Part shown: positions 1 to 64,000 of the stretch, piece after piece | Layout of the letters: every line of letters starts with the position of its first letter | Position numbering within the stretch: the first letter of the stretch is position 1 | IMG/VR virus record: IMGVR_UViG_3300045988_131485 | From: a virus | Strand: one strand, 5' to 3' | Length of the DNA: 64,000 bases | Program-made: the position numbers and the translations under genes | Notes under the pieces: model-generated | Told to the model about the DNA's origin: nothing | What the model saw: only the letters and a program-made list of their open reading frames with translations | The model's database searches: none

Positions 1-200
1 ATGTCTTCCAAAAACACCGCATCAATGTCGTGCGTTCGGATCACCTCACTAAGCAAAGCCTCAATGTGCAAAATTGCCTGCTCGAATGTATAGTTCTTGC
101 TATCAAAGCCCCACGTCCCATAGTCCAGCAGCTTCTTTCCCTCATAGTCATAAACCGCCCATGCGCCGTGTCTGGCTTGGTCAACGGCCAAGATTTTCAC
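1..200 (-). CDS. RuvC-like Holliday junction resolvase, N-terminal part (gene runs off window start)
   Basis: GTG start at 200-198 preceded by GAAAGGTGG. Translation is MKILAVDQARHGAWAVYDYEG...DAVFLED. The ILAxDQ..GWAV and FLED motifs resemble phage RuvC-type resolvases. Not in the ORF track because it is truncated. Confidence 0.55.
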   Translation of the reverse strand, partial: MKILAVDQARHGAWAVYDYEGKKLLDYGTWGFDSKNYTFEQAILHIEALLSEVIRTHDIDAVFLED

Positions 201-226
201 CCGTCTCACCACCTTTCTTTATGAGT

Positions 227-251
227 CTGAAAAGGAGGGCCGAAGCCCTCC
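227..251 (-). terminator. rho-independent terminator
   Basis: Minus-strand hairpin GGAGGGC-TTCG-GCCCTCC followed by TTTTCAG, just after the stop of CDS 258..605. Confidence 0.7.
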
Positions 252-257
252 TTCCCA

Positions 258-605
258 TTACTCCTGCTGCGACTCAGCCTCGTTATTCACCTGTTCTTCG
301 GCCTTGGTTTCCTCCGCTTCGACTACTGCTTTCTTTGCCCTACTGTTTTCGTGCGCCAAAGCATAGATTTCCGCCAGCAGTGCTTGCACACTCGGCGTAT
401 ATTCTGCCGTATTACGAAGGTCGATGCCGCGTTTCCGAAGAGCGCTATATGCCTGTTTCGCATCGTGGTTAGCCTGATACCCCATGAGCACCGTCCAAAT
501 GTAGTAGTGCTCAGGGGTGTCAGTATGAAGCCTCCAGCTCCGCTCTTTCTCACAGGAATAGCAGGTTTTGTACGAAGCGCCGCACACCTTGCAATTCCGA
601 ATCAT
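258..605 (-). CDS. hypothetical protein with N-terminal Cys-rich (zinc-ribbon-like) motif
   Basis: ORF-track 258..620. I prefer the ATG at 605 (MIRNCKVCG...) because the GTG at 620 lies inside the GAGGAG RBS. Contains CxxC...CxxC. Confidence 0.6.
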   Translation of the reverse strand: MIRNCKVCGASYKTCYSCEKERSWRLHTDTPEHYYIWTVLMGYQANHDAKQAYSALRKRGIDLRNTAEYTPSVQALLAEIYALAHENSRAKKAVVEAEETKAEEQVNNEAESQQE

Positions 606-616
606 GGTAAACCGCC

Positions 617-1402
617 TCACTCCTCAAAGAGGATGTAGCACAGCTCCGCGTCGTCGGCGCAGTAATCCTTCAGAGCAGTGAAGGAGAAGGGGTGCGTACC
701 TTCCGTGGTCAGGTTGACCGTGAAGTTGTTGTCGATCTTGGCCTTGGGGAAAACAATCTTACCGGCACGCTTGACAGACGGGTTGCACACGTCAGCAGCC
801 AGAATGTCCACGACATACATCGCGGCCTCGGCAAAGCTCTCGGCGCTGTCCACCAGCTTGACGGCAGAATCCGTCTCGTACTCATAGAACACACCAACAG
901 TGGTTCCGACGAAGGAAGCGGGCAGAGTGATAACCTTGCCCTCGATCTTGGCGTTACCCTCATCAACGCCGACCTCGATCATGCCGCTGATGTTCTTGTC
1001 CTCGCTCATGGTGTACACGGCAGCGGGAGCAGAAGTGGGCACGTGCTTCAGCGTAGCGGTCTTGGTGCCCTTGTCGTCCGTCACGGTGAGGATAGCAAAG
1101 TCGGCACCCTTGACCTTCTTGGAGCTATCGGCCACCTGTACCTCAGATCCGAGCTGTGCGCCCATCAGGTTCAGGTTCAGCAGAGACAGCTCACCAGAGA
1201 AGTTCACACCCTTAGCGGTGTCGAAACGGGCGAGCAGGACGCCCTGAGCGTCAGTCTTGTCGGTAGACTCGCCGGTGAACTCGATCTGGGGACTCTCCAC
1301 GCTCGTACCGGTGAAGTCCACCAAACCCGTTGCCAGGTTGATCTGAGTGATCCGACGTACCTTGTCGATGACAAATTGAGTTGCGTTAAACATGGTATTC
1401 AT
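617..1402 (-). CDS. phage structural protein (possible tail tube / major tail protein)
   Basis: 261-aa ORF at the end of the head-neck gene series. The function is a guess from position and size only. Confidence 0.6.
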   Translation of the reverse strand: MNTMFNATQFVIDKVRRITQINLATGLVDFTGTSVESPQIEFTGESTDKTDAQGVLLARFDTAKGVNFSGELSLLNLNLMGAQLGSEVQVADSSKKVKGADFAILTVTDDKGTKTATLKHVPTSAPAAVYTMSEDKNISGMIEVGVDEGNAKIEGKVITLPASFVGTTVGVFYEYETDSAVKLVDSAESFAEAAMYVVDILAADVCNPSVKRAGKIVFPKAKIDNNFTVNLTTEGTHPFSFTALKDYCADDAELCYILFEE

Positions 1403-1426
1403 CGTCCTTTCTGTATTTTTTCGGGA

Positions 1427-2158
1427 TCATTTCAGATCCCCCATCCAATGCAGTTCCTTTTTGTCGAGCTTCTTCATATCCACACAACCGCTGTAAATGC
1501 CTTGCATTACGAAGTTGTAGCTCTTATGCTTCTGAACACGCTCTACGCTGTCCATAAAAACACCGATGGGCAACGTCCATACGTCATCCCATCGGTACTT
1601 AAATTCTGGGCAGTTTGTCAAAGAAGAGATAAGAGGTAGCAGTAATGATTGAAAAGGCTTCTGCATTTGCAGTGCCATTTCATCCCTGTCATCCTCAATC
1701 ATAATTTTTCTCGTGGCGTCATTAAATCCCGTATCCACATTCTTTTTCAGCTTATGGATTTGACGGAGATAGTCAGTCATGAGCTTATGAATAGCTCGGT
1801 CGATCACCACTCGATCTTTATTCTTCAGTACAAGGTCTGGGAGACCTGTTTGTGTACCGAGCTTAAAGGTCGTGAAATCCATATCCCCAAAAAGGATAGA
1901 CACCTCAGATTTTTGAAGCGTCTGAAAAAGGGATATGAAAAGGTCGTATTCGTCTATCTTCTCCCAGAAGACATGAAGTTTATCCCAGATTTCGACTTTT
2001 CGATCAGCGGGTGTCGAACAGATAGTACGTACCAGTCCGAAATACCGCTGCTCGCCAAAATCTACGATTTCCTCCAAGGTGGGCTGCCTGATCAAGATTT
2101 TATCGTTGATCTTGTATCCCTCTCCACGAAATAATTTCAGCTGATCAATCAATGACAC
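1427..2158 (-). CDS. hypothetical phage structural/neck protein
   Basis: 243-aa ORF tiled with its neighbours in the morphogenesis operon. Confidence 0.6.
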   Translation of the reverse strand: MSLIDQLKLFRGEGYKINDKILIRQPTLEEIVDFGEQRYFGLVRTICSTPADRKVEIWDKLHVFWEKIDEYDLFISLFQTLQKSEVSILFGDMDFTTFKLGTQTGLPDLVLKNKDRVVIDRAIHKLMTDYLRQIHKLKKNVDTGFNDATRKIMIEDDRDEMALQMQKPFQSLLLPLISSLTNCPEFKYRWDDVWTLPIGVFMDSVERVQKHKSYNFVMQGIYSGCVDMKKLDKKELHWMGDLK

Positions 2159-2654
2159 CAGCCTCCCTATTCATCTCGTGGGTAACGTACGGGATCGACC
2201 ACCCGGAGTATCCTTCGTTAAACTGAACCTCATCCGCCGTACTGAGCTTGATCCCACCCAGTCCGAACAGGGGCTTGTCCCCGTTGTTCAAAATGCGATC
2301 CACCTCATCTGCCAGCAGATCCGCTCTGGAACCCTGCAGCAAGTCAATCTGGTGCTCGTTACAGATGATATAGACAGTAATCCCTGTCTCCTTAATCACA
2401 TTCGAGTCGGTATAGACCACGCGACTACGCATCGTGATAAAGTTTTTGTCATCTGTTTGTGTACCAGGGACATAAAAGTGGGTTTTGATGAGGGGTTCCG
2501 CAGGGCTTTTACTACCCGTTTTGAAATCCTCAAACTCCGCCACGTTGTTCCCTACGTTACAGAGCAAATTGACCACCGCCTGATTTTGCAGCAGCTTTCG
2601 TTTCAGCAAGATCTTCTGTTGAATCATCGAATCAAAATGCGGCACCCTCATCAC
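2145..2654 (-). CDS. hypothetical phage neck/tail-completion-like protein
   Basis: 169-aa ORF overlapping the next gene by 14 nt, typical of operon coupling. Confidence 0.6.
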   Translation of the reverse strand: MMRVPHFDSMIQQKILLKRKLLQNQAVVNLLCNVGNNVAEFEDFKTGSKSPAEPLIKTHFYVPGTQTDDKNFITMRSRVVYTDSNVIKETGITVYIICNEHQIDLLQGSRADLLADEVDRILNNGDKPLFGLGGIKLSTADEVQFNEGYSGWSIPYVTHEMNREAGVID

Positions 2655-2658
2655 CTCC

Positions 2659-3711
2659 TTACCAGTTCACAATTTGGATTTTCATAACGGCCTCACTGCC
2701 GGAGGCGTCGTGGATTGCTTTGATCTCAATTTGTGTTCCCACAAATACGGGATCATCCGACGCCCGCAGCGTGATAACGCCGTTCATCTCATCGACAATG
2801 CTGGCCGCACCAGCAAAGTCATACTCCAAACGATATTGGAGTGGATCAATAGGAACGCCGCTCTCATCCAAGACTTGGACACAGATTTGCTTTGTCTCTC
2901 CGCCAGCGATCTTGAAATCGCCGTCCAGATCTGTCAATGTGATATGGACGCTCGCTCCCAAGGTTTCCTCCGTCCCACCGGGGACAGAAGTATAGTAATC
3001 TGCCACCATCAACTCGGCGTTATCGGTAGCGGCATTGAATTGGTCTTCCAGTACGGCCCATTGGATCAAGCCATCCTCTGCACGTTCGTCGCCCACTGCA
3101 TACGAGATCGGATCAACTCTGGTGATACGATAGGCTGTTGGATCGACCTTGTTCTTGTCCATCAAGAACCGGGTCTGAGTATCCAACATAATCGTTTCCT
3201 CATTGTACGGCAGATAAATCAGGTGCTGGTCTTCGCCAACCGTCATCTGCGTTTTACCCGCCTCACCCGTGCCATACTGTGTGCTGTTTGTGCTATATAC
3301 GGGGTATTCTACAATCTCACCTGTCAAAGGGGAGACGAATCGGATGGAGTATTTGCACTTCCAGAGTACCGCCTTTTCATAAATGCGGTTGTTATCCGGC
3401 AGCGAACTCACCAGCCAAAACGCCCCGTCGTGTTTCACGTACTGCCCACATCTCAAGATACCGATATTGCAAAGAATCTGTCTAACCGTTGTGCTGTTAT
3501 ACACATCGCTGGTTTTCTGTTGGACAATAGCTCTTACCTGCTGCGGCTCAGTTCCAATCGCCTTATCGTAGATCAAAACATCAGACCCGATAAAGGAATC
3601 GAGCACTTCCTGAAAACCATCTTGGCCGTATGCCCAAAACTCATCATCCTCAAACCCGCTGTTGAAAAGAGGGCGTGTCATTCGATACCAGCTTTTGGAT
3701 TCTTCTGACAT
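2659..3711 (-). CDS. structural protein with C-terminal Ig-like (Big_2-like) domain
   Basis: 350-aa ORF. The C-terminal ~90 aa (ITLTDLDGDFKIAGGETKQICVQVLDESGVPID...IEIKAIHDASG) look like a bacterial Ig-like domain. Confidence 0.6.
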   Translation of the reverse strand: MSEESKSWYRMTRPLFNSGFEDDEFWAYGQDGFQEVLDSFIGSDVLIYDKAIGTEPQQVRAIVQQKTSDVYNSTTVRQILCNIGILRCGQYVKHDGAFWLVSSLPDNNRIYEKAVLWKCKYSIRFVSPLTGEIVEYPVYSTNSTQYGTGEAGKTQMTVGEDQHLIYLPYNEETIMLDTQTRFLMDKNKVDPTAYRITRVDPISYAVGDERAEDGLIQWAVLEDQFNAATDNAELMVADYYTSVPGGTEETLGASVHITLTDLDGDFKIAGGETKQICVQVLDESGVPIDPLQYRLEYDFAGAASIVDEMNGVITLRASDDPVFVGTQIEIKAIHDASGSEAVMKIQIVNW

Positions 3712-3723
3712 ATTGCTACCCCC

Positions 3724-4128
3724 TTATCCATACGCAGGATCTTTCTGACGATGAAGCAAAACTTCAACCTTGGCGATCTGGTCGTCAAGTTCCTGTTTTG
3801 TTACACGTTTGGTCGCATCTTGGCCGGTTAGCTGAACATCCTTTCCATAGATCCCGTTCAGCGCCATTACCCTGCTCAGTTCCCTTTGCAGGTAAGACAC
3901 ATACATCATCTGGGCGAGAGTACGAACGGCAATACTTTTCAACTTGCCAGAAAACTCGCGTGTCTCCTCGTTATACCCGAGGTCACAGCCCAAATTCAGT
4001 TCAAAATCTGCTACCGCTGTGGATAGCCATTCTGCTTCCAATGCCTCCGGGATCTCATATTTAGTCAAAGGCATGGAGTGGAATTTTTGCTCAACGTCCG
4101 CAAAGGTCGTTTTCTTTTCGTCCGCCAT
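3724..4128 (-). CDS. head-tail connector/adaptor-like protein
   Basis: ORF-track 3724..4137. The ATG at 4128 follows AAAGGAAAAGG. Its position after the capsid genes suggests the function. Confidence 0.55.
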   Translation of the reverse strand: MADEKKTTFADVEQKFHSMPLTKYEIPEALEAEWLSTAVADFELNLGCDLGYNEETREFSGKLKSIAVRTLAQMMYVSYLQRELSRVMALNGIYGKDVQLTGQDATKRVTKQELDDQIAKVEVLLHRQKDPAYG

Positions 4129-4153
4129 AATCCACACCTTTTCCTTTCATCGG

Positions 4154-4621
4154 TTAGACCTTGGCAGTCTCAGCCAGCTTGCGCAGAGCGTCCACTTTCC
4201 AGGACTCCGCGTCCTCAGCGCCCACACTAAACGCCAGCTCCACAAGCATTCTCTTTTCGGCGTCGGTTTTCACCATAGCTTCCAGCTGCTCGTTGAACTT
4301 GGCTTTGGAGCGAATAGCCAACAGTTCCTTAACACTTTCCTCATTCAAGAGGATAGGCGCGGAAACTTCGGTGTCACCCAGGCCGAACAGCTCCTTACGC
4401 TTTGCCTCGTCCACGATCTGAATACGGGCATGATTGCCCATACCATCAGTGCCGGTAAACATCACGTTGCCGGTTTGGATCTGAGCCAGAACCTCCTCTT
4501 CGGAGAGGAGGGGAAAATTCCGAGCTTTGCCCGGAATTGCGATATCGCCCTGCCCCGCCAGACGCCGGAAGCCCAGAGGCCAGGAGCAAAGGTTGTTTAC
4601 CAGAACATTATTCGTTTTCAT
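4154..4621 (-). CDS. hypothetical phage protein
   Basis: ORF-track 4154..4684. The longer N-terminus overlaps a strong hairpin, and the ATG at 4621 is preceded by AGGGGAA. Confidence 0.6.
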   Translation of the reverse strand: MKTNNVLVNNLCSWPLGFRRLAGQGDIAIPGKARNFPLLSEEEVLAQIQTGNVMFTGTDGMGNHARIQIVDEAKRKELFGLGDTEVSAPILLNEESVKELLAIRSKAKFNEQLEAMVKTDAEKRMLVELAFSVGAEDAESWKVDALRKLAETAKV

Positions 4622-4640
4622 AACGATTCCCCTTTGATTG

Positions 4641-4670
4641 AAATTAGGGGAGGGGTTTGTGCCCCTCCCC
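4641..4670 (-). terminator. terminator/attenuator-like hairpin after capsid gene
   Basis: Minus strand GGGGAGGGG-CACAAA-CCCCTCCCC followed by TAATTTC. The T-run is weak, so it may only attenuate. Confidence 0.45.
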
Positions 4671-4710
4671 GTTTGCGCCGTCATTCAGGCATAAAAAAAA
4701 GACCTCTCAC

Positions 4711-5817
4711 TTAAAAAGTGGGAGCATCAAAGTTCGTATCGGAGATCAGACCGATCTGATCTTCCATGCCCTCGGCAACGCCTGCGCCGAACTCCATATC
4801 GAAGCGGGTCAGGTGCTGACGGGTTACGATGTCGTCGCCAGTCATGGTGGTCAGTCCGCCACGCAGGAAGACCTGCAGAGGAGACACAGAACCACGAGGC
4901 AGGAAGAACAGCAGACCCTGGGGCATATACAGGTCATAATCGGTACCGTCCTTGTTCAACTGAGTCCAGTTGATCGCGTTGGGCAGCTCGGTTACGAAAG
5001 CACCGTTGTACATACTTACCAGACCAGTCTGGCGGATTTCCTCGGCAACAATGTTGTTGGCGTAGCGGATCTCATCGGCGGAGAACTGCTTGAAGCCAGC
5101 GAAGTCGTTGAACTGAGACACTACGCTGTAATCGCCGGCAATGTTGACCTTACCATAGCGACGCATGGACTTGAGCATATTGTCAACGGCGGTCTTGGTG
5201 ATGCCGTTGTCCTCAGCGAAATGCTTCACACCCTTGGCGTTTTTCAGGGCGTTGTACAGAACGGTCATGACGTAGTAGGTCATCTTGTTCTGCATATCAA
5301 TCTGCACTTGGTTCATACCCTCACGGATATTGCCGTCGAAGTTACCGTTCTGAAGCTCGCGGTAGTCAACAGCAAAACCGGCAGAGATGGTCTGGGTGCC
5401 GATCGGATACTCACGCCAATTCACAGCGGCGAAGGGTACGTCGCTGCTGGATGCCTGGAATCGAGAATCGATGCTCTCGTATCCGTAGGTCTTCATCATG
5501 GGAGCCTCGTTGTAACCGATCCGGCGATATGTGCCCATGAAGTCGAACAGGCGAACAACCTCCAACAGCTTCGGCTCAATAGAGAACCGGATGATGGAGT
5601 TGATTTCGCTACGGGCGGCATTATCGCCGTCGATAGCCTTGCTGGACAGCTCTTTGATGGTTGCCACGCTCTTGTCCAGACTCTTGTCGTCAACCTCGGG
5701 GCGCTTACCGGCGCTCAGAGCAGAAAATACCTCCACGATCTTGGAGTTCTGCTTGACACGACCAGTATTCACATCAGCCTGAGCGTTGCTCATGTTGATT
5801 TCATAAATCGTGCTCAT
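4711..5817 (-). CDS. major capsid protein
   Basis: 368-aa ORF directly downstream of the scaffold and decoration-like genes. Size and gene order are typical of a major capsid protein. Confidence 0.65.
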   Translation of the reverse strand: MSTIYEINMSNAQADVNTGRVKQNSKIVEVFSALSAGKRPEVDDKSLDKSVATIKELSSKAIDGDNAARSEINSIIRFSIEPKLLEVVRLFDFMGTYRRIGYNEAPMMKTYGYESIDSRFQASSSDVPFAAVNWREYPIGTQTISAGFAVDYRELQNGNFDGNIREGMNQVQIDMQNKMTYYVMTVLYNALKNAKGVKHFAEDNGITKTAVDNMLKSMRRYGKVNIAGDYSVVSQFNDFAGFKQFSADEIRYANNIVAEEIRQTGLVSMYNGAFVTELPNAINWTQLNKDGTDYDLYMPQGLLFFLPRGSVSPLQVFLRGGLTTMTGDDIVTRQHLTRFDMEFGAGVAEGMEDQIGLISDTNFDAPTF

Positions 5818-5840
5818 CGTTTATCCCTCTCTTTCTCTTC

Positions 5841-6302
5841 TTACTGCACGCGGACAACGACGAGGACGCCCTTGCCCATGTATGCGGTCTTCTTCGTAAC
5901 CTCGAAGTACACCTTGTAACCGGTTACGTTGGCGCTCTTAGCGAGCAGGCCATCCGTACCAAAGACCAGCTTATCGCCAACAGAGATGCCGGCATAGTCG
6001 GTGCTGATCTCATAGCTGGCAAACTCCATCTCCAGATTTGCCACAGTGGTCAGGTCGTCGGCGCGTACCTTCTCGCCGGCCTTGACCGTCAACGTCTCCT
6101 CGAAATTACGCATTTCGGGCTTGTCGTTGATATTGCTCACGATGCGGAAGCAAGCCTTAGCCTCCTCCTCAGAGGCGGGCAGGTTGGCAGTACGAGCGGC
6201 GCGATTCAGCACCACACCCATGCCGACCTTCAGATCGACGGCGGCATTAACGTCGCCAACGTTCTGCACGTTCTTGTAGTAACCAATCGTCTTAGCCTTC
6301 AT
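5841..6302 (-). CDS. hypothetical head protein (decoration/cement-like)
   Basis: 153-aa ORF between the scaffold and the capsid gene. Confidence 0.55.
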   Translation of the reverse strand: MKAKTIGYYKNVQNVGDVNAAVDLKVGMGVVLNRAARTANLPASEEEAKACFRIVSNINDKPEMRNFEETLTVKAGEKVRADDLTTVANLEMEFASYEISTDYAGISVGDKLVFGTDGLLAKSANVTGYKVYFEVTKKTAYMGKGVLVVVRVQ

Positions 6303-6319
6303 TGTTTTTCATCCCTTTC

Positions 6320-7519
6320 TTAAAATACGTCCACGTCGGCGGGGTCGGTGTTCTCCTTCTTGCCGGCGTCATCCGTCATGCCAAATACGTCAATCTGGCT
6401 GGCGGCATTGGTTTCTGCGATTTGACTCTCACGAGCCGCCTGCACCATAGCGGTGCAGATCTTGCCAACGATACTGTTGATCTCTACGCTGCCGGGATTG
6501 GAATTGAAAGCGTCGATATCTTCCTTGGCAACTGCACGTTGCTCCTCGGTGTAGGGGGCCAGTGCAGCATTCAGTTCTGCCACAGCAGCGGCGTTCTGCA
6601 TTTCGGTGATTTTGGCATTAGCCTCAACGAGGCTGGCCTCTGCCGCTTCCTTCGCGGCGTTAGCCTCAGTCAGTCCGGCCTCTGCCGCTTCCTTCGCGGC
6701 GGCTTCCTTGTCGTAATCCGCCTGAAGCTGCTTGATATCAGCCTCCTTCTGTGCGATGTCAGCTTTCAGCTGGCTAATCTCAGCCAGAAGCGTGTCAACT
6801 TTGGCCCAATACTCCTCCCACTTGGAGTTGACCTCAGAGACAGCACCAGTCACAGCCGCCATCAACTCGTTCTTGGTCTTCTCGTCCATTGTTCCATCCT
6901 CCTTGTCCAGTTTTTTATTATTTAGCTCCATTACGATGGCGGCTTCATCAGCCGGCTTAACACTGAGAATCGCATATCCGCTGTAATCGTAATACTGCGG
7001 AACACGACCTTCCTCTTTCCAACCGCCGGAGTAAATAATGTATCCATCGTGCTCGGGCTTACCCACAATTTCCACGGAACCCTTAACAACAGAGTCCGCC
7101 ATATTTTCGCGGAGCCAAGCAACAAACTTGGGATAACGCATTTCATCCAGCGTTCCTTCTGCTACCAAGCAGCGTTTAGTAACGCCTCCGATTTCTACGT
7201 CATCCACATACGCCTTGTCGAAGTGTCCAACCATAGTGGCGTCTTCAAACAAAGGCAGCTTATCCTCCTCCCGTACATCCGTCATACCGTGGTTGTATGG
7301 AACGTCCCGATCTTCGGTCAAAAATTCCGCTACAATCGACATTCCGACAACGGAGTGGAGGTTAGCTTGAACATATTCCTCTTTCCACGAGATTCCGTTT
7401 TCCTGCCAACGAGTGTTATCAGGGAAGATCTCATGCAATACAACCTTGATAGGTCGTCTGCCGGCAATCTTATTTTCACTGGAGATCTCATAGATAGGGG
7501 CAAAAGCTCTCTCAGACAT
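6320..7519 (-). CDS. scaffolding protein (coiled-coil C-terminus; N-terminal globular domain)
   Basis: 399 aa. The C-terminal half is Ala/Glu/Lys-rich coiled coil with the repeat AAKEAAEAGLTEANAAKEAAEASLVEANAKI. Located between portal and capsid. Confidence 0.6.
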   Translation of the reverse strand: MSERAFAPIYEISSENKIAGRRPIKVVLHEIFPDNTRWQENGISWKEEYVQANLHSVVGMSIVAEFLTEDRDVPYNHGMTDVREEDKLPLFEDATMVGHFDKAYVDDVEIGGVTKRCLVAEGTLDEMRYPKFVAWLRENMADSVVKGSVEIVGKPEHDGYIIYSGGWKEEGRVPQYYDYSGYAILSVKPADEAAIVMELNNKKLDKEDGTMDEKTKNELMAAVTGAVSEVNSKWEEYWAKVDTLLAEISQLKADIAQKEADIKQLQADYDKEAAAKEAAEAGLTEANAAKEAAEASLVEANAKITEMQNAAAVAELNAALAPYTEEQRAVAKEDIDAFNSNPGSVEINSIVGKICTAMVQAARESQIAETNAASQIDVFGMTDDAGKKENTDPADVDVF

Positions 7520-7531
7520 ACTCTCACCTCC

Positions 7532-9202
7532 TTATCCTGACGGAGAGGGGCTTGCGTTAGCATTATTAGCCTTTGTAGACTCTGTGCTTGAATTGACCGG
7601 AGGATCGCCACCGGTGCTCTTGTCCACATCACCGTCAGGCGCATCCTTACCGGTAACAGTGAACGAGGTCTTATGCACAGGGTACTTGTTCTCAAAGTCT
7701 TCATCCAACTCAAGATCCATAAGAGAGAGGTAGTCATCCACGTCAAACCCTGTAGATGCAATCCATGCCATCAAGCTGCCCTTTCCACGGGCATACAGGT
7801 CAGAGAAAAACTTCACCTGTTTTTCTCGATTGACAAAAGTAATGGGAAGCACCCGGAACTCCACCCGGTAGCTGCCGTCCCTGATTACGTTGTAATTCAA
7901 GCACTTGTTCAGCTCTTCCACCAAAGCCTCAATCCACGTGAATACGTTATTCGCAACGATTTCCATATTCAGTGTGGCCGTGGCATAGTTACCCGTAGAA
8001 CTGCCACTCAGAGCAGCAGCGGCCACGCCGATGTCCTCATTCACATCCTCTTTGATGGCATTTTCGTTTTCCTCATTCAAAAGGGAGAGATCAACCGGAA
8101 GCCGATCCATCTTTGTGCCAGAAGCCAAAGAGAAGAATGATACACCGTTTGTGTTGCTGCGTTGCGTCAGCGCTTGCTTGACTGTGTTATGCTGGTTTTC
8201 TTGCTGTGACTGAGACAGAGCAGATGTACCCTTGTCCTTTCCCTCGGGGAAAGTCTCATAGTAAATCTGGTTATTGACCGTATCCAACACACGCCGCTTC
8301 GTATTGATGAAGTATTTGGCGTAGTCGATATCGTCCAACGCGGCTACTGCAAAAGGCACACCGTACGGATCGTTCTGTCCGCTCTTGATCTTGGTTACAA
8401 TCGTCTTGCGCCAGTCCAGTCTCTGCCAGCACGCACCATCCGGGAACTCTCCATTGGAATATCTGCGCCATCCTTCTTGAATCTGACGAGGGAAGCCTTG
8501 CAGCTTACGCTTACGATCTCCCTCTGTCATGGCGCTAAAATACCGCAGGTCAAACGCTACTTCGTAACAGTTGTTCCTGCGGCCAATGATTCTTGTATAT
8601 TCTACCGGCAAAGAAATAACAACACAGTTGACGCCGGCTGAGTTAATCTCGGTGATGCCTTGGATATCAAGATCAGTCAGCGCAAGCCGATCGTCTACTG
8701 GTACTGTTCTCGTCTCCATGTACCCCACGTACATACCCTCATTGGCATCGTGGAATAGACCGTCACGAATAACCTCCTTGTAGCGCATCGACCGGAGCAC
8801 GCTGGTCATCTTGTCCATGCTGGCACGATACCCTTTACGGGAGCCTCCCGCTTTCTTGGGCTTAACAACTACCACATAATCAAGGGAGTGAAGACTAACC
8901 AGGCTATCAATAGCTGTCGTCACCGTGCCGTTTGAGTAATACGCCCACTTCGCCCATTGACGCAATTCAGAGATGTACTGCATAGGATCTCTCGCCATTC
9001 GCGTGATTTCTTCCATGGAATACGGTGCCGTACATTTCGTACCGTAGTTGACCACGTTCAAATAAGACGAACCCAAACGCGTGTTGAACTCATAGGTCTT
9101 GTCGTCCTGCGGCGCACTGTTTACTTGCGACATAGGTACTGCGGCCTGCGTTTCAGATTGATTCCGGCCCATAATCCGACCAAAGAATGATTTTCCTGCC
9201 AC
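7532..9202 (-). CDS. portal protein
   Basis: 556-aa ORF immediately downstream of the large terminase. Size and order are typical of a portal protein. Confidence 0.7.
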   Translation of the reverse strand: MAGKSFFGRIMGRNQSETQAAVPMSQVNSAPQDDKTYEFNTRLGSSYLNVVNYGTKCTAPYSMEEITRMARDPMQYISELRQWAKWAYYSNGTVTTAIDSLVSLHSLDYVVVVKPKKAGGSRKGYRASMDKMTSVLRSMRYKEVIRDGLFHDANEGMYVGYMETRTVPVDDRLALTDLDIQGITEINSAGVNCVVISLPVEYTRIIGRRNNCYEVAFDLRYFSAMTEGDRKRKLQGFPRQIQEGWRRYSNGEFPDGACWQRLDWRKTIVTKIKSGQNDPYGVPFAVAALDDIDYAKYFINTKRRVLDTVNNQIYYETFPEGKDKGTSALSQSQQENQHNTVKQALTQRSNTNGVSFFSLASGTKMDRLPVDLSLLNEENENAIKEDVNEDIGVAAAALSGSSTGNYATATLNMEIVANNVFTWIEALVEELNKCLNYNVIRDGSYRVEFRVLPITFVNREKQVKFFSDLYARGKGSLMAWIASTGFDVDDYLSLMDLELDEDFENKYPVHKTSFTVTGKDAPDGDVDKSTGGDPPVNSSTESTKANNANASPSPSG

Positions 9203-9217
9203 TTGTCTTCACCTCCT

Positions 9218-11023
9218 TTAATTACAAAGTGTTACGTATTCATACCCGGAGCTATCCGAGAAAAGATCCGCCTCCAAAAGTGAAACGAAATAGTTGCCAT
9301 AAGATACTGATGTATACCGGTCTTTCCGCGCACCTGGGCGTTCCTCAATCTTAATGAGGTTGGTCTGGTTCTGCACAGTATACTCCAACCCAATCATCTC
9401 ATTGATCAACGCCACTGTCTCAAGGAAAGGACGCTCATAGAAAAGTTGGGTATCTACATCGGCAGAGACATACTCAGGATACAAGCGCTGCAATTCTTCA
9501 ACGCCCTCTTGGTTGCTTACCATGAGTTCGATCATCCGGTTATTCAAACTATCCCGCATAGAGACAGCAATTTTGCTGTTCAGCTCCAAGGACGCCTTAA
9601 CCGAGAATACCGCCTCTTTCTGGCCTGCAATTACGATACGAGCTTTCAGCTTATCATCGTTCATACACGTCCAAGGTTCGTATTCTACGTTCCGATCTAC
9701 GTCATAAAGCACTTTAGCCAAAGCGTCGTAAATAGCGACACCCGCGTTTCGTGTATCCAAAACGCAATAATCCGCCTCAAAGTCAGCGAACAGCTGCTTA
9801 ATGCGAATGGCTTGTTTTGTCGTTTCAAATTCTGCCTGCGGCTCCATATAGACTACCTGCCGACGATATCCCTGCTTGACCTCAATATGATCTCCGCTGG
9901 TATCTGAGACCTTATACTCCTTGCTCTCAGGGAGAGCACGAATGCAAGTAAATACCGAGTTATCGTTGCCGGTACCGCCCTCCGGGGCAATATCGCACGC
10001 GATAATACGGATTTCTCCTGCCTGTTTGGGAATTGTGTGCTTTGCCTTGACCTTTGACAGTACGTCCTCGTTCTTCCTTGGATAAAACGGACGTTTCAAC
10101 ACGCGGTTCTTGTTCAGCATATCGTAGGTGAAGTAAGCATGAGCATTCTCGGCCACCATCTGATTTTCATACTCAATCGTCCAGGCAACCCTATCCAGCT
10201 TCTTTCGCTCCTTCACCAAGAAGTCACGGGTTTTAATCTCGTGCTTCAAAGCGATGCTGTAATCCATACCAATCAGAACAGATTTGCCCTTGCCCAACAT
10301 ATCGCGGGTCACGAGCTTCATGTAGTCCCACATCCAGTGAGATTTGTACCATGCAGAGCTGATATAGATTTCTTTCGGTTCCTCTTTCAGTTCTTTGTAC
10401 TCGTCGGGGTACTTGATTCTGAACGGAATCTGCCGCTGGAACAGCGTAGGAGAAAGAACCGTGTCGATAATGCTTTTCACAATCATACGGAACTCTTCAT
10501 AAATGAAGACTGTAGCACGGTATCCACGCACATTCTCATTGGCAACCAATACAACAATAGAGCTTCCGTTATTAAACTTCACTTCGATATCGTTCTGGTT
10601 GTCCTTGATGGTCTTAATCTCCTGTTGAAGCAACGGAGATCTTGGCAAAATCTCTTTGGCGATTTTTTCTGATACGATCAATCTCGCCTGCTTTTTTGTC
10701 GCCGAAGCTACGACGATCAATGATCCAGGCCGCAAAATTGCTTCTTTACAGGCATAGACCGCAATGATAAATGACTTTGCCGCACTACGAGCGGCCACAA
10801 TGCAGATACTCGGAAAAATATCCATCAGATACAAAATGATGTGCTGATAGAGATACAGTGTGATTCCGAAATACCGCTGCACAAAGCGGCTGGGATTCCT
10901 TCGCCAAAACGTTATCCAATCCAATAGCTTTTTGACAAACTCAGGGTCGTTCAATTTGCTATTGGGTGAGAAATGTTCATGAACGTGTTTTTGCCGCCCA
11001 TCCATCAACGCTTCGTAATCCAT
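9218..11023 (-). CDS. terL: terminase large subunit
   Basis: 601 aa. Has an N-terminal ATPase-like segment (YQHIILYLM...IVAARSAAKS) and C-terminal nuclease-like acidic motifs. Position is upstream of the portal. Confidence 0.8.
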   Translation of the reverse strand: MDYEALMDGRQKHVHEHFSPNSKLNDPEFVKKLLDWITFWRRNPSRFVQRYFGITLYLYQHIILYLMDIFPSICIVAARSAAKSFIIAVYACKEAILRPGSLIVVASATKKQARLIVSEKIAKEILPRSPLLQQEIKTIKDNQNDIEVKFNNGSSIVVLVANENVRGYRATVFIYEEFRMIVKSIIDTVLSPTLFQRQIPFRIKYPDEYKELKEEPKEIYISSAWYKSHWMWDYMKLVTRDMLGKGKSVLIGMDYSIALKHEIKTRDFLVKERKKLDRVAWTIEYENQMVAENAHAYFTYDMLNKNRVLKRPFYPRKNEDVLSKVKAKHTIPKQAGEIRIIACDIAPEGGTGNDNSVFTCIRALPESKEYKVSDTSGDHIEVKQGYRRQVVYMEPQAEFETTKQAIRIKQLFADFEADYCVLDTRNAGVAIYDALAKVLYDVDRNVEYEPWTCMNDDKLKARIVIAGQKEAVFSVKASLELNSKIAVSMRDSLNNRMIELMVSNQEGVEELQRLYPEYVSADVDTQLFYERPFLETVALINEMIGLEYTVQNQTNLIKIEERPGARKDRYTSVSYGNYFVSLLEADLFSDSSGYEYVTLCN

Positions 11024-11026
11024 AAC

Positions 11027-12085
11027 TCACTCCTCCGAATCAGACAGGCTAAATTCCTTGTCCAGTTCCTTAGAGCCGGTCAATAGATTGCGAAGAGGTC
11101 TGGTCATGAACCGCTCAATATACTCCTTCAAATGATCGAAGTCCGCATACAGCTTCTTGTCCTTGTAATATTCAGCCGGACAAAACTCCTCGATATCTCG
11201 AATCATTTCTCCCAAAGGACTCAGCTGCTTTTCAGCCTCAGCCTTTTTCTTCCGGTCTTCGATCTCAGTAGTAGCTGCGTCAATCTGCGACTTGTAGCTA
11301 TTCGCAGCCGTACCAATGTTGGAATCCCCCTTCTGAAGCAGCTTCCGCAGGTTGAGCTTCATAAAGCAGATCGAAACGTACAGCTCCTCCTGCCGCTTAT
11401 CCATCGGCTCGCCGTATCGCTTTACCCAATCCTGATACTCGTACTGCATAGAATCGTAGTCGCCAGCATCAAAACCGACACCAAACCGGCGCACAACCTC
11501 CTCGGGCGTCTGGATGTCGTCATTTTTTGCCACATCCTCCACCGTAGGTGCGTTTTCCACATTGGCTTCCCAGCGCCGCACCAATGTATCAGAGTAGGTC
11601 GTTGCTCCGTCTACCTGGCTCAAATTCAGTCTGGAAATATAGGTACTGATCCGATTGCGACTCTTTCCATTGCGGCTCTCACTGATCTTTCGTGACGACG
11701 CCCAGATATCCAAATCAAAGTACATATCCGTGATCTGGCAAATCCGCTCTGCCGCCGCATCTTCGTCTCCGTCATAGAACTTTACGTACTGTTCGTAAAG
11801 CTCTGCAACGCAGTTCTTACAGATAGAGACAAAGCCGTTGTTGCCCTTATAAATAGGGGACTTTGAACGGCCAAAATTAGTCTCCTGTTTTTTGTACTTG
11901 TGGCCGCAGCAGGTACAGCGATATTCTTCATCGCTGATTACACGCGGCTCAACTTCGGTAGGCTTCGCATCTTTCACTACCTTTTGCGTAGCCGGTTTCA
12001 TCAGCTGTTTCTTTGCCGCCATGTCCGCGACCTCCTTTCTATATGACAAAACCTCGGAGTCTTTGGACTTCCGAGGTTTTGTCAA
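11027..12085 (-). CDS. putative terminase small subunit / DNA-binding protein
   Basis: 352-aa ORF directly upstream of terL with a CxxC...CxxC zinc-ribbon. Function is inferred from position only. Confidence 0.45.
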   Translation of the reverse strand: MTKPRKSKDSEVLSYRKEVADMAAKKQLMKPATQKVVKDAKPTEVEPRVISDEEYRCTCCGHKYKKQETNFGRSKSPIYKGNNGFVSICKNCVAELYEQYVKFYDGDEDAAAERICQITDMYFDLDIWASSRKISESRNGKSRNRISTYISRLNLSQVDGATTYSDTLVRRWEANVENAPTVEDVAKNDDIQTPEEVVRRFGVGFDAGDYDSMQYEYQDWVKRYGEPMDKRQEELYVSICFMKLNLRKLLQKGDSNIGTAANSYKSQIDAATTEIEDRKKKAEAEKQLSPLGEMIRDIEEFCPAEYYKDKKLYADFDHLKEYIERFMTRPLRNLLTGSKELDKEFSLSDSEE

Positions 12086-12101
12086 TCGTTATTATTTCTT
12101 C

Positions 12102-12177
12102 TGGTGCGCCTGAAGGGATTTGAACCCCCGACCCACGCATTAAAAGTGCGCTGCTCTCCCAACTGAGCTACAGGCGC
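12102..12177 (-). tRNA. tRNA-Lys (anticodon TTT)
   Basis: Hand-folded cloverleaf: acceptor GCGCCTG/CAGGCGC, loop CTTTTAA, T-loop GGTTCAAATCC, encoded CCA. Confidence 0.9.
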
Positions 12178-12180
12178 ATA

Positions 12181-12564
12181 TGTTGTATGAAGTGACTCCA
12201 CTCCCGGCCTCACCACACACCTTTACCTTGGATTCCGACCGCCACTCACAGCCGTGATATGTTATCTCAATCAGGCAATAATTCCGATTTGCACGGTTAC
12301 TACACTTATTTATCCTCCATTGCTGACTACCATTAGAGGGGCATACTTTCCCAGGCTCACGAAGTCCCGTTGGGGTATGCCAGCCCGCCGCACTCCTGAT
12401 CGGCTTGCCGCTTTGCTTACAGCGTTTAGGTTGGTCTATCGCGTTTTGCCTGCGCCGGACTTTCACCGGAGGGAGCGACCCCAATCTACCTGCACACGGC
12501 CAATTTTTATTTTACCGACGTGTCAGAGCCGTCACACGTCATCATAGGTAGTATCCTTACGGAC
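12181..12564 (-). other. unassigned ~385-nt non-coding spacer inside tRNA array (candidate structured RNA)
   Basis: No credible ORF on either strand. Minus-sense features include hairpin GACGTGT..ACACGTC, GGUGAAAGUCCGG, and long-range complementarity between CTCCCTCC and GGGAGTGGAG. Confidence 0.3.
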
Positions 12565-12640
12565 TGGTGGGATGAGAAGGAATCGAACCTCCGACGCGCA
12601 GGGCTTCAACCTGCCGCTCTTCCAACTGAGCTATCATCCC
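12565..12640 (-). tRNA. tRNA-Phe (GAA)
   Basis: Acceptor GGGATGA/TCATCCC, anticodon arm GCAGG-TTGAAGC-CCTGC, encoded CCA. Confidence 0.9.
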
Positions 12641-12780
12641 ATAGCGCTACGCATTTTTGTTTATCGGCATTGCACAGGACAGCGTAGCAAAGTCCACCGT
12701 CCCCTATCGCTGGAACCGCGCCGCTTTCGTACCGTTTGTCTTGGGGTCGTTAGAAAGCAGTAAATATCAACACATCCCGT

Positions 12781-12873
12781 TGGCGGCGGAAGTAGGACTC
12801 GAACCCACAAGCCGCTCATCACGACCAACAGTTTTCAAGACTGCTCCCCGCACCTACTGGGGTCAATTCCGCC
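12781..12873 (-). tRNA. tRNA-Ser (TGA), class II
   Basis: Acceptor GGCGGAA/TTCCGCC, discriminator G, loop CTTGAAA, long variable arm, encoded CCA. Confidence 0.85.
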
Positions 12874-12884
12874 ACTTGTAAAAT

Positions 12885-13067
12885 TTAGGCACACATTATT
12901 TTTTCAAGCTGATCGTACCCAACCCGAGCTGCCCATTCTGCGTGCTCAAAGAACACAACAGCCTTTCCATGATCGTCTCGAATGTATAGGCAAAGTGTTT
13001 TTGCTCCATTCACCGGGGACACATAATACATTAAAGATCCAAACGGGAACTTCATTGAATCACCCAC
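12885..13067 (-). CDS. small hypothetical protein embedded in tRNA array
   Basis: 60-aa ORF that exactly fills the tRNA-free gap. Its composition looks protein-like. Confidence 0.45.
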   Translation of the reverse strand: MGDSMKFPFGSLMYYVSPVNGAKTLCLYIRDDHGKAVVFFEHAEWAARVGYDQLEKIMCA

Positions 13068-13126
13068 TCGTCAATTTGAACCCGACCTTATTTCAGTTGC
13101 ATATCGGGTAGCAACAAATATTTGTA

Positions 13127-13213
13127 TGGTAGGGGAGGTGGGAGTCGAACCCACTCAGCTCGAAAGCAACGGTTTTACAGACCGCCCCAGCTCTCCAACT
13201 CTGGCGCTCCCCT
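13127..13213 (-). tRNA. tRNA-Tyr (GTA), class II
   Basis: Loop CTGTAAA, long variable arm, T-loop GGTTCGACTCC, encoded CCA. Confidence 0.85.
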
Positions 13214-13232
13214 ATATTTACTATTCTTATAT

Positions 13233-13308
13233 TGGTGCGGGTAGAGGGGGTTGAACCCACGACCTTCTGATTAAGAGTCAGCTGCTCTACCAACTGAGCT
13301 ATACCCGC
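13233..13308 (-). tRNA. tRNA-Lys (CTT)
   Basis: Acceptor GCGGGTA/TACCCGC, loop CTCTTAA, encoded CCA. Confidence 0.85.
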
Positions 13309-13311
13309 ATA

Positions 13312-13387
13312 TGGAGCTGGTGGACGGACTTGAACCCCCGACCTACTGATTACAAATCAGCCACTCTACCGACTGAGCTACACCAGC
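13312..13387 (-). tRNA. tRNA-Thr (TGT)
   Basis: Acceptor GCTGGTG/CACCAGC, loop TTTGTAA, encoded CCA. Confidence 0.9.
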
Positions 13388-13390
13388 ATA

Positions 13391-13466
13391 TGGAGCTGAC
13401 ACAGAGACTCGAACTCTGAACCTATTGCTTACGAAGCAACCGCTCTACCATTAGAGCTATGTCAGC
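13391..13466 (-). tRNA. tRNA-Thr (CGT)
   Basis: Acceptor GCTGACA/TGTCAGC, anticodon arm GTTGC-TTCGTAA-GCAAT, encoded CCA. Confidence 0.9.
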
Positions 13467-13467
13467 A

Positions 13468-13545
13468 TGGCAGGGGTTGAAGGACTTGAACCCTCACCTA
13501 CATCGGTTTTGGAGACCGGAGTGCTACCAATTACACCAAACCCCT
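13468..13545 (-). tRNA. tRNA-Trp (CCA)
   Basis: Acceptor AGGGGTT/AACCCCT, loop CTCCAAA, encoded CCA. Confidence 0.85.
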
Positions 13546-13552
13546 ATAAAAA

Positions 13553-13629
13553 TGGCGACGTGTACGGGACTTGAACCCGTGACCTCCGACGTGACAGGCC
13601 GGCACTCTACTCTTCTGAGCTAACACGCC
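13553..13629 (-). tRNA. tRNA-Asp (GTC)
   Basis: Anticodon arm CCGGC-CTGTCAC-GTCGG, discriminator G, encoded CCA. Confidence 0.9.
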
Positions 13630-13683
13630 ATATACAGCAACCTTATGGTTGCATTTTTATTTTGCAACCAATTTAGGTTGCTT

Positions 13684-13760
13684 TGGTGATGCGTCCGGGG
13701 ATCGAACCCGGAAATTCCACCTTGAAAGGGTGGTGACTCTACCAATTCGTCCAACGCACC
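13684..13760 (-). tRNA. tRNA-Glu (TTC)
   Basis: Anticodon arm CCACC-CTTTCAA-GGTGG, encoded CCA. Confidence 0.9.
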
Positions 13761-13764
13761 ATGT

Positions 13765-13851
13765 TGGTACTGCTAATGGGACTCGAACCCATACGGGATT
13801 TCTCCCACCAGCACCTGAAGCTGGCGTGTCTGCCTATTCCACCATAGCAGC
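13765..13851 (-). tRNA. tRNA-Leu (CAG), class II
   Basis: Anticodon arm CCAGC-TTCAGGT-GCTGG, long variable arm, encoded CCA. Confidence 0.85.
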
Positions 13852-13861
13852 ATATTTGGAT

Positions 13862-14104
13862 TTATTTGTCCCAATCAATTAAAGGGTATAGATCATAGGG
13901 CGAATCCCCAGTCGCAATTTTCTCATATCCGCCATCCACAATACGCCATAGCGTATGCTTCTTCTTTTCTGGATTTTGGCTGATCTGGTACTGCTTGCCC
14001 GACCTCGTTGTACACAGCACACCGGTACCGCACTCAGAGGCGGAAATCTTTTTAACGATTTTTGATGTTTTTTCTTTCGTTACGCCCGAATCTTTCTTCG
14101 GCAT
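13862..14104 (-). CDS. small hypothetical protein embedded in tRNA array
   Basis: 80-aa Lys-rich ORF filling a tRNA-free gap (MPKKDSGVTKEKTSK...). Confidence 0.5.
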   Translation of the reverse strand: MPKKDSGVTKEKTSKIVKKISASECGTGVLCTTRSGKQYQISQNPEKKKHTLWRIVDGGYEKIATGDSPYDLYPLIDWDK

Positions 14105-14233
14105 GATTGCACCTGCTTTATAAATTATGGCAAGGCGCTTCCAGTTGGAAGCCTTATTGCGGCAAGCAGTTCATGAGACTACTCTTTCTGTTATAACAAC
14201 TTGTGCGCACAAGCCCCTTCACAGATCCACCTC

Positions 14234-14310
14234 TGGTACTCCCAACGAGACTCGAACTCGTATTGCCGACTTGAGAGGCCGGCCTCCTATTCCAGTTAGA
14301 GGATGGGAGC
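14234..14310 (-). tRNA. tRNA-Glu (CTC)
   Basis: Anticodon arm CCGGC-CTCTCAA-GTCGG, G1-U72 wobble, encoded CCA. Confidence 0.8.
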
Positions 14311-14437
14311 ATATATAAAAATGCGGGCAAGGATTTACACCTTGCATGATAGCACCCCTTGCAGAGCAAGATACTTCCACGTCTACCTTCCCAATCGCCC
14401 ACAACGTCTACTTATTCCGCCACCGCATTTATTTTAT

Positions 14438-14528
14438 TGGCTGGGGTAGCAGGACTCGAACCTGCGGTCGAGGGTAAACCTCTTGTCGGAGTCAAAGTCC
14501 GATGCCTTACCAGCTTGGCGATACCCCA
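14438..14528 (-). tRNA. tRNA-Gln (TTG) with atypical long variable arm
   Basis: The 5' half TGGGGTATCGCCAAGCTGGTAAGGCA closely matches bacterial tRNA-Gln. Loop is CTTTGAC. A ~20-nt variable region CAAGAGGTTTACCCTCGACC can form a GAGG/CCTC stem. CCA is encoded. Confidence 0.7.
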
Positions 14529-14531
14529 ATA

Positions 14532-14605
14532 TGGAGATACCGATAGGATTTGAACCTATGATCCTGGGGTTGCAGCCCAGAGCCTTACCACTTGGCTACG
14601 GTATC
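14532..14605 (-). tRNA. tRNA-Cys (GCA)
   Basis: Anticodon arm CTGGG-CTGCAAC-CCCAG, discriminator U, encoded CCA. Confidence 0.9.
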
Positions 14606-14709
14606 ATAAGCTGACTTCAGCGGTAATGGATGTCAGCCCCATTGATTAACGCCCCACTCATAAGGCCACCGCTATTTATAATATCGTTTCGCCCAAAATG
14701 GGAGAGCTG

Positions 14710-14786
14710 TGGTGGCAGTAGCAGGACTCGAACCTGCGTCTTACGACGTATGAGGTCGTGCTGGAGCCACCTCCAGTCATACTGCC
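14710..14786 (-). tRNA. tRNA-Met-type (CAT) with unusual D-arm
   Basis: Anticodon arm ACGAC-CTCATAC-GTCGT. The D region CTGGAG-GTGG-CTCCAG forms a 6-bp stem with a 4-nt loop instead of a canonical D-arm. CCA is encoded. Confidence 0.65.
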
Positions 14787-14919
14787 ATATACGGTTTGCG
14801 TGGCTCACATCACTTGTACTTCGTGATTGCAACCCTCTCATCCCAGTGCTGGCACTGGGTCGAGTGACCATCAAAACCGAAAAAATGGTGCGGGGCTGTG
14901 ATTTAATGCAGATACGCCT

Positions 14920-15006
14920 TGGTGCCGAAGGTGGGACTTGAACCCACACGGTATCGCTACCAGAGGATTTTGAGTCCTCCGCGTCTGCCGATTCCACCAC
15001 TCCGGC
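14920..15006 (-). tRNA. tRNA-Leu (CAA), class II
   Basis: Anticodon arm GAGGA-CTCAAAA-TCCTC, long variable arm, encoded CCA. Confidence 0.85.
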
Positions 15007-15009
15007 ATA

Positions 15010-15084
15010 TGGAGCGAGTGACGGGGATCGAACCCGCATCCCCGGCTTGGAAGGCCGGTGCCCTGGCCGTTGTGCTACACCCGC
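15010..15084 (-). tRNA. tRNA-Gly (TCC)
   Basis: Anticodon arm CCGGC-CTTCCAA-GCCGG, discriminator U, encoded CCA. Confidence 0.9.
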
Positions 15085-15087
15085 ATA

Positions 15088-15163
15088 TGGTGTCCAGTGA
15101 CGGGATCGAACCGCCGACCCTTTGCTTGTAGGGCAAATGCTCTCCCAGCTGAGCTAACCGGAC
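15088..15163 (-). tRNA. tRNA-Val (TAC)
   Basis: Anticodon arm TTTGC-CCTACAA-GCAAA, encoded CCA. Confidence 0.9.
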
Positions 15164-15326
15164 AGATCGGCTTACTCACACCGTAAGCCATGGTGCCGGC
15201 TCGTACTTCGCCTGCCGGATTGCGCCGGTTTTACTCCCAAAACCTTGTAAAAGTCATCACTGCCAGATGTGAAGGTTTCTATTTCCCATTCGGTTTACAG
15301 TCTCCGCTCTGTTCGTGGGACGGGCA

Positions 15327-15401
15327 TGGTTGCGGGGGCAGGACTCGAACCTGCGACCACCAGCTTATGAGGCTGGTAAGCTACCACTGCTACACCCCGC
15401 A
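15327..15401 (-). tRNA. tRNA-Met/Ile2-type (CAT)
   Basis: Anticodon arm CCAGC-CTCATAA-GCTGG, U1-A72, encoded CCA. Met versus lysidine-Ile cannot be decided by eye. Confidence 0.8.
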
Positions 15402-15404
15402 ATA

Positions 15405-15480
15405 TGGCTGACCCGGCAGGACTCGAACCTGCGACCATCTGATTAACAGTCAGACGCTCTACCATCTGAGCTACGGGCCA
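15405..15480 (-). tRNA. tRNA-Asn (GTT)
   Basis: Loop CTGTTAA, U1-A72, discriminator G, encoded CCA. Confidence 0.9.
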
Positions 15481-15492
15481 ATATAGATCTAC

Positions 15493-15598
15493 GAGACGCA
15501 TTCTTAACGACACCACATTTGTTCGGCATATGCTTAGTTAAAGGCGATGATTTTTCTATTTCAAGTAGAATTGTTTTCAAAATTGCTGTTAGCGTCTC
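15493..15598 (-). ncRNA. free-standing helix-TAACAGCAAT element (106 nt) in tRNA precursor
   Basis: Minus sense is GAGACGC-TAACAGCAAT-(~80 nt)-AAT-GCGTCTC. The terminal 7-bp helix closes the domain. It carries the same junction sequences as the tRNA inserts at 53.4-54.9 kb. Confidence 0.55.
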
Positions 15599-15605
15599 AA
15601 AATAC

Positions 15606-15662
15606 GGAACACGGTTGTTCTTTTTCCCATAAAAAGTTTTTGAAAGTTGCTGTACGTGCCCC
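15606..15662 (-). ncRNA. free-standing helix-GTACAGCAAC element (57 nt) in tRNA precursor
   Basis: Minus sense is GGGGCAC-GTACAGCAAC-(~30 nt)-GTGTTCC. The helix includes two G-U pairs. It sits 5 nt after the upstream tRNA and 7 nt before the next element. Confidence 0.5.
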
Positions 15663-15667
15663 AAAAA

Positions 15668-15742
15668 TGGTAGAAGATGCCGGACTCGAACCGTTCTTCC
15701 TGCTCCCTGGGCAGGCGTGCTACCGTTATCACTACATCCTCT
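15668..15742 (-). tRNA. tRNA-like gene with atypical anticodon loop CCAGGGA (formal anticodon AGG, Pro)
   Basis: Good acceptor (AGAGGAT/ATCTTCT), T-loop TTCGAGT and encoded CCA. The anticodon stem CCTGC/GCAGG encloses CCAGGGA, with C at position 33 and A at 34. Confidence 0.55.
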
Positions 15743-15747
15743 ATATA

Positions 15748-16176
15748 TGGTGGAGCCGAGGGGAATCGAACCCCTGTCCGAAATCCCTACATGAATAAAA
15801 CAGTCTTACGCAATAGACAACACTTTATCAATTCGCCTCAAACTGAGACGGGCGGATCAGCAGTTGTCACTCCGCGCCCAGGGCACACCGGTTAGATGCA
15901 CCTCCACCACCTTGTTTCTTTTCACAGTGACAAGGAAAACTGCAATACTCTGACCGAATCTTCGACCTCAGATGTTTACCCGGTCAGTGGGTACATCGTT
16001 TTGGAATCCAGCCGTCATCAGGCGGCAATTCCCTTTGCTGCAAGAGCAGCGGAAAAAGCGGGATGGATCATTACAACAGTCGTATCGTTGTCATTTCATT
16101 TTTGTTTAAGCCTTGAGGCGGTCTTCTACCTGCGAGTCTTACTCTCTCAGAACCCCGTCGAACCCATTACGGCCCC
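15748..16176 (-). ncRNA. ssrA: tmRNA (transfer-messenger RNA)
   Basis: Minus-sense 5' end is GGGGCCGTAATGGGTTCGACGGGG. The 3' end is GGACAGGGGTTCGATTCCCCTCGGCTCCACCA. The acceptor has a G3-U70 pair. An internal tag frame reads ...NDNDTTVVMIHPAFSAALAAKGIAA followed by TGA TGA. Confidence 0.9.
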
Positions 16177-16380
16177 ATATGAAATTGTCAAGGTGTATCG
16201 GTTCGGGCGTAGGCGCTGCCCGACCACGTTCCCCAATCCCTGCATATTCCAGACGGCGAATCTTATCGGCGTGCGGAAGGGGAAGTCTTGCAGTTCATAG
16301 AGAAAGATATGTGCCACAGCCGTATCTCCCGCCTTGTCATCGGCATTCGGTCAAAATACCATTCCTGTGGCGAATGGGAC

Positions 16381-16456
16381 TGGTCGGGACAAAAAGGATC
16401 GAACTTTTGACCTCACGATTATCAATCGTGTGCTCTACCAACTGAGCTATATCCCG
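16381..16456 (-). tRNA. tRNA-Ile (GAT)
   Basis: Anticodon arm CACGA-TTGATAA-TCGTG, encoded CCA. Confidence 0.9.
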
Positions 16457-16593
16457 ATATTACGGCAGACGCATCTGCCGTAATAGCTGTACGTCCGAAA
16501 AACCTCGTCTGCAGCCGATAGGCTTTTGGCTGAGATAGCAGTAAAAGTAATGAGCTGAACCGCACAAACGCCAACTTAGCCAATACAGCATAG

Positions 16594-16669
16594 TGGTGGA
16601 ACCAGGGAGGATCGAACTCCCGACCCCCTGCTTGCAAGGCAGGCGCTCTCCCAGCTGAGCTATGGCCCC
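16594..16669 (-). tRNA. tRNA-Ala (TGC)
   Basis: Acceptor GGGGCCA with G3-U70, loop CTTGCAA, encoded CCA. Confidence 0.9.
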
Positions 16670-16705
16670 ATATGTCCGCCCCCTAATAAGGGGCGGCGCT
16701 GTTTT

Positions 16706-16729
16706 CATTGATTTTCTTTGTTGCTATGG
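16706..16729 (-). promoter_or_regulatory. class-B motif CATAGCAACAAAGAAAATCAATG at head of tRNA array
   Basis: Minus-strand copy of the TAGCAACAAAG(A/T)AAAT motif, 37 nt upstream of the first tRNA (Ala). Confidence 0.45.
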
Positions 16730-16796
16730 TCATATGATACCATAGGCATTTCTGGATGTCAATAGCTACAAAGAAAATTATTTTATATTTTTTGTG

Positions 16797-17087
16797 TCAC
16801 TGCTGCGAGTCTGTACCGGCGCGAACATCCTCTTTCAGGCTGTTACTGGCTCGGAACGTGGGTACCTTGCTATCGCTCGATACCCGCATCTCCCCGGTGG
16901 AGATGTTTTTGCTATTGCGGCCTTTTCTGGTTTTCACCTCAAAGGTTCCGAAACCTCTGAGCTGTACCTGTTCCCCACGAACCAGCGCGTCTCTGATGAT
17001 TTGGAGCACTTCGTCCACCACATCATTGGCCTGATTCTTGTAGTAGCCTTTCTCGCACAGAGCGGACACGATATCGGCCTTAACCAT
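16797..17087 (-). CDS. hup: HU/IHF-family DNA-binding protein
   Basis: 96 aa with GFGTFEVKTRKGRNSKNISTGE, the classic HU beta-arm signature. Confidence 0.9.
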   Translation of the reverse strand: MVKADIVSALCEKGYYKNQANDVVDEVLQIIRDALVRGEQVQLRGFGTFEVKTRKGRNSKNISTGEMRVSSDSKVPTFRASNSLKEDVRAGTDSQQ

Positions 17088-17098
17088 TGTCCCACTCC

Positions 17099-18343
17099 TT
17101 AATTCAATTTGATCTGATAGCAGGCATCCGCACCTACTCCGGGGCGGAAAACCATCATCAGCTGTGCCGGAGTCGAATAGAGCCGTTTTCCGTTAGCATA
17201 ATCATCCGTACCGCACAAGCAGGGTGCGATCATACTCTCGATTCCCAGCTCTTCAAACTCCTCTTTATGGTGTTTATCGGCCAACACCACATAGTCAATA
17301 TCGCTGGAATACTTCTTGGCGAACAGCGTGTGCAGCGTCTTTCCGGCGTTTTTCACGTTGTCCAAGTCACCATGGGCGGCACAAATGTTATACCCGCATA
17401 CGGAGAAGTACAAGAACTCGTAATACTCCGACTCCGGGAAAACGATATCACTGCGATCACGAAGCCGCTGTTCAAGCCACCAAGGGATCAGCCGCTCCAT
17501 GTTATCTGCATGAATGCTGTCGTTTTTATTTTGAACGGTTCTCAAATGATTTCCGTAGGTCGCGTGAACTACTGTCTGCTCAACCTCATCGGCCAAAACA
17601 CTGATCGCCTGTGCCATAATTTCTGACACCTGCATGATCTGGTCGCACGTCAGCTCCTCAGAGGCAACACGCGCACTGGTGTGTATTGAACCATGAGCCG
17701 CGTCGCCCAACAACACGACATGAAGTCTATGGCATTTATTCAGCCTGATACGCTCAACTGCTCGCTCAACCAGCCGTTCCACACGATAACGGCATACCTG
17801 AGTATCATACCGCTCCCAGATATTGTCCGTTACCATACCGTAATGCCAGTCGGCAAACACAAGAACAGCCTCAGCATCGCCAAGGAACATACAAAAGTCG
17901 TCCGGCTTATTAACCGATAGCGGCAAAGACTTATTCAGATCCTGAGCAGCCTTAACGAGCCGATCTTCCAGATTTTCCTCACGACCCATCCGATCGACCA
18001 TCTTATTGAACTCGCGGCGCTGGTCATAGAAGCGTTTGGCCTCTTTACGCATCTCCGCAATTTTGCAGTTTAGCTCGCCCATATAATCATCCTGGCCGGG
18101 ATTACCCTGAGCGGCATACTTTTTCTTGAAATACTGCGCAACAGCATAGCCGGAGTATGGCGTTACAGATGCCGCCTTTCTCAAACTATCCCGATGGCAT
18201 TCGATGCCAGTTGCTTCAACGATGTCTTCCCAGTCCAGATCGTCGGGCTTCTGTTCGACTTTGATTTCGATTAGGCGAAGACCATATTCATATGCATCCT
18301 CACCTTCTCTGCGTTCATACTTTGGATTCACGAATGTCTTCAC
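17099..18343 (-). CDS. calcineurin-like metallophosphoesterase with N-terminal extension
   Basis: Motifs VFADWHYG, LLGDAAHG, GNH and AAHGD fit the metallophosphoesterase signature (Mre11/SbcD-like or phosphatase). Confidence 0.75.
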   Translation of the reverse strand: MKTFVNPKYERREGEDAYEYGLRLIEIKVEQKPDDLDWEDIVEATGIECHRDSLRKAASVTPYSGYAVAQYFKKKYAAQGNPGQDDYMGELNCKIAEMRKEAKRFYDQRREFNKMVDRMGREENLEDRLVKAAQDLNKSLPLSVNKPDDFCMFLGDAEAVLVFADWHYGMVTDNIWERYDTQVCRYRVERLVERAVERIRLNKCHRLHVVLLGDAAHGSIHTSARVASEELTCDQIMQVSEIMAQAISVLADEVEQTVVHATYGNHLRTVQNKNDSIHADNMERLIPWWLEQRLRDRSDIVFPESEYYEFLYFSVCGYNICAAHGDLDNVKNAGKTLHTLFAKKYSSDIDYVVLADKHHKEEFEELGIESMIAPCLCGTDDYANGKRLYSTPAQLMMVFRPGVGADACYQIKLN

Positions 18344-18531
18344 CCCTCTTCTGCTGGCAGAAGCGTGCTCTGCCTGATTTCAATTTCAATGTTTGGTACG
18401 CCGGCCCAACGCTCCAAGATCTCCTTGATATCGTAAGTCCGAGCACCATTCACGTCATACTCCGTCAGCGTCATATCGGAGCAGTCGATCGTCGCGTGAG
18501 AATATACCTCACGCTGCTCCCGCACTGCCAT
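18340..18531 (-). CDS. hypothetical protein
   Basis: 63-aa ORF tiled with its neighbours (4-nt overlap downstream). Confidence 0.5.
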   Translation of the reverse strand: MAVREQREVYSHATIDCSDMTLTEYDVNGARTYDIKEILERWAGVPNIEIEIRQSTLLPAEEG

Positions 18532-18738
18532 TTACTTGTGCTCCTCGATCACGTTCATACGACGAATTTCGTTCAGCTTTGCAAGCAGCTCAGGGGATTC
18601 GACGCAGAAATAATGACCCCTCTTCGAGTCCTGCTTCATCGTCCGAGGATAACAGTAGTAGTGGGGATACTTATGCGGAGGGAACGCTTTGACCAGCAGA
18701 TCTTTCTCTGTCTTGTTAATAGGAACCACGAGAACCAT
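18532..18738 (-). CDS. hypothetical protein
   Basis: 68-aa ORF abutting the next gene. Confidence 0.5.
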   Translation of the reverse strand: MVLVVPINKTEKDLLVKAFPPHKYPHYYCYPRTMKQDSKRGHYFCVESPELLAKLNEIRRMNVIEEHK

Positions 18739-18883
18739 CCTTTTCTAATAAATTTGAGGGTGCTCCCTCAAATTTACACCAAATTTAGGACTTGGGAACT
18801 CCCGACAACAAATGGGAGTTCCCAGCGTGGTTTTAGAATTATTCGACCAACAAACCCGAAAATCTGTATAAAATTGTGAAAAT

Positions 18884-21706
18884 TCAACAGTTATCGGACA
18901 TTGTTTTTGGGCATATCGCCGTTTCTCTACGGAAATGGAACCCATAAATTTCCACGTCCCACAGGCCGTCAGAAACCTCAGTCAACGTTGAAATGGGTGT
19001 CCGACTCTGCTCAATCAAGTCCAAAAAGCACTGATTAGGTGCCGAAAACAACGTATAAAACAAGGTGCGTGAGATATCTTTATTCTGAGGCTCCTCAATG
19101 GCGAGCATCAACCGATATGCAGTATGAGGACTGATCCGCAGTGACTTAATATAGTTGATATACTCCTGCCGAATCTCATGTACCAGGATTGCCTTACCGT
19201 AGTTATCCAGGTTTTCATCTGTTCCATCCCAAACTGCCCGGATCTTAGATCTCATATCTCTGACAAACTCCAAGATCCGCTCGACCTGTGAATAGCTCAC
19301 AGATTTTTGCAGATAGGCGTCGTTTACCAACAGTTCAGAAAACGGGATGAACGACGTATAAGCATAGCTTGTACGGTAAGAGTTCAGGCTGTGCTGCAAA
19401 AAGTCCATCGTCGTATTGTGGAAGCGATAGTTTTTGCCCACACTGTCATAATAGCCCTTCATGCGGGCGATCTTCCCGAAAAAGTTGGGCTTTACTTGCC
19501 GGCCATCATCGTCGCGTATCTCATATTTTTTTCTCAACCGTTTGATTTCCGCAACACTGTCTACGGCATATTCTCGCTTCGCCTTATCAATCTCGATGTT
19601 GCTCAAAACGTCCAGCTGGGCAATCTCGCAGTAAAGCTCCTCATACTCGGAAAAATCTGCTCCGCTGTTCAGCGCGTCCCACAGCTTCGTATTCAGCTCT
19701 TGGGAGAGGTTTACGATCTCACCGATCTTATTGACCGATGTTTTGATATCCAGATCAGACTGATCTGATTTGGTATAATGACGCACGATTTTCTTAGCGT
19801 CTACCATGCTGGTCGGGACGAGGAACTTGTGATAGTTCCGTTCTGCGGCCCGAATAAGGATGGCGTTGTTCGTCAGCAACATAGTATCAGAGTCAAAGTC
19901 TGCACCGGATAGCCGGAAAAGAATATTCTCGCCGATACTGTTGGTACACACGATCTCTCGCGTGGTATTGACGTACTGCCGGATCTCCTCGTTATCCGTA
20001 TTCCTCGCCAGGAGAACATTTCCCATCGTCACATGGGGACTGCGCGATCCGAGAATAGTCTGATCAAAAGCAAACTGTTGGCAAAAAATATTGCCTACTC
20101 CGATTTTACTCTCACCATCAAATTGCCCAATCGCAGAGTAGAGCATTTCGATGGGGTTTCCCAGCAGAGTTGAATAGTTCCCTTCTACAAGAATGTGTCC
20201 ACGGGCCAGCTCTTTTTTGAACGACTTCGATACGTCGGTTTTGAAGTTGTGGTACAGCCTCGTTTGAGAAAACTTATCTGTAACGCCCAACATCTGATAT
20301 ACCACATCGTTCGTCGTCGTAATTCCGTCGCTGTCGATCTCCTCATTCCCGCCCATATATTTGATATGGTACCGCAGCACCGCAGGATCTGTCTGAATCA
20401 TGCGCAGATAATCCAACGACGGTTTTACCAACTGGTCAACATCATCTTGCGAAAGCTGAAGAGTATTCAAAAGCTGGTAATGGATCTGCACCATGCGGCC
20501 ATCAAAGAAATGCGTCGGCTTCTCATGCTTCACGACACCAAAGTTACCGTCTTCGTCCAGCAATCTCAGCCACTGTTCCAGAGTGCCAAACTTCACGTAC
20601 TTAATACTACTGGGCGTAGTAATAACCTTGATATCGCTGATATCCTGCGCCAGCGTGAAACCGGAAAGCTGAGACACATCAGTAATGCCGCGATCGGCGA
20701 AGAACTTCTGGATATTGGTATTAAAGCAGGCTGATTTGAAAAAACGGTTCCGCAGAAGGATCATACCGTAATCCTGCCATTCGCCCATAGCACTTTTGTC
20801 AATGAGAGACTGTCCGTCCCAAATGCTATTCTCGATCTCAACCTCTTCCGGCTTTGAAGTAAGCCAGTTATCGCTGCCAATCCTTGTCGCCACAACGCGA
20901 TCTTTGAACACGCTCTTATAGTCGTCGATTACCAAGAAGTTCTCGGGCCGCAGCGGAATAGTACCGACGATGCTGCTCAGAGTAAGGGCGATATAGGCTT
21001 CCAGAGCGGCCAGATCAATCTCCTGACCCTCTTTTACTTTCAGCCCACAAAGCTCCCACTTGTGCATTCTTGGATACAACTGCTCATCAATGAACAGGCA
21101 CTTTCCAATTCGGCTGCTTCCGCTTGAACGCTTGAACCTACGGAACACAATACCATCACACGTGAATCCGTCTTGATAAAGACGATTCCGAAGCTGGGCT
21201 ACGGTAAGAAGTACCTTCATGGTTTTCCCGAGCCGATACATTCCGTTATCAAAAACGAACAGATCTCCCAGCTCTTGGGGAGAGGCCGGATTTTCGACGG
21301 GAGATCCTACCCGTACAGCAATCAGTTCCCCATCCTTGATACAAATGTTGTCGGTAAGATGCACATCCTGCGGCAGATAACCATACTTGATGTAGGTGTT
21401 GTCAAAGAAGCGATTAAACTCCTTGACGCTATACTTGAACGTGACATTGATCACGCGCCGGCAGTATTCTTTACCCCGCTTACTGAATGTGAAGTCCATG
21501 CGGCGGTATACCTTCTCATAAACTTCCCTCAGCTTTATCAGGTCGAGGCTATAATCCAAAGTGTTGACAAAACGTCTTGTATTGAACTGGTCGTTGTGGT
21601 CTGATCCAGCCAACTTCACAGAATATTCCTTGCTGTTCGGGCTTGAATAGTTCGCCAAAAACAAATCCTTGGCATCCACAGACACGATATAGACCGAATT
21701 ACCCAT
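18884..21706 (-). CDS. YonO / RdRP-like single-subunit two-barrel RNA polymerase (putative)
   Basis: 940 aa. GSRSPHVTMGNVLL followed ~50 aa later by LSGADFDSDTMLL matches the R-[SN]-P-x4-G-[DN] ... SG-D-x-D-x-D pattern of the catalytic double-psi beta-barrel in QDE-1-type RdRPs, SPbeta YonO and the beta-prime NADFDGD motif. Confidence 0.6.
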   Translation of the reverse strand: MGNSVYIVSVDAKDLFLANYSSPNSKEYSVKLAGSDHNDQFNTRRFVNTLDYSLDLIKLREVYEKVYRRMDFTFSKRGKEYCRRVINVTFKYSVKEFNRFFDNTYIKYGYLPQDVHLTDNICIKDGELIAVRVGSPVENPASPQELGDLFVFDNGMYRLGKTMKVLLTVAQLRNRLYQDGFTCDGIVFRRFKRSSGSSRIGKCLFIDEQLYPRMHKWELCGLKVKEGQEIDLAALEAYIALTLSSIVGTIPLRPENFLVIDDYKSVFKDRVVATRIGSDNWLTSKPEEVEIENSIWDGQSLIDKSAMGEWQDYGMILLRNRFFKSACFNTNIQKFFADRGITDVSQLSGFTLAQDISDIKVITTPSSIKYVKFGTLEQWLRLLDEDGNFGVVKHEKPTHFFDGRMVQIHYQLLNTLQLSQDDVDQLVKPSLDYLRMIQTDPAVLRYHIKYMGGNEEIDSDGITTTNDVVYQMLGVTDKFSQTRLYHNFKTDVSKSFKKELARGHILVEGNYSTLLGNPIEMLYSAIGQFDGESKIGVGNIFCQQFAFDQTILGSRSPHVTMGNVLLARNTDNEEIRQYVNTTREIVCTNSIGENILFRLSGADFDSDTMLLTNNAILIRAAERNYHKFLVPTSMVDAKKIVRHYTKSDQSDLDIKTSVNKIGEIVNLSQELNTKLWDALNSGADFSEYEELYCEIAQLDVLSNIEIDKAKREYAVDSVAEIKRLRKKYEIRDDDGRQVKPNFFGKIARMKGYYDSVGKNYRFHNTTMDFLQHSLNSYRTSYAYTSFIPFSELLVNDAYLQKSVSYSQVERILEFVRDMRSKIRAVWDGTDENLDNYGKAILVHEIRQEYINYIKSLRISPHTAYRLMLAIEEPQNKDISRTLFYTLFSAPNQCFLDLIEQSRTPISTLTEVSDGLWDVEIYGFHFRRETAICPKTMSDNC

Positions 21707-21709
21707 GGT

Positions 21710-22072
21710 CTATTCACCTTCCTCAGTTTGAATATTTTCGACTTGAATCAGATCCCCATACCAGAACAACCAGGTCTCTACGCCCTCCAGCTCGATCAGA
21801 GCAGAGAACCCATCGGGTCGTTCACGATGCGGATGCGCAACAAATACCTTATTACGGCTGGACTCCACGAATTGACGGTACTCTCCCTGCATACGTGGAT
21901 AATCCTTCCGAGCTATGATTTGATCCACATTCAGAATGACCAAATCCCCATCACGAATCTTTTTGTCAATCTCGTTTCCGAGGCTTTCCAGGACATCCGC
22001 AGCAAGTGTGCGTGAGCCTTTGTCCCTGAGCTTCTTTTTCAAAGCTCTGCGATTTTCACGGTTCAAACACAT
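21710..22072 (-). CDS. hypothetical protein
   Basis: 120-aa ORF. Its start overlaps the upstream stop (TAATG). Confidence 0.55.
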   Translation of the reverse strand: MCLNRENRRALKKKLRDKGSRTLAADVLESLGNEIDKKIRDGDLVILNVDQIIARKDYPRMQGEYRQFVESSRNKVFVAHPHRERPDGFSALIELEGVETWLFWYGDLIQVENIQTEEGE

Positions 22073-22257
22073 TACCCCCTGTCTGAATATTCCTGAATTA
22101 CCTTTTCGTACTCCCGAGCGTTCTCTTTCAAAACGCCCTGATAGAACAGCACTTCGTTTTCCCCTGCGTCGTCAGCCGGAGAATAGTCATCACACTTCCC
22201 CTGGCACTCCGAGCCACATTGGTCATACCAAATACAATTTTTTCGTGCGGTGTTCAT
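22072..22257 (-). CDS. small Cys-rich hypothetical protein
   Basis: ORF-track 22072..22308. The ATG at 22257 follows GGAGG (MNTARKNCIWYDQCGSECQGKCDD...). Confidence 0.5.
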   Translation of the reverse strand: MNTARKNCIWYDQCGSECQGKCDDYSPADDAGENEVLFYQGVLKENAREYEKVIQEYSDRG

Positions 22258-22344
22258 TGTAAGCCTCCTTCCGCTACACACCGCCGCGTCAGCTCTCTTA
22301 AATTTCAAGTTCCCTATATGATCAAATGAATCGTTGACGCCGCA

Positions 22345-23565
22345 TTAGTCTGTCGTGTTTCCATGAGAGATGCCGTTTAACCAATTCCGAAACAGTTCCC
22401 TCATCCGCCTGCTTGGAATGTAGATCCAGATTTCTTTGCCATCACGAATAGCTGACCGCCATACCCACTGGATCATCTCACTCAACGCATAATCATCCTC
22501 GCGCACCTCAACTCCTTGCTCCTGAAAATAGTTTTTCAGCAAAGGGTTGTAGTACACGTTGACGCAATAGGCCAAGCAGTCCCTGTTCCGATATGCGTTA
22601 GTAGCCCGGACATTGCAGGAAAGGAAACCCTTGGTATATCCTTTGCCTTTCAGGAGGGCTTGGTAATCCTTAAAAACCGTCCACAAGTTACGGTCTGATG
22701 AAGAATTGAGCATATTCTTGAACAAGTTCGTCAAATTGTTTCTCAGCTGTTTGATAAGCGGCTGTCCTTTGGTATCACGCGCTTTCTTATACCAAGAAAC
22801 AGATAGGCTCGACCTCATTTCGCCGATCTTATTCAGTTTCTCATCCTCGATGATATGAATTTTCTTTGGGAGTTCTGCTACGTAATCCGGTATGTGAGGT
22901 GTATCGCTGAAATGATATACCCCGTTCTCACAAACCGTTCCGATCCGCTGGACTTCGATATTATGAATGTCGAAGTAATATTTCTGCACCTGAGCATCGA
23001 ACATATAGGTGAGAATGATCACCTCATCGAAGGACTGAAATACCTCAATCGGGAATTTCCATAGCAAGAGGCAGTCATTATACAAAATGACGTTGCCAGT
23101 CATGCACATATCCCGCAAGTCTTCAAATCTGCCCTCGTAGTCATCATTTACCCACCGCACACGGTACTCAGAGTCAACCTCGATCATATCCCGCTTGAGC
23201 ATTTGCAAATCCTTTGGAGAAATCGGGATTGTCTGAACGGCTTGGAAAACCTCATCCAAAATGAGCTTATAGCCGCCGTCTTGGATCAGCGAAATCGTTT
23301 CATCGTTATACGACTCAAACAGCGCATGAGTGCTGGCAATGTTATCCCTCATAGACAGAAGGTAATGCAGGTTTTCCAACTTACCCTTACCTTTACTTTG
23401 CGGATCTTTGAATTTTCGCCCACTGCAACTCCGTTTGATTCGTTCTACTTCGTCCAGGTATGGCGTGATAAATACGTAGCGGCTTTCCTTATCTTGATTC
23501 ATCAAAGTGATCGCAGACTCGGTTTTACCTGCTCCCATAATCGTGTCACATACCTTAACGATCAC
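22345..23565 (-). CDS. P-loop NTPase (helicase-like)
   Basis: Walker A GAGKTE at residues 11-16 and a Walker B-like ILDEVFQ. No further assignment is possible by eye. Confidence 0.6.
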   Translation of the reverse strand: MIVKVCDTIMGAGKTESAITLMNQDKESRYVFITPYLDEVERIKRSCSGRKFKDPQSKGKGKLENLHYLLSMRDNIASTHALFESYNDETISLIQDGGYKLILDEVFQAVQTIPISPKDLQMLKRDMIEVDSEYRVRWVNDDYEGRFEDLRDMCMTGNVILYNDCLLLWKFPIEVFQSFDEVIILTYMFDAQVQKYYFDIHNIEVQRIGTVCENGVYHFSDTPHIPDYVAELPKKIHIIEDEKLNKIGEMRSSLSVSWYKKARDTKGQPLIKQLRNNLTNLFKNMLNSSSDRNLWTVFKDYQALLKGKGYTKGFLSCNVRATNAYRNRDCLAYCVNVYYNPLLKNYFQEQGVEVREDDYALSEMIQWVWRSAIRDGKEIWIYIPSRRMRELFRNWLNGISHGNTTD

Positions 23566-24413
23566 ACGCTTTCCTCCTTCGCCGTCTTACGGTAATAGAA
23601 GAATTGGAGCTGCTGAACATAGCCGGCAAATCCGGCGTACTGAGAAGGATCGAAATTGCCATGGTAGACATCATCAATCATGCGGTTGATCCACACATCC
23701 CTGGGGTAACTGTCCATACGGTGAAGCCCAAACAGCATCACGCAGTTCGCAACCTTCTCGCCAATGCCCCGCAGAGCAATCAGCGTCTTCCGGGCCGTAT
23801 CGTCATCCTGCTTCTGGAGCTGCACCCAGAAATCTTCGTCATACTCGGCCATCTCTTTCACATAGCTTTCACGATAGCCCAGCGATGCCGGTGACAGATC
23901 CTGACCTCTCAGCTGCGCCGGCGTCGGGAAGGAATAGAACTGCTGGTCGTCGATCTCCCCCAGTGGCGTACCGAATGTCTGGCAGAGAACATCTACCGCT
24001 TTGCGAATGCGCGGGATGTTGTTACGCTGGGAGATAATAAAGGTCACTACCATCTCCCACAAATCCTGTCTCAGGATGCGGATACCGCCACCTGCCGCGA
24101 TCGCCTCCCGCAAAAACGGGTCTCCGGCCATCTTCTGCTGATATGCTTCATAGTCGGCAGACAGGTCAAAATAGGGCATCCATACATCCCGGAACTCATC
24201 ATAGGGGCAGTGAAAAACATACCCGCCATTGGTACTCGGTGTGATTTTCACCAGCTTCATACCGGTGATCGCCACATATCCCCTATCTTGCAGTGCGGTC
24301 AGCCGGAAGCACTGGCCGGAATCTGCAATCTGCTTCAAATCAAACGTATGGGGAATGTTAATGAGCACGCCATCAGAAACCCTCCGGCAAATTACCTTTT
24401 CGCCACTCATCAT
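23562..24413 (-). CDS. ogg: 8-oxoguanine DNA glycosylase / HhH-GPD family
   Basis: N-terminal GQCFRL (OGG_N-like) plus the HhH-GPD segment LRGIGEKVANCVMLFGLHRMDSYPRDVWINR. Confidence 0.8.
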   Translation of the reverse strand: MMSGEKVICRRVSDGVLINIPHTFDLKQIADSGQCFRLTALQDRGYVAITGMKLVKITPSTNGGYVFHCPYDEFRDVWMPYFDLSADYEAYQQKMAGDPFLREAIAAGGGIRILRQDLWEMVVTFIISQRNNIPRIRKAVDVLCQTFGTPLGEIDDQQFYSFPTPAQLRGQDLSPASLGYRESYVKEMAEYDEDFWVQLQKQDDDTARKTLIALRGIGEKVANCVMLFGLHRMDSYPRDVWINRMIDDVYHGNFDPSQYAGFAGYVQQLQFFYYRKTAKEESV

Positions 24414-24786
24414 ACTCGCTCCTTTTCTTCAAATATTTGCGGATTATGCTCAGTCCGCAGTACACCAGATCGCAATACGGCTTGGAGCCGTCGCCATCGT
24501 ATTGGGTAATTGCTGATACAACCTCCTGCTCCGTCAGATTCTCCGGCACATACCGGAACAGCTCAAATACCTCCTGCATTTTCTCAATGAGGCGGATATT
24601 ATCGGCGCAGGTTTTGACTTGACTCTTAGCCAGTGTCAGCATTGTCGCCGGGTCAATTCCATAGAGTCTTGCGGCATTTCTATACGCTTGCACCTCTTCA
24701 AACAGAGCGGCACGCTCCTGATTCATACGCAGGATCGTCGCTTCAGACTCGTTCAGTCTGCGCGTCAACTCTTTAAGATCGTCCAC
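24373..24786 (-). CDS. hypothetical protein
   Basis: 137-aa ORF preceded by AAAGGAG and the class-B motif. It overlaps the ogg start by 41 nt. Confidence 0.55.
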   Translation of the reverse strand: MDDLKELTRRLNESEATILRMNQERAALFEEVQAYRNAARLYGIDPATMLTLAKSQVKTCADNIRLIEKMQEVFELFRYVPENLTEQEVVSAITQYDGDGSKPYCDLVYCGLSIIRKYLKKRSEYDEWRKGNLPEGF

Positions 24787-24800
24787 TGCACGTGCTCCTT

Positions 24801-24830
24801 TCTGATTGATTTACTTTGTTGCTATTTGAA
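24801..24830 (-). promoter_or_regulatory. class-B motif AATAGCAACAAAGTAAATCAATCAGAAAGGAG
   Basis: Minus-strand copy directly fused to the SD of CDS 24373..24786. Confidence 0.5.
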
Positions 24831-24832
24831 GG

Positions 24833-25048
24833 TCAAACTTTCTTCACTATGCAGCCATAGCCTCTGCACGTCCGGCCATATCCCATCTTATCTCCGAATA
24901 GGCCGTCGTCGTCCAGATTGCGAATAGTTGCCTGCTTTTCATTGAGTTTTAAGATCTCACCGTTCCGAAGCTCTTGGTACTTGGAGTCAATGTAGGCCAC
25001 ACGGTCGCCGACCATAAGCTCCCGACCGAAAAAATCATAATGCTTCAT
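24833..25048 (-). CDS. hypothetical protein
   Basis: 71-aa ORF in an operon context. Confidence 0.5.
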   Translation of the reverse strand: MKHYDFFGRELMVGDRVAYIDSKYQELRNGEILKLNEKQATIRNLDDDGLFGDKMGYGRTCRGYGCIVKKV

Positions 25049-25060
25049 ATATCCACCGCC

Positions 25061-25609
25061 TTATCCAAACTCCACACAACCGCATTCGGGCGCTTCTTTG
25101 TGGGAGCTTTGTTCCTTCTCGCCGTCCCACTTCCAGGCGGGAACGAGCTTACGAAGATCAGACACGGCGGCGTCGCGCTCTGCCCGCAGCGTTTTCACTT
25201 TCTCCGCACACTTATACCAGTTTGAGCGCAGCCCGTCGCATTCCACTCTGAGCTTTTTAAGCTCCTCCAACCAGTGGGCGAGCTGTTCATGCTTGGCAGC
25301 GCAGGTATCACAAGGGTTGCTTTTTCTCAGTCTTTCCGCTGTCTCATAGCAATGTTGAATTGCTTCATCCAAAGTAAACATGGTGCTACTTTCCCTGTTT
25401 TCTTCGTAAATCTCTTTGCCGTCTTCGTCGTACAGATCATTTACTTTTTGCACTCTTTTGGCGCGGAGGGCGGAGATCGCCTTATCATACACTGCTAAAA
25501 TAACGGCATCGTCCATGAGCAAATCACAGTGGGCGCAGTCAGAGCAGTTGATTGCCGTCTTCCTCTGTACGCACTGTTTTTCCCGTTCCAAAACTTCAAT
25601 GTCGGTCAT
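25061..25609 (-). CDS. hypothetical Cys-rich protein
   Basis: 182-aa ORF abutting the HNH gene. Confidence 0.55.
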   Translation of the reverse strand: MTDIEVLEREKQCVQRKTAINCSDCAHCDLLMDDAVILAVYDKAISALRAKRVQKVNDLYDEDGKEIYEENRESSTMFTLDEAIQHCYETAERLRKSNPCDTCAAKHEQLAHWLEELKKLRVECDGLRSNWYKCAEKVKTLRAERDAAVSDLRKLVPAWKWDGEKEQSSHKEAPECGCVEFG

Positions 25610-25960
25610 TCAGATGCACCGCCTTTCAAAGTAGAATGTAATTTTCTTTGGCGTTGGCTTAACCATACCAAACCGTACAGCCTGACGGTAAGTATAGCAG
25701 TCACGCTCCAAGGTGGCCGGCATAGCTTCCAGTATTCGCCGCCAGCCCTCCAATGAGTTGCCGCGCTTGTAGTGATTACAGCTCCGACAGGCCGGCAGCA
25801 TATTTGCCAGATCGTCTTCACCCTTACTCCTCAGCGCAACAACGTGATCGACTTGCATATCCTCATAGTTCAGCTGCTCGCCGCAGTATGCACACCGCCC
25901 ACCCATCTTGTCATAAACGGCACGGCGCTCTGCCGGCGTCAGCCTGCGTCTCTTTTCCAT
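25610..25960 (-). CDS. HNH endonuclease
   Basis: CAYCGEQL...DHVVALRSKGEDDLANMLPACRSCNHYK is an HNH motif with zinc-binding Cys pairs. Confidence 0.85.
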   Translation of the reverse strand: MEKRRRLTPAERRAVYDKMGGRCAYCGEQLNYEDMQVDHVVALRSKGEDDLANMLPACRSCNHYKRGNSLEGWRRILEAMPATLERDCYTYRQAVRFGMVKPTPKKITFYFERRCI

Positions 25961-25984
25961 GTAGCTTCTTCACTCCGAGCGTAA

Positions 25985-26299
25985 TTACCAGCAGGCGTAT
26001 TCCACATTGTCTTCAGATGGGGCCAATTTTTCATATTCCTCTTGAACTGCCTTATCAATTTGTTCCTGAGTGCAGTATTCCAAGAATACATTTTTTACGT
26101 ACTCTTTGCGCCCATCTAAATCGAGCACGCGATAATCATAACGATCTCTTATGCTGGCTGCAATGCTAATTTCCTTACGTTTTCTGTACGGCTTTACCAT
26201 GATATCACAGACGCGAAATCTAATAGATTCGTCGCGACCATAGTTATTCACTCGCACAACGATTCTGATTTGATCTTTGTTTTCGTTTATAAATGTCAT
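25985..26299 (-). CDS. hypothetical protein
   Basis: 104-aa ORF. Confidence 0.5.
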   Translation of the reverse strand: MTFINENKDQIRIVVRVNNYGRDESIRFRVCDIMVKPYRKRKEISIAASIRDRYDYRVLDLDGRKEYVKNVFLEYCTQEQIDKAVQEEYEKLAPSEDNVEYACW

Positions 26300-26314
26300 A
26301 TCATCTCACCACCA

Positions 26315-26683
26315 TTATTTGAAGAAATCGCGGTAGACCTTTTCGATGATGGTATGGCTGGAAATGTTGACACTCGGGACTGCCCATCGAGCCGTAGCCT
26401 CGAAGTCCTTCTCGTGCGCCGCAATGTAAGACCTCATGTCATTTCGCAGCCCATCCACCGTACCGATCGCACAGAGCAGAGAGTGTTGCACCGCCTCAAA
26501 GTCCTTGATGGCACGATCTTTGTCGGGGCCGTCCGGGTAAAGGTCAATGACGCCCTTGCGCACAATCGCTACCTTAGCTTTCTCTTCCAGATTTGTTTCG
26601 GCGGCAAAGTAGTCCAACAGCAGCCGTTCTCTTTGCCGGTCAGCCGGCGTCCATTCCGGCTGGGAGTGCTTCTTCAGGAACAT
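26315..26683 (-). CDS. hypothetical protein (first gene of leftward operon)
   Basis: ORF-track 26315..26737. The ATG at 26683 follows GGAGG (MFLKKHSQPEW...). Confidence 0.55.
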   Translation of the reverse strand: MFLKKHSQPEWTPADRQRERLLLDYFAAETNLEEKAKVAIVRKGVIDLYPDGPDKDRAIKDFEAVQHSLLCAIGTVDGLRNDMRSYIAAHEKDFEATARWAVPSVNISSHTIIEKVYRDFFK

Positions 26684-26730
26684 AGTAAAACCTCCAAAAA
26701 TGTTCAAAAGTTCAGAACCCCAAAATCGAA

Positions 26731-26751
26731 TTATCACTTTTGAGGTGATAA
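26731..26751. promoter_or_regulatory. palindromic operator-like site TTATCAC-N7-GTGATAA
   Basis: Perfect 7-bp inverted arms about 50 nt upstream of the first gene of the long leftward operon. Confidence 0.35.
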
Positions 26752-26896
26752 ATTCTAAATTTCGATGCTCAAACGCTCGTCAACAAACGGGGTATTTGAA
26801 AATCGTCCCTTAGAAGGGGAAGGGGTAATATCGCTACGCTCAAAGTAGTCTAAAAAGTTGCAAAAATAGCCAATTTGCAAAGGGGAAGTTTTTGCA

Positions 26897-26949
26897 GTTA
26901 GGCCGCTCGCTTCGCTCGCGGATATACGGAGAGTTGGTAGCGGCCTAAC
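26897..26949. repeat. 11-bp perfect inverted repeat GTTAGGCCGCT ... AGCGGCCTAAC
   Basis: Arms at 26897-26907 and 26939-26949, in the 310-bp non-coding region next to the integrase 3' end. Confidence 0.6.
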
Positions 26950-27049
26950 CCAAAAGGTAGGTGCGGGGTAGACACTTTCGATTTAGTCATCTACCCATCC
27001 CCAGTATCTTGAGTCTTCTGCCAGCTGGCAGCGTGAACACCAGAGAAAA

Positions 27050-27820
27050 TTAAATATCCCCTAACAGGTCGATTGAAACATCGTGGTAGGCTTTCTTCTC
27101 TTCCTCGTCAGCGATACCGATATAACGCATGGTGATGAGAGCGCTGGAATGACCGAAAAGACGCTGGAGGAACACAATGTCGTGGTTACTCTGGTAGTGG
27201 AAGTATCCGAAAGTCTTCCGCAGGGTATGGGTACCGATGTTCTGCTTGATCCCGCAAGCCTTAGCCGCATCCTTCAACTTCTTGCGCAGGGTGTCCACTT
27301 CAATGTGACCACCTTCACGGGAAGCGAAGATATATCCATCAGAGTAGTGGCCGGCATCGTTACCATAGTACCACTGAATAGCGTGGACACAGGATTCATT
27401 CAGATAGAGTCCACGTCGCTTGTCTACCTTCTCCTGAAAGACTGAGATTTTGTCGGTGGTATCGGTGTAGTCTCCAACAATGTAGCGGATCTTGCCGTCA
27501 GGGAAGAAAATATCAGAACACTTCAGTTCCAGAAGCTCGTTGGCTCTGAGGCCGAGGTTGATACCCAAGATGAATGCCAGCAGGTATTTGGGATCAGCAT
27601 TGGCCCGTAGCCAAGAGGCCATAGCGTCAAGCTGCTCACGAGACTTGATCGGGAAAACCGTCTGCTCTTCTCCTTTGCGGTAGTTGACCTTCTTGGGAGG
27701 CTCGACAGCAGAGGTACCGGGGAACTGAATGATTTTACAGCTGGTCGGCGGTACGGTATTGATCTGAGGAGCCGTAGGCTGATCAAAGAGGGTAAGTTGC
27801 GTGTCCATAGTCCACCTCAT
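27050..27820 (-). CDS. tyrosine recombinase / phage integrase
   Basis: C-terminal HTLRKTFG...LFGHSSALITMRYI carries the R..H..R..Y catalytic signature of the XerC/D-integrase family. Confidence 0.9.
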   Translation of the reverse strand: MRWTMDTQLTLFDQPTAPQINTVPPTSCKIIQFPGTSAVEPPKKVNYRKGEEQTVFPIKSREQLDAMASWLRANADPKYLLAFILGINLGLRANELLELKCSDIFFPDGKIRYIVGDYTDTTDKISVFQEKVDKRRGLYLNESCVHAIQWYYGNDAGHYSDGYIFASREGGHIEVDTLRKKLKDAAKACGIKQNIGTHTLRKTFGYFHYQSNHDIVFLQRLFGHSSALITMRYIGIADEEEKKAYHDVSIDLLGDI

Positions 27821-27867
27821 TTTCTTTGTCGCAAAAGACCGTCAGTTGTTGTCTCTTATCTTAATAT

Positions 27868-27896
27868 ATTCTACCATATCTGTGGTCTAAAGTCAA
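27868..27896 (-). promoter_or_regulatory. sigma-A-type promoter for integrase (TTGACT-17-TAGAAT)
   Basis: Minus strand: -35 at 27896-27891 and -10 at 27873-27868, with a 17-nt spacer, about 45 nt upstream of the integrase ATG. Confidence 0.55.
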
Positions 27897-27900
27897 TCAG

Positions 27901-27928
27901 AATATTAGTTTTCTTTGTTGCTATCGAA
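27901..27928 (-). promoter_or_regulatory. class-B motif GATAGCAACAAAGAAAACTAATATT
   Basis: Minus-strand copy immediately upstream of the integrase promoter -35. Confidence 0.45.
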
Positions 27929-28099
27929 GAAGAATACGACTGTAAACGGGGTGAATTATAGAGGGTTGACAGAAAAACCGAGGTTGTAAGGCTAAAAATG
28001 TGATTTTGGAGGTACGGGTTTAATTCATTTACTGTTGGGGAATCGTCGAGATTGTTCCCGAGTGAAAAATGGGGATATGGGGTGTACGTGATAGAGTAG

Positions 28100-28730
28100 A
28101 GGTACTGAGTCGTTTCGTGAGAAACGGGGCGGGCGCGAAAATGTGAAGGCTCCCCCGGTGCCGGTGGCGTCCAGGCAGGCGGGCGGGGTGCCGTTGTTCG
28201 TCTGCTGACGGGCAAAAATAGGCCGGGGTTCTGCAAACTCTCCAAAAGCAGAATTGACAGAGATAGAGACGGGCGGGAGTACGTCGGGAGACTGGGAGCT
28301 TCAGCCGGTGCGGGCTGGGGTGCCTGCTGGCCTGGGGCGGTGCTGGGCTGGCCGTTTTGGGGCGGGGTTCGGTCTATATATGACTTTGACGGCAAAACGG
28401 CAGGCAAGCGGGCGCAAGTCCTCATCTTTTCGCCCTTTCTCCCTTCGTGCTCTTCTTCTCCCTCTTCGGATGTCCTCGCGTTCTCCGGCTGGCTCTGTCT
28501 GTTTGATCTGGGCGGGCAAGCTGGCGGCATAGGGGCGGCGGGCGGCGTGTCCGTCTGGCCGTGGTGCTGGGCGTGTCGTGCGTCTCCTGCGGCAGGCGGC
28601 AGGGCTGGCCGCTCTCGTGCCGTGTCTGCTGGCCGTCTCCCCTGCTGGCCGTGCTGGGGTAGTCTGTGCGGGCGCTGGGGCTGGCGCTGGGCATGGGCGG
28701 TGATCTCAGGCCAAGCGGCTTGCTAATCAG
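28100..28730. other. G-rich, high-GC non-coding island
   Basis: The plus strand is dominated by G and T runs (GGCGGG, GCTGGG, GGGGCGG). All ORFs there are low-complexity Pro/Arg/Gly/Trp strings. Composition contrasts sharply with the flanks. Confidence 0.5.
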
Positions 28731-28854
28731 CAAAATGCACAAAGATTCAATAAGAAATGCAGCATAATGACGAAAACAATGCCTTGTATTTTGTGCTTTT
28801 TACGCTGTAAATATGCCTGTTTTTGTGTAAAATAGGCTGTTTTTCTAACTTTTT

Positions 28855-28906
28855 GGATATAGCAACAAAGTTAATGATTGACGGATGGGATCTTTTATGA
28901 TAAGAT
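28855..28906 (+). promoter_or_regulatory. class-B motif plus sigma-A-type promoter (TTGACG-17-TAAGAT)
   Basis: GGATATAGCAACAAAGTTAATGA at 28855-28877 abuts the -35 TTGACG (28878-28883). The -10 TAAGAT is at 28901-28906. Confidence 0.5.
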
Positions 28907-28984
28907 ATAGACAGTTAAAGAGGGCGGGCGCTGGGGCCGTTGGCCGGGGGTATCCTCTCCGGGCGGCAGGCTCCACCGCTTCCC

Positions 28985-29006
28985 GATAGCAACAAAGTAA
29001 ATCAAC
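28985..29006 (+). promoter_or_regulatory. class-B motif GATAGCAACAAAGTAAATCAAC fused to SD
   Basis: Lies 3 nt upstream of AAAGGAG and 18 nt upstream of the ATG at 29024. Confidence 0.5.
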
Positions 29007-29023
29007 GTAAAGGAGAATGAACA

Positions 29024-29821
29024 ATGAAAAAGACTTACAACATGAGCGAGACCATGACGCGGGCATGGGCCATCCGCAAAGCGGCAGCGGCTGACATGGG
29101 GTGCAAGGTGTCTGAAGTCCTGATGGGCGAATGTCTGAAGATCGCCTGGGCTGAAGCTGAAGGCGCAAACGCTGAGACCAACGCCGCCGCCATCGTGGGT
29201 GAGTGGGCGAACATGGCCGACGCTGACAAAGTGCGCATGATGACCGCTTGCATCCGCAAGGCGGCAAAGAATGAAATCGGCTATTCCACCGAAGACCATT
29301 ACCTGCAGTTCTCTGAAGTGCCCGCGTTCGGTTGCTTCCGCACTCATGACTTTGACGAGTTCGTGTCCGAGACCTGCATCCGGGTTCTTGACAAGCTGGC
29401 CGACCTTGACAAGCTGGCCGCAACAAATGAACGGCGGGCCGCTCAGGGTAAGCGCCCGATGCGCCTGGTGTCCGTTGTCTACAATGCGGCGCGGGCTTCC
29501 ATTGCGGCGGTGTACTACGCCGACAGCAAACACGGCGCGGCGTATGACTGGGAGATCAATGACGGCGAGGGCAACGCGGCGAGCTTCCTTGAAACCTGCT
29601 GCGGAGATGCTACGGTGAACACCGAAACAAGCGCCATCATCCGGGCAGACCTGGACGCGTTCCGGGATGGGCTGGACGAGATCGGGCGGCAGATTTTGGA
29701 AATGGTAGCCGCGCACAAGACAGAGCGCGAGATCGGGAAAGCCGTGGGCATCTCTAATGTTGCCGTACACAAGCGCATTGTGAAAATGCGGGCGGCGCTG
29801 GAAAGCCTGCGGGTTGCCTGA
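29024..29821 (+). CDS. sigma-70-family-like / HTH transcription factor (region-4-like C-terminus)
   Basis: The C-terminus LDEIGRQILEMVAAHKTEREIGKAVGISNVAVHKRIVKMRAALESL looks like sigma region 4 (HTH). The upstream FVSETCIRVLDKL...VYNAARASI may be region-2-like. Confidence 0.5.
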   Translation: MKKTYNMSETMTRAWAIRKAAAADMGCKVSEVLMGECLKIAWAEAEGANAETNAAAIVGEWANMADADKVRMMTACIRKAAKNEIGYSTEDHYLQFSEVPAFGCFRTHDFDEFVSETCIRVLDKLADLDKLAATNERRAAQGKRPMRLVSVVYNAARASIAAVYYADSKHGAAYDWEINDGEGNAASFLETCCGDATVNTETSAIIRADLDAFRDGLDEIGRQILEMVAAHKTEREIGKAVGISNVAVHKRIVKMRAALESLRVA

Positions 29822-29839
29822 AAAGAAATTTTTCCGAAC

Positions 29840-29875
29840 GGTTAGCAACAAAGAAAATCAATCTGTAAATAATAG
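29840..29875 (+). promoter_or_regulatory. class-A promoter-like motif (P1)
   Basis: GGTTAGCAACAAAGAAAATCAATCTGTAAATAATAG. 14 nt separate TTAGCA from TCTGTAA. Upstream of the ATG at 29934. Confidence 0.6.
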
Positions 29876-29933
29876 CGGGGCCGGTAAAACGGAACGCCGG
29901 CCCCCAATAAAAAACGTAAAGGGGAACACAAAA

Positions 29934-30293
29934 ATGACTATCAATAACGCGGTTCTGAAAAATTGCTTGAAACTCTCCAGCAAGATCACGGTTTACGTGC
30001 CCGCCACAAACGGCATTGACCAGGCGGCGGACAATACGGAACAGGTCAAGAAAACGGCGGCGCTCCTCTCCGAGCTTTTCGGCGGCGCGACTTCCACCCC
30101 GGCGCTGGGCTACTGGATGTCTCCGGCGGCTGGCCTGGTGGCAGAGGCTACAACGGTGGTTTTCGCCTACGCTGCGGATGCGGCGCTCCAGGAGCACGTC
30201 GGGCGCGTGGTGGAGCTGTGCGAGGAGCTGAAGCGGGAGATGGGACAAGAGGCCATCGCCCTGGAAATCAACGGTGAGATGTATTTCATCTAA
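29934..30293 (+). CDS. hypothetical protein
   Basis: ORF-track 29814..30293. The ATG at 29934 follows AAAGGGGAA and lies downstream of P1, which the longer ORF would overlap. Confidence 0.6.
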   Translation: MTINNAVLKNCLKLSSKITVYVPATNGIDQAADNTEQVKKTAALLSELFGGATSTPALGYWMSPAAGLVAEATTVVFAYAADAALQEHVGRVVELCEELKREMGQEAIALEINGEMYFI

Positions 30294-30347
30294 CAGCAGG
30301 ACGGCGGGCGAGGGCTACGGCTCCCGTCCGCTTTTCTGTAAAAGAGA

Positions 30348-30377
30348 ACGGCGGGAAAACTCCCGCCGTTTTTTTTA
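30348..30377 (+). terminator. rho-independent terminator
   Basis: ACGGCGGGA-AAAC-TCCCGCCGT followed by T8. A second GC-rich hairpin lies just upstream (30298-30337). Confidence 0.8.
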
Positions 30378-30384
30378 TGGACTT

Positions 30385-30420
30385 GGTTAGCAATCGCTAT
30401 TTTCTTTCTGTAATATAAGT
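30385..30420 (+). promoter_or_regulatory. class-A promoter-like motif (P2), antisense to minus-strand gene
   Basis: GGTTAGCAATCGCTATTTTCTTTCTGTAATATAAGT. It points into the 3' end of minus-strand CDS 30429..30971, and there is no plus-strand ORF before 31198. Confidence 0.55.
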
Positions 30421-30428
30421 AGAACGGG

Positions 30429-30971
30429 TTAAGCTGCGAAGTAAGCCTTCAGCATTTTGGCAGCTATCAACTTTTGTTCTTCGGTCAATTCTGCGGTGAC
30501 TGATTCAAGTGTCAGCGGATGCGCCCATTCCTGGAAGCTGTTAAGGTAGAGTGCGGCGTCTTTCTCACTGTTCACATTTTCAAGCTCTACAAGGAACGGT
30601 TTTACAAGTTGGATAATTTCGGATTTGTCCGCCTCGATCAGAAAAACTCTTTCCTTTTCGATGATGGAACGGCGCTTTAATTCGCCGGACTTCCTGCGCT
30701 CCATTTTTTCTACCTGATAACGGAAAACGAATTGCAAAACGGTTTCCTGGCGCTTGACGGCGGCGCGGATGTAGGATTTCATAAATTTTACGGTTCCATC
30801 TTCATGACCTGCAACAGCCTTTGTCATTTCCTTATATGGGAAACGGAATATCTGAAAATACAGACAATTCTTTTCCGCATGGGAATAACGGAGGTTGTGC
30901 GCGTCGGTAATGAGGGGAAGAAATTCCTGCGTCGGTGTTCCTTTCTGGAATGTAGCAATTTTGATCTCCAT
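30429..30971 (-). CDS. hypothetical protein (opposite-strand island gene)
   Basis: ORF-track 30429..31049. The ATG at 30971 follows AAGGAGAA (MEIKIATFQKG...). Confidence 0.6.
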   Translation of the reverse strand: MEIKIATFQKGTPTQEFLPLITDAHNLRYSHAEKNCLYFQIFRFPYKEMTKAVAGHEDGTVKFMKSYIRAAVKRQETVLQFVFRYQVEKMERRKSGELKRRSIIEKERVFLIEADKSEIIQLVKPFLVELENVNSEKDAALYLNSFQEWAHPLTLESVTAELTEEQKLIAAKMLKAYFAA

Positions 30972-31150
30972 AACGTTTTCTCCTTGTTTTTGGCCTGCGT
31001 CCGTGGTAGAATAGGCAAAGGCGGGTTGATCCCGTGCTTGCCGGTTCATCCTTGGCCGTCAGGCGGGGCGGATGCTGGTATCATCCGCCCTCTTTCTAAT
31101 TCATATTATACACGGTATACCGTGAAAAATCAACTGAAAATTTGTTTTTT

Positions 31151-31186
31151 GGTTAGCATTCACAGAATTTTTTCTGTAATAGTAAT
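31151..31186 (+). promoter_or_regulatory. class-A promoter-like motif (P3)
   Basis: GGTTAGCATTCACAGAATTTTTTCTGTAATAGTAAT, upstream of the ATG at 31198. Confidence 0.6.
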
Positions 31187-31197
31187 GGGGTGATAAT

Positions 31198-31422
31198 ATG
31201 GCGGTTTCTGATGCTCATAGGCGTGGAAATGCAAAGTGGGATAAAGAAAATATGCGGGTTGTCTCCTGCAAAATTAGATCAGAGGAACACGCTGCGTTCA
31301 AGGCGTATGCAGAGGCCAGGGGTAAGACTATTTCCAGTCTGCTACTGGAATATGTGCGCAGTTGCATTGCGGAGGATATGGAACAGAAGAAAAATATAGA
31401 ACAGAATTGCCCGCCGGACTAA
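31198..31422 (+). CDS. ribbon-helix-helix (CopG/Arc-like) protein
   Basis: 74 aa. NMRVVSCKIRSEEHAAFKAYAEARGKTISSLLLEYV fits a beta-strand plus two helices RHH pattern. Confidence 0.55.
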   Translation: MAVSDAHRRGNAKWDKENMRVVSCKIRSEEHAAFKAYAEARGKTISSLLLEYVRSCIAEDMEQKKNIEQNCPPD

Positions 31423-31441
31423 CCGGCGGGCGTTTTTTTTA
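31409..31441. terminator. bidirectional terminator
   Basis: GCCCGCCGG-ACTAA-CCGGCGGGC followed by T8, between convergent CDS 31198..31422 and 31439..31675. Confidence 0.75.
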
Positions 31442-31675
31442 TAATTGTCTATTTTTTCGTTCTTCGTATTTTTTGAGCGTATCATCTAATCTTTCAAGTT
31501 CTTCTTCCAAAGTACCAACGGTACGGGATGGATATGGAGATTCACCCGGTTTATAGTAGTGGACGGCCTGAGCTGCATATTTGTCCGCTTTTCGTTTCTG
31601 GACTGACTCACGGAGAAGGCTACTAACTAAATATGTGATTGCAAAAGGGGTTGGAACACGGCGAAACAGTCTCAT
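31439..31675 (-). CDS. hypothetical protein (opposite-strand)
   Basis: 78-aa ORF with a hydrophobic N-terminus and a charged C-terminus. Coding status is uncertain. Confidence 0.4.
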   Translation of the reverse strand: MRLFRRVPTPFAITYLVSSLLRESVQKRKADKYAAQAVHYYKPGESPYPSRTVGTLEEELERLDDTLKKYEERKNRQL

Positions 31676-31691
31676 AAAAATCTCTCCTATT

Positions 31692-31727
31692 GGTTAGCAA
31701 AACTTGTTTTCTTTCTGTAATTATATC
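31692..31727 (+). promoter_or_regulatory. class-A promoter-like motif (P4)
   Basis: GGTTAGCAAAACTTGTTTTCTTTCTGTAATTATATC, upstream of the ATG at 31770. Confidence 0.6.
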
Positions 31728-31769
31728 AAGAGTTAATAAATTTTCAATCATTGGAACGGAGGAAAGCAA

Positions 31770-32021
31770 ATGGATATTCAGGAAATCAACCAGAGTTCGC
31801 CGGAGTTCCTGTATCAGATGCTGGGACGGCTGGAAGCGGATTGTCTGTATTATCTGGGGAACGGTGGGCGCTTTGCGGGCCATCTCTGGGTGGGCAACGA
31901 GCGCAAGCAGATCAAACTGATGCGGATGATTTACCGCCGCTTGTGTGAGATTGGAGCCGCGCCGGAATGGATGAGCGAGCAGCAGATCAACGACTTTGCG
32001 GAGCAGATGCTGGTGGTATAA
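31770..32021 (+). CDS. hypothetical protein (LPD/polyvalent-protein-associated-domain-like)
   Basis: 83 aa. LGRLEADCLYYLGNGGR..LW resembles small domains seen in conjugative-element polyvalent proteins. This is from memory and is weak. Confidence 0.55.
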   Translation: MDIQEINQSSPEFLYQMLGRLEADCLYYLGNGGRFAGHLWVGNERKQIKLMRMIYRRLCEIGAAPEWMSEQQINDFAEQMLVV

Positions 32022-32034
32022 AAATTTTCAGGGC

Positions 32035-32069
32035 GGTTAGCAAATCGCCGTTTCTGTCTGTAATTATAT
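32035..32069 (+). promoter_or_regulatory. class-A promoter-like motif (P5)
   Basis: GGTTAGCAAATCGCCGTTTCTGTCTGTAATTATAT. Confidence 0.6.
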
Positions 32070-32079
32070 CAGAAAACGA

Positions 32080-32430
32080 ATGGAGGTTCTAACCGTGACA
32101 AAATATTATATTTCTTTGGAGGCTGACGGAAATTTTCATATTATCGAGTACGATACTGGCGAGGGCGTAAGAGTGCTGCGGGACGCTGGCGGACGGGAAA
32201 CGAGTGTTGTAATTTATCACAATAGCTTGATTATTTCCGCTTTGTATGACACTGTGGAGGCTGCTATAAAGCACCTGGGCGGAAGTCGCCGGGAAACGAT
32301 CTTGCCTGATGGTCGAGTGGTAATCCCGGAGTCCGTGAATTATCCTGAGTTAGTCATCCGCAACATATTTGTGCCGTTTAGCGCTGTGCGTGCTGAAGTC
32401 TGGCCTGGGGAGCCTGGATGGGGAAAATAA
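32080..32430 (+). CDS. hypothetical protein
   Basis: 116-aa ORF. The true start may be the GTG at 32095, because the ATG at 32080 lies inside the GGAGG RBS. Confidence 0.55.
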   Translation: MEVLTVTKYYISLEADGNFHIIEYDTGEGVRVLRDAGGRETSVVIYHNSLIISALYDTVEAAIKHLGGSRRETILPDGRVVIPESVNYPELVIRNIFVPFSAVRAEVWPGEPGWGK

Positions 32431-32441
32431 TTTCCCGATTA

Positions 32442-32477
32442 GGTTAGCAAATACGAATTTCATTCTGTAATTATAGT
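32442..32477 (+). promoter_or_regulatory. class-A promoter-like motif (P6)
   Basis: GGTTAGCAAATACGAATTTCATTCTGTAATTATAGT, the consensus copy. Confidence 0.65.
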
Positions 32478-32519
32478 AGATACCTGGAAATCAAATGAAA
32501 ATAACGGAGGCTGACAAAC

Positions 32520-33011
32520 ATGAAGTGGTTCAATAATCCTGAGACGCTGGAAGACCTGAAAAAGCAATACAAGAAGCTGGCTTTTCAAAATCATCCTGAC
32601 CGGGGCGGCAAAACTTCGGATATGCAGGAGATTAACGCTGAGTATGAAGCGCTGTTCTCCCGGCTGAAGGATACCCACAAAAACGCAGAGGGCGAGTTTT
32701 ACACGGCACGGACGGCCACGACCGAGACGGCCACGGAGTTCATGGACATCATCGAAAAGCTGATTCACATGGAGGGCATCGAGATCGAGGTTTGCGGCTC
32801 CTGGGTGTGGGTCACTGGCGACACCAGGCCGCACAAGGAAGAGCTGAAAGCCCTGTCTTTCCGGTGGAGCAGCAACAAATCCGCGTGGTATTTCCACCGC
32901 GACGGATACAAGAAGCGGAGCAAGAAGTCTCTGACACTGGACGAGATCAGGGGCTACTACGGCAGCGAAAAGATTGAAAAAGAGGGCGGCGGGAAAATCG
33001 CGGTTGCATAA
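32520..33011 (+). CDS. J-domain (DnaJ-like) protein
   Basis: N-terminal LEDLKKQYKKLAFQNHPDRGG contains the HPD tripeptide of J domains. Confidence 0.85.
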   Translation: MKWFNNPETLEDLKKQYKKLAFQNHPDRGGKTSDMQEINAEYEALFSRLKDTHKNAEGEFYTARTATTETATEFMDIIEKLIHMEGIEIEVCGSWVWVTGDTRPHKEELKALSFRWSSNKSAWYFHRDGYKKRSKKSLTLDEIRGYYGSEKIEKEGGGKIAVA

Positions 33012-33017
33012 CAGATT

Positions 33018-33055
33018 GGCGGGCTGGGAAAACCTGGCCCGCCTTTTCTTTTTCG
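33018..33055 (+). terminator. rho-independent terminator
   Basis: GGCGGGCTGGG-AAAA-CCTGGCCCGCC followed by TTTTCTTTTTC. Confidence 0.75.
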
Positions 33056-33071
33056 GAAAATTTTACTGAAT

Positions 33072-33107
33072 GGTTAGCAAATGATCGGAACAGTCTGTAA
33101 TTATAGT
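33072..33107 (+). promoter_or_regulatory. class-A promoter-like motif (P7)
   Basis: GGTTAGCAAATGATCGGAACAGTCTGTAATTATAGT. Confidence 0.65.
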
Positions 33108-33125
33108 GGGAGGTGGTCAAGTCCA

Positions 33126-33266
33126 TTGAAGTGCTACTACCTGGGCGATAAGAAAATCACCGAAGCGGAGGCCAAAGAGATCGAGGCCAAAAACCGCGAG
33201 ATTTTAAGAGATGGAACGGTTGAAGAGCTTTTGCAAATTCGGCACGTTATTTGTCGGGAGGAATGA
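33126..33266 (+). CDS. small hypothetical protein
   Basis: ORF-track 33081..33266 starts inside P7. The TTG at 33126 follows GGGAGGTGG by 9 nt. Confidence 0.45.
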   Translation: MKCYYLGDKKITEAEAKEIEAKNREILRDGTVEELLQIRHVICREE

Positions 33267-33269
33267 AAG

Positions 33270-33671
33270 ATGGAACACACATTTAAGATCGAAAAGGAAT
33301 TGAAGATCACAACGGAGAACATCGTGGACTGTGTACTGTCCTGCGAGGCCGGTGGCTTTGACTACTGGGGCGAGTTGTGCAGCGATGAGAAGGACTACGA
33401 GGCGGCGCGGCAGCGGCTGGCAGAGAGAGAAAAGGCCGATATGAAGCCCTGCTATGAGGACGTGCTGGCCGAGATTCTGGAGAGCGGCGGCAAGCTGACC
33501 GTGTACGACCGTGAGGATGACAAAGACCACGAGCTGACGCTGGAAAAACTTCTGAACGGCTGGAAAAAGTACGTGGAAGATCATAACGCGGATGACTTCG
33601 ACGAGTACGACGGAATTTCTGCTGACTGCATTATGCAGTATGCGATTTTCGGCGACGTGATTTACGGCTGA
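33270..33671 (+). CDS. hypothetical acidic protein
   Basis: 133-aa ORF, 3 nt after the previous stop. Confidence 0.6.
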   Translation: MEHTFKIEKELKITTENIVDCVLSCEAGGFDYWGELCSDEKDYEAARQRLAEREKADMKPCYEDVLAEILESGGKLTVYDREDDKDHELTLEKLLNGWKKYVEDHNADDFDEYDGISADCIMQYAIFGDVIYG

Positions 33672-33676
33672 TAAAA

Positions 33677-33712
33677 ACGGGCTGGCCTGGTGGCTGGCCC
33701 GTTATTTTTTTT
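33677..33712 (+). terminator. rho-independent terminator
   Basis: ACGGGCTGGCC..GGCTGGCCCGT followed by a T-run. Confidence 0.75.
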
Positions 33713-33720
33713 GCCGGTCA

Positions 33721-33756
33721 GATTAGCAAGATTGAAAAACCGTCTGTAAATATAGT
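33721..33756 (+). promoter_or_regulatory. class-A promoter-like motif (P8)
   Basis: GATTAGCAAGATTGAAAAACCGTCTGTAAATATAGT. Confidence 0.6.
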
Positions 33757-33773
33757 GTAAGGGGCAATGCTCC

Positions 33774-33798
33774 AAGCAGCAAAGTAAATTAACGGAGG
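33774..33798 (+). promoter_or_regulatory. class-B-like leader AAGCAGCAAAGTAAATTAACGGAGG
   Basis: Fused to the SD of CDS 33807..34010, downstream of P8. Confidence 0.45.
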
Positions 33799-33806
33799 TT
33801 GAAAGA

Positions 33807-34010
33807 ATGAAACGCTATGCAGTTTGTATCACTGATGATGACGGCGGCACGGGCGAAGCGGTTTTTACCGTGAAGAATAAAACAGAGGCACGGGCCAGAG
33901 GTCGCCTTTATATCCGTCAGTGGCAACTCCCCAACGGGAAGATCGAGTATATCCGGGAGTTAGCAGAGGGTGAAGAGGCCGTTAAGTTTGGTCGCGCCGC
34001 TGGTTATTGA
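33807..34010 (+). CDS. hypothetical protein
   Basis: 67-aa ORF with a GGAGG RBS. Confidence 0.55.
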   Translation: MKRYAVCITDDDGGTGEAVFTVKNKTEARARGRLYIRQWQLPNGKIEYIRELAEGEEAVKFGRAAGY

Positions 34011-34025
34011 TAGGAGGAGATCATC

Positions 34026-34457
34026 ATGTATGATGTCGAAAAGTTGGTTTCCATCGTCTGCGATTATCTGGACGCTGAAGCGGACTATATGAAATACAGT
34101 CTGGACGCAAGAAAAGAGCTGGGGCTGGCTCCCGACTCTACCCTGTGGATTCCTTCCCTGAATGGCTCCAAGGCATACCGTCTGGGTGAGCTGTTCGAAA
34201 AGTCAGGAGCGACCGGCAGCATTTTGGCCGACATCTGCGCCATGCTGGACATCAATCAGGAATTGTTGGTGGCCGCTGTCAAATCCATGCAACGCAAGGA
34301 ACGCCATAACGGACGCTGGGACAATCCGAATTATACCTGCTGGATGAACGAGGACGACAAAAAGCGGCTGGCCCGGTTCCTTTCCAATGAGCGCGGAGAG
34401 TCCGGCGTTTATCCCTGGTTCAGCAGTACCGGACGGAAAAAGCCATGGTGTGAATAA
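34026..34457 (+). CDS. hypothetical protein
   Basis: 143-aa ORF with an AGGAGGAG RBS. Confidence 0.6.
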   Translation: MYDVEKLVSIVCDYLDAEADYMKYSLDARKELGLAPDSTLWIPSLNGSKAYRLGELFEKSGATGSILADICAMLDINQELLVAAVKSMQRKERHNGRWDNPNYTCWMNEDDKKRLARFLSNERGESGVYPWFSSTGRKKPWCE

Positions 34458-34473
34458 GGTATAGCTAAACCGA

Positions 34474-34510
34474 AGAGGAAGGGCAAAAAGTCCTTCCTCT
34501 TTTTTTATTT
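34474..34510 (+). terminator. rho-independent terminator
   Basis: AGAGGAAGG..CCTTCCTCT followed by T7. Confidence 0.75.
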
Positions 34511-34513
34511 CAT

Positions 34514-34549
34514 GGTTAGCAAATTTGCCTTTCTTTCTGTAATTAAAGT
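34514..34549 (+). promoter_or_regulatory. class-A promoter-like motif (P9)
   Basis: GGTTAGCAAATTTGCCTTTCTTTCTGTAATTAAAGT. Confidence 0.6.
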
Positions 34550-34578
34550 AGAAAGTCAAAATAATGGAGGAATGACAC

Positions 34579-34905
34579 ATGACAACGAAAACTGATTTTC
34601 ACGCCATCCAGGAGCTGAGGGAGAAATACGCCCCGAAAGTGCGGGGTATCGTCTCCGGCGAGGAGGCCAAGACCATCTACGAAGTGCTGGAAATTGATAA
34701 GCGCAACAACATCGAGCTTCAGAATATCCGGGATATGGTGGTCATGATTTACGGCCAGTGGTTTGATAAATCACGTGACCAGTATCTGGAGGATAAGAAG
34801 AAGGGCGCGCAGGCGGTTGATAAGTCTGCGGAGTATCTGGACGCAATGAGCGCCATCATCTGCGTCATCGACTATGAGAAATTCAAGAGAGGACTGGGAG
34901 TATAA
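34579..34905 (+). CDS. hypothetical protein
   Basis: 108-aa ORF with a GGAGGAA RBS. Confidence 0.6.
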   Translation: MTTKTDFHAIQELREKYAPKVRGIVSGEEAKTIYEVLEIDKRNNIELQNIRDMVVMIYGQWFDKSRDQYLEDKKKGAQAVDKSAEYLDAMSAIICVIDYEKFKRGLGV

Positions 34906-34920
34906 AAATTTGGGGAGGGC

Positions 34921-34956
34921 GGTTAGCAAATCGTTCTCCCCTTCTGTAATTATACC
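34921..34956 (+). promoter_or_regulatory. class-A promoter-like motif (P10)
   Basis: GGTTAGCAAATCGTTCTCCCCTTCTGTAATTATACC. Confidence 0.6.
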
Positions 34957-34969
34957 AGGAGGTGCAGTG

Positions 34970-35143
34970 ATGGAAAACAAATACGTTTCCTTCGAGGTTT
35001 ACCGTCCCGTAAAGTCTCCCACGGAGAAAGGGGAATACATGGGAAAGACACCAAACCTGGAGCAGGCACGGCGGGCCGCTGATGCTGTTGGCGGTGCCTT
35101 GTACGGGATAACATCTGACGGACGCAAAGTCCTGTTGCTGTAA
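34970..35143 (+). CDS. small hypothetical protein
   Basis: ORF-track 34874..35143 overlaps P10. The ATG at 34970 follows AGGAGG (MENKYVSFEVY...). Confidence 0.5.
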   Translation: MENKYVSFEVYRPVKSPTEKGEYMGKTPNLEQARRAADAVGGALYGITSDGRKVLLL

Positions 35144-35170
35144 TTGAGATCAAGTATTAAGGAGAAGATT

Positions 35171-35344
35171 ATGAAATTTTTAATCTGTATGCCCACCGGC
35201 AAGGATGGTATCCAAGATGATGCGGTTATCCGTGACGCCCTGTTGACGGCAGTAAACCGTATTACGCTGATGGATGAGAAGAGCGGCGAGTTTGAGGCTG
35301 GCGACGGCAACCAGAATATGGTTACGTTTGAAGTGTCCGAATGA
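35171..35344 (+). CDS. small hypothetical protein
   Basis: The ATG at 35171 follows AAGGAGAAG (MKFLICMPTGKDG...). Confidence 0.5.
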   Translation: MKFLICMPTGKDGIQDDAVIRDALLTAVNRITLMDEKSGEFEAGDGNQNMVTFEVSE

Positions 35345-35362
35345 ATAAAGGAGGAAGACAAA

Positions 35363-35794
35363 ATGGCACAATGTACGAGAGAGCAGGTTAATCGCTGGAA
35401 CGCAAAACTGAGCAACGGGTTCCGGCTTGATCTGGAGCGCTTCATCGTATGGAATGACAAGGTGGCTACGCGCTCCATCGAATTGCCGGACGGCAAAGTG
35501 CTGAAGGCTGACATCGGATGGACTGAGGTGCGCGAGGAGCCGAGATTGGGTTGTTTCTATCAGAAGACTATTGGCATGATGCCGCGCCTTTCCCTTTCCC
35601 TGTGGACTCCGAGCAGCACGCCGGGTATGTGGTGTAGCCGTGGCCTGGGTGCCGTGGTAAAGATCACCGACAACATCTACCAGAAACGCAACTGGAACGA
35701 GCTGGCAAAGTTCACCGCTGAATGGGACGAAAAGCGCCTGCTGGAAGAGGCTAAAAAGCATATGGCCGAGCTTCAGAATGATGTGGTAGCCTAA
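35363..35794 (+). CDS. hypothetical protein
   Basis: 143-aa ORF with an AAGGAGGAAG RBS. Confidence 0.6.
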   Translation: MAQCTREQVNRWNAKLSNGFRLDLERFIVWNDKVATRSIELPDGKVLKADIGWTEVREEPRLGCFYQKTIGMMPRLSLSLWTPSSTPGMWCSRGLGAVVKITDNIYQKRNWNELAKFTAEWDEKRLLEEAKKHMAELQNDVVA

Positions 35795-35797
35795 AAA

Positions 35798-35831
35798 GAG
35801 GCGGAGGGATTTTTCTCTCCGTCTTTTTTCT
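35798..35831 (+). terminator. rho-independent terminator
   Basis: Imperfect hairpin GAGGCGGAGGGA..TCTCTCCGTC followed by TTTTTTC. Confidence 0.6.
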
Positions 35832-35838
35832 TTCTTTT

Positions 35839-35874
35839 GGTTAGCAACAAAGTAAATCATTCTGTAAATATAAT
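35839..35874 (+). promoter_or_regulatory. class-A promoter-like motif (P11) with embedded class-B core
   Basis: GGTTAGCAACAAAGTAAATCATTCTGTAAATATAAT. Confidence 0.6.
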
Positions 35875-35890
35875 AGGAGGCGATAAAAAA

Positions 35891-36109
35891 ATGAGACAAG
35901 CACAAATGACAAGAAATGAACGGCGGTATTACCGCAAGAAGATAATCGAGCAGCGGCTGATGGGGCTGGGAGTTCTGGCCTGCTGTGCTCTGGTGCTGTG
36001 GATGTGCTCCACCGGCGTAACCGTAGAAGATCGAGACGGCACGGCGGTTGTACTGCTGGCTCCGCTGGGGCTGTGGTTGCTGTTCTCTAAGCAGATTCTG
36101 ATTTACTGA
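35891..36109 (+). CDS. small membrane protein (2 predicted TM segments)
   Basis: The ATG at 35891 follows AGGAGG. Hydrophobic stretches are GLGVLACCALVLWMC and AVVLLAPLGLWLLF. Confidence 0.55.
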   Translation: MRQAQMTRNERRYYRKKIIEQRLMGLGVLACCALVLWMCSTGVTVEDRDGTAVVLLAPLGLWLLFSKQILIY

Positions 36110-36121
36110 GGAGATGCCAAG

Positions 36122-36406
36122 ATGAGCGAGAGAATTTTCAATGTTTCCCGGTCTACGAAGACCGGTAAGACAGTCAATGTTGGCGACTTCCCTACGGTTG
36201 AGCAGGCGCAGGCCGCTATGCTGAGTCACTACAAGGTGACACCTAAGCGTGGGGACTTCCGGTATCGTATCTTTGAGGAGGAGCTGGAAGAGATCAATGG
36301 AGTTACGTTCCGCAAATTCTGTCTGGTTCTCAGCGGCGGAAATAAACCATACAGCAAGAGCTATACACCGGCTGAATTGAAAGCCCTGGTAGAAAGTGAG
36401 GCATAA
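36122..36406 (+). CDS. hypothetical protein
   Basis: 94-aa ORF with a GAGGAG RBS. Confidence 0.55.
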   Translation: MSERIFNVSRSTKTGKTVNVGDFPTVEQAQAAMLSHYKVTPKRGDFRYRIFEEELEEINGVTFRKFCLVLSGGNKPYSKSYTPAELKALVESEA

Positions 36407-36409
36407 TAT

Positions 36410-36652
36410 ATGGAACGGACGGATAAGCTAAATCAACTCAGGCAATTCAATAGACCGTGGGAATATGATTGCTGTGACATAGCGGAAAAGCTGGTTGAGC
36501 TGTCAAATCTGCCGGATGACGGGCAGTTGAAAAACGAGCTGACCGATGCTCTATACTATCTCAAAGCTGTGGCGGAGAATCCTTATAACAGCGACTATCA
36601 TCGTGTGCTATTCAATGTGTTGCTGGTCATCACGGGGTTTGAGTGTTTCTAA
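36410..36652 (+). CDS. hypothetical protein
   Basis: 80-aa ORF tiled after the previous gene. Confidence 0.55.
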   Translation: MERTDKLNQLRQFNRPWEYDCCDIAEKLVELSNLPDDGQLKNELTDALYYLKAVAENPYNSDYHRVLFNVLLVITGFECF

Positions 36653-36656
36653 ATCA

Positions 36657-36690
36657 GGGAGAGGGGCAATCCTCTCCTTTTTTTATTTTT
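36657..36690 (+). terminator. rho-independent terminator
   Basis: GGGAGAGG-GGCAAT-CCTCTCC followed by TTTTTTTATTTTT. Confidence 0.75.
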
Positions 36691-36692
36691 AT

Positions 36693-36728
36693 GGTTAGCA
36701 ATTTTTCAAAACGGTCTGTAAATATAGT
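36693..36728 (+). promoter_or_regulatory. class-A promoter-like motif (P12)
   Basis: GGTTAGCAATTTTTCAAAACGGTCTGTAAATATAGT. Confidence 0.65.
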
Positions 36729-36741
36729 GGAGGTGCTGAAT

Positions 36742-37194
36742 ATGAAAACCTGCAAAATCTGCGGATGTTCTTTCGATGAAGAAAATTTTGAAGGTGTTGT
36801 TGTCAATGAGGGCATAGACAATGAATACCATGTTTGTTGCGATTGTGTCCCGTCCGAGTGTAACAACGGACATATTATTTCCTGTGAAGCCTGCGGTTCA
36901 TATTTTTCGGCGGATAAACTGCACGACGAAGAGATCGAGGGGCATTCCTTTACCGCGTGTCCGGCCTGCGGGAAAGATGTGGTAGAGGGGTTGAGCCGTG
37001 CAGAATTTGAAGATGAATACTTTCGCCCGCGATATTCTGTTGTCGTTCGTCAATTCAGCGGTTCAGTTCGTGGATATATCGTGAGCGCAAATAGTCGCCA
37101 CGAGGTCATGAAGCGGCTGCTGGAAAAGCTGGACTTCAACTATGTCGCAGAGGTATCCATTGGGGAAATCCTTGTGAAGGAGGACGAGTTTTAA
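36742..37194 (+). CDS. Cys-rich zinc-ribbon protein
   Basis: The ATG at 36742 follows GGAGG. There are multiple CxxC pairs (CKICGC, CCDC, CEACG, CPACG). Confidence 0.6.
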   Translation: MKTCKICGCSFDEENFEGVVVNEGIDNEYHVCCDCVPSECNNGHIISCEACGSYFSADKLHDEEIEGHSFTACPACGKDVVEGLSRAEFEDEYFRPRYSVVVRQFSGSVRGYIVSANSRHEVMKRLLEKLDFNYVAEVSIGEILVKEDEF

Positions 37195-37436
37195 TGTACA
37201 TGAGCAAAAAGAAGTTCGATGAGATCAAGGCCAAGCATAGCACCACCATTGTGGTGGATGCTGATGTGGGCGAGGCTCTGGCTTTTGTCCAGGACTTGCT
37301 GGAGGCTGAGGCGGACGCAATCAAAAACCGCGAGCCGCACGCAACTGCATCTATCGGACGCCTGAATGAAGCCGCCTATGAAGTGTTCTCCATCTCCAAC
37401 GAGATCGACGCCGGGGAGTTTGATGACGGCAAATAA
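37194..37436 (+). CDS. hypothetical acidic protein
   Basis: 80-aa ORF with a TAATG overlap with the upstream gene. Confidence 0.55.
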   Translation: MYMSKKKFDEIKAKHSTTIVVDADVGEALAFVQDLLEAEADAIKNREPHATASIGRLNEAAYEVFSISNEIDAGEFDDGK

Positions 37437-37452
37437 AAAAAAGTAGCCTCCC

Positions 37453-37488
37453 GGTTAGCAAAACTGGGAGGCTATCTGTAATTATAGT
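37453..37488 (+). promoter_or_regulatory. class-A promoter-like motif (P13)
   Basis: GGTTAGCAAAACTGGGAGGCTATCTGTAATTATAGT. The upstream half sits in the loop of hairpin AGCCTCCC..GGGAGGCT. Confidence 0.65.
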
Positions 37489-37525
37489 ACAAGCACAAGC
37501 AACCAACTTTAAGGAGGATGACAAA

Positions 37526-38065
37526 ATGAGCGCTGCTAATTTCTGTACCATGAGGGACTTCCCTTTGTTCGCCAAGGACTACTATGAGGACGCCAAGCGC
37601 TGCCCGGAATGCGGCGCAATCCTGAGCGCAGACGATACGGAATGTGAGTTCTGCGAGTGTAACGAGCTGGAAGACTACCAGTATTATGATGAGTGCGCGG
37701 CCTACGACGAGCGCCAGGAGATCGAGGACAAACTGCTGGACTTCAATCGTGGCCTGCTGTTCCATGAAGTTAAGCTCCAAAGCGGATACTATTCTGGTGT
37801 CCAATTCTATGTGGAAATCAATCACGATCTGACCGAAGATCAGGATTATTCCAACGATGACTGCCATTACTATTTTGACTGTTGTCGGAGTGTAGCCTAT
37901 CGGAAGTATGCGTCGGAAGTTCGGAAGATCAACCGGAAGCTGGCCGAGTTTGCCAAGGCATATGGATTCCAGGAATATGTGTGTACTGCCAGATTTTCAA
38001 ATGGTGAGGCGTGGTATCAGCTTGCCTCTAATCCCCGTGCCCGCTTGAAATCTGTCGTGGCCTAA
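37526..38065 (+). CDS. hypothetical protein with N-terminal zinc-ribbon
   Basis: 179-aa ORF with CPECG...CEFCEC. Confidence 0.6.
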   Translation: MSAANFCTMRDFPLFAKDYYEDAKRCPECGAILSADDTECEFCECNELEDYQYYDECAAYDERQEIEDKLLDFNRGLLFHEVKLQSGYYSGVQFYVEINHDLTEDQDYSNDDCHYYFDCCRSVAYRKYASEVRKINRKLAEFAKAYGFQEYVCTARFSNGEAWYQLASNPRARLKSVVA

Positions 38066-38071
38066 TAGATT

Positions 38072-38104
38072 GCCCGCCGTAAAAACGGCGGGCTTTTTAT
38101 TTTA
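38072..38104 (+). terminator. rho-independent terminator
   Basis: GCCCGCCGT-AAAA-ACGGCGGGC followed by TTTTTATTTT. Confidence 0.8.
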
Positions 38105-38106
38105 GA

Positions 38107-38142
38107 GGTTAGCAAAACTCGCCCTGGCTCTGTAATTATAGT
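38107..38142 (+). promoter_or_regulatory. class-A promoter-like motif (P14)
   Basis: GGTTAGCAAAACTCGCCCTGGCTCTGTAATTATAGT. Confidence 0.65.
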
Positions 38143-38181
38143 GAAGCAATTCTAAACAACTTTTTGAAAGGACTTGAAGAG

Positions 38182-38391
38182 ATGAACAACGCCAACGAGC
38201 AGAAGACCTATGTATGCAAGCGGGCCAGAATGTGCAGTTTCTTGATTGAGAAGGGTTTCACCCCTTACAAGGTAGCTCCCGACCGGGACAATCCCATGTA
38301 CGATGTCTTTCTTTTCACCGCGTCGCCTGAGCTGTACCAAGCTGTGATGGAATATATCAACACCAGTTCTGAGAGGAGAGATTTGAAATGA
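38182..38391 (+). CDS. hypothetical protein (DUF5659-like)
   Basis: I prefer the ATG at 38182 over the TTG at 38164. CSFLIEKGFTPYKVAPDRDNP..VFLF resembles DUF5659 proteins. This is from memory. Confidence 0.55.
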   Translation: MNNANEQKTYVCKRARMCSFLIEKGFTPYKVAPDRDNPMYDVFLFTASPELYQAVMEYINTSSERRDLK

Positions 38392-38759
38392 AAATTGATT
38401 TGACTGATGCTCAGGTTTCCTTGATCATCGACGGGCTACGTGCTTTGCAGGAAAATGCTGCATATGAAAACAAATGTACCAGCGACTCGGAAATCCACGA
38501 TAGCAACAACCAAATGGCCGATGAGGTAGACGACCTGTGCGAGTATCTTAACTGTTGCGAAGAGGTTACACCGGAGGTAGCTATCTGTGTCAAGGGCGGT
38601 TTGGTGAGTTCAGTTTATGCCAATGCCAATATGGATGTCGATGTATATGATCTGGATGTTTCCGACTTCCCGGACGAAGGGGAACAGGAAGCGGCAGACC
38701 AGAAAGAGGCCGAGCTGGATGAGCTGGTCAAGTCTCCCGGCTGGCGTGCTGTTTGGTAA
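38388..38759 (+). CDS. hypothetical acidic protein
   Basis: 123-aa ORF with a 4-nt overlap with the upstream gene. Confidence 0.55.
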   Translation: MKIDLTDAQVSLIIDGLRALQENAAYENKCTSDSEIHDSNNQMADEVDDLCEYLNCCEEVTPEVAICVKGGLVSSVYANANMDVDVYDLDVSDFPDEGEQEAADQKEAELDELVKSPGWRAVW

Positions 38760-38786
38760 GAAACCATTTTTTATAAGGAGGAACAT

Positions 38787-38975
38787 ATGAGCATTACTTA
38801 TGATGTGTCCAAGCAGAAGGGCAGTTCCCGCTGGTACCCCCACAAGATCGAGACTCCCAAGGTGCCTGCTGGCCCGTTGGGAGATAAGAAGCAGGCGCTT
38901 CATGCCGCCGCCGAGTTGATGGGGGTGAGTTACCCCGAGTACATGGAGTTGAGGAGGAAGAAAGGATGCGCGTAA
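38787..38975 (+). CDS. hypothetical protein
   Basis: 62-aa ORF with an AAGGAGGAA RBS. Confidence 0.5.
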   Translation: MSITYDVSKQKGSSRWYPHKIETPKVPAGPLGDKKQALHAAAELMGVSYPEYMELRRKKGCA

Positions 38976-39316
38976 ACTACACCCCTGAAGAGATCGCAGA
39001 GATGCACGATCGTAACGAAAACTTCAACGGAACACGTGCTAACTTTTCCAAGATCAAGCTCTACCAGGCCGTCAAAAGCGACCTGGTGGAGTTTATGAAT
39101 ATGTGCGATGACGTGCGGATGATCGACGGGTATGACCCGAACATGAAAGAGAAGCACGCCATTCTCTGGCTGGACTTCTCCCCTGCCGCTACTCTGAACA
39201 AGGAAGAAACAGCGGCTCTCACGGCCATCATGAACAAGGCCGACGGCACGGTGATTTCTGCCGTTGATGGGCACGTCCGCATTTCCTTTGATATCAACGA
39301 TATCTGGGATAATTAA
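38966..39316 (+). CDS. hypothetical protein
   Basis: 116-aa ORF with a GAGGAGGAAG RBS. Confidence 0.55.
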   Translation: MRVNYTPEEIAEMHDRNENFNGTRANFSKIKLYQAVKSDLVEFMNMCDDVRMIDGYDPNMKEKHAILWLDFSPAATLNKEETAALTAIMNKADGTVISAVDGHVRISFDINDIWDN

Positions 39317-39322
39317 ACAGAC

Positions 39323-39358
39323 GGTTAGCAAAACGCAGTTCTTTTCTGTAAGTATAGT
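39323..39358 (+). promoter_or_regulatory. class-A promoter-like motif (P15)
   Basis: GGTTAGCAAAACGCAGTTCTTTTCTGTAAGTATAGT. Confidence 0.65.
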
Positions 39359-39405
39359 GACCGGAGAAAAAACAAACGAGAACAAAATTTAGGAGGTACG
39401 TAAAA

Positions 39406-40350
39406 ATGTCTGCGAATGTTGAGAGTATGTTCTATGCTGGACGCGAGAAACCCTGGCATGGCCTGGGTACTCAGGTTGAGGAAGCGCCGACCAGTGCCGA
39501 TGCACTTCGGCTGGCTGGTCTGGACTGGACTGTGCAGCGCAAGCCCATTCAGGTTTGCGGCGGGCGCAAGGTGGATAACTTCTTCGCTAATGTGCGGAGC
39601 AGCGACGGTGCGGTGCTGGGCGTGGTCAGTGACCGGTATCAGGTGGTGCAGAATGCGGAGGCATTTGCGTTCACCGACGCTCTGATTGGCGGAGAGGGTC
39701 AGGTTCACTATGAGACGGCGGGAAGCCTTATGGGTGGTCGGAAGATTTGGCTGCTGGCAAAACTGCCCGATACGGAGATCGTCGGCGATAAGACCGAGCC
39801 GTATCTGTGCTTCTCCAACACCCACGACGGCAGCGGCGCTATCCGCGTGTGTATGACGCCTATCCGGGTGGTTTGCAACAACACTCTGAACATCGCACTG
39901 AATGGCGCAAAGCGTGCGTGGTCTGTCCGGCATACCGGCGACATTCAGGCCAAGCTCCAGGAGGCGCGGATGTGTCTGGACATGGCGAATAAGTACATGG
40001 ACAAGCTGGCTGTGTACGCCGACCAGATGGCGAACAAGACCGTCACCGATGAGCAGATCGCCAAAATTCTGGACGAGATGTTCCCGGCCACGGAGGATAT
40101 GAGCGAGCGTGAAAAGCGGAACGCGACGAAAGCCCGTGAAGAGTACATGATCTGCTACTTCGCGCCGGACATTCTCAAGTTCAAGGGGACTGCCTGGGGC
40201 GCACTGAACGCAATGAGCGACATGGTTGGACATACCGCTCCCCGCCGCATGACCTCCAACTACCAGGAGAACAACTGGGGCCGGATCATGGACGGCCATG
40301 CCATGATGGACAAGATGGCCTCTCTGCTGGCAGGCGTTGGCGCACGATAA
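39406..40350 (+). CDS. DUF932-family protein
   Basis: 314 aa. MFYAGREKPWHGLG...LDWTV...RVCMTPIRVVCNNTL matches my recollection of the DUF932 (phage/plasmid-like TIGR03299) family. Confidence 0.7.
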   Translation: MSANVESMFYAGREKPWHGLGTQVEEAPTSADALRLAGLDWTVQRKPIQVCGGRKVDNFFANVRSSDGAVLGVVSDRYQVVQNAEAFAFTDALIGGEGQVHYETAGSLMGGRKIWLLAKLPDTEIVGDKTEPYLCFSNTHDGSGAIRVCMTPIRVVCNNTLNIALNGAKRAWSVRHTGDIQAKLQEARMCLDMANKYMDKLAVYADQMANKTVTDEQIAKILDEMFPATEDMSEREKRNATKAREEYMICYFAPDILKFKGTAWGALNAMSDMVGHTAPRRMTSNYQENNWGRIMDGHAMMDKMASLLAGVGAR

Positions 40351-40358
40351 GAACAGAA

Positions 40359-40396
40359 CGAGACGGGATGGAGAAATTTATCCCGTCTCTTTTTTT
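40359..40396 (+). terminator. rho-independent terminator
   Basis: AGACGGGA..TCCCGTCT followed by CTTTTTTT. Confidence 0.75.
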
Positions 40397-40432
40397 GGTT
40401 AGCAAAATTACAGAACGATTTGTAAATACAGT
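40397..40432 (+). promoter_or_regulatory. class-A promoter-like motif (P16)
   Basis: GGTTAGCAAAATTACAGAACGATTTGTAAATACAGT (variant with TTTGTAA and TACAGT). Confidence 0.55.
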
Positions 40433-40446
40433 GTGGAGGTGAGTAT

Positions 40447-40743
40447 ATGAAACGCATAAGCCAAAAGCGACGGCTGATGGTCGTTAAATATCAGAACCAG
40501 AGAGATGTTGACCGGCTGGATACTTGTTTGAAAATGTGCTGTCTCCCTCATGTAATTTTCAAAGAGTATGAATTTGTCGGTGGCGGCGCTCTTTGGAAAA
40601 TCTACATTGATCGTGGGAGCCTCACTTGGGAGCAGGTTATGGCCGAGGTCAATAGAGTCCATGCTACCAAATTCGAGTTCATTAACGATGGCTCATATAT
40701 TCAAGACGGGAGGCTCTATACTCCCTTAGTTATTCAAAAGTGA
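40447..40743 (+). CDS. hypothetical protein
   Basis: 98-aa ORF with a GGAGGTGAG RBS. Confidence 0.55.
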   Translation: MKRISQKRRLMVVKYQNQRDVDRLDTCLKMCCLPHVIFKEYEFVGGGALWKIYIDRGSLTWEQVMAEVNRVHATKFEFINDGSYIQDGRLYTPLVIQK

Positions 40744-40746
40744 GGT

Positions 40747-41046
40747 GTGTTTATGTTACGGCCTGGACGTTACAAATCCGAGCATGATGGCAATGTCTTT
40801 CAAGCCTATCGGTATGTCATGGAAGTCAAGGAAACCACGAAGTCCTATATCTTCAAGCTGCTGGAAGTTGAGAACCGATACGCCGACGATCATATCGAAA
40901 TCATGTTTGGCGGCAAGAAGCGGATTGTTCTTCCCAAGGATAAGCCTTGCCGTCATGCAATGCGAGTGTGGAGTGACCACGACTTTACGATTTACCCCTT
41001 CCAAGCCGGCGTCCCGTTCTATTTCGAGAAGGAGGATGTGGCATGA
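40747..41046 (+). CDS. hypothetical protein
   Basis: 99-aa ORF. I prefer it over the overlapping 40745..41068 frame on composition and on its 4-nt coupling to the next gene. Confidence 0.55.
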   Translation: MFMLRPGRYKSEHDGNVFQAYRYVMEVKETTKSYIFKLLEVENRYADDHIEIMFGGKKRIVLPKDKPCRHAMRVWSDHDFTIYPFQAGVPFYFEKEDVA

Positions 41047-41396
41047 AAATCCCCAAGTATGTTTATGAGCTGGTGGAGCTGGGGCGGTTACGTCCCGCTC
41101 CTTTGGACGAGCAGGCCAATTCGAGTATTGCAGGCCAGGGTGAATATGGATATATGTTCCGAGTCTATCGGAAGAGTAACAGTCAATCCGGCGGAGTGTT
41201 TGTTGCCGAGGTGGAACGTATAACAGCCTGGGCACGACGGGAGTACGCGGAATCCAACATTCATACATACCGCTGGTACACTGATAAAGAGCACCGTAAA
41301 CCTTACTACAAACGGGATTATGCACTGGTGACGATCACTGATCCAGTTGCACAGCAGCTGGAAAAGTTGATTGCTTTGGTTAGCAAGAAACACTAA
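41043..41396 (+). CDS. hypothetical protein
   Basis: 117-aa ORF. Confidence 0.55.
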   Translation: MKIPKYVYELVELGRLRPAPLDEQANSSIAGQGEYGYMFRVYRKSNSQSGGVFVAEVERITAWARREYAESNIHTYRWYTDKEHRKPYYKRDYALVTITDPVAQQLEKLIALVSKKH

Positions 41397-41413
41397 CGGT
41401 CTGTAAATATAGT
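41378..41413 (+). promoter_or_regulatory. class-A promoter-like motif (P17), overlapping a CDS 3' end
   Basis: GGTTAGCAAGAAACACTAACGGTCTGTAAATATAGT. It includes the stop codon of CDS 41043..41396. Confidence 0.6.
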
Positions 41414-41419
41414 GAGGAG

Positions 41420-41782
41420 GTGGTCAATGTGTTTCGAGTTATCATCGCCGGAGGGCGAGACTTTGATGACTACCAGCTTTTGAAAGCGACCATGGATAAA
41501 CTGCTTTGCAATATTACGGATGAGATCATCGTTGTTTGTGGACAGGCTAAGGGCGCTGATACGCTGGGTGAACAGTATGCCATGGAAAAGGGATACACCA
41601 TTGACTACTACCCCGCCCAGTGGAAGCTATACGGCAAGCGAGCTGGATACCTACGCAATGAGCAGATGGCACAGAACGCCGACGCTCTGGCCGCATTCTG
41701 GAACGGTGAAAGTCGTGGCACCAAGCACATGATCGAGCTTGCCAAGAGATACGGTTTGAAAGTGCGGGTCAAGCGATATTAA
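41420..41782 (+). CDS. DUF2493 / SLOG-family (YspA-like) protein
   Basis: VIIAGGRDFDDY...VVCGQAKGADTLGEQYA...YPAQW..YGKRAGYLRNEQM matches the DUF2493 SLOG family. The start could also be the GTG at 41429. Confidence 0.7.
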   Translation: MVNVFRVIIAGGRDFDDYQLLKATMDKLLCNITDEIIVVCGQAKGADTLGEQYAMEKGYTIDYYPAQWKLYGKRAGYLRNEQMAQNADALAAFWNGESRGTKHMIELAKRYGLKVRVKRY

Positions 41783-41794
41783 GGAGACAGAGAT

Positions 41795-42025
41795 ATGTTA
41801 GTCATTAAGAAAATATGCGATTACACAATTCCGATATTTGGGAACAAGAGAGTTCTCCCCTATGCAAAGCTACTTGTTTCTGATGGTATTACAGAAAAGT
41901 TAAGGCCGATCATAGATGATGGCGGAAGACAGTACATCACGTTCAACCGAAAGAGATACTACATCAAGAATGCTGGGAGCCTCTATTCTCCCCACTATGT
42001 TTTTGCCGATGAACGGAACCCCTGA
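41795..42025 (+). CDS. hypothetical protein
   Basis: 76-aa ORF with an AAGGAGA RBS. Confidence 0.5.
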   Translation: MLVIKKICDYTIPIFGNKRVLPYAKLLVSDGITEKLRPIIDDGGRQYITFNRKRYYIKNAGSLYSPHYVFADERNP

Positions 42026-42040
42026 AAGGAGCACCTGGGA

Positions 42041-42241
42041 ATGACAAGAATCGGAAAAGAAACAATCATTCGTGCTCTGGAACAGCACGCGAAATCCCAA
42101 TCTGATATCGAACAGAATGCAAGGGAGCGCGGGGAACCAGACTTTGCTATTAAGGCAGGCCGTGAGAAGAATGTGGCTGTCGGTCTGGTGAGTGTGTTCC
42201 AAGGTATTTTGGATAGCCCGAGTGGAACCGTTAAGATTTAA
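42041..42241 (+). CDS. hypothetical protein
   Basis: 66-aa ORF with an AAAGGAG RBS. Confidence 0.5.
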   Translation: MTRIGKETIIRALEQHAKSQSDIEQNARERGEPDFAIKAGREKNVAVGLVSVFQGILDSPSGTVKI

Positions 42242-42259
42242 GTATAAGGAGGTAGCAGT

Positions 42260-42829
42260 GTGAAGATTACGGTTGCTGTCATAACCCCACAGGATTACGA
42301 AAAATTCAATGCTGTCGGAATGAACGCCGAGGCGTGTCTGGCAGACCGTGTAAAGCTGATATGCCAAGATGACGCCGGACACGTGGCAGAGTCCTTCATG
42401 AAACAGGATGAGTTCGACCGGCTGGGGCTGGCCTATATCGAACAGCACGCAAAGCTGGAACACTCTGAGGTCTGCGACGAGTGGTTTATGAAGTGTTCTC
42501 AAAATTCCTGGTACAACGATCTGGAACGCAATCCTGAGAAAGTCATCAAAGTTATGTTCGTCGGCATCGAAGACGGAACAGGCCGAGAGGTTTACCGAGG
42601 TGTTGAGACACAGCGTTATTATCTGCGTGAGGTACACGCCCACCAGCTTTTTGCCAAGTGGTATTTGTGCGGAGAGCGCCGGGTGCCGGAGGATGGTAGA
42701 GAGCCAAGACCTAACCTGGTTTTCCAACTGGGAGATCAGACGGAGAAGGTTGTGTATGACGACTGGAACGGCGTTGCTGCCTACAAGGATCAGTTCAACA
42801 AAAACTTCCGAGAAAAGGTTAGCAAATAG
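42260..42829 (+). CDS. hypothetical protein
   Basis: 189-aa ORF with a GTG start after AAGGAGG. Confidence 0.55.
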   Translation: MKITVAVITPQDYEKFNAVGMNAEACLADRVKLICQDDAGHVAESFMKQDEFDRLGLAYIEQHAKLEHSEVCDEWFMKCSQNSWYNDLERNPEKVIKVMFVGIEDGTGREVYRGVETQRYYLREVHAHQLFAKWYLCGERRVPEDGREPRPNLVFQLGDQTEKVVYDDWNGVAAYKDQFNKNFREKVSK

Positions 42830-42852
42830 TAGTTTCATCCTGAAAATGTAGT
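42817..42852 (+). promoter_or_regulatory. degenerate class-A motif (P18)
   Basis: GGTTAGCAAATAGTAGTTTCATCCTGAAAATGTAGT. The upstream half is perfect and the downstream half is diverged. Confidence 0.4.
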
Positions 42853-42905
42853 GGTCTGGGAGGCTCCACTATAAAAAGCCTCACCCCATAAAGTGAGGTG
42901 GCGAT

Positions 42906-43040
42906 ATGGAAATCCTCTTTGGGCTTGTCATCGTGGCCGTGAAGCTGATTTTGGAACACGTGGCCGTGAGGCACGCCAACAAATACTCCGATACCGTTGT
43001 TCGTAGATACAACAAAAATGAAAGTGAGGAAGAAAGATGA
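42906..43040 (+). CDS. small hydrophobic peptide (44 aa)
   Basis: MEILFGLVIVAVKLILEHVAVRHANKYSDTVVRRYNKNESEEER. The ATG follows GTGAGGTGG, and the stop overlaps the next start (ATGA). It is below the ORF-track size cut-off. Confidence 0.45.
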   Translation: MEILFGLVIVAVKLILEHVAVRHANKYSDTVVRRYNKNESEEER

Positions 43041-44008
43041 GTTTGATGGAGAAGTTCTCCGCCGTCGAGATCAAGGCGGACAACAGAATTTCCGAGGATG
43101 ACAAGGCGTTTTGTCTCCGCCAGCAGGAAGCCTTTGATAAGGCTGGGCCGGCGCTCCAGAAGGTTGCTGAGGCGATGTCCGCAGCCAAGGCAGAGCAGGC
43201 TGGAATCCTGACCGCAGACGAAGACTTTATCGACCGGTATGTGGGCGATGATTGCGACGTAGATGGTGTTTACGACACCATGAAGAAGAGGAACCGCACA
43301 TTCATTTCAGCTGTCGTCAATTATTTCAGCCGCAAGTACAGTGTTGAGCTGGACAAGCACGAGATTGAGGAGCATCTTATTCCCACCGGCCCGAAGGAGC
43401 CGAATTTGCCCTGGGGTGGATACAGAAGCATGAGCGAGGACGAGATTGCCTCTTATCAGCAGGAGCTGGACGCCTATAAGGTCGAAAAGGATAAGTTTGA
43501 ACAGTCCTTGCGTACTCTCCCTCTCCGGTATGAACAGGTTGTGGATGAGATCTTTGTACAGCTGGGCGGATTCTCATTCCAGGAGCGAGCCATGAATGAG
43601 TTTCTCCGGTTGTGTTGGGACGCATCTCATCACAGAAATTGGAGTTCCGATCAGTATGTGGAAGAGTTCGAGATCAAGAACGATGTGCTCCGCCTGACCG
43701 GATCGTGGGTATATTGTGATGAAAACAAATGGATGAGCAGTCCTGTCCCTGAGTATAAGCCCAGTGAGTCCCTGAAAACCATTCTGAATGCGCTGGCACA
43801 CTATGAGACTGGGAAGTTCAAGGACGGCGCAAATTGGTTCCCGGAGCTTTTCAAGTACGATACCAAGGAAAACCAGTTTGAGATCGCGTACATGAGCAAG
43901 GTCAAAAATATCAAGCTGTTCAAAAATGGCCGTGTGGATATCAAGTTCCGCAGTGCCGCTTTTGTCCAGGAGTTTGTGGGACAGTATTTGAGGAGGAACC
44001 CGGCATGA
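43037..44008 (+). CDS. hypothetical protein
   Basis: 323-aa ORF. Confidence 0.6.
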   Translation: MSLMEKFSAVEIKADNRISEDDKAFCLRQQEAFDKAGPALQKVAEAMSAAKAEQAGILTADEDFIDRYVGDDCDVDGVYDTMKKRNRTFISAVVNYFSRKYSVELDKHEIEEHLIPTGPKEPNLPWGGYRSMSEDEIASYQQELDAYKVEKDKFEQSLRTLPLRYEQVVDEIFVQLGGFSFQERAMNEFLRLCWDASHHRNWSSDQYVEEFEIKNDVLRLTGSWVYCDENKWMSSPVPEYKPSESLKTILNALAHYETGKFKDGANWFPELFKYDTKENQFEIAYMSKVKNIKLFKNGRVDIKFRSAAFVQEFVGQYLRRNPA

Positions 44009-44562
44009 AACTGACAAAGAAGCAGCTCTCCGCCCTACAACGGATTGTAGGGCGGGAGCAGACCCGATATGACGAAACCCAGTCGGAGGCTCTGGCTGGT
44101 GTTCATCCCAGCGAGAAGCATTTTGCCATAACAGATGGAACTATGGTGGTGCTGTTTGCGGAACAGCCCGAGGGAATCCCCGTAGGTGATCGGACGGAAA
44201 CGTATGATAAATACGTTCAGGACTATCTCAAGGACGCGAACGCTTCGTTGGTTGTTTCGCCGCCCACTGTGGATGATTGCAAAAAGATCATCCGTGAGTG
44301 GAGAGGTATGAAGCCTCTTTTCCCGAAGATTACCGTTACCACCGAGGATGAGAACGGCGCTCCTATGACGAGCTATTTCGACGCTTATCGCTATCTGGAT
44401 ATCTTGGAGGCTGTCGGGCCGTATCGTAACATCTATATGGGGAGCAGCGACACAATACGGACGCCGTACCCGTGCCTACTGGTGTATAAGCGGTGTGGAC
44501 GTGACGAGCGAGATAGTGTCAACTGGGACGAGCCGGCATTTCTGCTGCCGTGCCGTCCTTGA
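44005..44562 (+). CDS. hypothetical protein
   Basis: 185-aa ORF with a 4-nt overlap with the upstream gene. Confidence 0.6.
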   Translation: MKLTKKQLSALQRIVGREQTRYDETQSEALAGVHPSEKHFAITDGTMVVLFAEQPEGIPVGDRTETYDKYVQDYLKDANASLVVSPPTVDDCKKIIREWRGMKPLFPKITVTTEDENGAPMTSYFDAYRYLDILEAVGPYRNIYMGSSDTIRTPYPCLLVYKRCGRDERDSVNWDEPAFLLPCRP

Positions 44563-44577
44563 CAGGAGGAGGATGTT

Positions 44578-44802
44578 ATGAGTTTTGAAGACGCGCTTGA
44601 AAAGCTCTTGTCTCTGGGCATCTATAAATGTCTCGCAGAACGAGTTTTGAGAACTGTTTGCAAAACAGGAAGAAGCATGGACGTTATGGTAGGGAACGAG
44701 ATTTATTGTATCAATGCGGTATATTCGGGTGAGAGACGCGAGGATACGAAATTCTGGGGACTTGCTACAAGCAACTATACTTTCGATGTGGGGAGAGTTT
44801 GA
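44578..44802 (+). CDS. hypothetical protein
   Basis: 74-aa ORF with an AGGAGGAGGA RBS. Confidence 0.5.
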   Translation: MSFEDALEKLLSLGIYKCLAERVLRTVCKTGRSMDVMVGNEIYCINAVYSGERREDTKFWGLATSNYTFDVGRV

Positions 44803-44803
44803 C

Positions 44804-45538
44804 ATGACCAGACGGAAAGTGATTTTCTGGAACGATCTGAATGACAGCTATATCGTTTCCGAGGAATATAACGGCGACAAGGCTGAAATGGAACGCTTCG
44901 GCCTTGGAGCCTGCGACCATACTTGGCCTGAGTTTATGGAGGCTATGAGCAGCGTGAGCAACATGGCGGACTTCCTCAAGGTGATCTCCTACATCACTGC
45001 CAGTTACCATGCTACTGTCAATGGCGTGCCTCTCCCGGAGCAGGCCAATAACCTGCCTGGGTCACGGCTGAATGTCGCCCATAGCCATAAGGAGCTGTAT
45101 AACTTAGTTGGCGACATGGATGAGGTGTGGGAGGTCAAGCGGAATATCTCTGGCGCTCATCTGCTGGACGTGTCCACCATCGCTCCCAAGCCCAAGCAGG
45201 TCTGGGACGGAAAGGAAGTCATAGATGAGGATGACTTCGACTACGCCACCGCAAAGCCCGGTGACTTTGTGACTCAGGCCGTAGTGGACAATGCAATGGA
45301 TTGTCTGCCACCTGTTTGTATGAGTGCCCGGTGCTCTCAGATGGGCGAGCCGTACTCCAGCAAGCTGGATGAAAAGACCGGCGAATGGCGGAGCATCTAT
45401 GCCACCTTCCGTAAGGTCGGTGGAGAGTGGCCGAATGGTATTTGGGAATACTGCGGTCACTGCTTCCGGGGTGAAACAGTGGAACGGGGCAAAGAAATGG
45501 CTCATATCCAAAATTTTCTCGCTACTATTGAGAGATGA
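44804..45538 (+). CDS. hypothetical protein
   Basis: ORF-track 44714..45538. The ATG at 44804 follows GGGGAGAG and avoids overlap with the previous gene. Confidence 0.55.
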   Translation: MTRRKVIFWNDLNDSYIVSEEYNGDKAEMERFGLGACDHTWPEFMEAMSSVSNMADFLKVISYITASYHATVNGVPLPEQANNLPGSRLNVAHSHKELYNLVGDMDEVWEVKRNISGAHLLDVSTIAPKPKQVWDGKEVIDEDDFDYATAKPGDFVTQAVVDNAMDCLPPVCMSARCSQMGEPYSSKLDEKTGEWRSIYATFRKVGGEWPNGIWEYCGHCFRGETVERGKEMAHIQNFLATIER

Positions 45539-45573
45539 GGTTAGCATCCGTCGTCTCCCGCCTTAATTACAGA
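45539..45573 (+). promoter_or_regulatory. degenerate class-A motif (P19) embedded in a hairpin
   Basis: GGTTAGCATCCGTCGTCTCCCGCCTTAATTACAGA. The 9-bp hairpin CGTCTCCCG..CGGGAGACG followed by AAAATTTT overlaps it. Confidence 0.4.
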
Positions 45574-45603
45574 CGGGAGACGAAAATTTTGGAGGTGTTA
45601 ATT

Positions 45604-46422
45604 TTGAAACGGTTTAAGGTGCAAACCGCAGACGGCCACACTTTGCTGCTCTACTATCCCACCCAAGAGAAAGCCCAGGAGAGCTACCCGGACGCCACAA
45701 TTACGGAACATACCGACCAATCTCATGTAGAGTACATTGAGCGGATGCTTGCTGCCGCCAACGATTGTAAAACGGCGGAACGCAAAGGTTCTACCGTTTA
45801 TCTTCTCAGGTTTAATACGTCGGCGGGCATCTGTTTGGCGATGCTTTCCCGAGATATCAGCGACGGAATGTGGTACGACTTGTGCCAGTATCAATTCTGG
45901 AAATCCGGGGCACTGGTCGCTCCAATCACTAAGACCCTATCTAATCCGGCTGCGTTTTGTAAACAGTTTCTTTTCCCGAAGTCGGAATACCAAGTGCTTT
46001 GCGCTGGCGGCAAGCTCCCAAAGCCGGAAGAAATCAGAGGCGTTAGGAAATTCGCTTCTGTCCCTTTTGAGGGAATATGTCAGTGCCAGCTATTCCTAAA
46101 AGGTGACGACTTATATATCAAGCATAACGACTACTTTTCAGAAACGCACTCCACCGGAAAGATTGATCCGCGCACCAACATGGAGGAACGGGTGCTATAT
46201 ATTTGCCACGCATGGCTGAGGATTACCAATTTTGTACCATTGGTAAAACTCCTGAACAACGTGGAAATTTCTGCCACAGTTTGGCCTATGCTTCGGGACT
46301 TCCACCAATGGCCGGCAGGTGAATATAATATGGAGTGGAACCGCTTTTTGGAGGGTGTAGCGAGGGCTACAAGAAACTATCTGAGCAAAAAGGAGGTAGG
46401 TTATGGAACAGAGAACTTGTAA
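45604..46422 (+). CDS. hypothetical protein
   Basis: ORF-track 45535..46422 starts inside P19. The TTG at 45604 follows GGAGG by 8 nt. Confidence 0.55.
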   Translation: MKRFKVQTADGHTLLLYYPTQEKAQESYPDATITEHTDQSHVEYIERMLAAANDCKTAERKGSTVYLLRFNTSAGICLAMLSRDISDGMWYDLCQYQFWKSGALVAPITKTLSNPAAFCKQFLFPKSEYQVLCAGGKLPKPEEIRGVRKFASVPFEGICQCQLFLKGDDLYIKHNDYFSETHSTGKIDPRTNMEERVLYICHAWLRITNFVPLVKLLNNVEISATVWPMLRDFHQWPAGEYNMEWNRFLEGVARATRNYLSKKEVGYGTENL

Positions 46423-46891
46423 TATCATCATGTGCTGCAAGGGGCATTGCAAACTCGCGGGCGAAAATGCTCCGCCGTTGGAGGCCATCGCTGCATACAT
46501 GAGCGCTGAGTGCGCTTGTCCGAAGGAAGACTACACCGGAAAGCTGATGGAAATGATTTTGAGAGAGGCGCTGTTTGATTATATGGCGGGCGCGGACAAG
46601 CCCGGATATGAGCTGCGCCAGCTTCTTCAGCAATATGCCACACGTGACCCCAATCTTTCGGAGCGTATCTACACCTTATTCCAGTTAGCCCAAGTGAGAG
46701 ATGATAACAGGTATGTCAATGGGTTTACGGATAAATTGCTCCGGCAAAGTGAGATTGATCTTGGAGCCTCCAGAGACAGTATGCCCTGTCTTTTGGATGA
46801 AAAGAAGATCGTCAATTATCCTTGTTCTCGCGCCTGCCCGCTTTTTGGAGACTGCGTTACAAAGTGGTATCAGGTAAGAAAAAGAGCTTGA
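46403..46891 (+). CDS. hypothetical Cys-rich protein
   Basis: 162-aa ORF. Confidence 0.55.
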   Translation: MEQRTCNIIMCCKGHCKLAGENAPPLEAIAAYMSAECACPKEDYTGKLMEMILREALFDYMAGADKPGYELRQLLQQYATRDPNLSERIYTLFQLAQVRDDNRYVNGFTDKLLRQSEIDLGASRDSMPCLLDEKKIVNYPCSRACPLFGDCVTKWYQVRKRA

Positions 46892-46893
46892 CC

Positions 46894-46929
46894 GGTTAGC
46901 AATCCCCCTTTTCTTTCTGTAATAGAAGT
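46894..46929 (+). promoter_or_regulatory. class-A promoter-like motif (P20)
   Basis: GGTTAGCAATCCCCCTTTTCTTTCTGTAATAGAAGT, upstream of the methylase-helicase gene. Confidence 0.6.
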
Positions 46930-47002
46930 GAGGGGCGCGGTTCTGAGAGGACTCCGCATAAAAGCCTCTCTCCAGAAAAAGAAAGATAGAGCAGGTGAAA
47001 GA

Positions 47003-50000
47003 ATGAAGTATCAATACCTTAATGAACCGATTCCCCAGGAAGCCCGACATGAGTTGAACGACAAGATCCTCTATTTGGTAGACCAGGATTTGGCCGAACA
47101 GTCTGGGATCTCCCGTGAGGATATCTATAATGCCTATACCGGAGACGGTGGATTGCATGGCCTGAAACGCTCTGACTTTGCCAACTATCATGAGTATGCG
47201 GAGGCTAAGAAGGAGATCGAGAACGGTCAGTTCTTTACACCTCCCGCTCTTTGCCAGTTTATCATGGAGGCGCTGTCCCCTGCTATGGACGAAACGGTAG
47301 CAGACCTCACCTCTGGCATCGCCAACTTCTGTAACTTCATGCCGCTGGAGGCAAACTTCTACGGCTGTGAGTTGGACATCAAGTCCCACAAAGTAGCGCA
47401 CTATCTTTACCCCGCCGCTAATCTGGAACACCGTGATATCCGTTTCTATCAGCCGAATATGCGGTTTGACTATGTAGTGGGCAACCCTCCGTTCAATCTG
47501 AAATGGGAGACGGAGGGTGGCGAGATCATCTCTCAGATGTACTACTGCCTGAAAGCGGCGAAGCTGCTGAAGCCTCTGGGCATTATGGCGATTGTGGTGC
47601 CGGCGTCTTTCCTGGCCGACGAATATTTGGACGGTGCGAAAATTTCCGAACTGGCAAAAGATTTCTCTTTCCTGGGTCAGGTCTCCATTCAGAAGGATGC
47701 GTTCAAATCTCTTGGCGTGGATAGCTACGCTACCAAGATACTCTTTTGGCAGAAGAAGCTGGACGTTGCCGACAAGGGAGAACCTTATGCTCTGAACAGT
47801 GCCAACTGGTTCAATCTGACCGACATGAATAACGCGGCAGAGCTGCTTGAGATCGTCCGTAAGGAAGTCGTTGCCCCGGCCAGAGAGCGGATGCGGAGCA
47901 ACAGTGCCCGCGTTAAGCTGGTGTCGATGGGTGGGAGCGACAATGCGTTCGAGTATGAAGTGCGGAAGCTGATGTTCCATATCAAGTCCAACCCCAAACT
48001 GATAGACAAATATGCCAAGTGTCAGGAATATCTCTACAAGTTCCGCCATCAGGAACAGCCCAAGGATATGAAGTATGAGGAATGGGCAAAAATCCGTATT
48101 ACGGAAGCTAAGGTATTGGCCTATCTTCGTCGTGTTATCAAGTCTCAGCATAAGAAGCCCAGCCAGGATGTGGTACGACTGGTCAAGCAGGATGGAGGGC
48201 TGATTTACAAAGGGTACAGCAAAAAGGCACAGAACAGCATGAGCGACGGCATGAAACAGCTCGTTCCCTTCTATGCCCTTGCCTCTGGACAAGCGGATGA
48301 TACAGGTCTTGAGCAGTATGCCCGCCTTATTCGTCGTAAGCAGCGCGACTATGAGCGAGAGACAAAACCTTTTACCGAGATGGAACAGGACGCCGAGATC
48401 GCTCAGTTCCTGGATGACTTTACCGTTTATGACAATGAGAACGAGGAGTGGATTCACCTCAATAACACCCAGAAGCACGACCTGAACCTCGTTCTTCAGA
48501 AGCATTATCATCTGTTACAGTGGGAACAGGGTGGTGGCAAGACGCTGGCCGGCATCTCCACAGGCCGGTATCGGATGGAGCGTCAGGGCGCTCGTAACGT
48601 GTGGGTGGTATCCACTGCTATCTCCATCAAGAACAACTGGGATCTGGTGTTCAAAAACTATGGCATGACCAACTACCGGATGATAAAGTGCCTCGCCGAC
48701 CTCGACAAAGTACAGGATGGGGAGTTCGTTATCATCACCCTGAATATGCTTACCAAGTACCGTAAGCAGATCAAGCGCCATATCAAAATGCGGGACCAGA
48801 ACGTGTGCTTGGTGTTCGATGAGTCCGACGAGATGACCAACCCGGATAGCAAGCGCACAAAGGCTGTGTTGGATTGTTTTCGGAGAGTACGGTTTAAGCT
48901 GGAAATGACTGGCACTGTCACCCGGAACAACATCTCGGAATGTGCGCCTCAGCTTGAGCTGCTTTATAACAACTCTTACAATATGCTCTCCTGGGCAGAA
49001 GATCTATATTGCTATGAGAAGGATGACTGTGAGGAATATCTGAACTGTTCAAGTAATCCTTACTACGGCCAGCCCTTCCCTGCTTATAAAGCTGGATACA
49101 ATCTGTTCGCTGAATCCCATCTGCCTGAGCGGATCACCGTTTTCGGAGTGGGTAAGAAAACCCAAGACATTTACAATGCGGATGTCCTGAACAAGCTCCT
49201 CTCCTACTCGGTCATCACCCGGACTTTCGCGGAGATCACCGGCAAAGAGATACGTAGACTTCATCAAACCCCAGTTTCATTCGCTCCTGCAGAGCGTGAA
49301 GTCTATCAAAAGGCCATGGAAGAGTTTTTCTCCATGCGCCAGCGGTACTTCGCCCTTACCGGGAATAGCCGCAAGGATAGCATGATGGCGCTGATCCAGC
49401 AGATTACTTTGTTGCTCCGTATCTCTGCTGCACCCAACACTGTGGAGGAATACGACAGCCCGAATACGCCGGTCAAAATTCGGAAGGTTTGTGACATGGT
49501 GGGCGAATGGAAGGATGAGATTGTAGTTATTGGTGTCCGCCATAAGAACGTGGTGGAAGCATACGCTAATGAAATCCGCAGGAGATTCCCGGATCGGAAG
49601 CTGTTTGTCGTGACCGGCTCTACCACCACTCTGGCCGGACGTCGGAAGCTGAAAAATACTCTGAAAGAAAGCGGAAACGGCATTCTCCTTTGTACCCAGC
49701 AGTGCCTCCCCTCCTCTGTCAACTTTGAGTTCGTCAACAAAGTTATCATCCCGGAGCTGCATTACAACAATGCGCGGATGAGCCAGTTCTATATGCGGTT
49801 TGTTCGCTTTACCTCTACGGACTGGAAAGACATCTACTTTGTTACTTACTCTGGAAGCATTGAGTCCAACCAGATGCAAATGGTGCTCGCCAAAGAGAAA
49901 CTGAACCTTTTCATGAAGGGGCAGGACGTAGATCTGGATGAGGTGTATGACCGCTTTGGCGTGGATTATGACCTGATGAGCCTGTTGATGTCTCGTGAGG

Positions 50001-50053
50001 CAGACGAGGACGGAAACTTCAAAATCTCTTGGGGAGAGCAGAAGATCAGCTAA
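47003..50053 (+). CDS. N6-adenine DNA methyltransferase fused to SNF2/SF2 helicase
   Basis: Motif IV is VVGNPPFNL in the N-terminal third. Helicase motifs are QGGGKTLAG (I), VFDESDEMTN (II) and a C-terminal helicase-C-like region. The ATG at 47003 lies downstream of P20. Confidence 0.8.
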   Translation: MKYQYLNEPIPQEARHELNDKILYLVDQDLAEQSGISREDIYNAYTGDGGLHGLKRSDFANYHEYAEAKKEIENGQFFTPPALCQFIMEALSPAMDETVADLTSGIANFCNFMPLEANFYGCELDIKSHKVAHYLYPAANLEHRDIRFYQPNMRFDYVVGNPPFNLKWETEGGEIISQMYYCLKAAKLLKPLGIMAIVVPASFLADEYLDGAKISELAKDFSFLGQVSIQKDAFKSLGVDSYATKILFWQKKLDVADKGEPYALNSANWFNLTDMNNAAELLEIVRKEVVAPARERMRSNSARVKLVSMGGSDNAFEYEVRKLMFHIKSNPKLIDKYAKCQEYLYKFRHQEQPKDMKYEEWAKIRITEAKVLAYLRRVIKSQHKKPSQDVVRLVKQDGGLIYKGYSKKAQNSMSDGMKQLVPFYALASGQADDTGLEQYARLIRRKQRDYERETKPFTEMEQDAEIAQFLDDFTVYDNENEEWIHLNNTQKHDLNLVLQKHYHLLQWEQGGGKTLAGISTGRYRMERQGARNVWVVSTAISIKNNWDLVFKNYGMTNYRMIKCLADLDKVQDGEFVIITLNMLTKYRKQIKRHIKMRDQNVCLVFDESDEMTNPDSKRTKAVLDCFRRVRFKLEMTGTVTRNNISECAPQLELLYNNSYNMLSWAEDLYCYEKDDCEEYLNCSSNPYYGQPFPAYKAGYNLFAESHLPERITVFGVGKKTQDIYNADVLNKLLSYSVITRTFAEITGKEIRRLHQTPVSFAPAEREVYQKAMEEFFSMRQRYFALTGNSRKDSMMALIQQITLLLRISAAPNTVEEYDSPNTPVKIRKVCDMVGEWKDEIVVIGVRHKNVVEAYANEIRRRFPDRKLFVVTGSTTTLAGRRKLKNTLKESGNGILLCTQQCLPSSVNFEFVNKVIIPELHYNNARMSQFYMRFVRFTSTDWKDIYFVTYSGSIESNQMQMVLAKEKLNLFMKGQDVDLDEVYDRFGVDYDLMSLLMSREADEDGNFKISWGEQKIS

Positions 50054-50059
50054 TAATAA

Positions 50060-50083
50060 AACCGCCCTCTTCGGAGGGCGGTT
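50060..50083. terminator. bidirectional terminator
   Basis: AACCGCCCTC-TTCG-GAGGGCGGTT between convergent genes. T/A-rich runs lie on both sides. Confidence 0.75.
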
Positions 50084-50086
50084 CAT

Positions 50087-50683
50087 TTAGGCCATGTACT
50101 TATTGCGGAATATACGAAGCATTCCGTTTTCCCATGCCGTTTTGACATGGCCTCTGCACCATTTTGTGTATCGGTCGAATTGAAGTGCTGCCGCTTGATT
50201 GGACAACCCGTATGTTGCCTTGATCTCAGAAGCGGAACGGATACCCATTTCACGCAGGATAGGAAGCGGAGCAAGTAAATTCCAGGCGAAGTAGTCTGCC
50301 TCGCTCTCGAACTGGTCATAGAAGCCCCTTTGCTCATTGTAGGCGATTTCGGCTCCCTCTATGACTTCCAGATGGCCTATATAGATATGGCCGATCTCAT
50401 GCGCCAAAGTCCACCGGATACGGCCAGCGTTCATTTCAGCATTGTAGAGAATAAGATAACGGTTTGTATCTGGATCGTAGTGCGTCGCTCCAGAATTGCT
50501 TTTGCATAGAACGGCAACGTCTTGGACAGTGCATCCAGTGACTTCGGCCATTTCCTGATACGACAAAATACGACAGCTTTTGGGGATGCACTGCAAGAGC
50601 AATTCAGGTTGGATAGGATAGGATACAGAATCCATGTCCTGGTAAAGCTCCAAGACCTTACGCTGTACAAAAACACTCCTCAC
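50087..50683 (-). CDS. ImmA/IrrE-family metallopeptidase
   Basis: HEIGHIYIGH (HExxH) in a 198-aa protein directly downstream of an XRE repressor gene. Confidence 0.85.
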   Translation of the reverse strand: MRSVFVQRKVLELYQDMDSVSYPIQPELLLQCIPKSCRILSYQEMAEVTGCTVQDVAVLCKSNSGATHYDPDTNRYLILYNAEMNAGRIRWTLAHEIGHIYIGHLEVIEGAEIAYNEQRGFYDQFESEADYFAWNLLAPLPILREMGIRSASEIKATYGLSNQAAALQFDRYTKWCRGHVKTAWENGMLRIFRNKYMA

Positions 50684-50734
50684 TATTTTGCCCTCCTTTC
50701 GCTACACGGAGACATCATAAGTGCATATTATAAT

Positions 50735-51121
50735 TTATTCCGTGTCCAATAAAACGGACTTCTTCTGCTGCGGATTATTCTCATCGGAAAAAGCGTAGTC
50801 AAATCCGATTTTCAGAATACCCATCATGCGGTTTCTATCCTGCTCAGTCATGCGCTCTCTGGCTCGCTGGAGGGTAATATAGTCGGGGTCGCCAAGCATG
50901 GTATCGGCAGTAGAGCGCACATTAGAAGCGCCTACCAGGTAGTCAATGGAGACATGGAAATACTCGGCGATCTTGGAGATTTTATCAATGGTTGGAGAGG
51001 TAGCGCTTTTCCACCTTCCAATAGAATATTGGCTCATACCAAGTTCGGATTCCAGTTTGTTGATTGTGATGTTATTTTCAGCACACAATTCTTTAATCCT
51101 TGTAAAAATGACAGAGTCCAT
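50735..51121 (-). CDS. XRE-family HTH repressor (CI-like)
   Basis: N-terminal IKELCAENNITINKLESELGMSQYSIGRWKSATSPTIDKISKIAEYFHVSIDYL is a typical HTH_3 domain. Confidence 0.9.
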   Translation of the reverse strand: MDSVIFTRIKELCAENNITINKLESELGMSQYSIGRWKSATSPTIDKISKIAEYFHVSIDYLVGASNVRSTADTMLGDPDYITLQRARERMTEQDRNRMMGILKIGFDYAFSDENNPQQKKSVLLDTE

Positions 51122-51151
51122 AACACAACCTCCAAACAGAGAATTTGAATG

Positions 51152-51169
51152 TCACGAATTTTTTCGTGA
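51152..51169. promoter_or_regulatory. operator O1 (TCACGAA-N4-TTCGTGA)
   Basis: Perfect palindrome just upstream of the -35 of the rightward promoter. Confidence 0.6.
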
Positions 51170-51176
51170 AAAGCAC

Positions 51177-51205
51177 TTGACAGCATGAAAGTAAGCTGGT
51201 ATAGT
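51177..51205 (+). promoter_or_regulatory. sigma-A promoter TTGACA-17-TATAGT (rightward, PR-like)
   Basis: -35 at 51177-51182 and -10 at 51200-51205, with TGG upstream (extended -10-like). Confidence 0.7.
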
Positions 51206-51215
51206 AAATACCAGA

Positions 51216-51231
51216 CACGAACTTATTCGTG
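51216..51231. promoter_or_regulatory. operator O2 (CACGAA-N4-TTCGTG)
   Basis: Second copy of the same palindrome, 10 nt downstream of the -10. Confidence 0.6.
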
Positions 51232-51299
51232 AAGTTGATTATATCATATCACACGTTTTCAGTTTAGTCAACCTAATACTTATTTGGAGGCGCGTAAAA

Positions 51300-51761
51300 A
51301 TGCACATCGTAAACAGTATGGCAGCAAACTTCGGCAAATATGATTTAGATGTCAGCGCCGTGGGGATGCGGAGTATCAGCGAGACGGACATTAAGCTCCC
51401 GTACACTGGTGTCCTCCCCGTACAGATGTCAGCGTCCTCTGGTGCCTATGTCTACCTCAACGTCCAGCTGGCTCAAGGCGCACGCCTGGTTCTGGTTGCG
51501 CATGGGAAGGGCAAGGATATCAAGCGTCCTCTCGAAGCGTCCAGTGAAGAGATTATCGCTTTGCTGGATGGGTTTTTCAAGCAAAACCAAGACGCTACCG
51601 GCCTTGCTCAGTATTGGCTCGGTGTGTGGCAAGCTCATTATACGGAATGGAGAAAGATCGTGACCGGCCCGGATCGGCTGTTGACAATCCTCTCTTCCCT
51701 GTCCGTAACGGATCGTGAGTTCCTGTGTAAGCATATGATGGACGTGCCGGCGACAGAGTGA
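51300..51761 (+). CDS. hypothetical protein (first rightward gene after switch)
   Basis: 153-aa ORF with a GGAGG RBS. Confidence 0.6.
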   Translation: MHIVNSMAANFGKYDLDVSAVGMRSISETDIKLPYTGVLPVQMSASSGAYVYLNVQLAQGARLVLVAHGKGKDIKRPLEASSEEIIALLDGFFKQNQDATGLAQYWLGVWQAHYTEWRKIVTGPDRLLTILSSLSVTDREFLCKHMMDVPATE

Positions 51762-51793
51762 GGTGAAGCGGATGTCCCCGAAAAATTTCGCAA

Positions 51794-51858
51794 ATAATTT
51801 TCTTGTTTGCTATTGACAATCTCACCTACGTATGGTAAGATAGCAACATAGAAAATGA
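51794..51858. promoter_or_regulatory. sigma-A promoter (TTGACA-17-TAAGAT) bracketed by inverted class-B motifs
   Basis: Minus-sense AATAGCAAACAAGAAAATTATT (51794-51814) and plus-sense GATAGCAACATAGAAAATGA (51839-51858) flank the -35 (51813-51818) and -10 (51836-51841). Confidence 0.55.
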
Positions 51859-51882
51859 TTTGAACGGATTGGAGAGGGGAAT

Positions 51883-52800
51883 ATGATCCGTAACAAATTC
51901 TTTGAAGACCCGGACGGCGGCTATGCTAAGGTAGGCGTCAAGAAAAACTTTGATATCGCCTGGAAAAAGGTTCTGGCCTATGAAGAGCAGACAGGCCAAT
52001 CGCTGGACAATGGCTTTACTAAGGAACAGTATGTGTCCATGTTCAACTCCATGAGGGTTCGTCACACCAGCATTTTCTTCAACTATAAAAGCCATGTGAT
52101 GAGCTATGTGCGATATCTGATTGCCAATGGCGTGCTGCCGGCAGAACAGGAAAGCATTTTGGCCTCCGTCACTGTGGACGACCTGAAAATCAACGAGACC
52201 AGCGGAGTGCAATACTACAAGAACTTGGGTATGCTCCACCAGGCAATCCAGGATTCCATCAAAGTGTCCGAGTGCTACGATGAAACCTTGTTTGACCTGC
52301 CCGCTGTAATTCTTTTCCTGGCTTGGTTTGGATTGACCGAAGAGCAGATCATCAATTTCCCCAAGGAAGATGTGCTTGATGACGGCGTGATGATAAACGG
52401 TGAGAAGACCGAGATGCCGTTTGAAATCTTGCAGATATTCAAGCGTCTGAGGGATGCAGAGGGATACTACCAGCAGGCCAGAGGCGTAATCTTCCGTGCC
52501 TATGTCTATTCAGATAACCTGATTCGGACGGAGCGGAACAGCAAGATCAACGTCTCTAAGATGCAGGGTCTGGTAAATCGTCTGAATACCCTGATGGACG
52601 GTGCCTACTCGCTACGGTACAACGTAATACACCAGTCCGGTATATTCTACCGTGCTCATCTGCTGGAATGCGAGAGTACCCAGTTCAATCTGGAAGACCC
52701 GGAGTTTGCGTCTAAGGTGTTTTGCGAGGATCTGTCCAGCAAGGTCAAGCACACAGCCCGGATCAGAGACTACAAGCTCTACAAGCAACTATTCTACTAA
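51883..52800 (+). CDS. hypothetical protein (weak resemblance to tyrosine-recombinase fold, catalytic residues not evident)
   Basis: 305 aa. The LAWFGLTEEQIINF segment resembles the box-I region of integrases, but I see no RHRY signature. Confidence 0.5.
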   Translation: MIRNKFFEDPDGGYAKVGVKKNFDIAWKKVLAYEEQTGQSLDNGFTKEQYVSMFNSMRVRHTSIFFNYKSHVMSYVRYLIANGVLPAEQESILASVTVDDLKINETSGVQYYKNLGMLHQAIQDSIKVSECYDETLFDLPAVILFLAWFGLTEEQIINFPKEDVLDDGVMINGEKTEMPFEILQIFKRLRDAEGYYQQARGVIFRAYVYSDNLIRTERNSKINVSKMQGLVNRLNTLMDGAYSLRYNVIHQSGIFYRAHLLECESTQFNLEDPEFASKVFCEDLSSKVKHTARIRDYKLYKQLFY

Positions 52801-52823
52801 ATGGCTTCGGCCATTTAGTTCTT

Positions 52824-52852
52824 GGATAGCAACAAAGAAAATTATTCTGTAA
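52824..52852 (+). promoter_or_regulatory. class-A/B hybrid motif (P21)
   Basis: GGATAGCAACAAAGAAAATTATTCTGTAAGAGGAG. TCTGTAA keeps the canonical 14-nt spacing, but the downstream part is replaced by the SD. Confidence 0.5.
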
Positions 52853-52866
52853 GAGGAGTGAAAGCA

Positions 52867-53172
52867 ATGAGATTCCGTAAAAACGCCGTCCCCGTACCTG
52901 TTACCCGCGATCTCCTGCAGGAAAAGCAGACTGAGATTGCTCGTCTGGCTCGTCAGGCAAGCGAGGCGGTAGACATCGTTACCAGAACAATGAATGAGCT
53001 GGAGGGTATCAACCAGCAGATCGACAACGACCTGGCTGAGATCGACACCTATTCCAAGGAACTGGCCGCGACACGCGCCGCCATGTCCCAGCAGCGGAAG
53101 AACAATACCGCTATCATCGCCAACTTCGCAAAGCTCCTGGATACCAGTCCCGCAGAGAGCGTGAGTGAGTAA
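52867..53172 (+). CDS. hypothetical coiled-coil protein
   Basis: ORF-track 52822..53172 starts inside P21. The ATG at 52867 follows GAGGAG. Confidence 0.55.
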   Translation: MRFRKNAVPVPVTRDLLQEKQTEIARLARQASEAVDIVTRTMNELEGINQQIDNDLAEIDTYSKELAATRAAMSQQRKNNTAIIANFAKLLDTSPAESVSE

Positions 53173-53198
53173 TTCATTCGGTTGACCAACCGGAGTAT

Positions 53199-53255
53199 GA
53201 GGCGCTAACAGCAATTTTACAACTATCAAACTTTTACTTTGACTCAATGCGTCTC
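53199..53255 (+). ncRNA. free-standing helix-TAACAGCAAT element (57 nt)
   Basis: GAGGCGC-TAACAGCAAT-(~30 nt)-CAAT-GCGTCTC. The 7-bp closing helix has one G-U pair. It lies 12 nt upstream of tRNA-Ser. Confidence 0.5.
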
Positions 53256-53267
53256 GTTGAAAAGCGT

Positions 53268-53358
53268 GGAGGGGTAATCCTAACTGGTAAGGAAGCAGTT
53301 TGCTAAACTGTTAGTAATCCGAAAGGGTGTGTGGGTTCGAGTCCCATCCCCTCCGCCA
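53268..53358 (+). tRNA. tRNA-Ser (GCT), class II
   Basis: Acceptor GGAGGGG/CCCCTCC, discriminator G, loop TTGCTAA, long variable arm, encoded CCA. Confidence 0.85.
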
Positions 53359-53441
53359 AGCCGCAATAGCGGCGAACTCTTTATCACCTCCTCTCTCTGA
53401 CGGCGGGAAAGACCGCTGACGGCCCGGAAAGACGGGCGGCA

Positions 53442-53553
53442 TGGGAGCGTCCGGTGGCAGCTCATAACGTGTAATCGACGGTGGACACGCACAGCAATTT
53501 TACCTTGAAAGTCTGCAAAACTTTTGCTTACGGTTCGACTCCGTAGCTCCTAA
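53442..53553 (+). tRNA. tRNA-like gene (Cys-GCA-type anticodon arm) carrying the conserved helix insert
   Basis: Acceptor TGGGAGC/GCTCCTA, T-arm TACGG-TTCGACT-CCGTA, intact anticodon arm AAAGT-CTGCAAA-ACTTT. Between the D region and the anticodon arm lies CATAA-CGTGT-(12 nt)-ACACG-CACAGCAAT. No CCA is encoded. Confidence 0.55.
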
Positions 53554-53758
53554 AAAACCGTCATCAATCTATAAGAAGGGTCGTGTGTGTCATGAAGAAG
53601 TTCCTGGCTATCGTTCTGTGATTCAAAGTGATCAGCGGCAGCGGCGTCCAGCGCCGGGTATGTGGAGAAAGCCATGAATAGAATACGAGACAAGCCCTAA
53701 GTCATCTTCGGATGACAGTACAGTAATGAATGCGACGATGAATGAACAGTAACGAATT

Positions 53759-53813
53759 GGGGCACTAACAGCAACCATCAACATTACCTGCTTTGGAAAT
53801 GAGAATGTGTCCC
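53759..53813 (+). ncRNA. free-standing helix-TAACAGCAAC element (55 nt)
   Basis: GGGGCAC-TAACAGCAAC-(~28 nt)-AAT-GTGTCCC. The 7-bp closing helix has one G-U pair. Confidence 0.5.
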
Positions 53814-53824
53814 GTACACGTGGC

Positions 53825-53836
53825 AAAGAGCCATTT
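53825..53836. repeat. left 12-bp inverted repeat AAAGAGCCATTT
   Basis: Exact reverse complement of 54973-54984. It encodes KWLF on the minus strand. Confidence 0.8.
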
Positions 53837-54043
53837 CATTGCCATCAACTTGTCCTCGAAGAACGCCTTAGTGAAGCGCTGAGAGATGTCGTGCTCGCTG
53901 GCGCTACGGAGAGATGCCACAGCGAAATTGAGATCCAGGAGAGCCTTGCCGGTAGTGCGGAAGCCGACTGCACCGTTCTCGGTGACAGAGACATTGCACT
54001 CGTTATTCAGCGTGCTCTTGATCCCATCCATAAAGTTACTCAT
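53825..54043 (-). pseudogene. N-terminal 73-codon fragment of DUF2828/vWA gene (detached by inversion)
   Basis: MSNFMDGIKSTLNNECNVSVTENGAVGFRTTGKALLDLNF...DKLMAMKWLF, with an AGGAGG RBS. After KWLF the frame runs into unrelated sequence. Confidence 0.65.
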
Positions 54044-54073
54044 TATCTCTTACCTCCTATATTGAGATACCCA

Positions 54074-54109
54074 GGACACACTTTTTATTTACTGTTGCTG
54101 TTTATGCCC
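54074..54109 (-). ncRNA. short helix-TAAACAGCAAC element (36 nt, weak)
   Basis: Minus sense is GGGCA-TAAACAGCAAC-(15 nt)-TGTCC. The helix is only 5 bp. Confidence 0.3.
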
Positions 54110-54116
54110 AGAGAAA

Positions 54117-54240
54117 TGGAGCGGCAGGTAGGACTCGAACCTACGAATGGCAGCTTGGCTTCCTTGAACATTGCTGTTAGCGGAACTCCTCGTTTCGCAT
54201 TGTAATAGGGCTGCTGTGTTGACCACTTCACCACTGCCGC
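54117..54240 (-). tRNA. tRNA-like gene (Gly-like acceptor/discriminator) carrying the conserved helix insert
   Basis: Acceptor GCGGCAG/CTGCCGC, discriminator U, CCA encoded, T-arm GTAGG-TTCGAGT-CCTAC. The stem GCAGC/GCTGC encloses 57 nt including AAT-GCGAAAC-GAGGA-GTTCCGC-TAACAGCAAT. Confidence 0.55.
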
Positions 54241-54379
54241 ATGAAGCTCGTCTTTCCGAGCCGTCACAACCCAGTTCAAGATATTTGGGTTGAATATCTG
54301 GCGTTTACCGTCAGCATAGACATAAACGATCCCAAAGCCCTATGCCTATCCGCCCATTAGCAGGGACGGCTTCTGCTTG

Positions 54380-54496
54380 TGCCAGGGGTGGGACTCGAAC
54401 CCACGACCACGGGATTAACAGTCCATAGAAAGTTGCTGTAAGCGTCTCAACAAGACACGCATTAGTACGCGCTCTGTCCGACTGAGCTACCCTGGC
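54380..54496 (-). tRNA. tRNA-like gene (Asn-GTT-type anticodon loop) carrying the conserved helix insert
   Basis: Acceptor GCCAGGG/CCCTGGC, canonical D-arm GCTCAGTCGGACAGAGC, and GGA-CTGTTAA-TCCCG. The 43-nt insert TACTAAT-GCGTGTC-TTGTT-GAGACGC-TTACAGCAAC-TTTCTAT splits the 5' strand of the anticodon stem (CG / GGA). No CCA is encoded. Confidence 0.6.
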
Positions 54497-54764
54497 GTAC
54501 GCCCCGCCGTAGCGGGGCTATTTTGCATGACCCCTCTTATGTGCATTTTCTACTCAAACCCAGCCGTATAATACGGCAAACAGTTATACCGATCGGTTCG
54601 GCTTCCCGCACTATTATGGCTGGCGGCGAACCAGGTTTTCACCGTACTGTAAATTATCGGGGTCGAGATAATGACATACGGCAAGGAACAACAGACAAGC
54701 AAACCCATATTCAACATTAGTCTGTCGCACCTCCTTTTTTTTGTAACTACACTAAGTAGCTTGT

Positions 54765-54888
54765 TGCAAGGAGTGGGACTCGAACCCACGACAATCAGTT
54801 CCCTTTTTACATAGCTGTTAGCGCAACTGGGGGAGGGGAACGTTACGCATTTTTTATACTGGTGCTCTACCAACTGAGCTACCCTTGC
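54765..54888 (-). tRNA. tRNA-like gene (identity unclear) carrying the conserved helix insert
   Basis: Acceptor GCAAGGG/TCCTTGC, canonical D-arm and T-arm. The anticodon region is replaced by ...AAAAAAT-GCGTAAC-(14 nt)-GTTGCGC-TAACAGCTAT.... No CCA is encoded. Confidence 0.55.
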
Positions 54889-54972
54889 ATGGTGGGAGGC
54901 TTTTTCATTGCTGTCTGCGTTGCTCTGTACGCATACGAATACGGAAACCTCCCAGAAACCGCTATATCCGTA

Positions 54973-54984
54973 AAATGGCTCTTT
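54973..54984. repeat. right 12-bp inverted repeat AAATGGCTCTTT
   Basis: Exact reverse complement of 53825-53836. It encodes KWLF on the plus strand. Confidence 0.8.
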
Positions 54985-56322
54985 TATGCTCGTGATGTCC
55001 GTGGTGGCCTGGGCGAGCGCCGGCTGTTCCGCGCCTGTATGGTGCCTCTGGCGAAGGAGTTTTCCGAGTACGTCGCCCCTGTGGTGGCACTGGTACCTGA
55101 GTACGGTCGCTGGGACGATCTGTGGTGCCTGCTGGATACGCCCGTGTGTGACTGTGTGACCGGGCTGGTCAAAGAGCAGCTTTATGACGACGCCCAAAAT
55201 GCGGCAGAGGGCAAACCCATTTCTCTTTTGGCAAAGTGGATGCCCCGCTGCAAGACTTCTTCCAAGCAAACTCGGCATTATGCCCAGATTTTGCGGAAGG
55301 CTGTCGGCATGACTGAGCGCCAGTATCAGCACACCCTCGCCAATCTCTCCCGTTATCTGCTCGTTGTGGAGCAGCAGATGACCGCCAAGCAGTGGGAGGA
55401 AATCGACTATCAGCGTGTCCCCTCTCGTGCCAACCTGCAGTACAACAGCGCTTTCCTCCGTCACGACGAGGATCGCCGACGTGCATTCCTGGGTGCTGTG
55501 GAGAAAGGCGAGGCCAAGATCAACGCTTCTGTTCTCTTCCCGCATGACATCGTACATCGGTACGGTTATGCCGGCAGCACCGACGCCAATCTGGAAGTGC
55601 TGTGGAAGAACCTCCCCGATACGGTGCAGGGCTGTGGTAACACCATCGTGGTGGCCGACGGTTCTGGTAGTATGAGAGTGAGAGTCGGCAATACTGATGT
55701 GTCTGCGCTGGAAGTAGCAAACTCTCTGGCGATCTACTTCGCCGAGCGTTCTTCTGGTCAGTTCAAGGATCAGTACATCACCTTCTCTGAACATCCTCAG
55801 CTGGTCGATTTGAGCAGAGGCAAGAACCTTCGTGAGAAACTGCGGATCGCTGCTACCCATAACGAGGTTGCCAACACCAACATCGAGGCCGTATTCGACC
55901 TGATCCTCACTACGGCGATCAACAAGCACATGGATCAGAGCGATCTTCCCGCGAACATCCTTATCATCTCTGATATGGAGTTCGATGGTTGTGCAACCAC
56001 CGGCGCAATCTCCCATGATAGGTGGGGATATAGCAGACGGGTCGCACCTACTCCCCGCCTGTTTGAGGTAATCGCCCAGCGGTATGCGGAAGCCGGATAT
56101 CAGATTCCTCGTCTGGTATTCTGGAATGTCAACTCCCGTAGCGGCACCATTCCTGTTAAGGAGAACGATTTGGGTGTTGCGTTGGTCAGCGGTTTCTCTC
56201 CCAATATCGCCAAGATGGTAATGAGCGGCCAGACTGATCCTTATGACTGCCTGTTGGAGGCCATCAACGCAGAGCGGTATCAGCAGGTGGACGATGCCCT
56301 TCGTCCTATTATCTCCGCATAA
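54973..56322 (+). pseudogene. C-terminal 449-codon part of DUF2828/vWA (Ro60-like architecture) gene
   Basis: KWLFYARDVRGGLGERRLF... with a vWA MIDAS motif VVADGSGSM. The ORF-track N-terminus (MLYQLSYP...) is a read-through of the antisense tRNA-like gene, and there is no start or RBS at the true junction. Confidence 0.65.
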
Positions 56323-56347
56323 GCAACAAAGTAAACCATTAAGGAGG
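56319..56347 (+). promoter_or_regulatory. class-B-like motif ATAAGCAACAAAGTAAACCATTAAGGAGG
   Basis: Overlaps the stop codon of the vWA gene. Confidence 0.4.
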
Positions 56348-56396
56348 CTCAGAACGATAGAGTAGCAAGTAGCTGTCTACGCTCTGAGCCTCTTTT
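56343..56396 (+). terminator. terminator-like long hairpin
   Basis: GGCTCAGA...TCTGAGCC followed by TCTTTT. Confidence 0.5.
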
Positions 56397-56414
56397 ATCA
56401 AAGGAGTGAAATAC

Positions 56415-57572
56415 GTGGTATATCTCGACAATGCTGCCAACGCTCCGGTCTTCCCGGAGGTTCTGGAAGCTATGCTCCCCTGGCTCCGGCCCGATCATGT
56501 AGGCAATCCCGGAAGCCTCCATACCCAAGGGGTCAATGCTCGTGAAGCTGTTGAAAATGCCCGCCGCCAGGTAGCTAAAATGATTGGTGCCGATCCCTCA
56601 GAGGTGTTCTTTACCTCTGGTGGCACAGAGTCGAACAATGCGTGGTTGCAAAACTTTGGCGGCGATTTGATTTTAACAACTGCTCTGGAACACGATTCGG
56701 TTCTGGAACCTATGTCTGCACACTGTCATCGCCATTATATCAAAGTCCACAAAGATGGTAGCGTAGACCTAAATGATCTGGAGCGTTTTTTATCGGATGC
56801 CCATACTGCTGAGTCTAACTATTTACCTCGTGATGGACGTTCGACAGCTGTTTCTATCATGTGGGTAAATAATGAGCTGGGCACTGTCAATCCTATGAAA
56901 GAAATCGGAACCCTTTGCAAAAGGTATCATGCCGTATTCCATGCCGATGCTGTGCAGGCGGCAGGCCATGTGAATATGAACGTGAAGGACTGCGGAATTG
57001 ACTTCTGCTCTATGTCCGGTCATAAGTTCGGTGCTCCTCTGGGTGTTGGTGTGCTTTATATCAGCAATTCTATCCGTAAATCCCCGTGGATTATCGGTGG
57101 AGGCCAGGAAAACGGAATGCGTGGTGGTACCGAGAACGTTCCGGGAATTGTAGGAATCGGCAAAGCAGCAGAAATCGTTACTGAACGCCTCCAGAACTGG
57201 AAGCTACGGTGGGGATTGCTCAGAGATACATTCTTAACTGATTTGGGGCTAAGAATGCCTGGGGAGTTCTATATCAACGGTGATAGCGAGAACTATTCTT
57301 CTAACATCATCAGCCTGACCATCCCTGGCGTCAACAGCGAATCTCTGCTTCTTCTGTTGGATCAGTTGGATATCTACCTTTCTGCTGGTTCTGCGTGCAG
57401 CGCTGCCAGTGCTAAATCCTCTCACGTTTTGCGTGGTATTGGAATGTCTGATGAAGATGCGGCCTGTACTGTGCGTATTTCAATGGGGTTCAATACCACT
57501 GTTAATGAGATGCACGAAGCGGCAGAGGCTATCGTGACTGCCTCTCATAAGCTGAAATCCATGTATTCTTGA
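56415..57572 (+). CDS. cysteine desulfurase (class V aminotransferase, NifS/IscS-like)
   Basis: YLDNAA...TSGGTESNN...HADAVQA...SGHKFGAPLGVGVLY (PLP-Lys)...LSAGSACS (active-site Cys). The GTG at 56415 has better spacing from AAGGAG than the GTG at 56406. Confidence 0.85.
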   Translation: MVYLDNAANAPVFPEVLEAMLPWLRPDHVGNPGSLHTQGVNAREAVENARRQVAKMIGADPSEVFFTSGGTESNNAWLQNFGGDLILTTALEHDSVLEPMSAHCHRHYIKVHKDGSVDLNDLERFLSDAHTAESNYLPRDGRSTAVSIMWVNNELGTVNPMKEIGTLCKRYHAVFHADAVQAAGHVNMNVKDCGIDFCSMSGHKFGAPLGVGVLYISNSIRKSPWIIGGGQENGMRGGTENVPGIVGIGKAAEIVTERLQNWKLRWGLLRDTFLTDLGLRMPGEFYINGDSENYSSNIISLTIPGVNSESLLLLLDQLDIYLSAGSACSAASAKSSHVLRGIGMSDEDAACTVRISMGFNTTVNEMHEAAEAIVTASHKLKSMYS

Positions 57573-57598
57573 TTAGTGGCAAAGTAAATTAACAAGGA
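57573..57598 (+). promoter_or_regulatory. class-B-like leader TTAGTGGCAAAGTAAATTAACAAGGAG
   Basis: Fused to the SD of the RNA ligase gene. Confidence 0.4.
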
Positions 57599-57607
57599 GT
57601 GAATATA

Positions 57608-59007
57608 ATGTATTGTGCCTATGTTACCAGGATTCACAATCTGAGGAAGCATACCAATGCCGACCGGCTGCTCTGTGGCGAATGTTTCGGTAATACGGTG
57701 ATTGTGGATCTCGGCACCGACCCTGATCAGCTGGGCGTGTACTTCCCTACCGATGGCAAACTCGGTTTGGAGTTCGCACAGAAGAATGACTTGCTGCGGC
57801 GCAAGGATGAGAACGGCGCTCCGGCTGGCGGATACCTTGACCCGGAGAAGCGGAATATTAAGGCTCTCAAGCTCCGGGGCGAGAAGAGCGACGGTCTGTT
57901 CCTCCCTCTCTCCTGTTTAGCTTCTTTTACCGATATCAAGAAGCTCCAAGAGGGCGATACGATCTCTGTGTTGAACGGTATCACTATCTGCGAGAAGTAC
58001 GTACCCGCCGTCAAACGCGCCTCCGGTAGTGGGGGGGTGGCAATCATGTTCGTAAGCGTTCTGATCCTATCTCCCCGCTCTTCCAAGAACACGCTGACAC
58101 GGAGCAGTTGGCCTACAACCTCTCCGCATTCCATGCTGGGGATCTGGTAGAAGTTACCCTGAAAATGCACGGAACTTCTCAGCGTACCGGCTATCTGCCT
58201 GTGTTGCAGGGCTATAAATATCGGAACCGTATGGAAAAGCGGCTCTATGAGAGTCGTAAGACCCCGAATGTGATTCGTTCCAAAATCAAGCGGGCACCCA
58301 TCTATGATTGGGGCTATGTTACCGGAACCCGCCGCGTGGTTCTGGATACCTTCGATGAGGGAGGCTTCTACGGTAATAACGCTTTCCGCGAAAAACACGC
58401 CAACGTCTTTGAAGGAAAGCTCCACAAGGGAGAGACGGTCTACTACGAGGTTGTTGGCTTCACTGACGATGGTACGCCCATCATGAATCCCGGAAACAAC
58501 TCTAAGCTGAACGACAAGGAGTTTACTAAACAGTACGGTAAAACCACCACATTCAGCTATGGCTGCGCTCCCGATGGTAAGGAACATCCCAAGTCCGATC
58601 TTTTCGTTTACCGCATGACAATGACCAACGAAGACGGTGATGTGGTGGAGTATCCGCCCGACTTTATGCGCTATCGTTGCGAACAGATGGGCGTCAAATG
58701 CGTCCAAGTGTTCTGCCGCACTATCATCCCGGACTTCTACCAGCTCCCCGACGATGTTGGATCTCCGCAGGCAGTGAACGCCGGCGAGTATGTGAAGAAG
58801 CTGGCTGAGAATTTCTACGACGGCCCCGATCCTGTCGGCCATACCCATGTTCGGGAAGGTGTCGTGTGCCGTATTGTCAACCGTCCCAAGTTCGCCGCCT
58901 ATAAGCATAAAAACTTTGCGTTCAAGGCGCTGGAGGGACTGATCAAAGACACCGCCGCCGCGCCTGATATGGAAGAAGCTCAGGATGTTGGAGAACAGAA
59001 TGGATGA
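57608..59007 (+). CDS. ATP-dependent RNA ligase (DraRnl/Rnl5-like), reading frame broken at a G7 run
   Basis: The N-terminal OB-like domain (57608-58036) is in one frame. The nucleotidyltransferase part, with motif I EVTLKMHGTS, is in the -1 frame (open from 58036). GGGGGGG at 58031-58037 is the junction. Confidence 0.65.
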
Positions 59008-59116
59008 AAAAGTCGTTTTTGGCTTTATCAACAACTTCAAAGCTGGGCAGATATGGAGCAGCTTGACTCAAGCCTATACCGGAGAATGATCCGGGATTGT
59101 ATCAAAAAGGAGCGAT

Positions 59117-59950
59117 ATGACGATGACGACTTTGATCCAGAATGAGCAGAAGCGCCAGAAGATTATGGCGCGGATGCGGGAACATCTGGTGCCCGTCTTG
59201 GAGCATTGCAGGGGAGGCTGGGTCGGCCTCTTCCTGCAAGGTTCTCAGAATTATAACCTTGACTATGAGGGTAGCGATATTGACACCAAGGCAATCATGT
59301 TGCCCAGCTTTTCCGATTTCGTGTTGAACGCCAAACCTCTCAGCACTACCCACATTATGGAGAATAACGAACACGTGGATTTCAAAGACATCCGCCTCAT
59401 GTTTGACTGTATCAAGAAGCAGAATGTCAACTTTGTTGAGATCCTGTTCACCCCTTACTCCATCATCAACCCGGAGTATGCCGATCTTTTCCAGCCTGTT
59501 CTGGACGCTCGTGAAGAGATTGCCCGATACAACAACTACGCCGGGATGAACTGCATTATGGGTATGGCTCTGGAAAAGCAAAAGGCAATGGAGCACCCCT
59601 ACCCTGCCACAATGGACAAGATTGAGGCATTTGGGTATGACCCGAAGCAGCTTCACCATGCTCTGCGGCTGCGGGAGTTTATGACCCGTTACGAAGCCGG
59701 CGAGCCTTACGCTGACTGTCTTATCAGTAACCAGTGTGATTATCTCAAAGAGGTGAAGCGCGGTTGCTACTCTTTGAAAGAAGCACGGGCACTGATGAGC
59801 ACTGCAATTCAATCTATGACCGAAGACAAAAAGCGCTATATGGATACGGTGTCTGTTTCGATCAACCAGCACGCCAATGAGGTACTGCAAAAGGCTACCG
59901 TTGAAATTCTCAAACGATCCTTCTTAAAGGAAATCCAAGGAGGAGAATGA
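59117..59950 (+). CDS. Pol-beta-superfamily nucleotidyltransferase
   Basis: LQGSQNYNLDYEGSDIDTK fits the G[SG]-x9-13-DxD signature of minimal nucleotidyltransferases. Confidence 0.65.
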   Translation: MTMTTLIQNEQKRQKIMARMREHLVPVLEHCRGGWVGLFLQGSQNYNLDYEGSDIDTKAIMLPSFSDFVLNAKPLSTTHIMENNEHVDFKDIRLMFDCIKKQNVNFVEILFTPYSIINPEYADLFQPVLDAREEIARYNNYAGMNCIMGMALEKQKAMEHPYPATMDKIEAFGYDPKQLHHALRLREFMTRYEAGEPYADCLISNQCDYLKEVKRGCYSLKEARALMSTAIQSMTEDKKRYMDTVSVSINQHANEVLQKATVEILKRSFLKEIQGGE

Positions 59951-59951
59951 G

Positions 59952-60866
59952 ATGCCGATGTTTTACATGATGGTTGGCCTCCCTGGTAGCGGGAAGTCAT
60001 TCACTGCCGAAAGCATCCCTAACGCCGTCGTCCACTCCAGCGATGCGATCCGTGCCGAAGTTCTTGGTGACGAGAACGACCAAACCCAACAGGACTTGGT
60101 TTTCCAAACCCTTCACAAAAGGGTTTTGCAGGATCTGGTGGATGGCAAGGATGTGGTGTACGACGCAACCAATATCAACTACAAGCGCCGTATCGGATTC
60201 CTTGATCGTATCCGAGCGCTCCACAAACATGATTTGCGTACAGTATGTCTTTTCATGGCGACGCCCTATGAGGTGTGTTTGGAGCGCAACAATAATCGGG
60301 AACGTTCTGTCCCGGAGTCTGTAATCCAAAAGATGTACTTCAAATTCGATGTTCCTATGATGGCAGAGGGTTGGGATGAAATCAGGATCGTGGGTGACGA
60401 AGATCGCCACGACCAGATTGATACCCTTATGCTTCGTCTCTCCAAGCTGGAACATGATAACCCGCACCATGAGTACACGGTTGGTCAGCACTCTATGACG
60501 GCATGGCAGTATCTGATCAGCCACTATAAAGGTGCCGATGCTGCTCTGCTCCGCGCCACGCTGTTGCACGATATTGGCAAAGAAAAGACTAAAGTATTTC
60601 ATAACATCAAAGGCAACCCCACTGAGATCGCCCACTTCTATCATCATGAGCGTGTAGGAGCTTATGACAGCTTCTGCTATACCGGCGATCTCAGTCCTAA
60701 CCAGCGCCTTACTGTGGCGCTGCTGATCCGCTGGCATATGTGGCCGTATGCGGTTGAAAAGTCAGATAATCCGAGTAAGACGGTTAGCAAAATCAAACGT
60801 CTGCTTGGTAATGATATCTGGAACCAGGTCATGGTGTTGAACGCCTGTGACCGCAATGCACACTGA
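59952..60866 (+). CDS. P-loop kinase fused to HD-domain phosphohydrolase (polynucleotide kinase/phosphatase-like)
   Basis: N-terminal MVGLPGSGKSF Walker A plus DATN. C-terminal HEYTVGQH...LLHDIGK...HHERVGAY are HD-domain motifs. Confidence 0.7.
   Translation: MPMFYMMVGLPGSGKSFTAESIPNAVVHSSDAIRAEVLGDENDQTQQDLVFQTLHKRVLQDLVDGKDVVYDATNINYKRRIGFLDRIRALHKHDLRTVCLFMATPYEVCLERNNNRERSVPESVIQKMYFKFDVPMMAEGWDEIRIVGDEDRHDQIDTLMLRLSKLEHDNPHHEYTVGQHSMTAWQYLISHYKGADAALLRATLLHDIGKEKTKVFHNIKGNPTEIAHFYHHERVGAYDSFCYTGDLSPNQRLTVALLIRWHMWPYAVEKSDNPSKTVSKIKRLLGNDIWNQVMVLNACDRNAH
60782..60817 (+). promoter_or_regulatory. degenerate class-A motif (P22) inside CDS 3' end
   Basis: GGTTAGCAAAATCAAACGTCTGCTTGGTAATGATAT, about 65 nt upstream of the ATG at 60883. 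Confidence 0.35.
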
Positions 60867-60882
60867 ATAGGAGGAAATAACT

Positions 60883-61341
60883 ATGATTCCCGACATGATC
60901 CACACTCCCTACATCGCTCCCCGCATCTCTGTTATGGCACCCCCCCCGGTAACTGCTGAACGGTTCGTTGATGAGCTTCTGAGCGGCCTGTGTATGCCGG
61001 ACGGCGGCTTTGTTGCCCATCTCGCTCCCAGCGGAGATCCTTTCTCCAACGGTTGGAATGCGGCAATGAAGCTCCAAGCCAGTCAGCCTACTTCTCGCTG
61101 TTTGCCGATGCCCGTCAATGTGATCTTTCACAACCCGGCCACCATCGTGTTCTGGGATGACGGTGATAAGACGGTTGTGAAGTGCCAGCCCGGTGATACA
61201 TTCAGCGCCGAAGCCGGCCTGACTGCTGCCATGCTGAAGAAGTACATGGGCAACGACAATACTTTCAACAAGGTCATCAACGAGTGGCTGGCTCGTGCCA
61301 GCTATGCCAGCGTCCCCGCTCTGCCGGAGGCCACAGAGTAA
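60883..61341 (+). CDS. hypothetical protein
   Basis: 152-aa ORF with an AGGAGGAAA RBS. Confidence 0.55.
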   Translation: MIPDMIHTPYIAPRISVMAPPPVTAERFVDELLSGLCMPDGGFVAHLAPSGDPFSNGWNAAMKLQASQPTSRCLPMPVNVIFHNPATIVFWDDGDKTVVKCQPGDTFSAEAGLTAAMLKKYMGNDNTFNKVINEWLARASYASVPALPEATE

Positions 61342-61408
61342 CCAATGGACGGTATCATCCTACTGCTTTTGGCTCTGGTGCTGATTTATACGGTAGGATC
61401 GGGCGGCG

Positions 61409-62383
61409 ATGACGACAATCATTGGAACCGGGGAGGTGGGTGCTTTGCATAGCAGAGAAGAGTTGGAAGAGATGCAGCACCTGCCTCTCCAACGCAAAAT
61501 CCAGATCACTACTGCTCGTATCATCGAGTGGTATCAGCACTACGACGGGAAGGTCTATGTGGCATTTAGCGGTGGTAAGGATTCTACCGTACTACTCGAT
61601 ATTGTGCGGCGGATCTACCCCGATGTGCCTGCTGTTTTCTCTGATACCGGGCTTGAGTTCCCGGAAGTCAGAGAATTTGTTAAGAGCTGTGAAAACGTTA
61701 CGATTGTCCGGCCTGAGATGAACTTCCGTAAAGTTATTGAGGTGTACGGATATCCCGTTGTCTCGAAGCGTGTAGCTGACACTGTGGAATATGGGCATAA
61801 GCCTGGTTCTTTCAGATGGAAAGAGCTACATGGAGAGATCATGCGGAGCAACGGAACGCCGTCAGAGTTCAACTGTGAAAAATGGTGCTATCTATTGGAT
61901 GCCCCATTCAAGGTTTCTTCTCGGTGCTGTACAATCATGAAGAAGCAGCCTATGAAGAAATACTCCAAGGAAACTGGTCGAGTGCCTATTATTGCAACTA
62001 TGGCAAACGAGAGCAGATCTCGGCGTGCCACATGGTTACGTATGGGATGCAATGCTTTTTCCGGTAAGAAGCCCAGCTCCCAACCCATGTCTTTTTGGAC
62101 TGAGGAAGATGTGCTGGAATACCTCTATACCTATCAAGTCCCCTACGCTTCGGTTTATGGCGAGATCGTCAGAACTGATAGGGGGGGGTGGACGACGACA
62201 GGCGAAAAGCGTACTGGCTGTGTCTTTTGTGCCTTTGGCGCTCACCTTGAAAAAGCTCCAAACCGTTTCCAGCGTCTAAAAATCACGCACCCAAAGCTCT
62301 GGGATTACTGCATGAGGCCGTGGGAAGAACATGGTTTGGGTATGCGGCAAGTCCTTGAGTATATTGGTATTCCGGTAGAATAA
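61409..62383 (+). CDS. PP-loop ATPase of the PAPS-reductase family (Cys-rich, possible Fe-S)
   Basis: VAFSGGKDSTVLLD is the PP-loop. There are Cys clusters CEKWC..RCC and GCVFCAFG. The start may instead be the TTG at 61445 after GGGGAGGTGG. A 35-codon hydrophobic ORF (61345-61452) overlaps the 5' region. Confidence 0.75.
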   Translation: MTTIIGTGEVGALHSREELEEMQHLPLQRKIQITTARIIEWYQHYDGKVYVAFSGGKDSTVLLDIVRRIYPDVPAVFSDTGLEFPEVREFVKSCENVTIVRPEMNFRKVIEVYGYPVVSKRVADTVEYGHKPGSFRWKELHGEIMRSNGTPSEFNCEKWCYLLDAPFKVSSRCCTIMKKQPMKKYSKETGRVPIIATMANESRSRRATWLRMGCNAFSGKKPSSQPMSFWTEEDVLEYLYTYQVPYASVYGEIVRTDRGGWTTTGEKRTGCVFCAFGAHLEKAPNRFQRLKITHPKLWDYCMRPWEEHGLGMRQVLEYIGIPVE

Positions 62384-62406
62384 TACAAATAAAAAAGGAG
62401 CGCCTT

Positions 62407-63063
62407 ATGATTGATGTAATGGAAAACATCAAAAAACTCTCCGCCGCTTTGGATGCGGAAACTGCAAGCCTACATCCTTCCGGCAAGCTGCTTCTGCTTG
62501 GTTCTCAGGATAGCGTGTTCCTGAAAGCCATCAAGCGTAAGGCAGACCAGCTTGGTATCAACTGTGATCATACGTCCAACCCTCTCCCTCCCTATCGAGG
62601 GATTGTTGTGGATAGTGAAACAGTGTCGTTCAACTCTATTCTCGATCCTGATGTGGATATTGACCACTCTTATTCTCCCGGAATGTCGGCGGTCTCTCAA
62701 GCAGTCATGGATTTGCTAATTGAGTCTGGATTGGTATGGGAGAAGGATATTACCATCGTAGGCCGAGGGCACGCCGTTAAAGAACTGGCGAAGTATTTGG
62801 ACTTTAACAACGCGACGGTTACAGTAGCACATTCCAAAACAAAAAGCCTGTTGCAAGCTACGCAGAACCGGGATGTGGTGATTTACGCAACTCCGATTAT
62901 CACGCAGGATATTTCCTACAATACCCGCGATCTGGTTATTGATCTGGGAAACAGCGTCCCGCATCCTGACCGGCTTAATTGCCCCTATGTAAATCGGATC
63001 GGACAGCTTACCGTAAGTATATTGCTGAACCGTTTTGCAAAGAAGGAGTCGGTATGGATCTGA
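62407..63063 (+). CDS. FolD-like (methylene-THF dehydrogenase/cyclohydrolase) NAD(P)-binding-domain protein
   Basis: ITIVGRGHAVKELAKYLDFNNATVTVAHSKTKSLLQATQNRDVVIYATP parallels the FolD C-terminal Rossmann segment (vvGrs..vG.P...lL...naTVt.cHs.T). Confidence 0.55.
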   Translation: MIDVMENIKKLSAALDAETASLHPSGKLLLLGSQDSVFLKAIKRKADQLGINCDHTSNPLPPYRGIVVDSETVSFNSILDPDVDIDHSYSPGMSAVSQAVMDLLIESGLVWEKDITIVGRGHAVKELAKYLDFNNATVTVAHSKTKSLLQATQNRDVVIYATPIITQDISYNTRDLVIDLGNSVPHPDRLNCPYVNRIGQLTVSILLNRFAKKESVWI

Positions 63064-63264
63064 AATTCAACACAGTATATTTTACCCAAAAACCTATTCC
63101 GCTGCCCCATGCGATTTTTAAGGGCGGCGAAAATAATTCAAATTTAGAAAGGAGCTAATACCAATCCCGGTAAACCGGGTTTCTACAAGATTGATAAGTG
63201 TAGAGTAAAGCCGTCTGTTACAGCGTGAAAGCCATCTGGCCGGTAGCAAGGGAGGATTAGACGG

Positions 63265-64000
63265 TTGACCTCAGCCGAGATGGTTGTGGTCGGTATGAAG
63301 CACATCGTTTGTTTTTCTGGCGGTCATTCCTCTGCGATTGCCGCCGTGGAAGTAGTTAGAAAGTTCGGAGCAGAGGACACGATCTTGCTCAATCATGATT
63401 TGTGTCCTCGAACCGAAGACGCTGATATCAAGCGTTTCAAAAAACAGGTTTCGGATTATCTGGGCGTTCCCATTACTTACGCCAATATGCCCGGATGGTA
63501 TGTTAAGGATCAGTTCGACGTGTGTATGGAAATCAAGGCGTTTAAGGCTGGCGCTCAGTCCACCGCCTTTTGCACCAACAGACTGAAAACCGAACCTTTT
63601 CATAAATGGCTGTCCGAGCACTATCCCGCAAATCCTCCCGAAGTAAGGGACGATATCTCATTAGTCTATGGCTTTGACGCCAATGAACAGCACCGTATTC
63701 GGCGCAGAGTTGGCATTATGGCCGCGATGGGGTACCAAACAGAGTACCCTTTGACATGGGAGGTACGTACTATCCATGACATCGAGGAGGTTGGGATTGA
63801 GCGTCCGAAGACCTACAGCATTTTCAATCATGCAAATTGTACCGGGTGTCTGAAAGCCGGCAAACAACATTGGTTTGTTGTTTATTGCCTCTATCCTAAA
63901 ATATGGGAAAAGGCGAAGCTGGCCGAAGACACAATCGGGTACAGTATTCTCAAACAAGGCTATCTTTCAGACTTTGAGGCGGAATTTGCCAAGCTCAAAG
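63265..64000 (+). CDS. second PP-loop ATPase (PAPS-reductase/QueC-like), runs off window end
   Basis: An open frame runs from TTG 63265 (after GGGAGG), or ATG 63295, to the window end. Contains MKHIVCFSGGHSSAIAA (SGGxxS PP-loop) and NHANCTGCLKAG. It is absent from the ORF track because it is truncated. Confidence 0.65.
   Translation, partial: MTSAEMVVVGMKHIVCFSGGHSSAIAAVEVVRKFGAEDTILLNHDLCPRTEDADIKRFKKQVSDYLGVPITYANMPGWYVKDQFDVCMEIKAFKAGAQSTAFCTNRLKTEPFHKWLSEHYPANPPEVRDDISLVYGFDANEQHRIRRRVGIMAAMGYQTEYPLTWEVRTIHDIEEVGIERPKTYSIFNHANCTGCLKAGKQHWFVVYCLYPKIWEKAKLAEDTIGYSILKQGYLSDFEAEFAKLK

Follow-up and report, generated by a model that had tools for sequence, protein, structure and literature searches.

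A predicted phage-specific promoter class in the accessory-gene block

The window, i.e. the whole 64,000-nt stretch of viral DNA analysed, comes from a large phage of gut bacteria and carries repeated copies of a 36-nt motif which we predict to be the core of a bipartite, phage-specific promoter class, and we consider it probable that host sigma-A expresses a phage sigma factor which in turn redirects the host core polymerase to some 20 delayed-early promoters of this class. The motif would be read by the product of the gene that opens the rightward block (29024–29821, plus strand), a link suggested by homology, geometry and conserved synteny.

The core TTAGCA-N14-TCTGTAA has 17 exact matches in the 64,000 nt and two more with one mismatch (at 40399 and 52826), against a chance expectation of 0.95, with a further match at two mismatches (42819); the full 36-nt pattern, at ≤3 mismatches, gave 17 matches, with 0 expected from 100 shuffles, and GGTTAGCAA is the most frequent 9-mer of the window. 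All 17 full and 19 core copies lie on the plus strand, and the 14-nt distance from TTAGCA to TCTGTAA is invariant, both as described in an earlier note on this DNA. That note had counted about 22 copies; the repetition is genuine and its 18 well-formed starts are all real, but the true number is 19–20, as its four degenerate copies include only two believable ones, at 42817 and 52824. The other two, at 45539 and 60782, retain GGTTAGCA(A) only, without the -10 block, and were missed by the core search.

Copy 1 (29840–29875) begins 18 nt past the sigma stop codon, has an operator-like element in its spacer and faces a conserved 119-aa gene (29934–30293) behind a 5′UTR hairpin. Copy 2 (30385–30420) is an exception to the proposed rule of one copy per gene cassette: having no plus-strand gene downstream, it points antisense through a minus-strand ORF (30429–31049, 206 aa) to a plus-strand terminator (31065–31091). 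Copies 3 (31151–31186) and 4 (31692–31727) precede a ParD/DUF6290-like gene (31198–31422) and a gene with an LPD11 domain (31770–32021), copy 6 (32442–32477) a DnaJ-like gene (32520–33011), copy 15 (39323–39358) a DUF932 gene (39406–40350) and copy 17 (41378–41413) a YAcAr/SLOG gene (41429–41782). Copies 6 and 17 match the pattern perfectly, as do copies 7 (33072–33107), 12 (36693–36728), 13 (37453–37488) and 14 (38107–38142), and in copies 10 (34921–34956, AGGAGG), 11 (35839–35874, with an operator-like element in its spacer) and 12 the Shine-Dalgarno sequence begins at position 37 of the motif. Copies 5 (32035–32070), 8 (33721–33756), 9 (34514–34549) and 16 (40397–40432, a TTTGTAA variant) lie among these; further downstream are copy 18 (42817–42852), degenerate but plausible (CCTGAAA), before an operon of ~4 kb (42906–46891), copy 19 (46894–46929), before a DarB-like methylase-helicase gene (ATG at 47004, end at 50053), and the outlying copy 20 (52824–52859, GGATAGCAA...TCTGTAA), which has an operator-like element in its spacer and would drive 52867–53172.

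Some 20 promoters fall in the accessory-gene block, and none was found near the terminase gene (9218–11023). Start codons follow 7–74 nt past the motif end, a wider range than the 15–60 nt given before, and 10 of 19 copies come directly after an intrinsic terminator. Each promoter would head a short cassette, in many cases bounded by terminators, whose small accessory genes look like host-takeover or anti-defence genes. Among the matches listed, clusters of up to 13 copies per stretch occurred in IMG/VR and Oscillospiraceae/Clostridia genome contigs, and outside those contigs the motif appeared as scattered single matches; a control pattern with an equal number of specified bases returned 56 single matches and zero clusters.

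Anatomy of the motif and predicted position of the start site

In 72 of 293 distinct copies gathered from related phages, the Shine-Dalgarno sequence opens exactly at position 37 of the motif (54 copies) or at position 38 (18 copies), with only two calls, likely spurious, before position 37. A pyrimidine stands at position 36 in 92–93% of copies and a purine at position 37 in 94%, a bias that persists when the Shine-Dalgarno cases are removed. Since Shine-Dalgarno sequences begin at 37 or 38 and almost never earlier, and given the Y36/R37 bias, we place the transcription start site near position 37; TTAGCA would then be the -35 (-34 to -29) and TGTAAW the -10 element (-12 to -7). The strongly conserved TATAGT block, previously read as a second -10, is better taken as the discriminator (-6 to -1), because Shine-Dalgarno sequences begin right after it in those 72 of 293 copies. 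This placement fits the TTAGCA-16-TGTAAT geometry of the earlier note, which was right. The -10, however, has G where -11 is normally an invariant A, which argues against sigma-A; TGn is absent too.

Positions G1, G2, A9, T23 and C24 are invariant, position 10 favours A and position 20 C/T, and the 13-nt spacer between the motif halves is unconserved. Conservation extends past the 36 nt as Y36-R37-G38-R-R, and an A/T tract (WWWTTTT) lies 7–13 nt upstream. That the motif stays invariant in diverged phages would be expected under a conserved host sigma no less than under a conserved phage sigma. In the layout we propose, a UP-like tract rich in A/T, at about -50 to -44, would be followed by the -35 element GGTTAGCAA and, after 16 nt of spacer, by the -10 element TCTGTAA; next would come the A/T-rich TATAGT discriminator, then a pyrimidine (-1), a purine (+1) and a purine-rich run over the first few nucleotides.

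The motif is distinct from host-type promoters

The window has two discrete promoter classes. Six canonical host-type promoters (TTGACa-N14-TGnTAnnaT; 0.95 expected) all lie outside 29.8–47 kb, and a generic sigma-70 scan did not call the motif copies, so that the distinction from ordinary promoters made in the earlier note holds: with G at -11, no TGn and no intermixing, the motif forms a separate class. One of the host-type promoters, an extended -10 (sigma-A) promoter on the plus strand (28878–28906, TTGACG-N14-TGaTAAGAT, a 17-nt spacer), precedes the sigma gene, as had been claimed. Equivalent promoters, TTGACA-17/18-TGnTAnAAT, are found ahead of the sigma gene in relatives L114, L116, L131, L239 and L240.

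Operator-like elements on the plus strand abut the -35 of the sigma-gene promoter (TAGCAACAAAGTTAATGA, 28860–28877) and lie in the sigma-gene 5′UTR just before the Shine-Dalgarno sequence (TAGCAACAAAGTAAATCA, 28987–29004). The element, TAGCAACAAAGWAAATCA, is found on either strand, sits on both sides of host-type promoters and shifts in sequence in concert between lineages; by this behaviour it is a second, lineage-specific operator-like element bracketing the sigma gene. A tyrosine-recombinase gene (27050–27820), which retains the catalytic R, H-x-x-R, H and Y residues, adjoins the sigma gene.

A divergent sigma-like protein heads the block

Judged by homology, the 265-aa product of 29024–29821 is a divergent, ECF-like member of the sigma-70 family with an extra N-terminal domain: residues 1–90 form a Phage_Gp111-like helical domain, ~105–173 a sigma-2-like domain and ~200–262 a sigma-4 helix-turn-helix. 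It is matched by TIGR02937 (sigma70-ECF; E = 3e-5, residues 109–260, a score below the curated cutoff) and by PHROG sigma factors, and its best PDB profile matches are sigma-F (1e-8), sigma-B and CnrH. Hhalign against an E. coli RpoE sequence that was not drawn from a database gave 84% probability, aligning residues 105–261 with 41–183. Of 77 family members, 32 match Sigma70_r4_2 and 14 Sigma70_ECF, and only one matches Pfam Sigma70_r2, the sigma-2 homology being weak. For the AlphaFold2 model (pLDDT 91), the top 26 PDB matches are sigma factors and the named viral structure matches are mostly phage sigma factors (best E = 3.4e-4); Foldseek E-values are 3e-4 to 1e-2, with low TM-scores. The recognition helix of sigma-4 (..SNVAVHKRI..) is (nearly) invariant in close homologues of A1 and common in the wider family; no covariation of this helix with the -35 sequence was found, the sole variant case being one promoter on a 1.1-kb contig. 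No sigma homologue was found among 50,697 phage records, a set that presumably includes SPbeta, and no anti-sigma partner was identified for the protein.

The gene order is conserved. A motif copy lies 9–44 nt past the sigma stop codon in ~26 of 35 sigma-bearing loci (47–100% identity), and in relative L240 (42% identity) after one intervening small gene. Thus, of the two readers put forward in the earlier note, we favour this sigma-70-family protein with its own canonical promoter. Host sigma-A holoenzyme would transcribe the sigma gene from the extended -10 promoter, and the phage sigma would bind host core RNA polymerase and direct it to the ~20 promoters of the 29.8–47 kb stretch, plus one at 52.8 kb.

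Alternative readers of the motif

The alternative that survives best, unlikely as we judge it, is that the copies are strong early promoters of host sigma-A, with flanks shaped by optimisation and duplication (cf. T4, SPO1) and no dedicated factor. TTAGCA-16-TGTAAT fits 9 of 12 consensus positions, an UP-like A/T tract and Y-1/R+1 are properties of host multisubunit polymerase, and invariance across diverged phages suits a conserved host sigma; phage early promoters, moreover, often have a consensus beyond the two hexamers. However, the G at -11 argues against sigma-A as the reader, as do the missing TGn and the invariant G1, G2, A9, T23 and C24, which are not sigma-A contacts. The clear host-type promoters of this phage and five relatives all have TTGACA, a 17–18-nt spacer and TGn, the two classes never intermix, and the block is headed by a sigma gene. 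A dedicated factor, as suggested earlier, best explains this non-host -10 and separate promoter class.

Such a factor could be a host alternative sigma or a phage activator, for example the 119-aa product of the first cassette, and this we regard as improbable. The 119-aa gene (phrog_3543) always follows the sigma gene, and the extra TATAGT block could be the site of a separate protein; but no DNA-binding family was matched by the 119-aa protein, its gene also has a motif copy in front, so that it cannot be the first activator, and multi-copy clusters occur only in phage/prophage-like contigs, with singles elsewhere, among the matches listed.

Even less credible as a reader, alone or with a phage factor, is the other candidate of the earlier note, the 940-aa YonO-like two-barrel RNA polymerase (18884–21706; ADFDSD metal motif at residue 603), whose gene, contrary to the previous account, lies within the structural/late block of the minus strand. 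Every motif-bearing relative examined carries it, so that presence or absence does not separate the two candidates, and the promoter sequence and factor requirements of YonO are unknown (PMC5467207). Yet SPbeta YonO has a single promoter and serves one late structural operon (PMC5467207), window pattern searches found no motif in the minus-strand structural block or in the intergenic stretch that follows the polymerase gene, and a -35/-10 layout with an unconserved 13-nt spacer and UP-like tract is the hallmark of a sigma holoenzyme. YonO also lacks most conserved polymerase domains (PMC5467207), presumably including those for sigma docking. In MT835469.1, the polymerase (47% identity) occurs with neither sigma nor motif, but with 30% G+C this record is too remote to decide the matter. 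The single-chain polymerase probably transcribes the late genes, serving the late/structural operon on the opposite strand and completing a three-tier programme.

Least probable of all is a repressor operator array analogous to SPBRE/MrpR of SPbeta, where an element repeated at ~10 promoters is bound by a tyrosine-recombinase-fold repressor (PMC10516654): a tyrosine-recombinase gene adjoins the sigma gene here, but the motif is confined to one strand, keeps a constant distance from the Shine-Dalgarno sequence and does not vary across lineages, a different element (TAGCAACAAAGWAAATCA) behaves as expected of an operator, and the recombinase, unlike MrpR, retains its catalytic residues.

Comparison with known systems

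The Ltr late activators of Gram-positive phages (RinA, ArpU, LtrA/Sigma70_r4, LtrB/DUF1492; PMC3753634) are likewise small phage proteins with a sigma region-4-like helix-turn-helix that switch on phage transcription, and one member of the A2 alignment matches DUF1492; however, Ltr acts at one promoter upstream of terS (PMC3753634), compared with ~20 accessory-block promoters here, and the 265-aa protein also has a sigma-2-like domain. With SPbeta this phage shares a YonO-like polymerase, flanked in relatives by YonK and YonV_C domains, and a repeated operator-like element at host-type promoters beside a tyrosine-recombinase-family gene. It differs in its host (Oscillospiraceae, ~50% G+C), in the catalytic residues kept by the recombinase and in the GGTTAGCAA motif, here a predicted promoter core and not an operator.

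The two-domain sigma-2/sigma-4 layout resembles ECF (group 4) sigmas such as E. coli RpoE, and the bipartite promoter, with its G-rich start of the -35 and TCTG-type -10, resembles theirs (RpoE type, GGAACTT-N16-TCTGA); the 265-aa protein, in contrast, scores below all family cutoffs, is phage-borne, carries a 90-residue N-terminal extension and would have phage cassettes as its regulon. Phage sigma factors with their own promoter class include gp28 of Bacillus phage SPO1 (middle promoters) and gp36 of phiEco32. As these systems are described, and by description rather than sequence, they share with our proposal a host-type early promoter, a sigma that redirects the host core polymerase and non-host-consensus promoters heading clustered gene cassettes. 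The consensus here, GGTTAGCAA-N13-TCTGTAA with a conserved discriminator, is different, the sigma has an extra Phage_Gp111-like domain, and the phage also encodes a YonO-type polymerase. A phage-encoded sigma with its own promoters is a familiar strategy of phages, here probably in use in an unstudied group.

A plus-strand promoter-like motif in the window and in related contigs

We searched the window with the complete bipartite motif (GGTTAGCAA-N13-TCTGTAAWTATAGT) and obtained 17 matches at ≤3 mismatches, all on the plus strand, against none in 100 shuffles. The core TTAGCA-N14-TCTGTAA matched exactly at 17 sites and with a single mismatch at two more (40399 and 52826), where ~0.95 would be expected by chance, and with two mismatches at 42819; GGTTAGCAA was the commonest 9-mer of the whole window (18 occurrences). 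The copies span 29.8–52.9 kb and lie on the coding strand; as an earlier note on this DNA had claimed, all are on the plus strand, with a 14-nt spacing between TTAGCA and TCTGTAA that was invariant in the core search. The 18 copies that it had listed as good are all real; among the four that it had called degenerate, those at 42817 and 52824 are credible, while 45539 and 60782 retain the first block alone. It had copies often directly following a terminator; an intrinsic terminator immediately precedes 10 of 19 copies. The distance of 15–60 nt that it gave to a downstream ribosome-binding site and start codon needed widening, since 7–74 nt separate the end of the motif from the start codon, and one copy has no plus-strand gene downstream. 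An Rfam search gave no match within the motif block.

The exceptional copy, at 30385, faces a minus-strand ORF (30429-31049), which it would read in antisense as far as a plus-strand terminator (31065-31091), and its transcript may be an antisense RNA silencing a lysogeny-expressed gene. This 206-aa ORF has no family matches, and a bidirectional terminator (30347-30370) lies on the other side of the stretch 30385-31100. In L116, the locus of a relative, minus-strand genes, one of them with an Mrr-type nuclease domain, are also located downstream of motif copies. The cassettes consist of small, mostly unannotated genes and include LPD11, DnaJ-like, DUF932 and SLOG-family proteins and a DarB-like methylase-helicase.

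Clusters of the exact motif, with up to 13 copies per fetched stretch, were present in many IMG/VR contigs. Clusters also occurred on contigs from Hominicoprocola fusiformis (JAJEPY010000001.1 of CLA-AA-H269), from further Oscillospiraceae and from uncultured Clostridia; elsewhere across 596 Gb, the occurrences among the matches listed were single and scattered. By our own arithmetic, ~280 chance matches are expected in 596 Gb for 16 specified bases, and a control pattern with an equal number of specified bases gave 56 single matches and no clusters.

Motif anatomy and predicted start site

Motif copies were pooled from the window and its relatives, 293 with distinct spacers were kept, and conservation was scored outside the positions used to select them. 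In these 293 copies, an A/T tract (WWWTTTT) is conserved 7–13 nt upstream of the motif, A is conserved at motif position 10, positions 17–20 read W-W-T-C/T and positions 30–36 read W-T-A-t-A-R-T; the 13-nt spacer between the two blocks is unconserved. Position 36 is a pyrimidine in 92% and position 37 a purine in 94%, with G at 38 and purines thereafter, and the pyrimidine/purine pattern is still present in the 139 copies without a Shine-Dalgarno-like sequence nearby. AGGAGG or GGAGG with a start codon after it has its first base at position 37 in 54/293 copies and at 38 in 18/293, with almost none at positions 39–47; the two Shine-Dalgarno calls before position 37 are likely spurious.

Since a ribosome-binding site must be transcribed, the start site would lie at or just before position 37. 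This places TGTAAW at -12 to -7, TTAGCA at -34 to -29 with a 16-nt spacer, and the upstream A/T tract near -50 to -44, the usual location of UP elements. The trailing TATAGT, which had been taken for a second -10-like block, thus becomes a discriminator (-6 to -1) by the Shine-Dalgarno boundary; as a sigma-A -10 it is ruled out because Shine-Dalgarno sequences begin immediately after it. An extended -10 (TGnAAWTAT) would require a 19-nt spacer and a start site inside the Shine-Dalgarno sequence, and an inverted repeat formed by the two conserved blocks was rejected on inspection. The motif is bipartite, with fixed spacing, on the coding strand and with a start site inferred from the Shine-Dalgarno boundary and Y-1/R+1, as in sigma-holoenzyme promoters, whose two elements are spaced by 16–17 nt and whose start lies 6–8 nt beyond the -10. 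Judged from the aligned copies, its geometry is that of a sigma-70-family holoenzyme promoter, and the motif very probably represents a promoter class.

Housekeeping sigmas need A at -11, and a sigma-A promoter has a TTGACA -35, a TATAAT with T at -7 and the Firmicute TGn extension. The motif does not have this make-up: its TGTAAW hexamer carries G at -11 and no TGn, its -35 agrees with TTGACA at 4/6 positions, and a generic sigma-70 consensus scan of the window did not call its copies. Scanning the window for TTGACA-N14-TGnTAnnnT, with one mismatch allowed, gave six host-type sites against 0.95 expected, at 16734(-), 27868(-), 28878(+), 51177(+), 51243(-) and 51813(+), none of them inside the 29.8–47 kb motif block. 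These canonical sites form a class apart from the motif, which bears out the statement in the earlier note that the ordinary promoters at 51177 and 28878 look different, and the site at 28878(+) agrees with the normal sigma-A promoter that it had placed ahead of the gene at 29024-29821. A canonical host-type promoter also precedes the orthologue of this gene in five other lineages.

A 265-aa sigma-like protein encoded beside the motif block

The gene at 29024-29821 (+) encodes a 265-aa sigma-like protein (phage sigma), for which tblastn found no match among 50,697 phage records. Pfam, run on the single sequence, returned an N-terminal Phage_Gp111 domain, a weak C-terminal helix-turn-helix and nothing more, PHROGs gave weak sigma-factor matches, and NCBIfam TIGR02937 (sigma70-ECF) aligned residues 109–260 with model positions 27–162 of 165 (E = 3e-5) at 23.7 bits, under the curated cutoff of 42.9. 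When 1.84 billion representative proteins were searched with a profile, 480 relatives were recovered, many of ~190 aa and lacking the N-terminal domain. Among 77 aligned members, Sigma70_r4_2 was found in 32, Sigma70_ECF in 14, Sigma70_r4 in seven and Sigma70_r2 in one, and the family profile matched sigma-F (1e-8), sigma-B and CnrH in the PDB. Against residues 41–183 of E. coli RpoE, whose sequence was entered by hand, hhalign gave 84% probability, with residues 105–172 aligned to RpoE 41–95 in that match.

The AlphaFold2 model had a pLDDT of 91 with the 77-sequence alignment and 68 from a shallow alignment. In a Foldseek comparison of the model with the PDB, the top 26 matches were sigma factors, with weak E values (6.5e-3 and above), and phage proteins with a sigma-factor annotation made up most of its named viral structural matches (best E = 3.4e-4). 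The Pfam counts, the PDB profile matches and the hhalign alignment to RpoE region 4 all point to a region 4.2 helix-turn-helix, the part of a sigma factor that recognises the -35. On these profile and model comparisons, the protein is a predicted member of the sigma-70 family, its region 4 secure and its region 2 (for core binding, -10 recognition and melting) probable; it carries an extra 90-residue helical N-terminal domain.

Linkage of the sigma gene and the motif

In about 26 of 35 fetched homologue-bearing loci (47–100% identity), a motif copy lies 9–44 nt past the sigma stop codon and is followed by a hairpin and then by a conserved 119-aa gene. At 42% identity (locus L240) the copy follows one intervening small gene, and at 39% (L244) it is farther downstream of the sigma gene. 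Close homologues share the recognition helix (..SNVAVHKRI..) with little or no variation, and it is common in the wider family, and the homologues with an ..AVHKRI.. helix in L239, L240 and L244 retain GGTTAGCAA. P0171, a divergent homologue with the altered helix SQQAVQKR, has GGTTGTAAA-N13-CGTGTTA downstream on a single 1.1-kb contig, and searches for relatives of this protein and, in IMG/VR, for its variant motif found nothing clustered. These loci show consistent co-conservation of helix and motif, which does not amount to covariation.

In the window, a stable 5'UTR hairpin (29876-29905, -19.7 kcal/mol, z = -2.25) separates the first motif promoter from the 119-aa gene (29934-30293, phrog_3543), and relatives keep both directly after the sigma gene. 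A stretch able to form a similar hairpin can be seen in relatives with sigma identity as low as 47% (L239), while at 42% (L240) the 119-aa gene is still present. The hairpin and its gene may be a partner or regulator of sigma.

A second, operator-like repeated element

A separate repeat, TAGCAACAAAGWAAATCA, occurs in 12 copies on both strands of the window, against 0.04 expected. Two of them, 16709-16726(-) and 16763-16780(+), bracket the host-type promoter at 16734(-), and the element also brackets that at 51813(+), with a copy at 51841(+). Around the sigma gene, the copy at 28860-28877(+) abuts the -35 of the sigma-gene promoter, that at 28987-29004(+) lies inside the sigma-gene 5'UTR, and that at 27906-27923(-) is located 9 nt upstream of the promoter of a recombinase-family gene. 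Copies at 29843(+), 35842(+) and 52827(+) fill the spacers of three motif promoters (29840, 35839 and 52824), and the others are at 24807-24824(-), 33774(+) and 56321(+). Other lineages have a version of their own at these three sites near the sigma gene, such as TAGTGACGAACAAAAYTA in L116 and AGCAACACATAAAACTA in L239, and an operator and its repressor would be expected to show such a pattern, in which all copies of a genome change in concert. By its placement and variation, the element behaves like a lysogeny-repressor operator, resembling the SPBRE/MrpR system of SPbeta (PMC10516654), although it may instead have an RNA role in the 5'UTR.

The recombinase-family gene (27050-27820, minus strand) diverges from the sigma gene, with a host-type promoter and the second element upstream. 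Its 256-aa product is a tyrosine-recombinase-family protein without a long N-terminal arm-binding domain; it retains the catalytic R, H-x-x-R, H and Y residues, in which it differs from MrpR of SPbeta. A 219-aa ORF (27871-28530, minus strand) was considered as a repressor and rejected, its translation being low-complexity, P/S/T/A-rich and without family matches; it is probably not a gene. This ORF overlaps the stretch 28300-28720, which separates the recombinase-family gene from the promoter of sigma and is very G+C-rich and full of GCTGG/GGCGG-type imperfect repeats. On L242, a small RepL-bearing contig encoding a distant sigma homologue, a different repeat, CCCGCCCCGGAGGTCACGAGGGCAG, precedes several genes (at 1-30, 363-390 and 605-630), and it also occurs once in the phage relative L240 (~11708-11733).

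The YonO-like polymerase and genome layout

The window comes from a large phage that lacks a close relative among 50,697 deposited phage genomes, against which a near-identity search with 28.8–47 kb gave no match; complete relatives measure about 134–164 kb. Between 1 and 26 kb the genes are oriented leftward (portal, terminase, an array of 22 tRNA genes and a tmRNA, exonuclease and polymerase), and from 29 kb they are oriented rightward. The tRNA array (12102-16669, minus strand), with the tmRNA gene at 15748-16176(-), is downstream of the host-type promoter 16734-16762, which is flanked by the inverted pair of TAGCAACAAAGWAAATCA. Three Rfam tRNA matches of ~120 nt on the minus strand (54120-54240, 54380-54496 and 54765-54888), where ARAGORN calls none, could be tRNA-like genes that contain introns or are unusual in some other way.

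The 940-aa YonO-like polymerase (18884-21706, minus strand) matches phrog_8308 and contains the ADFDSD motif; in relatives, YonK and YonV_C domain genes flank its gene, a neighbourhood that ties it to the yonO region of SPbeta. Immediately downstream of the gene is a hairpin-rich intergenic region (18739-18883, minus strand, two hairpins); by position it matches the part of SPbeta, ahead of yonK and a non-coding RNA, from which YonO begins transcribing the late operon. Because the GGTTAGCAA motif was found neither in this region nor in the leftward (minus-strand) late block of the window, we tentatively assign the polymerase, by analogy, to late transcription. MT835469.1, whose polymerase is 47% identical, was considered as a polymerase-without-sigma comparator and set aside: it lacks both motif and sigma, has 30% G+C and no obvious repeated promoter word, and is too distant to separate the candidates.

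Proposed transcription programme and comparison with known systems

In the proposed programme, host sigma-A would drive expression of phage sigma, probably under repressor control via the second element; phage sigma would then direct the host core polymerase to ~20 delayed-early promoters heading small-gene cassettes, and the YonO-like enzyme would subsequently transcribe the late genes. We regard this full model, with phage sigma as the reader of the motif, as the probable one. It is very improbable that the sigma-like protein instead confers promoter specificity on the YonO-like single-chain polymerase as its subunit; if true, a sigma-70-family factor would be paired with a minimal two-barrel polymerase, which would answer how YonO-type enzymes locate promoters. 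In a milder variant of this improbable reading, which keeps the host core, the N-terminal Gp111-like domain would read the TATAGT discriminator, making a three-element promoter.

If confirmed, recognition of the motif by phage sigma with the host core would provide an orthogonal sigma/promoter pair, with a compact 265-aa factor, a sharp ~55-bp consensus and hundreds of natural variants, and the first expression-timing outline for a widespread large temperate phage family of human-gut Oscillospiraceae. This three-tier programme (host sigma-A, phage sigma with host core, YonO-type polymerase) would open to direct test how phage sigma and a minimal two-barrel polymerase divide the labour. It would also mark the ~20 promoter-delimited cassettes as a co-regulated delayed-early set, whose small genes likely serve host takeover or anti-defence.

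The motif differs from several known promoter and operator classes. Whereas promoters of T7-like single-subunit polymerases form one contiguous block across the start, the motif has two blocks with 13 unconserved nt between them. The YonO promoter of SPbeta is single and ahead of the late operon (PMC5467207), in contrast to the motif, which has ~20 copies in an accessory block and is absent from the late block on the minus strand. Ltr late activators act at a single promoter upstream of terS and the late operon, a placement that fails here, with no motif copy near the terminase and portal genes (7532-11023, minus strand). SPBRE/MrpR operator sites occur in either orientation and are lineage (immunity)-specific, as is the separate element TAGCAACAAAGWAAATCA, whereas the motif is on the plus strand only and invariant across lineages. 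Phage-encoded sigma factors with their own promoters are long established and well known from phages such as SPO1, so that the present case would be useful, and not surprising, to a specialist; the new elements are the sigma subfamily and its consensus, the phage group, and the coexistence with a YonO-type polymerase.

What the first reader, a model, noticed from the sequence alone, without database searches (positions are those of the whole stretch)
53199..54888. Conserved helix plus TAACAGCAAY module inserted into four tRNA-like genes and also present as circularly permuted stand-alone RNAs
Four genes have clean tRNA acceptor, D and T arms: 53442-53553 (+), 54117-54240 (-), 54380-54496 (-) and 54765-54888 (-).

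Each carries a 43-57-nt insertion in or next to the anticodon stem with one shared design: (T/C)A-rich-AAT, a 5-7-bp hairpin, then T(A/T)ACAGC(A/T)A(Y).

The hairpin stems differ in sequence but stay paired:
- GCGAAAC/GTTCCGC
- GCGTGTC/GAGACGC
- GCGTAAC/GTTGCGC
- CGTGT/ACACG
That is compensatory covariation, and it argues for a selected RNA structure.

In the Asn-type copy the insert splits the 5' strand of the anticodon stem (CG | GGA-CTGTTAA-TCCCG). That is not a known bacterial intron position, and the insert is far too short for a group I intron.

The same local sequences also occur in the opposite topology. The order is 5' helix strand, TAACAGCAAY, a 15-80-nt domain, AAT, then the 3' helix strand. 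This form appears at 53199-53255, 53759-53813 and 54074-54109, and in the other tRNA array at 15493-15598 and 15606-15662.

So the helix-junction module exists in two forms. In one it is closed by a loop and carries a tRNA body. In the other it is opened at the loop and closes a small domain. That is a circular-permutation relationship like the one between tRNA and tRNA-mimicking Y RNAs.

Canonical Cys, Gly and Asn tRNAs already exist in the main array, so these copies look like specialised RNAs rather than decoding tRNAs. Candidate roles are protein-binding scaffolds, decoys for anticodon nucleases, or substrates of a protein-dependent splicing/repair system. I know of no described element of this kind.
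Basis: seen in the sequence. Interest (0 to 1): 0.92.

Follow-up and report, generated by a model that had tools for sequence, protein, structure and literature searches.

The report
Phage Ro60-partner RNAs with shared handle
The odd "interrupted tRNAs" and small hairpin RNAs share one conserved handle (a 7-bp helix followed by ACAGCAA), and this handle marks a widespread, apparently undescribed set of Y-RNA-like partners encoded next to a phage Ro60-like protein, so they are not intron-containing tRNAs.

Summary
Three insert-bearing tRNA-likes pass Rfam's tRNA threshold. The fourth has acceptor, T and anticodon arms but no D arm. The helix covaries, and the two topologies exist.

The RNAs sit beside a DUF2828/DUF7788 gene whose AlphaFold model matches Ro60/TROVE structures.

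The "helix + (UA)ACAGCAA ... AAU + helix" module recurs in many phages:
- gut phages whose Ro-like proteins are 65-100% identical to this one;
- IMG/VR contigs with homologs down to 27% identity;
- Salmonella phage FO1a (Felix O1) and mycobacteriophage DirkDirk.

It is nearly always on the gene's strand and adjacent to it (57/103 validated loci against 0/107 chance hits). In DirkDirk and in a prophage-like contig the same module closes a YrlA-type permuted tRNA mimic. A third of stand-alone copies enclose an anticodon-stem-loop look-alike.

Best reading (confidence 0.6): the module is the Ro-like protein's RNA handle. The window's RNAs are Y-RNA-like tRNA mimics, with the handle capped and placed 5' of the anticodon arm. 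This is a new variant of a known kind. Binding is inferred, not shown.

Bonus: the three tRNA-likes and the gene's 5' end lie on a naturally polymorphic invertible segment with 12-bp inverted repeats. In this window the inversion splits the Ro-like gene.

The parts
54117..54240 (-). Gly-type tRNA mimic with encoded CCA. Layout: anticodon stem GCAGC/GCUGC; module AAU 54201-54199; helix GCGAAAC 54198-54192 / GUUCCGC 54186-54180; UAACAGCAA 54179-54171; then a linker and the conserved AAGCCAA.
   Evidence: Rfam tRNA 49.5 bits with a 54-nt insert. CM R2 E 7.8e-10. Orthologs in L045, L046, L049 and L050 show helix covariation.
54380..54496 (-). Asn-type tRNA mimic. A 43-nt module lies between positions 28 and 29 of the anticodon stem. 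The stem-loop GGA-CUGUUAA-UCC is intact 3' of the module.
   Evidence: Rfam tRNA 46.3 bits. CM R2 at 54428-54469, E 3.6e-7. Orthologs keep a 5-bp stem and 7-nt loop with U33 and R37, but the anticodon varies: GUU, UGG, UUU, AGG, GAG.
54765..54888 (-). 'C' tRNA mimic, a paralog of the Asn-type copy. Module helix GCGUAAC/GUUGCGC with a 14-nt loop, then UAACAGCUA. It has no canonical anticodon loop.
   Evidence: Rfam tRNA 49.8 bits. CM R2 at 54807-54857, E 2.8e-8. Direct repeats D1 and D3 shared with the Asn-type copy.
53442..53553 (+). Cys-type tRNA-like RNA with an acceptor stem, the module hairpin CGUGU/ACACG + C ACAGCAA, the stem-loop AAAGU-CUGCAAA-ACUUU, and a T arm. It has no D arm.
   Evidence: Consensus fold of 5 orthologs. 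CM R2 at 53460-53502, E 0.007. Not found by Rfam tRNA or ARAGORN.
53196..53258 (+). Stand-alone element. Helix AUGAGGCGC 53197-53205 / GCGUCUCGU 53249-53257; UAACAGCAA 53206-53214; internal anticodon-arm look-alike UCAAA-CUUUUAC-UUUGA 53226-53242; AAU 53246-53248.
   Evidence: CM R1 63.8 bits, E 2e-13. Fold z-score -3.0.
53756..53816 (+). Stand-alone element. Helix UGGGGCAC 53758-53765 / GUGUCCC(G) 53807-53814; UAACAGCAA 53766-53774.
   Evidence: CM R1 43.5 bits, E 2.8e-8. In relative L031 its loop carries a ~540-nt insertion containing an ORF.
54074..54109 (-). Short stand-alone element GGGCAU-AA-ACAGCAA-...-GUGUCC. In the canonical orientation it lies in the 5' UTR directly before the ribosome-binding site of the Ro-like gene.
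   Evidence: Read from the sequence. Orthologous copies occur before the gene in L045, L046 and L050. Not detected by CM R1.
54903..54941 (-). Weak hairpin-form copy upstream of the 'C' RNA: UAU-GCGU-ACAGAGCA-ACGC-AG-ACAGCAAUG.
   Evidence: CM R2 E 1.2. Conserved at the same place in L045, L046, L049 and L050.
15492..15598 (-). Stand-alone element in the main tRNA array. Helix GAGACGC/GCGUCUC, UAACAGCAA, internal UUCUA-CUUGAAA-UAGAA.
   Evidence: CM R1 32.1 bits, E 2e-5. Sequence.
15603..15665 (-). Stand-alone element in the main tRNA array. Helix GGGGCACG/CGUGUUCC, UACAGCAA, internal CUUUU-UAUGGGA-AAAAG.
   Evidence: CM R1 25 bits, E 1.3e-3. Sequence.
54973..56322 (+). Ro60-like protein gene (DUF2828 + DUF7788/vWA), part fixed outside the invertible segment (from KWLFYARDVRGG... 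to the stop codon).
   Evidence: Pfam and PHROG phrog_850. AlphaFold2 model with Foldseek: the top 6 PDB hits are all Ro60/TROVE.
53825..54043 (-). N-terminal 73 codons of the same Ro60-like gene, carried on the invertible segment and inverted in this window.
   Evidence: phrog_850 profile positions 1-69. The gene is contiguous in all related contigs.
53825..54984 (.). Invertible DNA segment bounded by perfect 12-bp inverted repeats AAAGAGCCATTT (53825-53836) and AAATGGCTCTTT (54973-54984).
   Evidence: Inverted repeat I12. Opposite orientation in ~20 IMG/VR contigs. This window's orientation is on 15 contigs; four places from four different sample accessions were shown.
57599..59007 (+). RNA ligase gene (phrog_968), frameshifted in this window.
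59952..60866 (+). Polynucleotide-kinase-like P-loop kinase (AAA_33/KTI12) fused to an HD phosphohydrolase domain.
   Evidence: The synteny is conserved in L045, L046, L047, L049 and L050.

Best explanation
The 7-bp helix with its flanking single strands (A-rich/AAU on one side, (UA)ACAGCAA on the other) is the recognition handle of the RNA partners of the phage's Ro60-like protein (DUF2828 + vWA). This makes it the functional counterpart of the Ro-binding stem of Y RNAs.

The handle carries different cargo domains:
- In stand-alone RNAs the helix is formed by the 5' and 3' ends. It encloses an A/U-rich loop, often an anticodon-stem-loop look-alike, a whole tRNA, or a permuted YrlA-type tRNA mimic.
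- In the window's four tRNA-likes the helix is capped by a loop, and the whole handle sits 5' of the anticodon arm of an otherwise normally ordered tRNA body.

The inserts are therefore retained parts of tRNA-mimic Y-like RNAs, not introns. The resulting RNPs most likely work with the neighbouring RNA ligase and kinase/phosphatase in tRNA or RNA surveillance and repair during infection.

Shown: the structure, its covariation, its spread across phages, the genetic linkage to the Ro-like gene, and the Ro60 fold of the protein.

Inferred: direct binding, retention of the insert, and the repair role.
For: 1. Protein. The neighbouring gene is DUF2828 + DUF7788. Its AlphaFold2 model (pLDDT 75) has as its six best PDB matches only Ro60/TROVE proteins, at probability 1.00 and full length. 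Homologs are annotated 'Ro-like RNA binding protein' in mycobacteriophages.

2. Linkage.
- Gut-phage relatives with Ro-like proteins of 65-80% identity (L045, L046, L048-L052) each carry several copies (3 to 9), on the gene's strand, in the gene-free stretch upstream.
- In IMG/VR scans, 57 of 103 loci with a helix-validated element hold a DUF2828 homolog (27-80% identity). None of 107 loci with chance matches do.
- 64 of 65 elements are on the gene's strand. 49 lie upstream (median 195 nt) and 16 just downstream.

3. Tie to known Y RNAs.
- In DirkDirk the outer helix plus A-GCAGCAA encloses the stretch that Rfam YrlA hits at E 3e-6.
- L083 has the same helix plus U-ACAGCAA around a T arm, closed acceptor and D arm.
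- FO1a has four elements downstream of gp42, one enclosing a permuted tRNA mimic.
[quoted passage not shown] ACAGCAA sits at the same place.

4. Structure under selection.

5. Not decoders. The Gly-type and 'C' RNAs cannot give a canonical loop. Relative L047 has tRNA-likes with a 5-nt loop and no module.
Against: - There are no binding or expression data.
- The canonical bacterial Ro-binding motif GNCGAAN0-1G is absent, and Rfam YrlA does not hit anything in the window.
- Two good copies lie 38 kb from the gene, in the main tRNA array.
- 22 validated IMG/VR loci with at least 2.5 kb of downstream sequence show no Ro-like gene.
- L047, whose Ro-like protein is 68% identical, lacks ACAGCAA.
- The Asn-type and Cys-type RNAs keep a canonical 5-bp stem and 7-nt loop with U33 and R37 across orthologs. 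That would also fit tRNAs that decode after the insert is removed.
- The neighbouring ligase and kinase are exactly what a cut-and-rejoin pathway would need.
Confidence: 0.6

Rival explanations
1. The inserts are protein-dependent intervening sequences. An endonuclease recognises the helix plus ACAGCAA, cuts on both sides, and the neighbouring RNA ligase and kinase/phosphatase rejoin the halves to give working tRNAs. In the stand-alone form the same signals would release or circularise the enclosed RNA.
For: - Precise removal of the 43 nt from the Asn-type RNA gives a perfect tRNA-Asn(GUU). In all orthologs the split 5' strand still complements the 3' strand and the 7-nt loop keeps U33 and R37.
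- An RNA ligase and a kinase + HD phosphatase are conserved neighbours.
- The two topologies are what an intron and a permuted intron-exon would look like.
Against: - The Gly-type copies keep AAGCCAA with no U33. The 'C' copies keep A(A/U)GGGGA-like ends. Neither gives a canonical loop for any cut site.
- The Cys-type RNA lacks a D arm.
- I found no bulge-helix-bulge pairing at the junctions, by inspection only.
- No endonuclease candidate was identified.
- Rfam finds no intron family.
- The module also forms the terminal stem of YrlA-type RNAs, a class already known as stable Ro partners.
- In this window the ligase is frameshifted.
Confidence: 0.15
2. The module is a processing, stability or transcription signal for long untranslated tRNA/ncRNA transcripts (an RNase site, end-protecting stem, or antitermination element). 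It is linked to the Ro-like gene only because that gene sits in tRNA islands.
For: - Elements are embedded in tRNA-rich regions: 55 of 115 have a tRNA within 500 nt, against 3 of 106 chance hits.
- Two copies are in the main array, far from the gene.
- In L048 the helix flanks a whole tRNA like a leader-trailer stem.
- One copy sits in the gene's 5' UTR.
Against: - The linkage holds where no tRNA array is present. In DirkDirk the annotated 7.3-kb stretch lists no tRNA gene and an Rfam scan at E<=1 found none.
- A processing signal does not explain placement inside the anticodon arm of tRNA mimics, or the enclosed anticodon-arm look-alikes.
- Distant DUF2828 phages with tRNA arrays show no copy in the stretch examined (Enterococcus H1). 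This shows the signal is not a general feature of phage tRNA arrays.
Confidence: 0.15
3. The module is a selfish miniature mobile repeat (MITE/REP-like), or the target of the recombinase that inverts the segment, with no RNA-level role.
For: - There are many copies per genome, in several insertion positions and two arrangements.
- The region is a hot spot for homing-endonuclease and ORF insertions in relatives.
- The window encodes a tyrosine recombinase.
Against: - The helix arms differ between copies yet stay complementary. That is the signature of selection on pairing, not on a protein-recognised terminal repeat.
- Orientation follows the transcribed strand (64/65).
- Orthologous copies stay at fixed positions across 65-100% protein identity.
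- The inversion breakpoints are a different 12-bp repeat.
Confidence: 0.04

Closest known systems
Bacterial and phage Y RNAs YrlA/YrlB bound by Rsr (Ro60) (Rfam RF02553; Chen et al. 2014, PMC4201824)
   Same: - Small ncRNAs encoded next to a Ro60-type gene and on its strand.
- A terminal stem with a conserved motif just 3' of its 5' strand.
- Modular cargo that mimics tRNA (T and D arms).
- A short form (like YrlB) and a tRNA-like form (like YrlA) side by side.
- In DirkDirk, L083 and FO1a the module closes a YrlA-type permuted mimic.
   Different: - The partner protein is the DUF2828 branch, which has no sequence-level hit to solved Ro60 structures.
- The motif is (UA)ACAGCAA, not GNCGAAN0-1G.
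- Rfam YrlA finds nothing in the window.
- In the window the tRNA body is not permuted. Its acceptor end is open, with encoded CCA in the Gly-type copy, and the handle is a capped hairpin inside the anticodon arm.
- Many short forms enclose an anticodon-stem-loop look-alike.
Thermus phage phiLo Ro60 with Yrl1/Yrl2 (PMC12135203)
   Same: A phage Ro60 homolog with two Y-like RNAs just upstream of the gene. It is the best structural match to the model of the window's protein (9kop, 9l5y).
   Different: phiLo Yrls were recognised by a CGAA motif and a stem-bulge-stem. No ACAGCAA motif, tRNA body or anticodon-arm mimic is reported there.
Felixounavirus Bas63 gp130 (PhageMaP preprint, PMC11482910)
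   Same: The authors note that gp130 resembles Ro60, lies next to a run of tRNA genes, and that some of those 'tRNAs' may be Y RNAs. The window's protein is about 33% identical to Felixounavirus homologs, and FO1a carries four modules.
   Different: That paper gives no RNA motif or structure. It reports gp130 as a counter to the ppl defence system.
Archaeal/eukaryotic protein-spliced tRNA introns, permuted tRNA genes, and bacterial group I tRNA introns
   Same: Short inserts at non-canonical positions of tRNA genes. A circular-permutation relationship between forms. A ligase and a kinase are encoded nearby.
   Different: - I found no bulge-helix-bulge.
- The setting is bacterial or phage (tmRNA at 15748-16176).
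- The inserts are far too short for group I introns, and Rfam finds no intron family.
- Two of the four RNAs cannot yield a canonical tRNA.
Phage T4 Pnkp/Rnl1 tRNA repair and the RtcB-Rsr-Y RNA operons (PMC7790460, PMC7824862)
   Same: A Ro-type protein, tRNA-like RNA, RNA ligase and end-healing kinase/phosphatase are encoded together.
   Different: No RtcB or RtcR here. A class-V aminotransferase and a Band-7 protein are conserved neighbours. The function is untested.

Membership tests
Y RNA (Ro60 partner RNA) | Encoded within a few kb of a Ro60-type gene and on the same strand | tested here: met
   In the canonical orientation all eight local copies lie within ~1.8 kb upstream of the Ro-like gene on its strand. 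Across IMG/VR, 57/103 validated loci against 0/107 chance loci hold the gene, and 64/65 elements share its strand. The protein has a Ro60 fold.
Y RNA (Ro60 partner RNA) | Stem formed by the RNA's 5' and 3' ends, carrying the protein-binding site | tested here: met
   Met for the stand-alone forms, which have a covarying 7-9-bp closing helix. RNA ends were not mapped. In the four tRNA-likes the helix is capped by a loop instead.
Y RNA (Ro60 partner RNA) | Canonical Ro-binding motif (GGUCCGA in animals, GNCGAAN0-1G in bacteria) | tested here: not met
   The conserved motif is (UA)ACAGCAA or GCAGCAA at the equivalent position. No GNCGAA is conserved.
Y RNA (Ro60 partner RNA) | Physically bound by the Ro60 protein | not testable with these tools
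   Needs RIP, CLIP or gel-shift assays.
YrlA (Rfam RF02553) | Score at or above the gathering threshold (69 bits); permuted order T arm - closed acceptor - D arm | tested here: not met
   No YrlA hit in window 53100-54950 at E<=1. Related RNAs in DirkDirk (39.8 bits) and L083 (21.6 bits) hit below threshold. The window's RNAs have normal tRNA order.
tRNA (decoding) | Cloverleaf recognised by tRNA models | tested here: met
   Three of four pass the Rfam RF00005 gathering score (46-50 bits). The fourth does not.
tRNA (decoding) | Uninterrupted 5-bp anticodon stem with a 7-nt loop, U33 and R37 | tested here: not met
   Inserts are 43-57 nt. ARAGORN calls none. Only the Asn-type and Cys-type copies keep a canonical loop, and only next to the insert. 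The Gly-type copy has AAGCCAA and the 'C' copy has AAAGGGA.
Group I intron in a tRNA gene | Intron of 200 nt or more in the anticodon loop with a conserved catalytic core | tested here: not met
   Inserts are 43-57 nt, and Rfam finds no intron family at E<=1.
Bulge-helix-bulge (archaeal-type) tRNA intron | Two 3-nt bulges around a 4-bp helix at the exon-intron junctions | tested here: not met
   Inspection of the junction sequences found no such pairing. This was inspection only, with no dedicated program.
MITE/REP-type mobile repeat | Terminal inverted repeats of constant sequence, and copies at non-orthologous sites | tested here: not met
   Helix arms differ between copies and covary. Copies are orthologous across relatives.

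The most novel reading that the evidence does not exclude
The Ro-like protein uses the helix-ACAGCAA handle to hold a panel of anticodon-arm look-alikes (UUU is the commonest; GUU, UUG, GAU, UUC and others occur) and full tRNA mimics. Some of these mimics keep aminoacylation identity features: the Gly-type RNA has G1-C72, C2-G71, G3-C70, U73, GCC and CCA. They would act as baits or decoys for host anticodon nucleases and other tRNA-targeting defences. The neighbouring ligase and kinase/phosphatase would reseal them or the real tRNAs. A DNA inversion would switch the whole device on and off.
Probability: 0.15. Interest if true: 0.9.

Novelty: new variant of a known kind. Interest (0 to 1): 0.62.

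Why it matters
Ro60-like DUF2828 proteins occur in at least 701 sequenced phage records, including Felix O1-like, Listeria, Staphylococcus, Enterococcus, Vibrio, Campylobacter and mycobacterial phages. Their RNA ligands and their role are essentially unknown.

A simple, searchable RNA signature (a covarying 7-bp helix plus ACAGCAA) that tracks these genes across very distant phages gives a concrete candidate ligand. It also makes direct tests possible in tractable phages such as Felix O1/Bas63 and LeBron-type mycobacteriophages.

The finding has practical use for annotation. It explains a class of 'broken' or over-long tRNA predictions in phage tRNA arrays.

It also shows that Y-RNA-type scaffolds can be built in at least four topologies:
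- a mini form enclosing an anticodon-arm look-alike;
- around a whole tRNA;
- around a permuted tRNA mimic;
- capped and inserted into a normally ordered tRNA body.

The invertible segment that splits the Ro-like gene is a clear example of an intragenic inversion switch in a phage.

Tried and rejected
- Recombination-site idea. I first suspected that the repeated motif was the site of the inversion that splits the Ro-like gene. The breakpoints are instead a separate perfect 12-bp inverted repeat.
- Phage promoter. Exact TAACAGCAA occurs only in the two RNA islands, never before protein genes. The consensus promoter and terminator scan is at background.
- Known RNA families. Rfam 15 at E<=1 gives only tRNA hits in 53.1-54.95 kb.
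- Near-identical isolates. Megablast of 52-56 kb against 50,697 phage records found nothing. The lineage is an uncultured human-gut phage group.
- K-turn, loop E, CRISPR repeat, integron attC, retron, type III antitoxin repeats, nut/boxA. I compared these from memory with the consensus. None fits the conserved nucleotides, or else they require constant repeat sequences. None was tested with a tool.
- Pairing partner for ACAGCAA. No conserved UUGCUGU was found in the islands, by inspection. UAACAG is complementary to the Asn anticodon loop CUGUUA, and the MFE fold pairs them in one Asn-type element. This cannot hold for other anticodons.
- My first automatic helix finder was too permissive (21 of 29 motif sites) and I discarded it.
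- A candidate copy at 16490(-) is better explained by a strong local hairpin.
- A sequence-profile search of the PDB with the Ro-like protein gave nothing. Only the fold search did.
- Distant DUF2828 phages Enterococcus H1 and Serratia BF show no module in the ±3.5 kb examined. Vibrio VH7D shows only one opposite-strand GCAGCAA match that I judged likely chance.

Full report
**What is in the sequence**

The window is phage DNA. It carries a terminase gene at 9218-11023, 22 tRNAs and a tmRNA at 12.1-16.7 kb, and a second small RNA island at 53.2-54.9 kb.

Rfam's tRNA model passes its threshold at 54765-54888(-), 54120-54240(-) and 54380-54496(-). Each has 54-56 nt where the anticodon loop should be. 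ARAGORN calls none of them.

The fourth candidate, 53442-53553(+), is not detected as a tRNA. Its five-ortholog consensus has an acceptor stem, the module hairpin, a 5-6-bp stem with a 7-nt loop, and a T arm, but no D arm.

The opposite topology (helix strand, UAACAGCAA, domain, AAU, helix strand) is present at 53196-53258, 53756-53816, 54074-54109(-), 15492-15598(-) and 15603-15665(-).

**More than chance**

Covariance models built only from other phages recover the window's copies and nothing else in 64 kb.

- In 12 hairpin copies from relatives, 92.9% of helix cells pair against 69.6+-3.4 in shuffles, and 5 of 7 pairs show compensatory change.
- With anchors chosen independently of pairing, helix positions 4-7 pair in 108/136 cells against 69.5+-5.9.

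ORF 54862-56322(+) is DUF2828 + DUF7788 (phrog_850, 'RNA-binding protein'), but it lacks the first ~61 profile positions. Those positions are encoded by a 92-codon ORF on the opposite strand at 54043-53765.

Comparison with ~20 IMG/VR contigs of 95-99% identity shows that segment 53825-54984 is inverted in the window. The breakpoints are a perfect 12-bp inverted repeat. In the relatives the gene is intact, and the three tRNA-likes lie directly upstream on its strand.

The window's orientation is not an artefact. The exact 92-aa product is on 15 other contigs, and the four places shown come from four different sample accessions. This is therefore a natural, polymorphic intragenic inversion.

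An AlphaFold2 model of the intact protein (pLDDT 75) has as its six best PDB matches only Ro60/TROVE proteins: phage phiLo, D. radiodurans, Xenopus and human.

Conserved neighbours:
- a Band-7 protein;
- a class-V aminotransferase;
- an RNA ligase;
- a P-loop kinase fused to an HD phosphatase.

**The module is a family trait that travels with the Ro-like gene**

Relatives whose Ro-like proteins are 79, 71, 65, 77, 72, 68 and 67% identical (L045, L046, L048-L052) each carry several helix + ACAGCAA modules (3 to 9 each). All are on the gene's strand, in the 1-2 kb gene-free stretch upstream. They include orthologs of the Cys-, C-, Asn- and Gly-type RNAs with different but complementary helices.

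- 115 of 225 pattern matches have all four unconstrained helix pairs.
- This gives 101 distinct elements with very diverse helices.
- 57 of 103 validated loci hold a DUF2828 homolog (27-80% identity), against 0 of 107 chance loci.
- 64 of 65 elements are on the gene's strand; 49 lie upstream (median 195 nt) and 16 just downstream.
- The elements also sit among tRNA genes: 55/115 against 3/106 have a tRNA within 500 nt.

**Link to known Y RNAs**

In mycobacteriophage DirkDirk ('Ro-like RNA binding protein', 36% identity), the helix UGGACUCU/GGAGUCCA plus A-GCAGCAA encloses the stretch that Rfam YrlA hits at E 3e-6. It is flanked by two stand-alone elements.

A prophage-like contig (L083) has the same trio, with U-ACAGCAA.

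Salmonella phage FO1a (Felix O1) has four elements downstream of gp42. The fourth encloses a permuted tRNA mimic.

[quoted passage not shown] Phage Ro60 with adjacent Y-like RNAs is documented for phiLo (PMC12135203). For Bas63 it has been suggested that some 'tRNAs' next to the Ro60-like gp130 are Y RNAs (PMC11482910).

The window's RNAs are the unpermuted counterpart: an open acceptor end, with the handle capped and placed 5' of the anticodon arm.

**Cargo**

In both topologies ACAGCAA plus a ~6-11-nt linker lies just 5' of a stem-loop.

- 36 of 115 stand-alone elements contain a stem of at least 4 bp closing a Y-U-N-N-N-R-N loop, against 3.6+-1.9 in shuffles. UUU is the commonest 'anticodon'.
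- Window examples are UCAAA-CUUUUAC-UUUGA, UUCUA-CUUGAAA-UAGAA and CUUUU-UAUGGGA-AAAAG.
- Asn-type orthologs keep stem and loop geometry but change the triplet: GUU, UGG, UUU, AGG, GAG.
- In L048 two elements enclose a whole tRNA or tRNA-like.

**Interpretation**

The most economical reading is that the helix with its flanking strands is the handle by which the Ro-like protein holds a set of modular RNAs. The four tRNA-likes would then be Y-RNA-like tRNA mimics, not interrupted tRNAs. I put this at about 0.6. Binding, insert retention and the link to the ligase and kinase are inferences.

A cut-and-rejoin (protein-spliced) reading keeps about 0.15. The Asn-type RNA would become a perfect tRNA, and the right enzymes are next door. 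However, two of the four RNAs cannot give a canonical loop, and the module forms terminal stems elsewhere.

A generic processing or stability signal of tRNA islands gets about 0.15. A mobile repeat or recombination site is essentially excluded by the covariation, the strand bias and the separate inversion repeats.

**Novelty**

Phage Ro60 homologs with tRNA-like Y RNAs are known, so this is not a new kind of system. I found no description of the following in Rfam 15 or in the papers I could search:
- the ACAGCAA handle specific to the DUF2828 branch;
- its spread from gut phages to Felix O1 and mycobacteriophages;
- the anticodon-arm mini forms;
- the capped handle inside a normally ordered tRNA body;
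- the inversion switch through the gene.

I rate it a new variant of a known kind, with interest 0.62.

Noticed in passing
window 53825-54984 (inverted repeats 53825-53836 and 54973-54984): An intragenic invertible segment. In this window the inversion separates the first 73 codons of the Ro60-like gene, together with three tRNA mimics, from the rest of the gene. About 20 related contigs have the intact orientation. The window's orientation recurs on 15 contigs, and the four places shown come from four different sample accessions.
   Followed up: yes
window 27050-27820 (-): A 256-aa tyrosine recombinase (Pfam Phage_integrase, E 3e-21). It is a candidate invertase for the segment 26 kb away. 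No shared site was looked for.
   Followed up: no
window 57599-59007 (+): The RNA ligase gene is split into two overlapping ORFs (183 + 299 aa) by a frameshift. It is a single ORF of 462-470 aa in 9 of 10 related contigs; L007 is also frameshifted. This could be a real inactivation or a sequencing error.
   Followed up: partly
window 53390-53441 (+) and 54245-54266 (-); also L045-L047: Hairpins with a GAAAGA loop (for example GGCCCG-GAAAGA-CGGGC and GCUCG-GAAAGA-CGAGC) lie immediately before the 5' ends of the Cys-type and Gly-type RNAs. They are conserved in relatives, with compensatory stem changes. Their function is unknown.
   Followed up: partly
window 15672-15741 (-): A tRNA-like RNA (Rfam tRNA 35.3 bits, not called by ARAGORN) between the tmRNA and the two stand-alone elements. 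Its 'anticodon' loop is CCAGGGA, without U33. It may be another tRNA mimic.
   Followed up: no
window 14438-14528 (-): tRNA-Gln(UUG) is 91 nt long because of a long variable arm (CAAGAGGUUUACCCUCGAC), which is unusual for a Gln tRNA.
   Followed up: no
protein P0002 (12 contigs, longest 193 kb): In some relatives the 3' end of the Ro-like gene is fused in frame to a tyrosine-integrase sequence. This suggests a mobile element has inserted into the gene.
   Followed up: no
L031 10080-10660 and 11260-11990; L017 8770-9200; L018, L034: The RNA island is a hot spot for insertions. One ORF of unknown function sits inside the loop of the stand-alone element equivalent to 53756-53816, flanked by a short direct repeat. 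A GIY-YIG-like endonuclease gene replaces the 5'-UTR element. Another ORF sits at the start of tRNA-Ser.
   Followed up: partly
L045 3230-3680, L046 3080-3460, L047 3500-3860: A conserved ~350-nt apparently structured non-coding stretch with an embedded T-arm-like hairpin lies between the tRNA mimics in relatives. It has no Rfam hit and is absent from the window.
   Followed up: no
L048 3194-3266: A tRNA with anticodon UUA, which would read the UAA stop codon, is enclosed by a helix + ACAGCAA element in an A/T-rich relative.
   Followed up: no
window 51883-52800 (+): The 305-aa protein upstream of the RNA island has only a weak MrpR core-binding hit. Its positional counterparts in L046, L050 and L051 are Band_7 (SPFH) proteins. 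A band-7-like gene also lies near the Ro-like gene of mycobacteriophage DirkDirk.
   Followed up: partly
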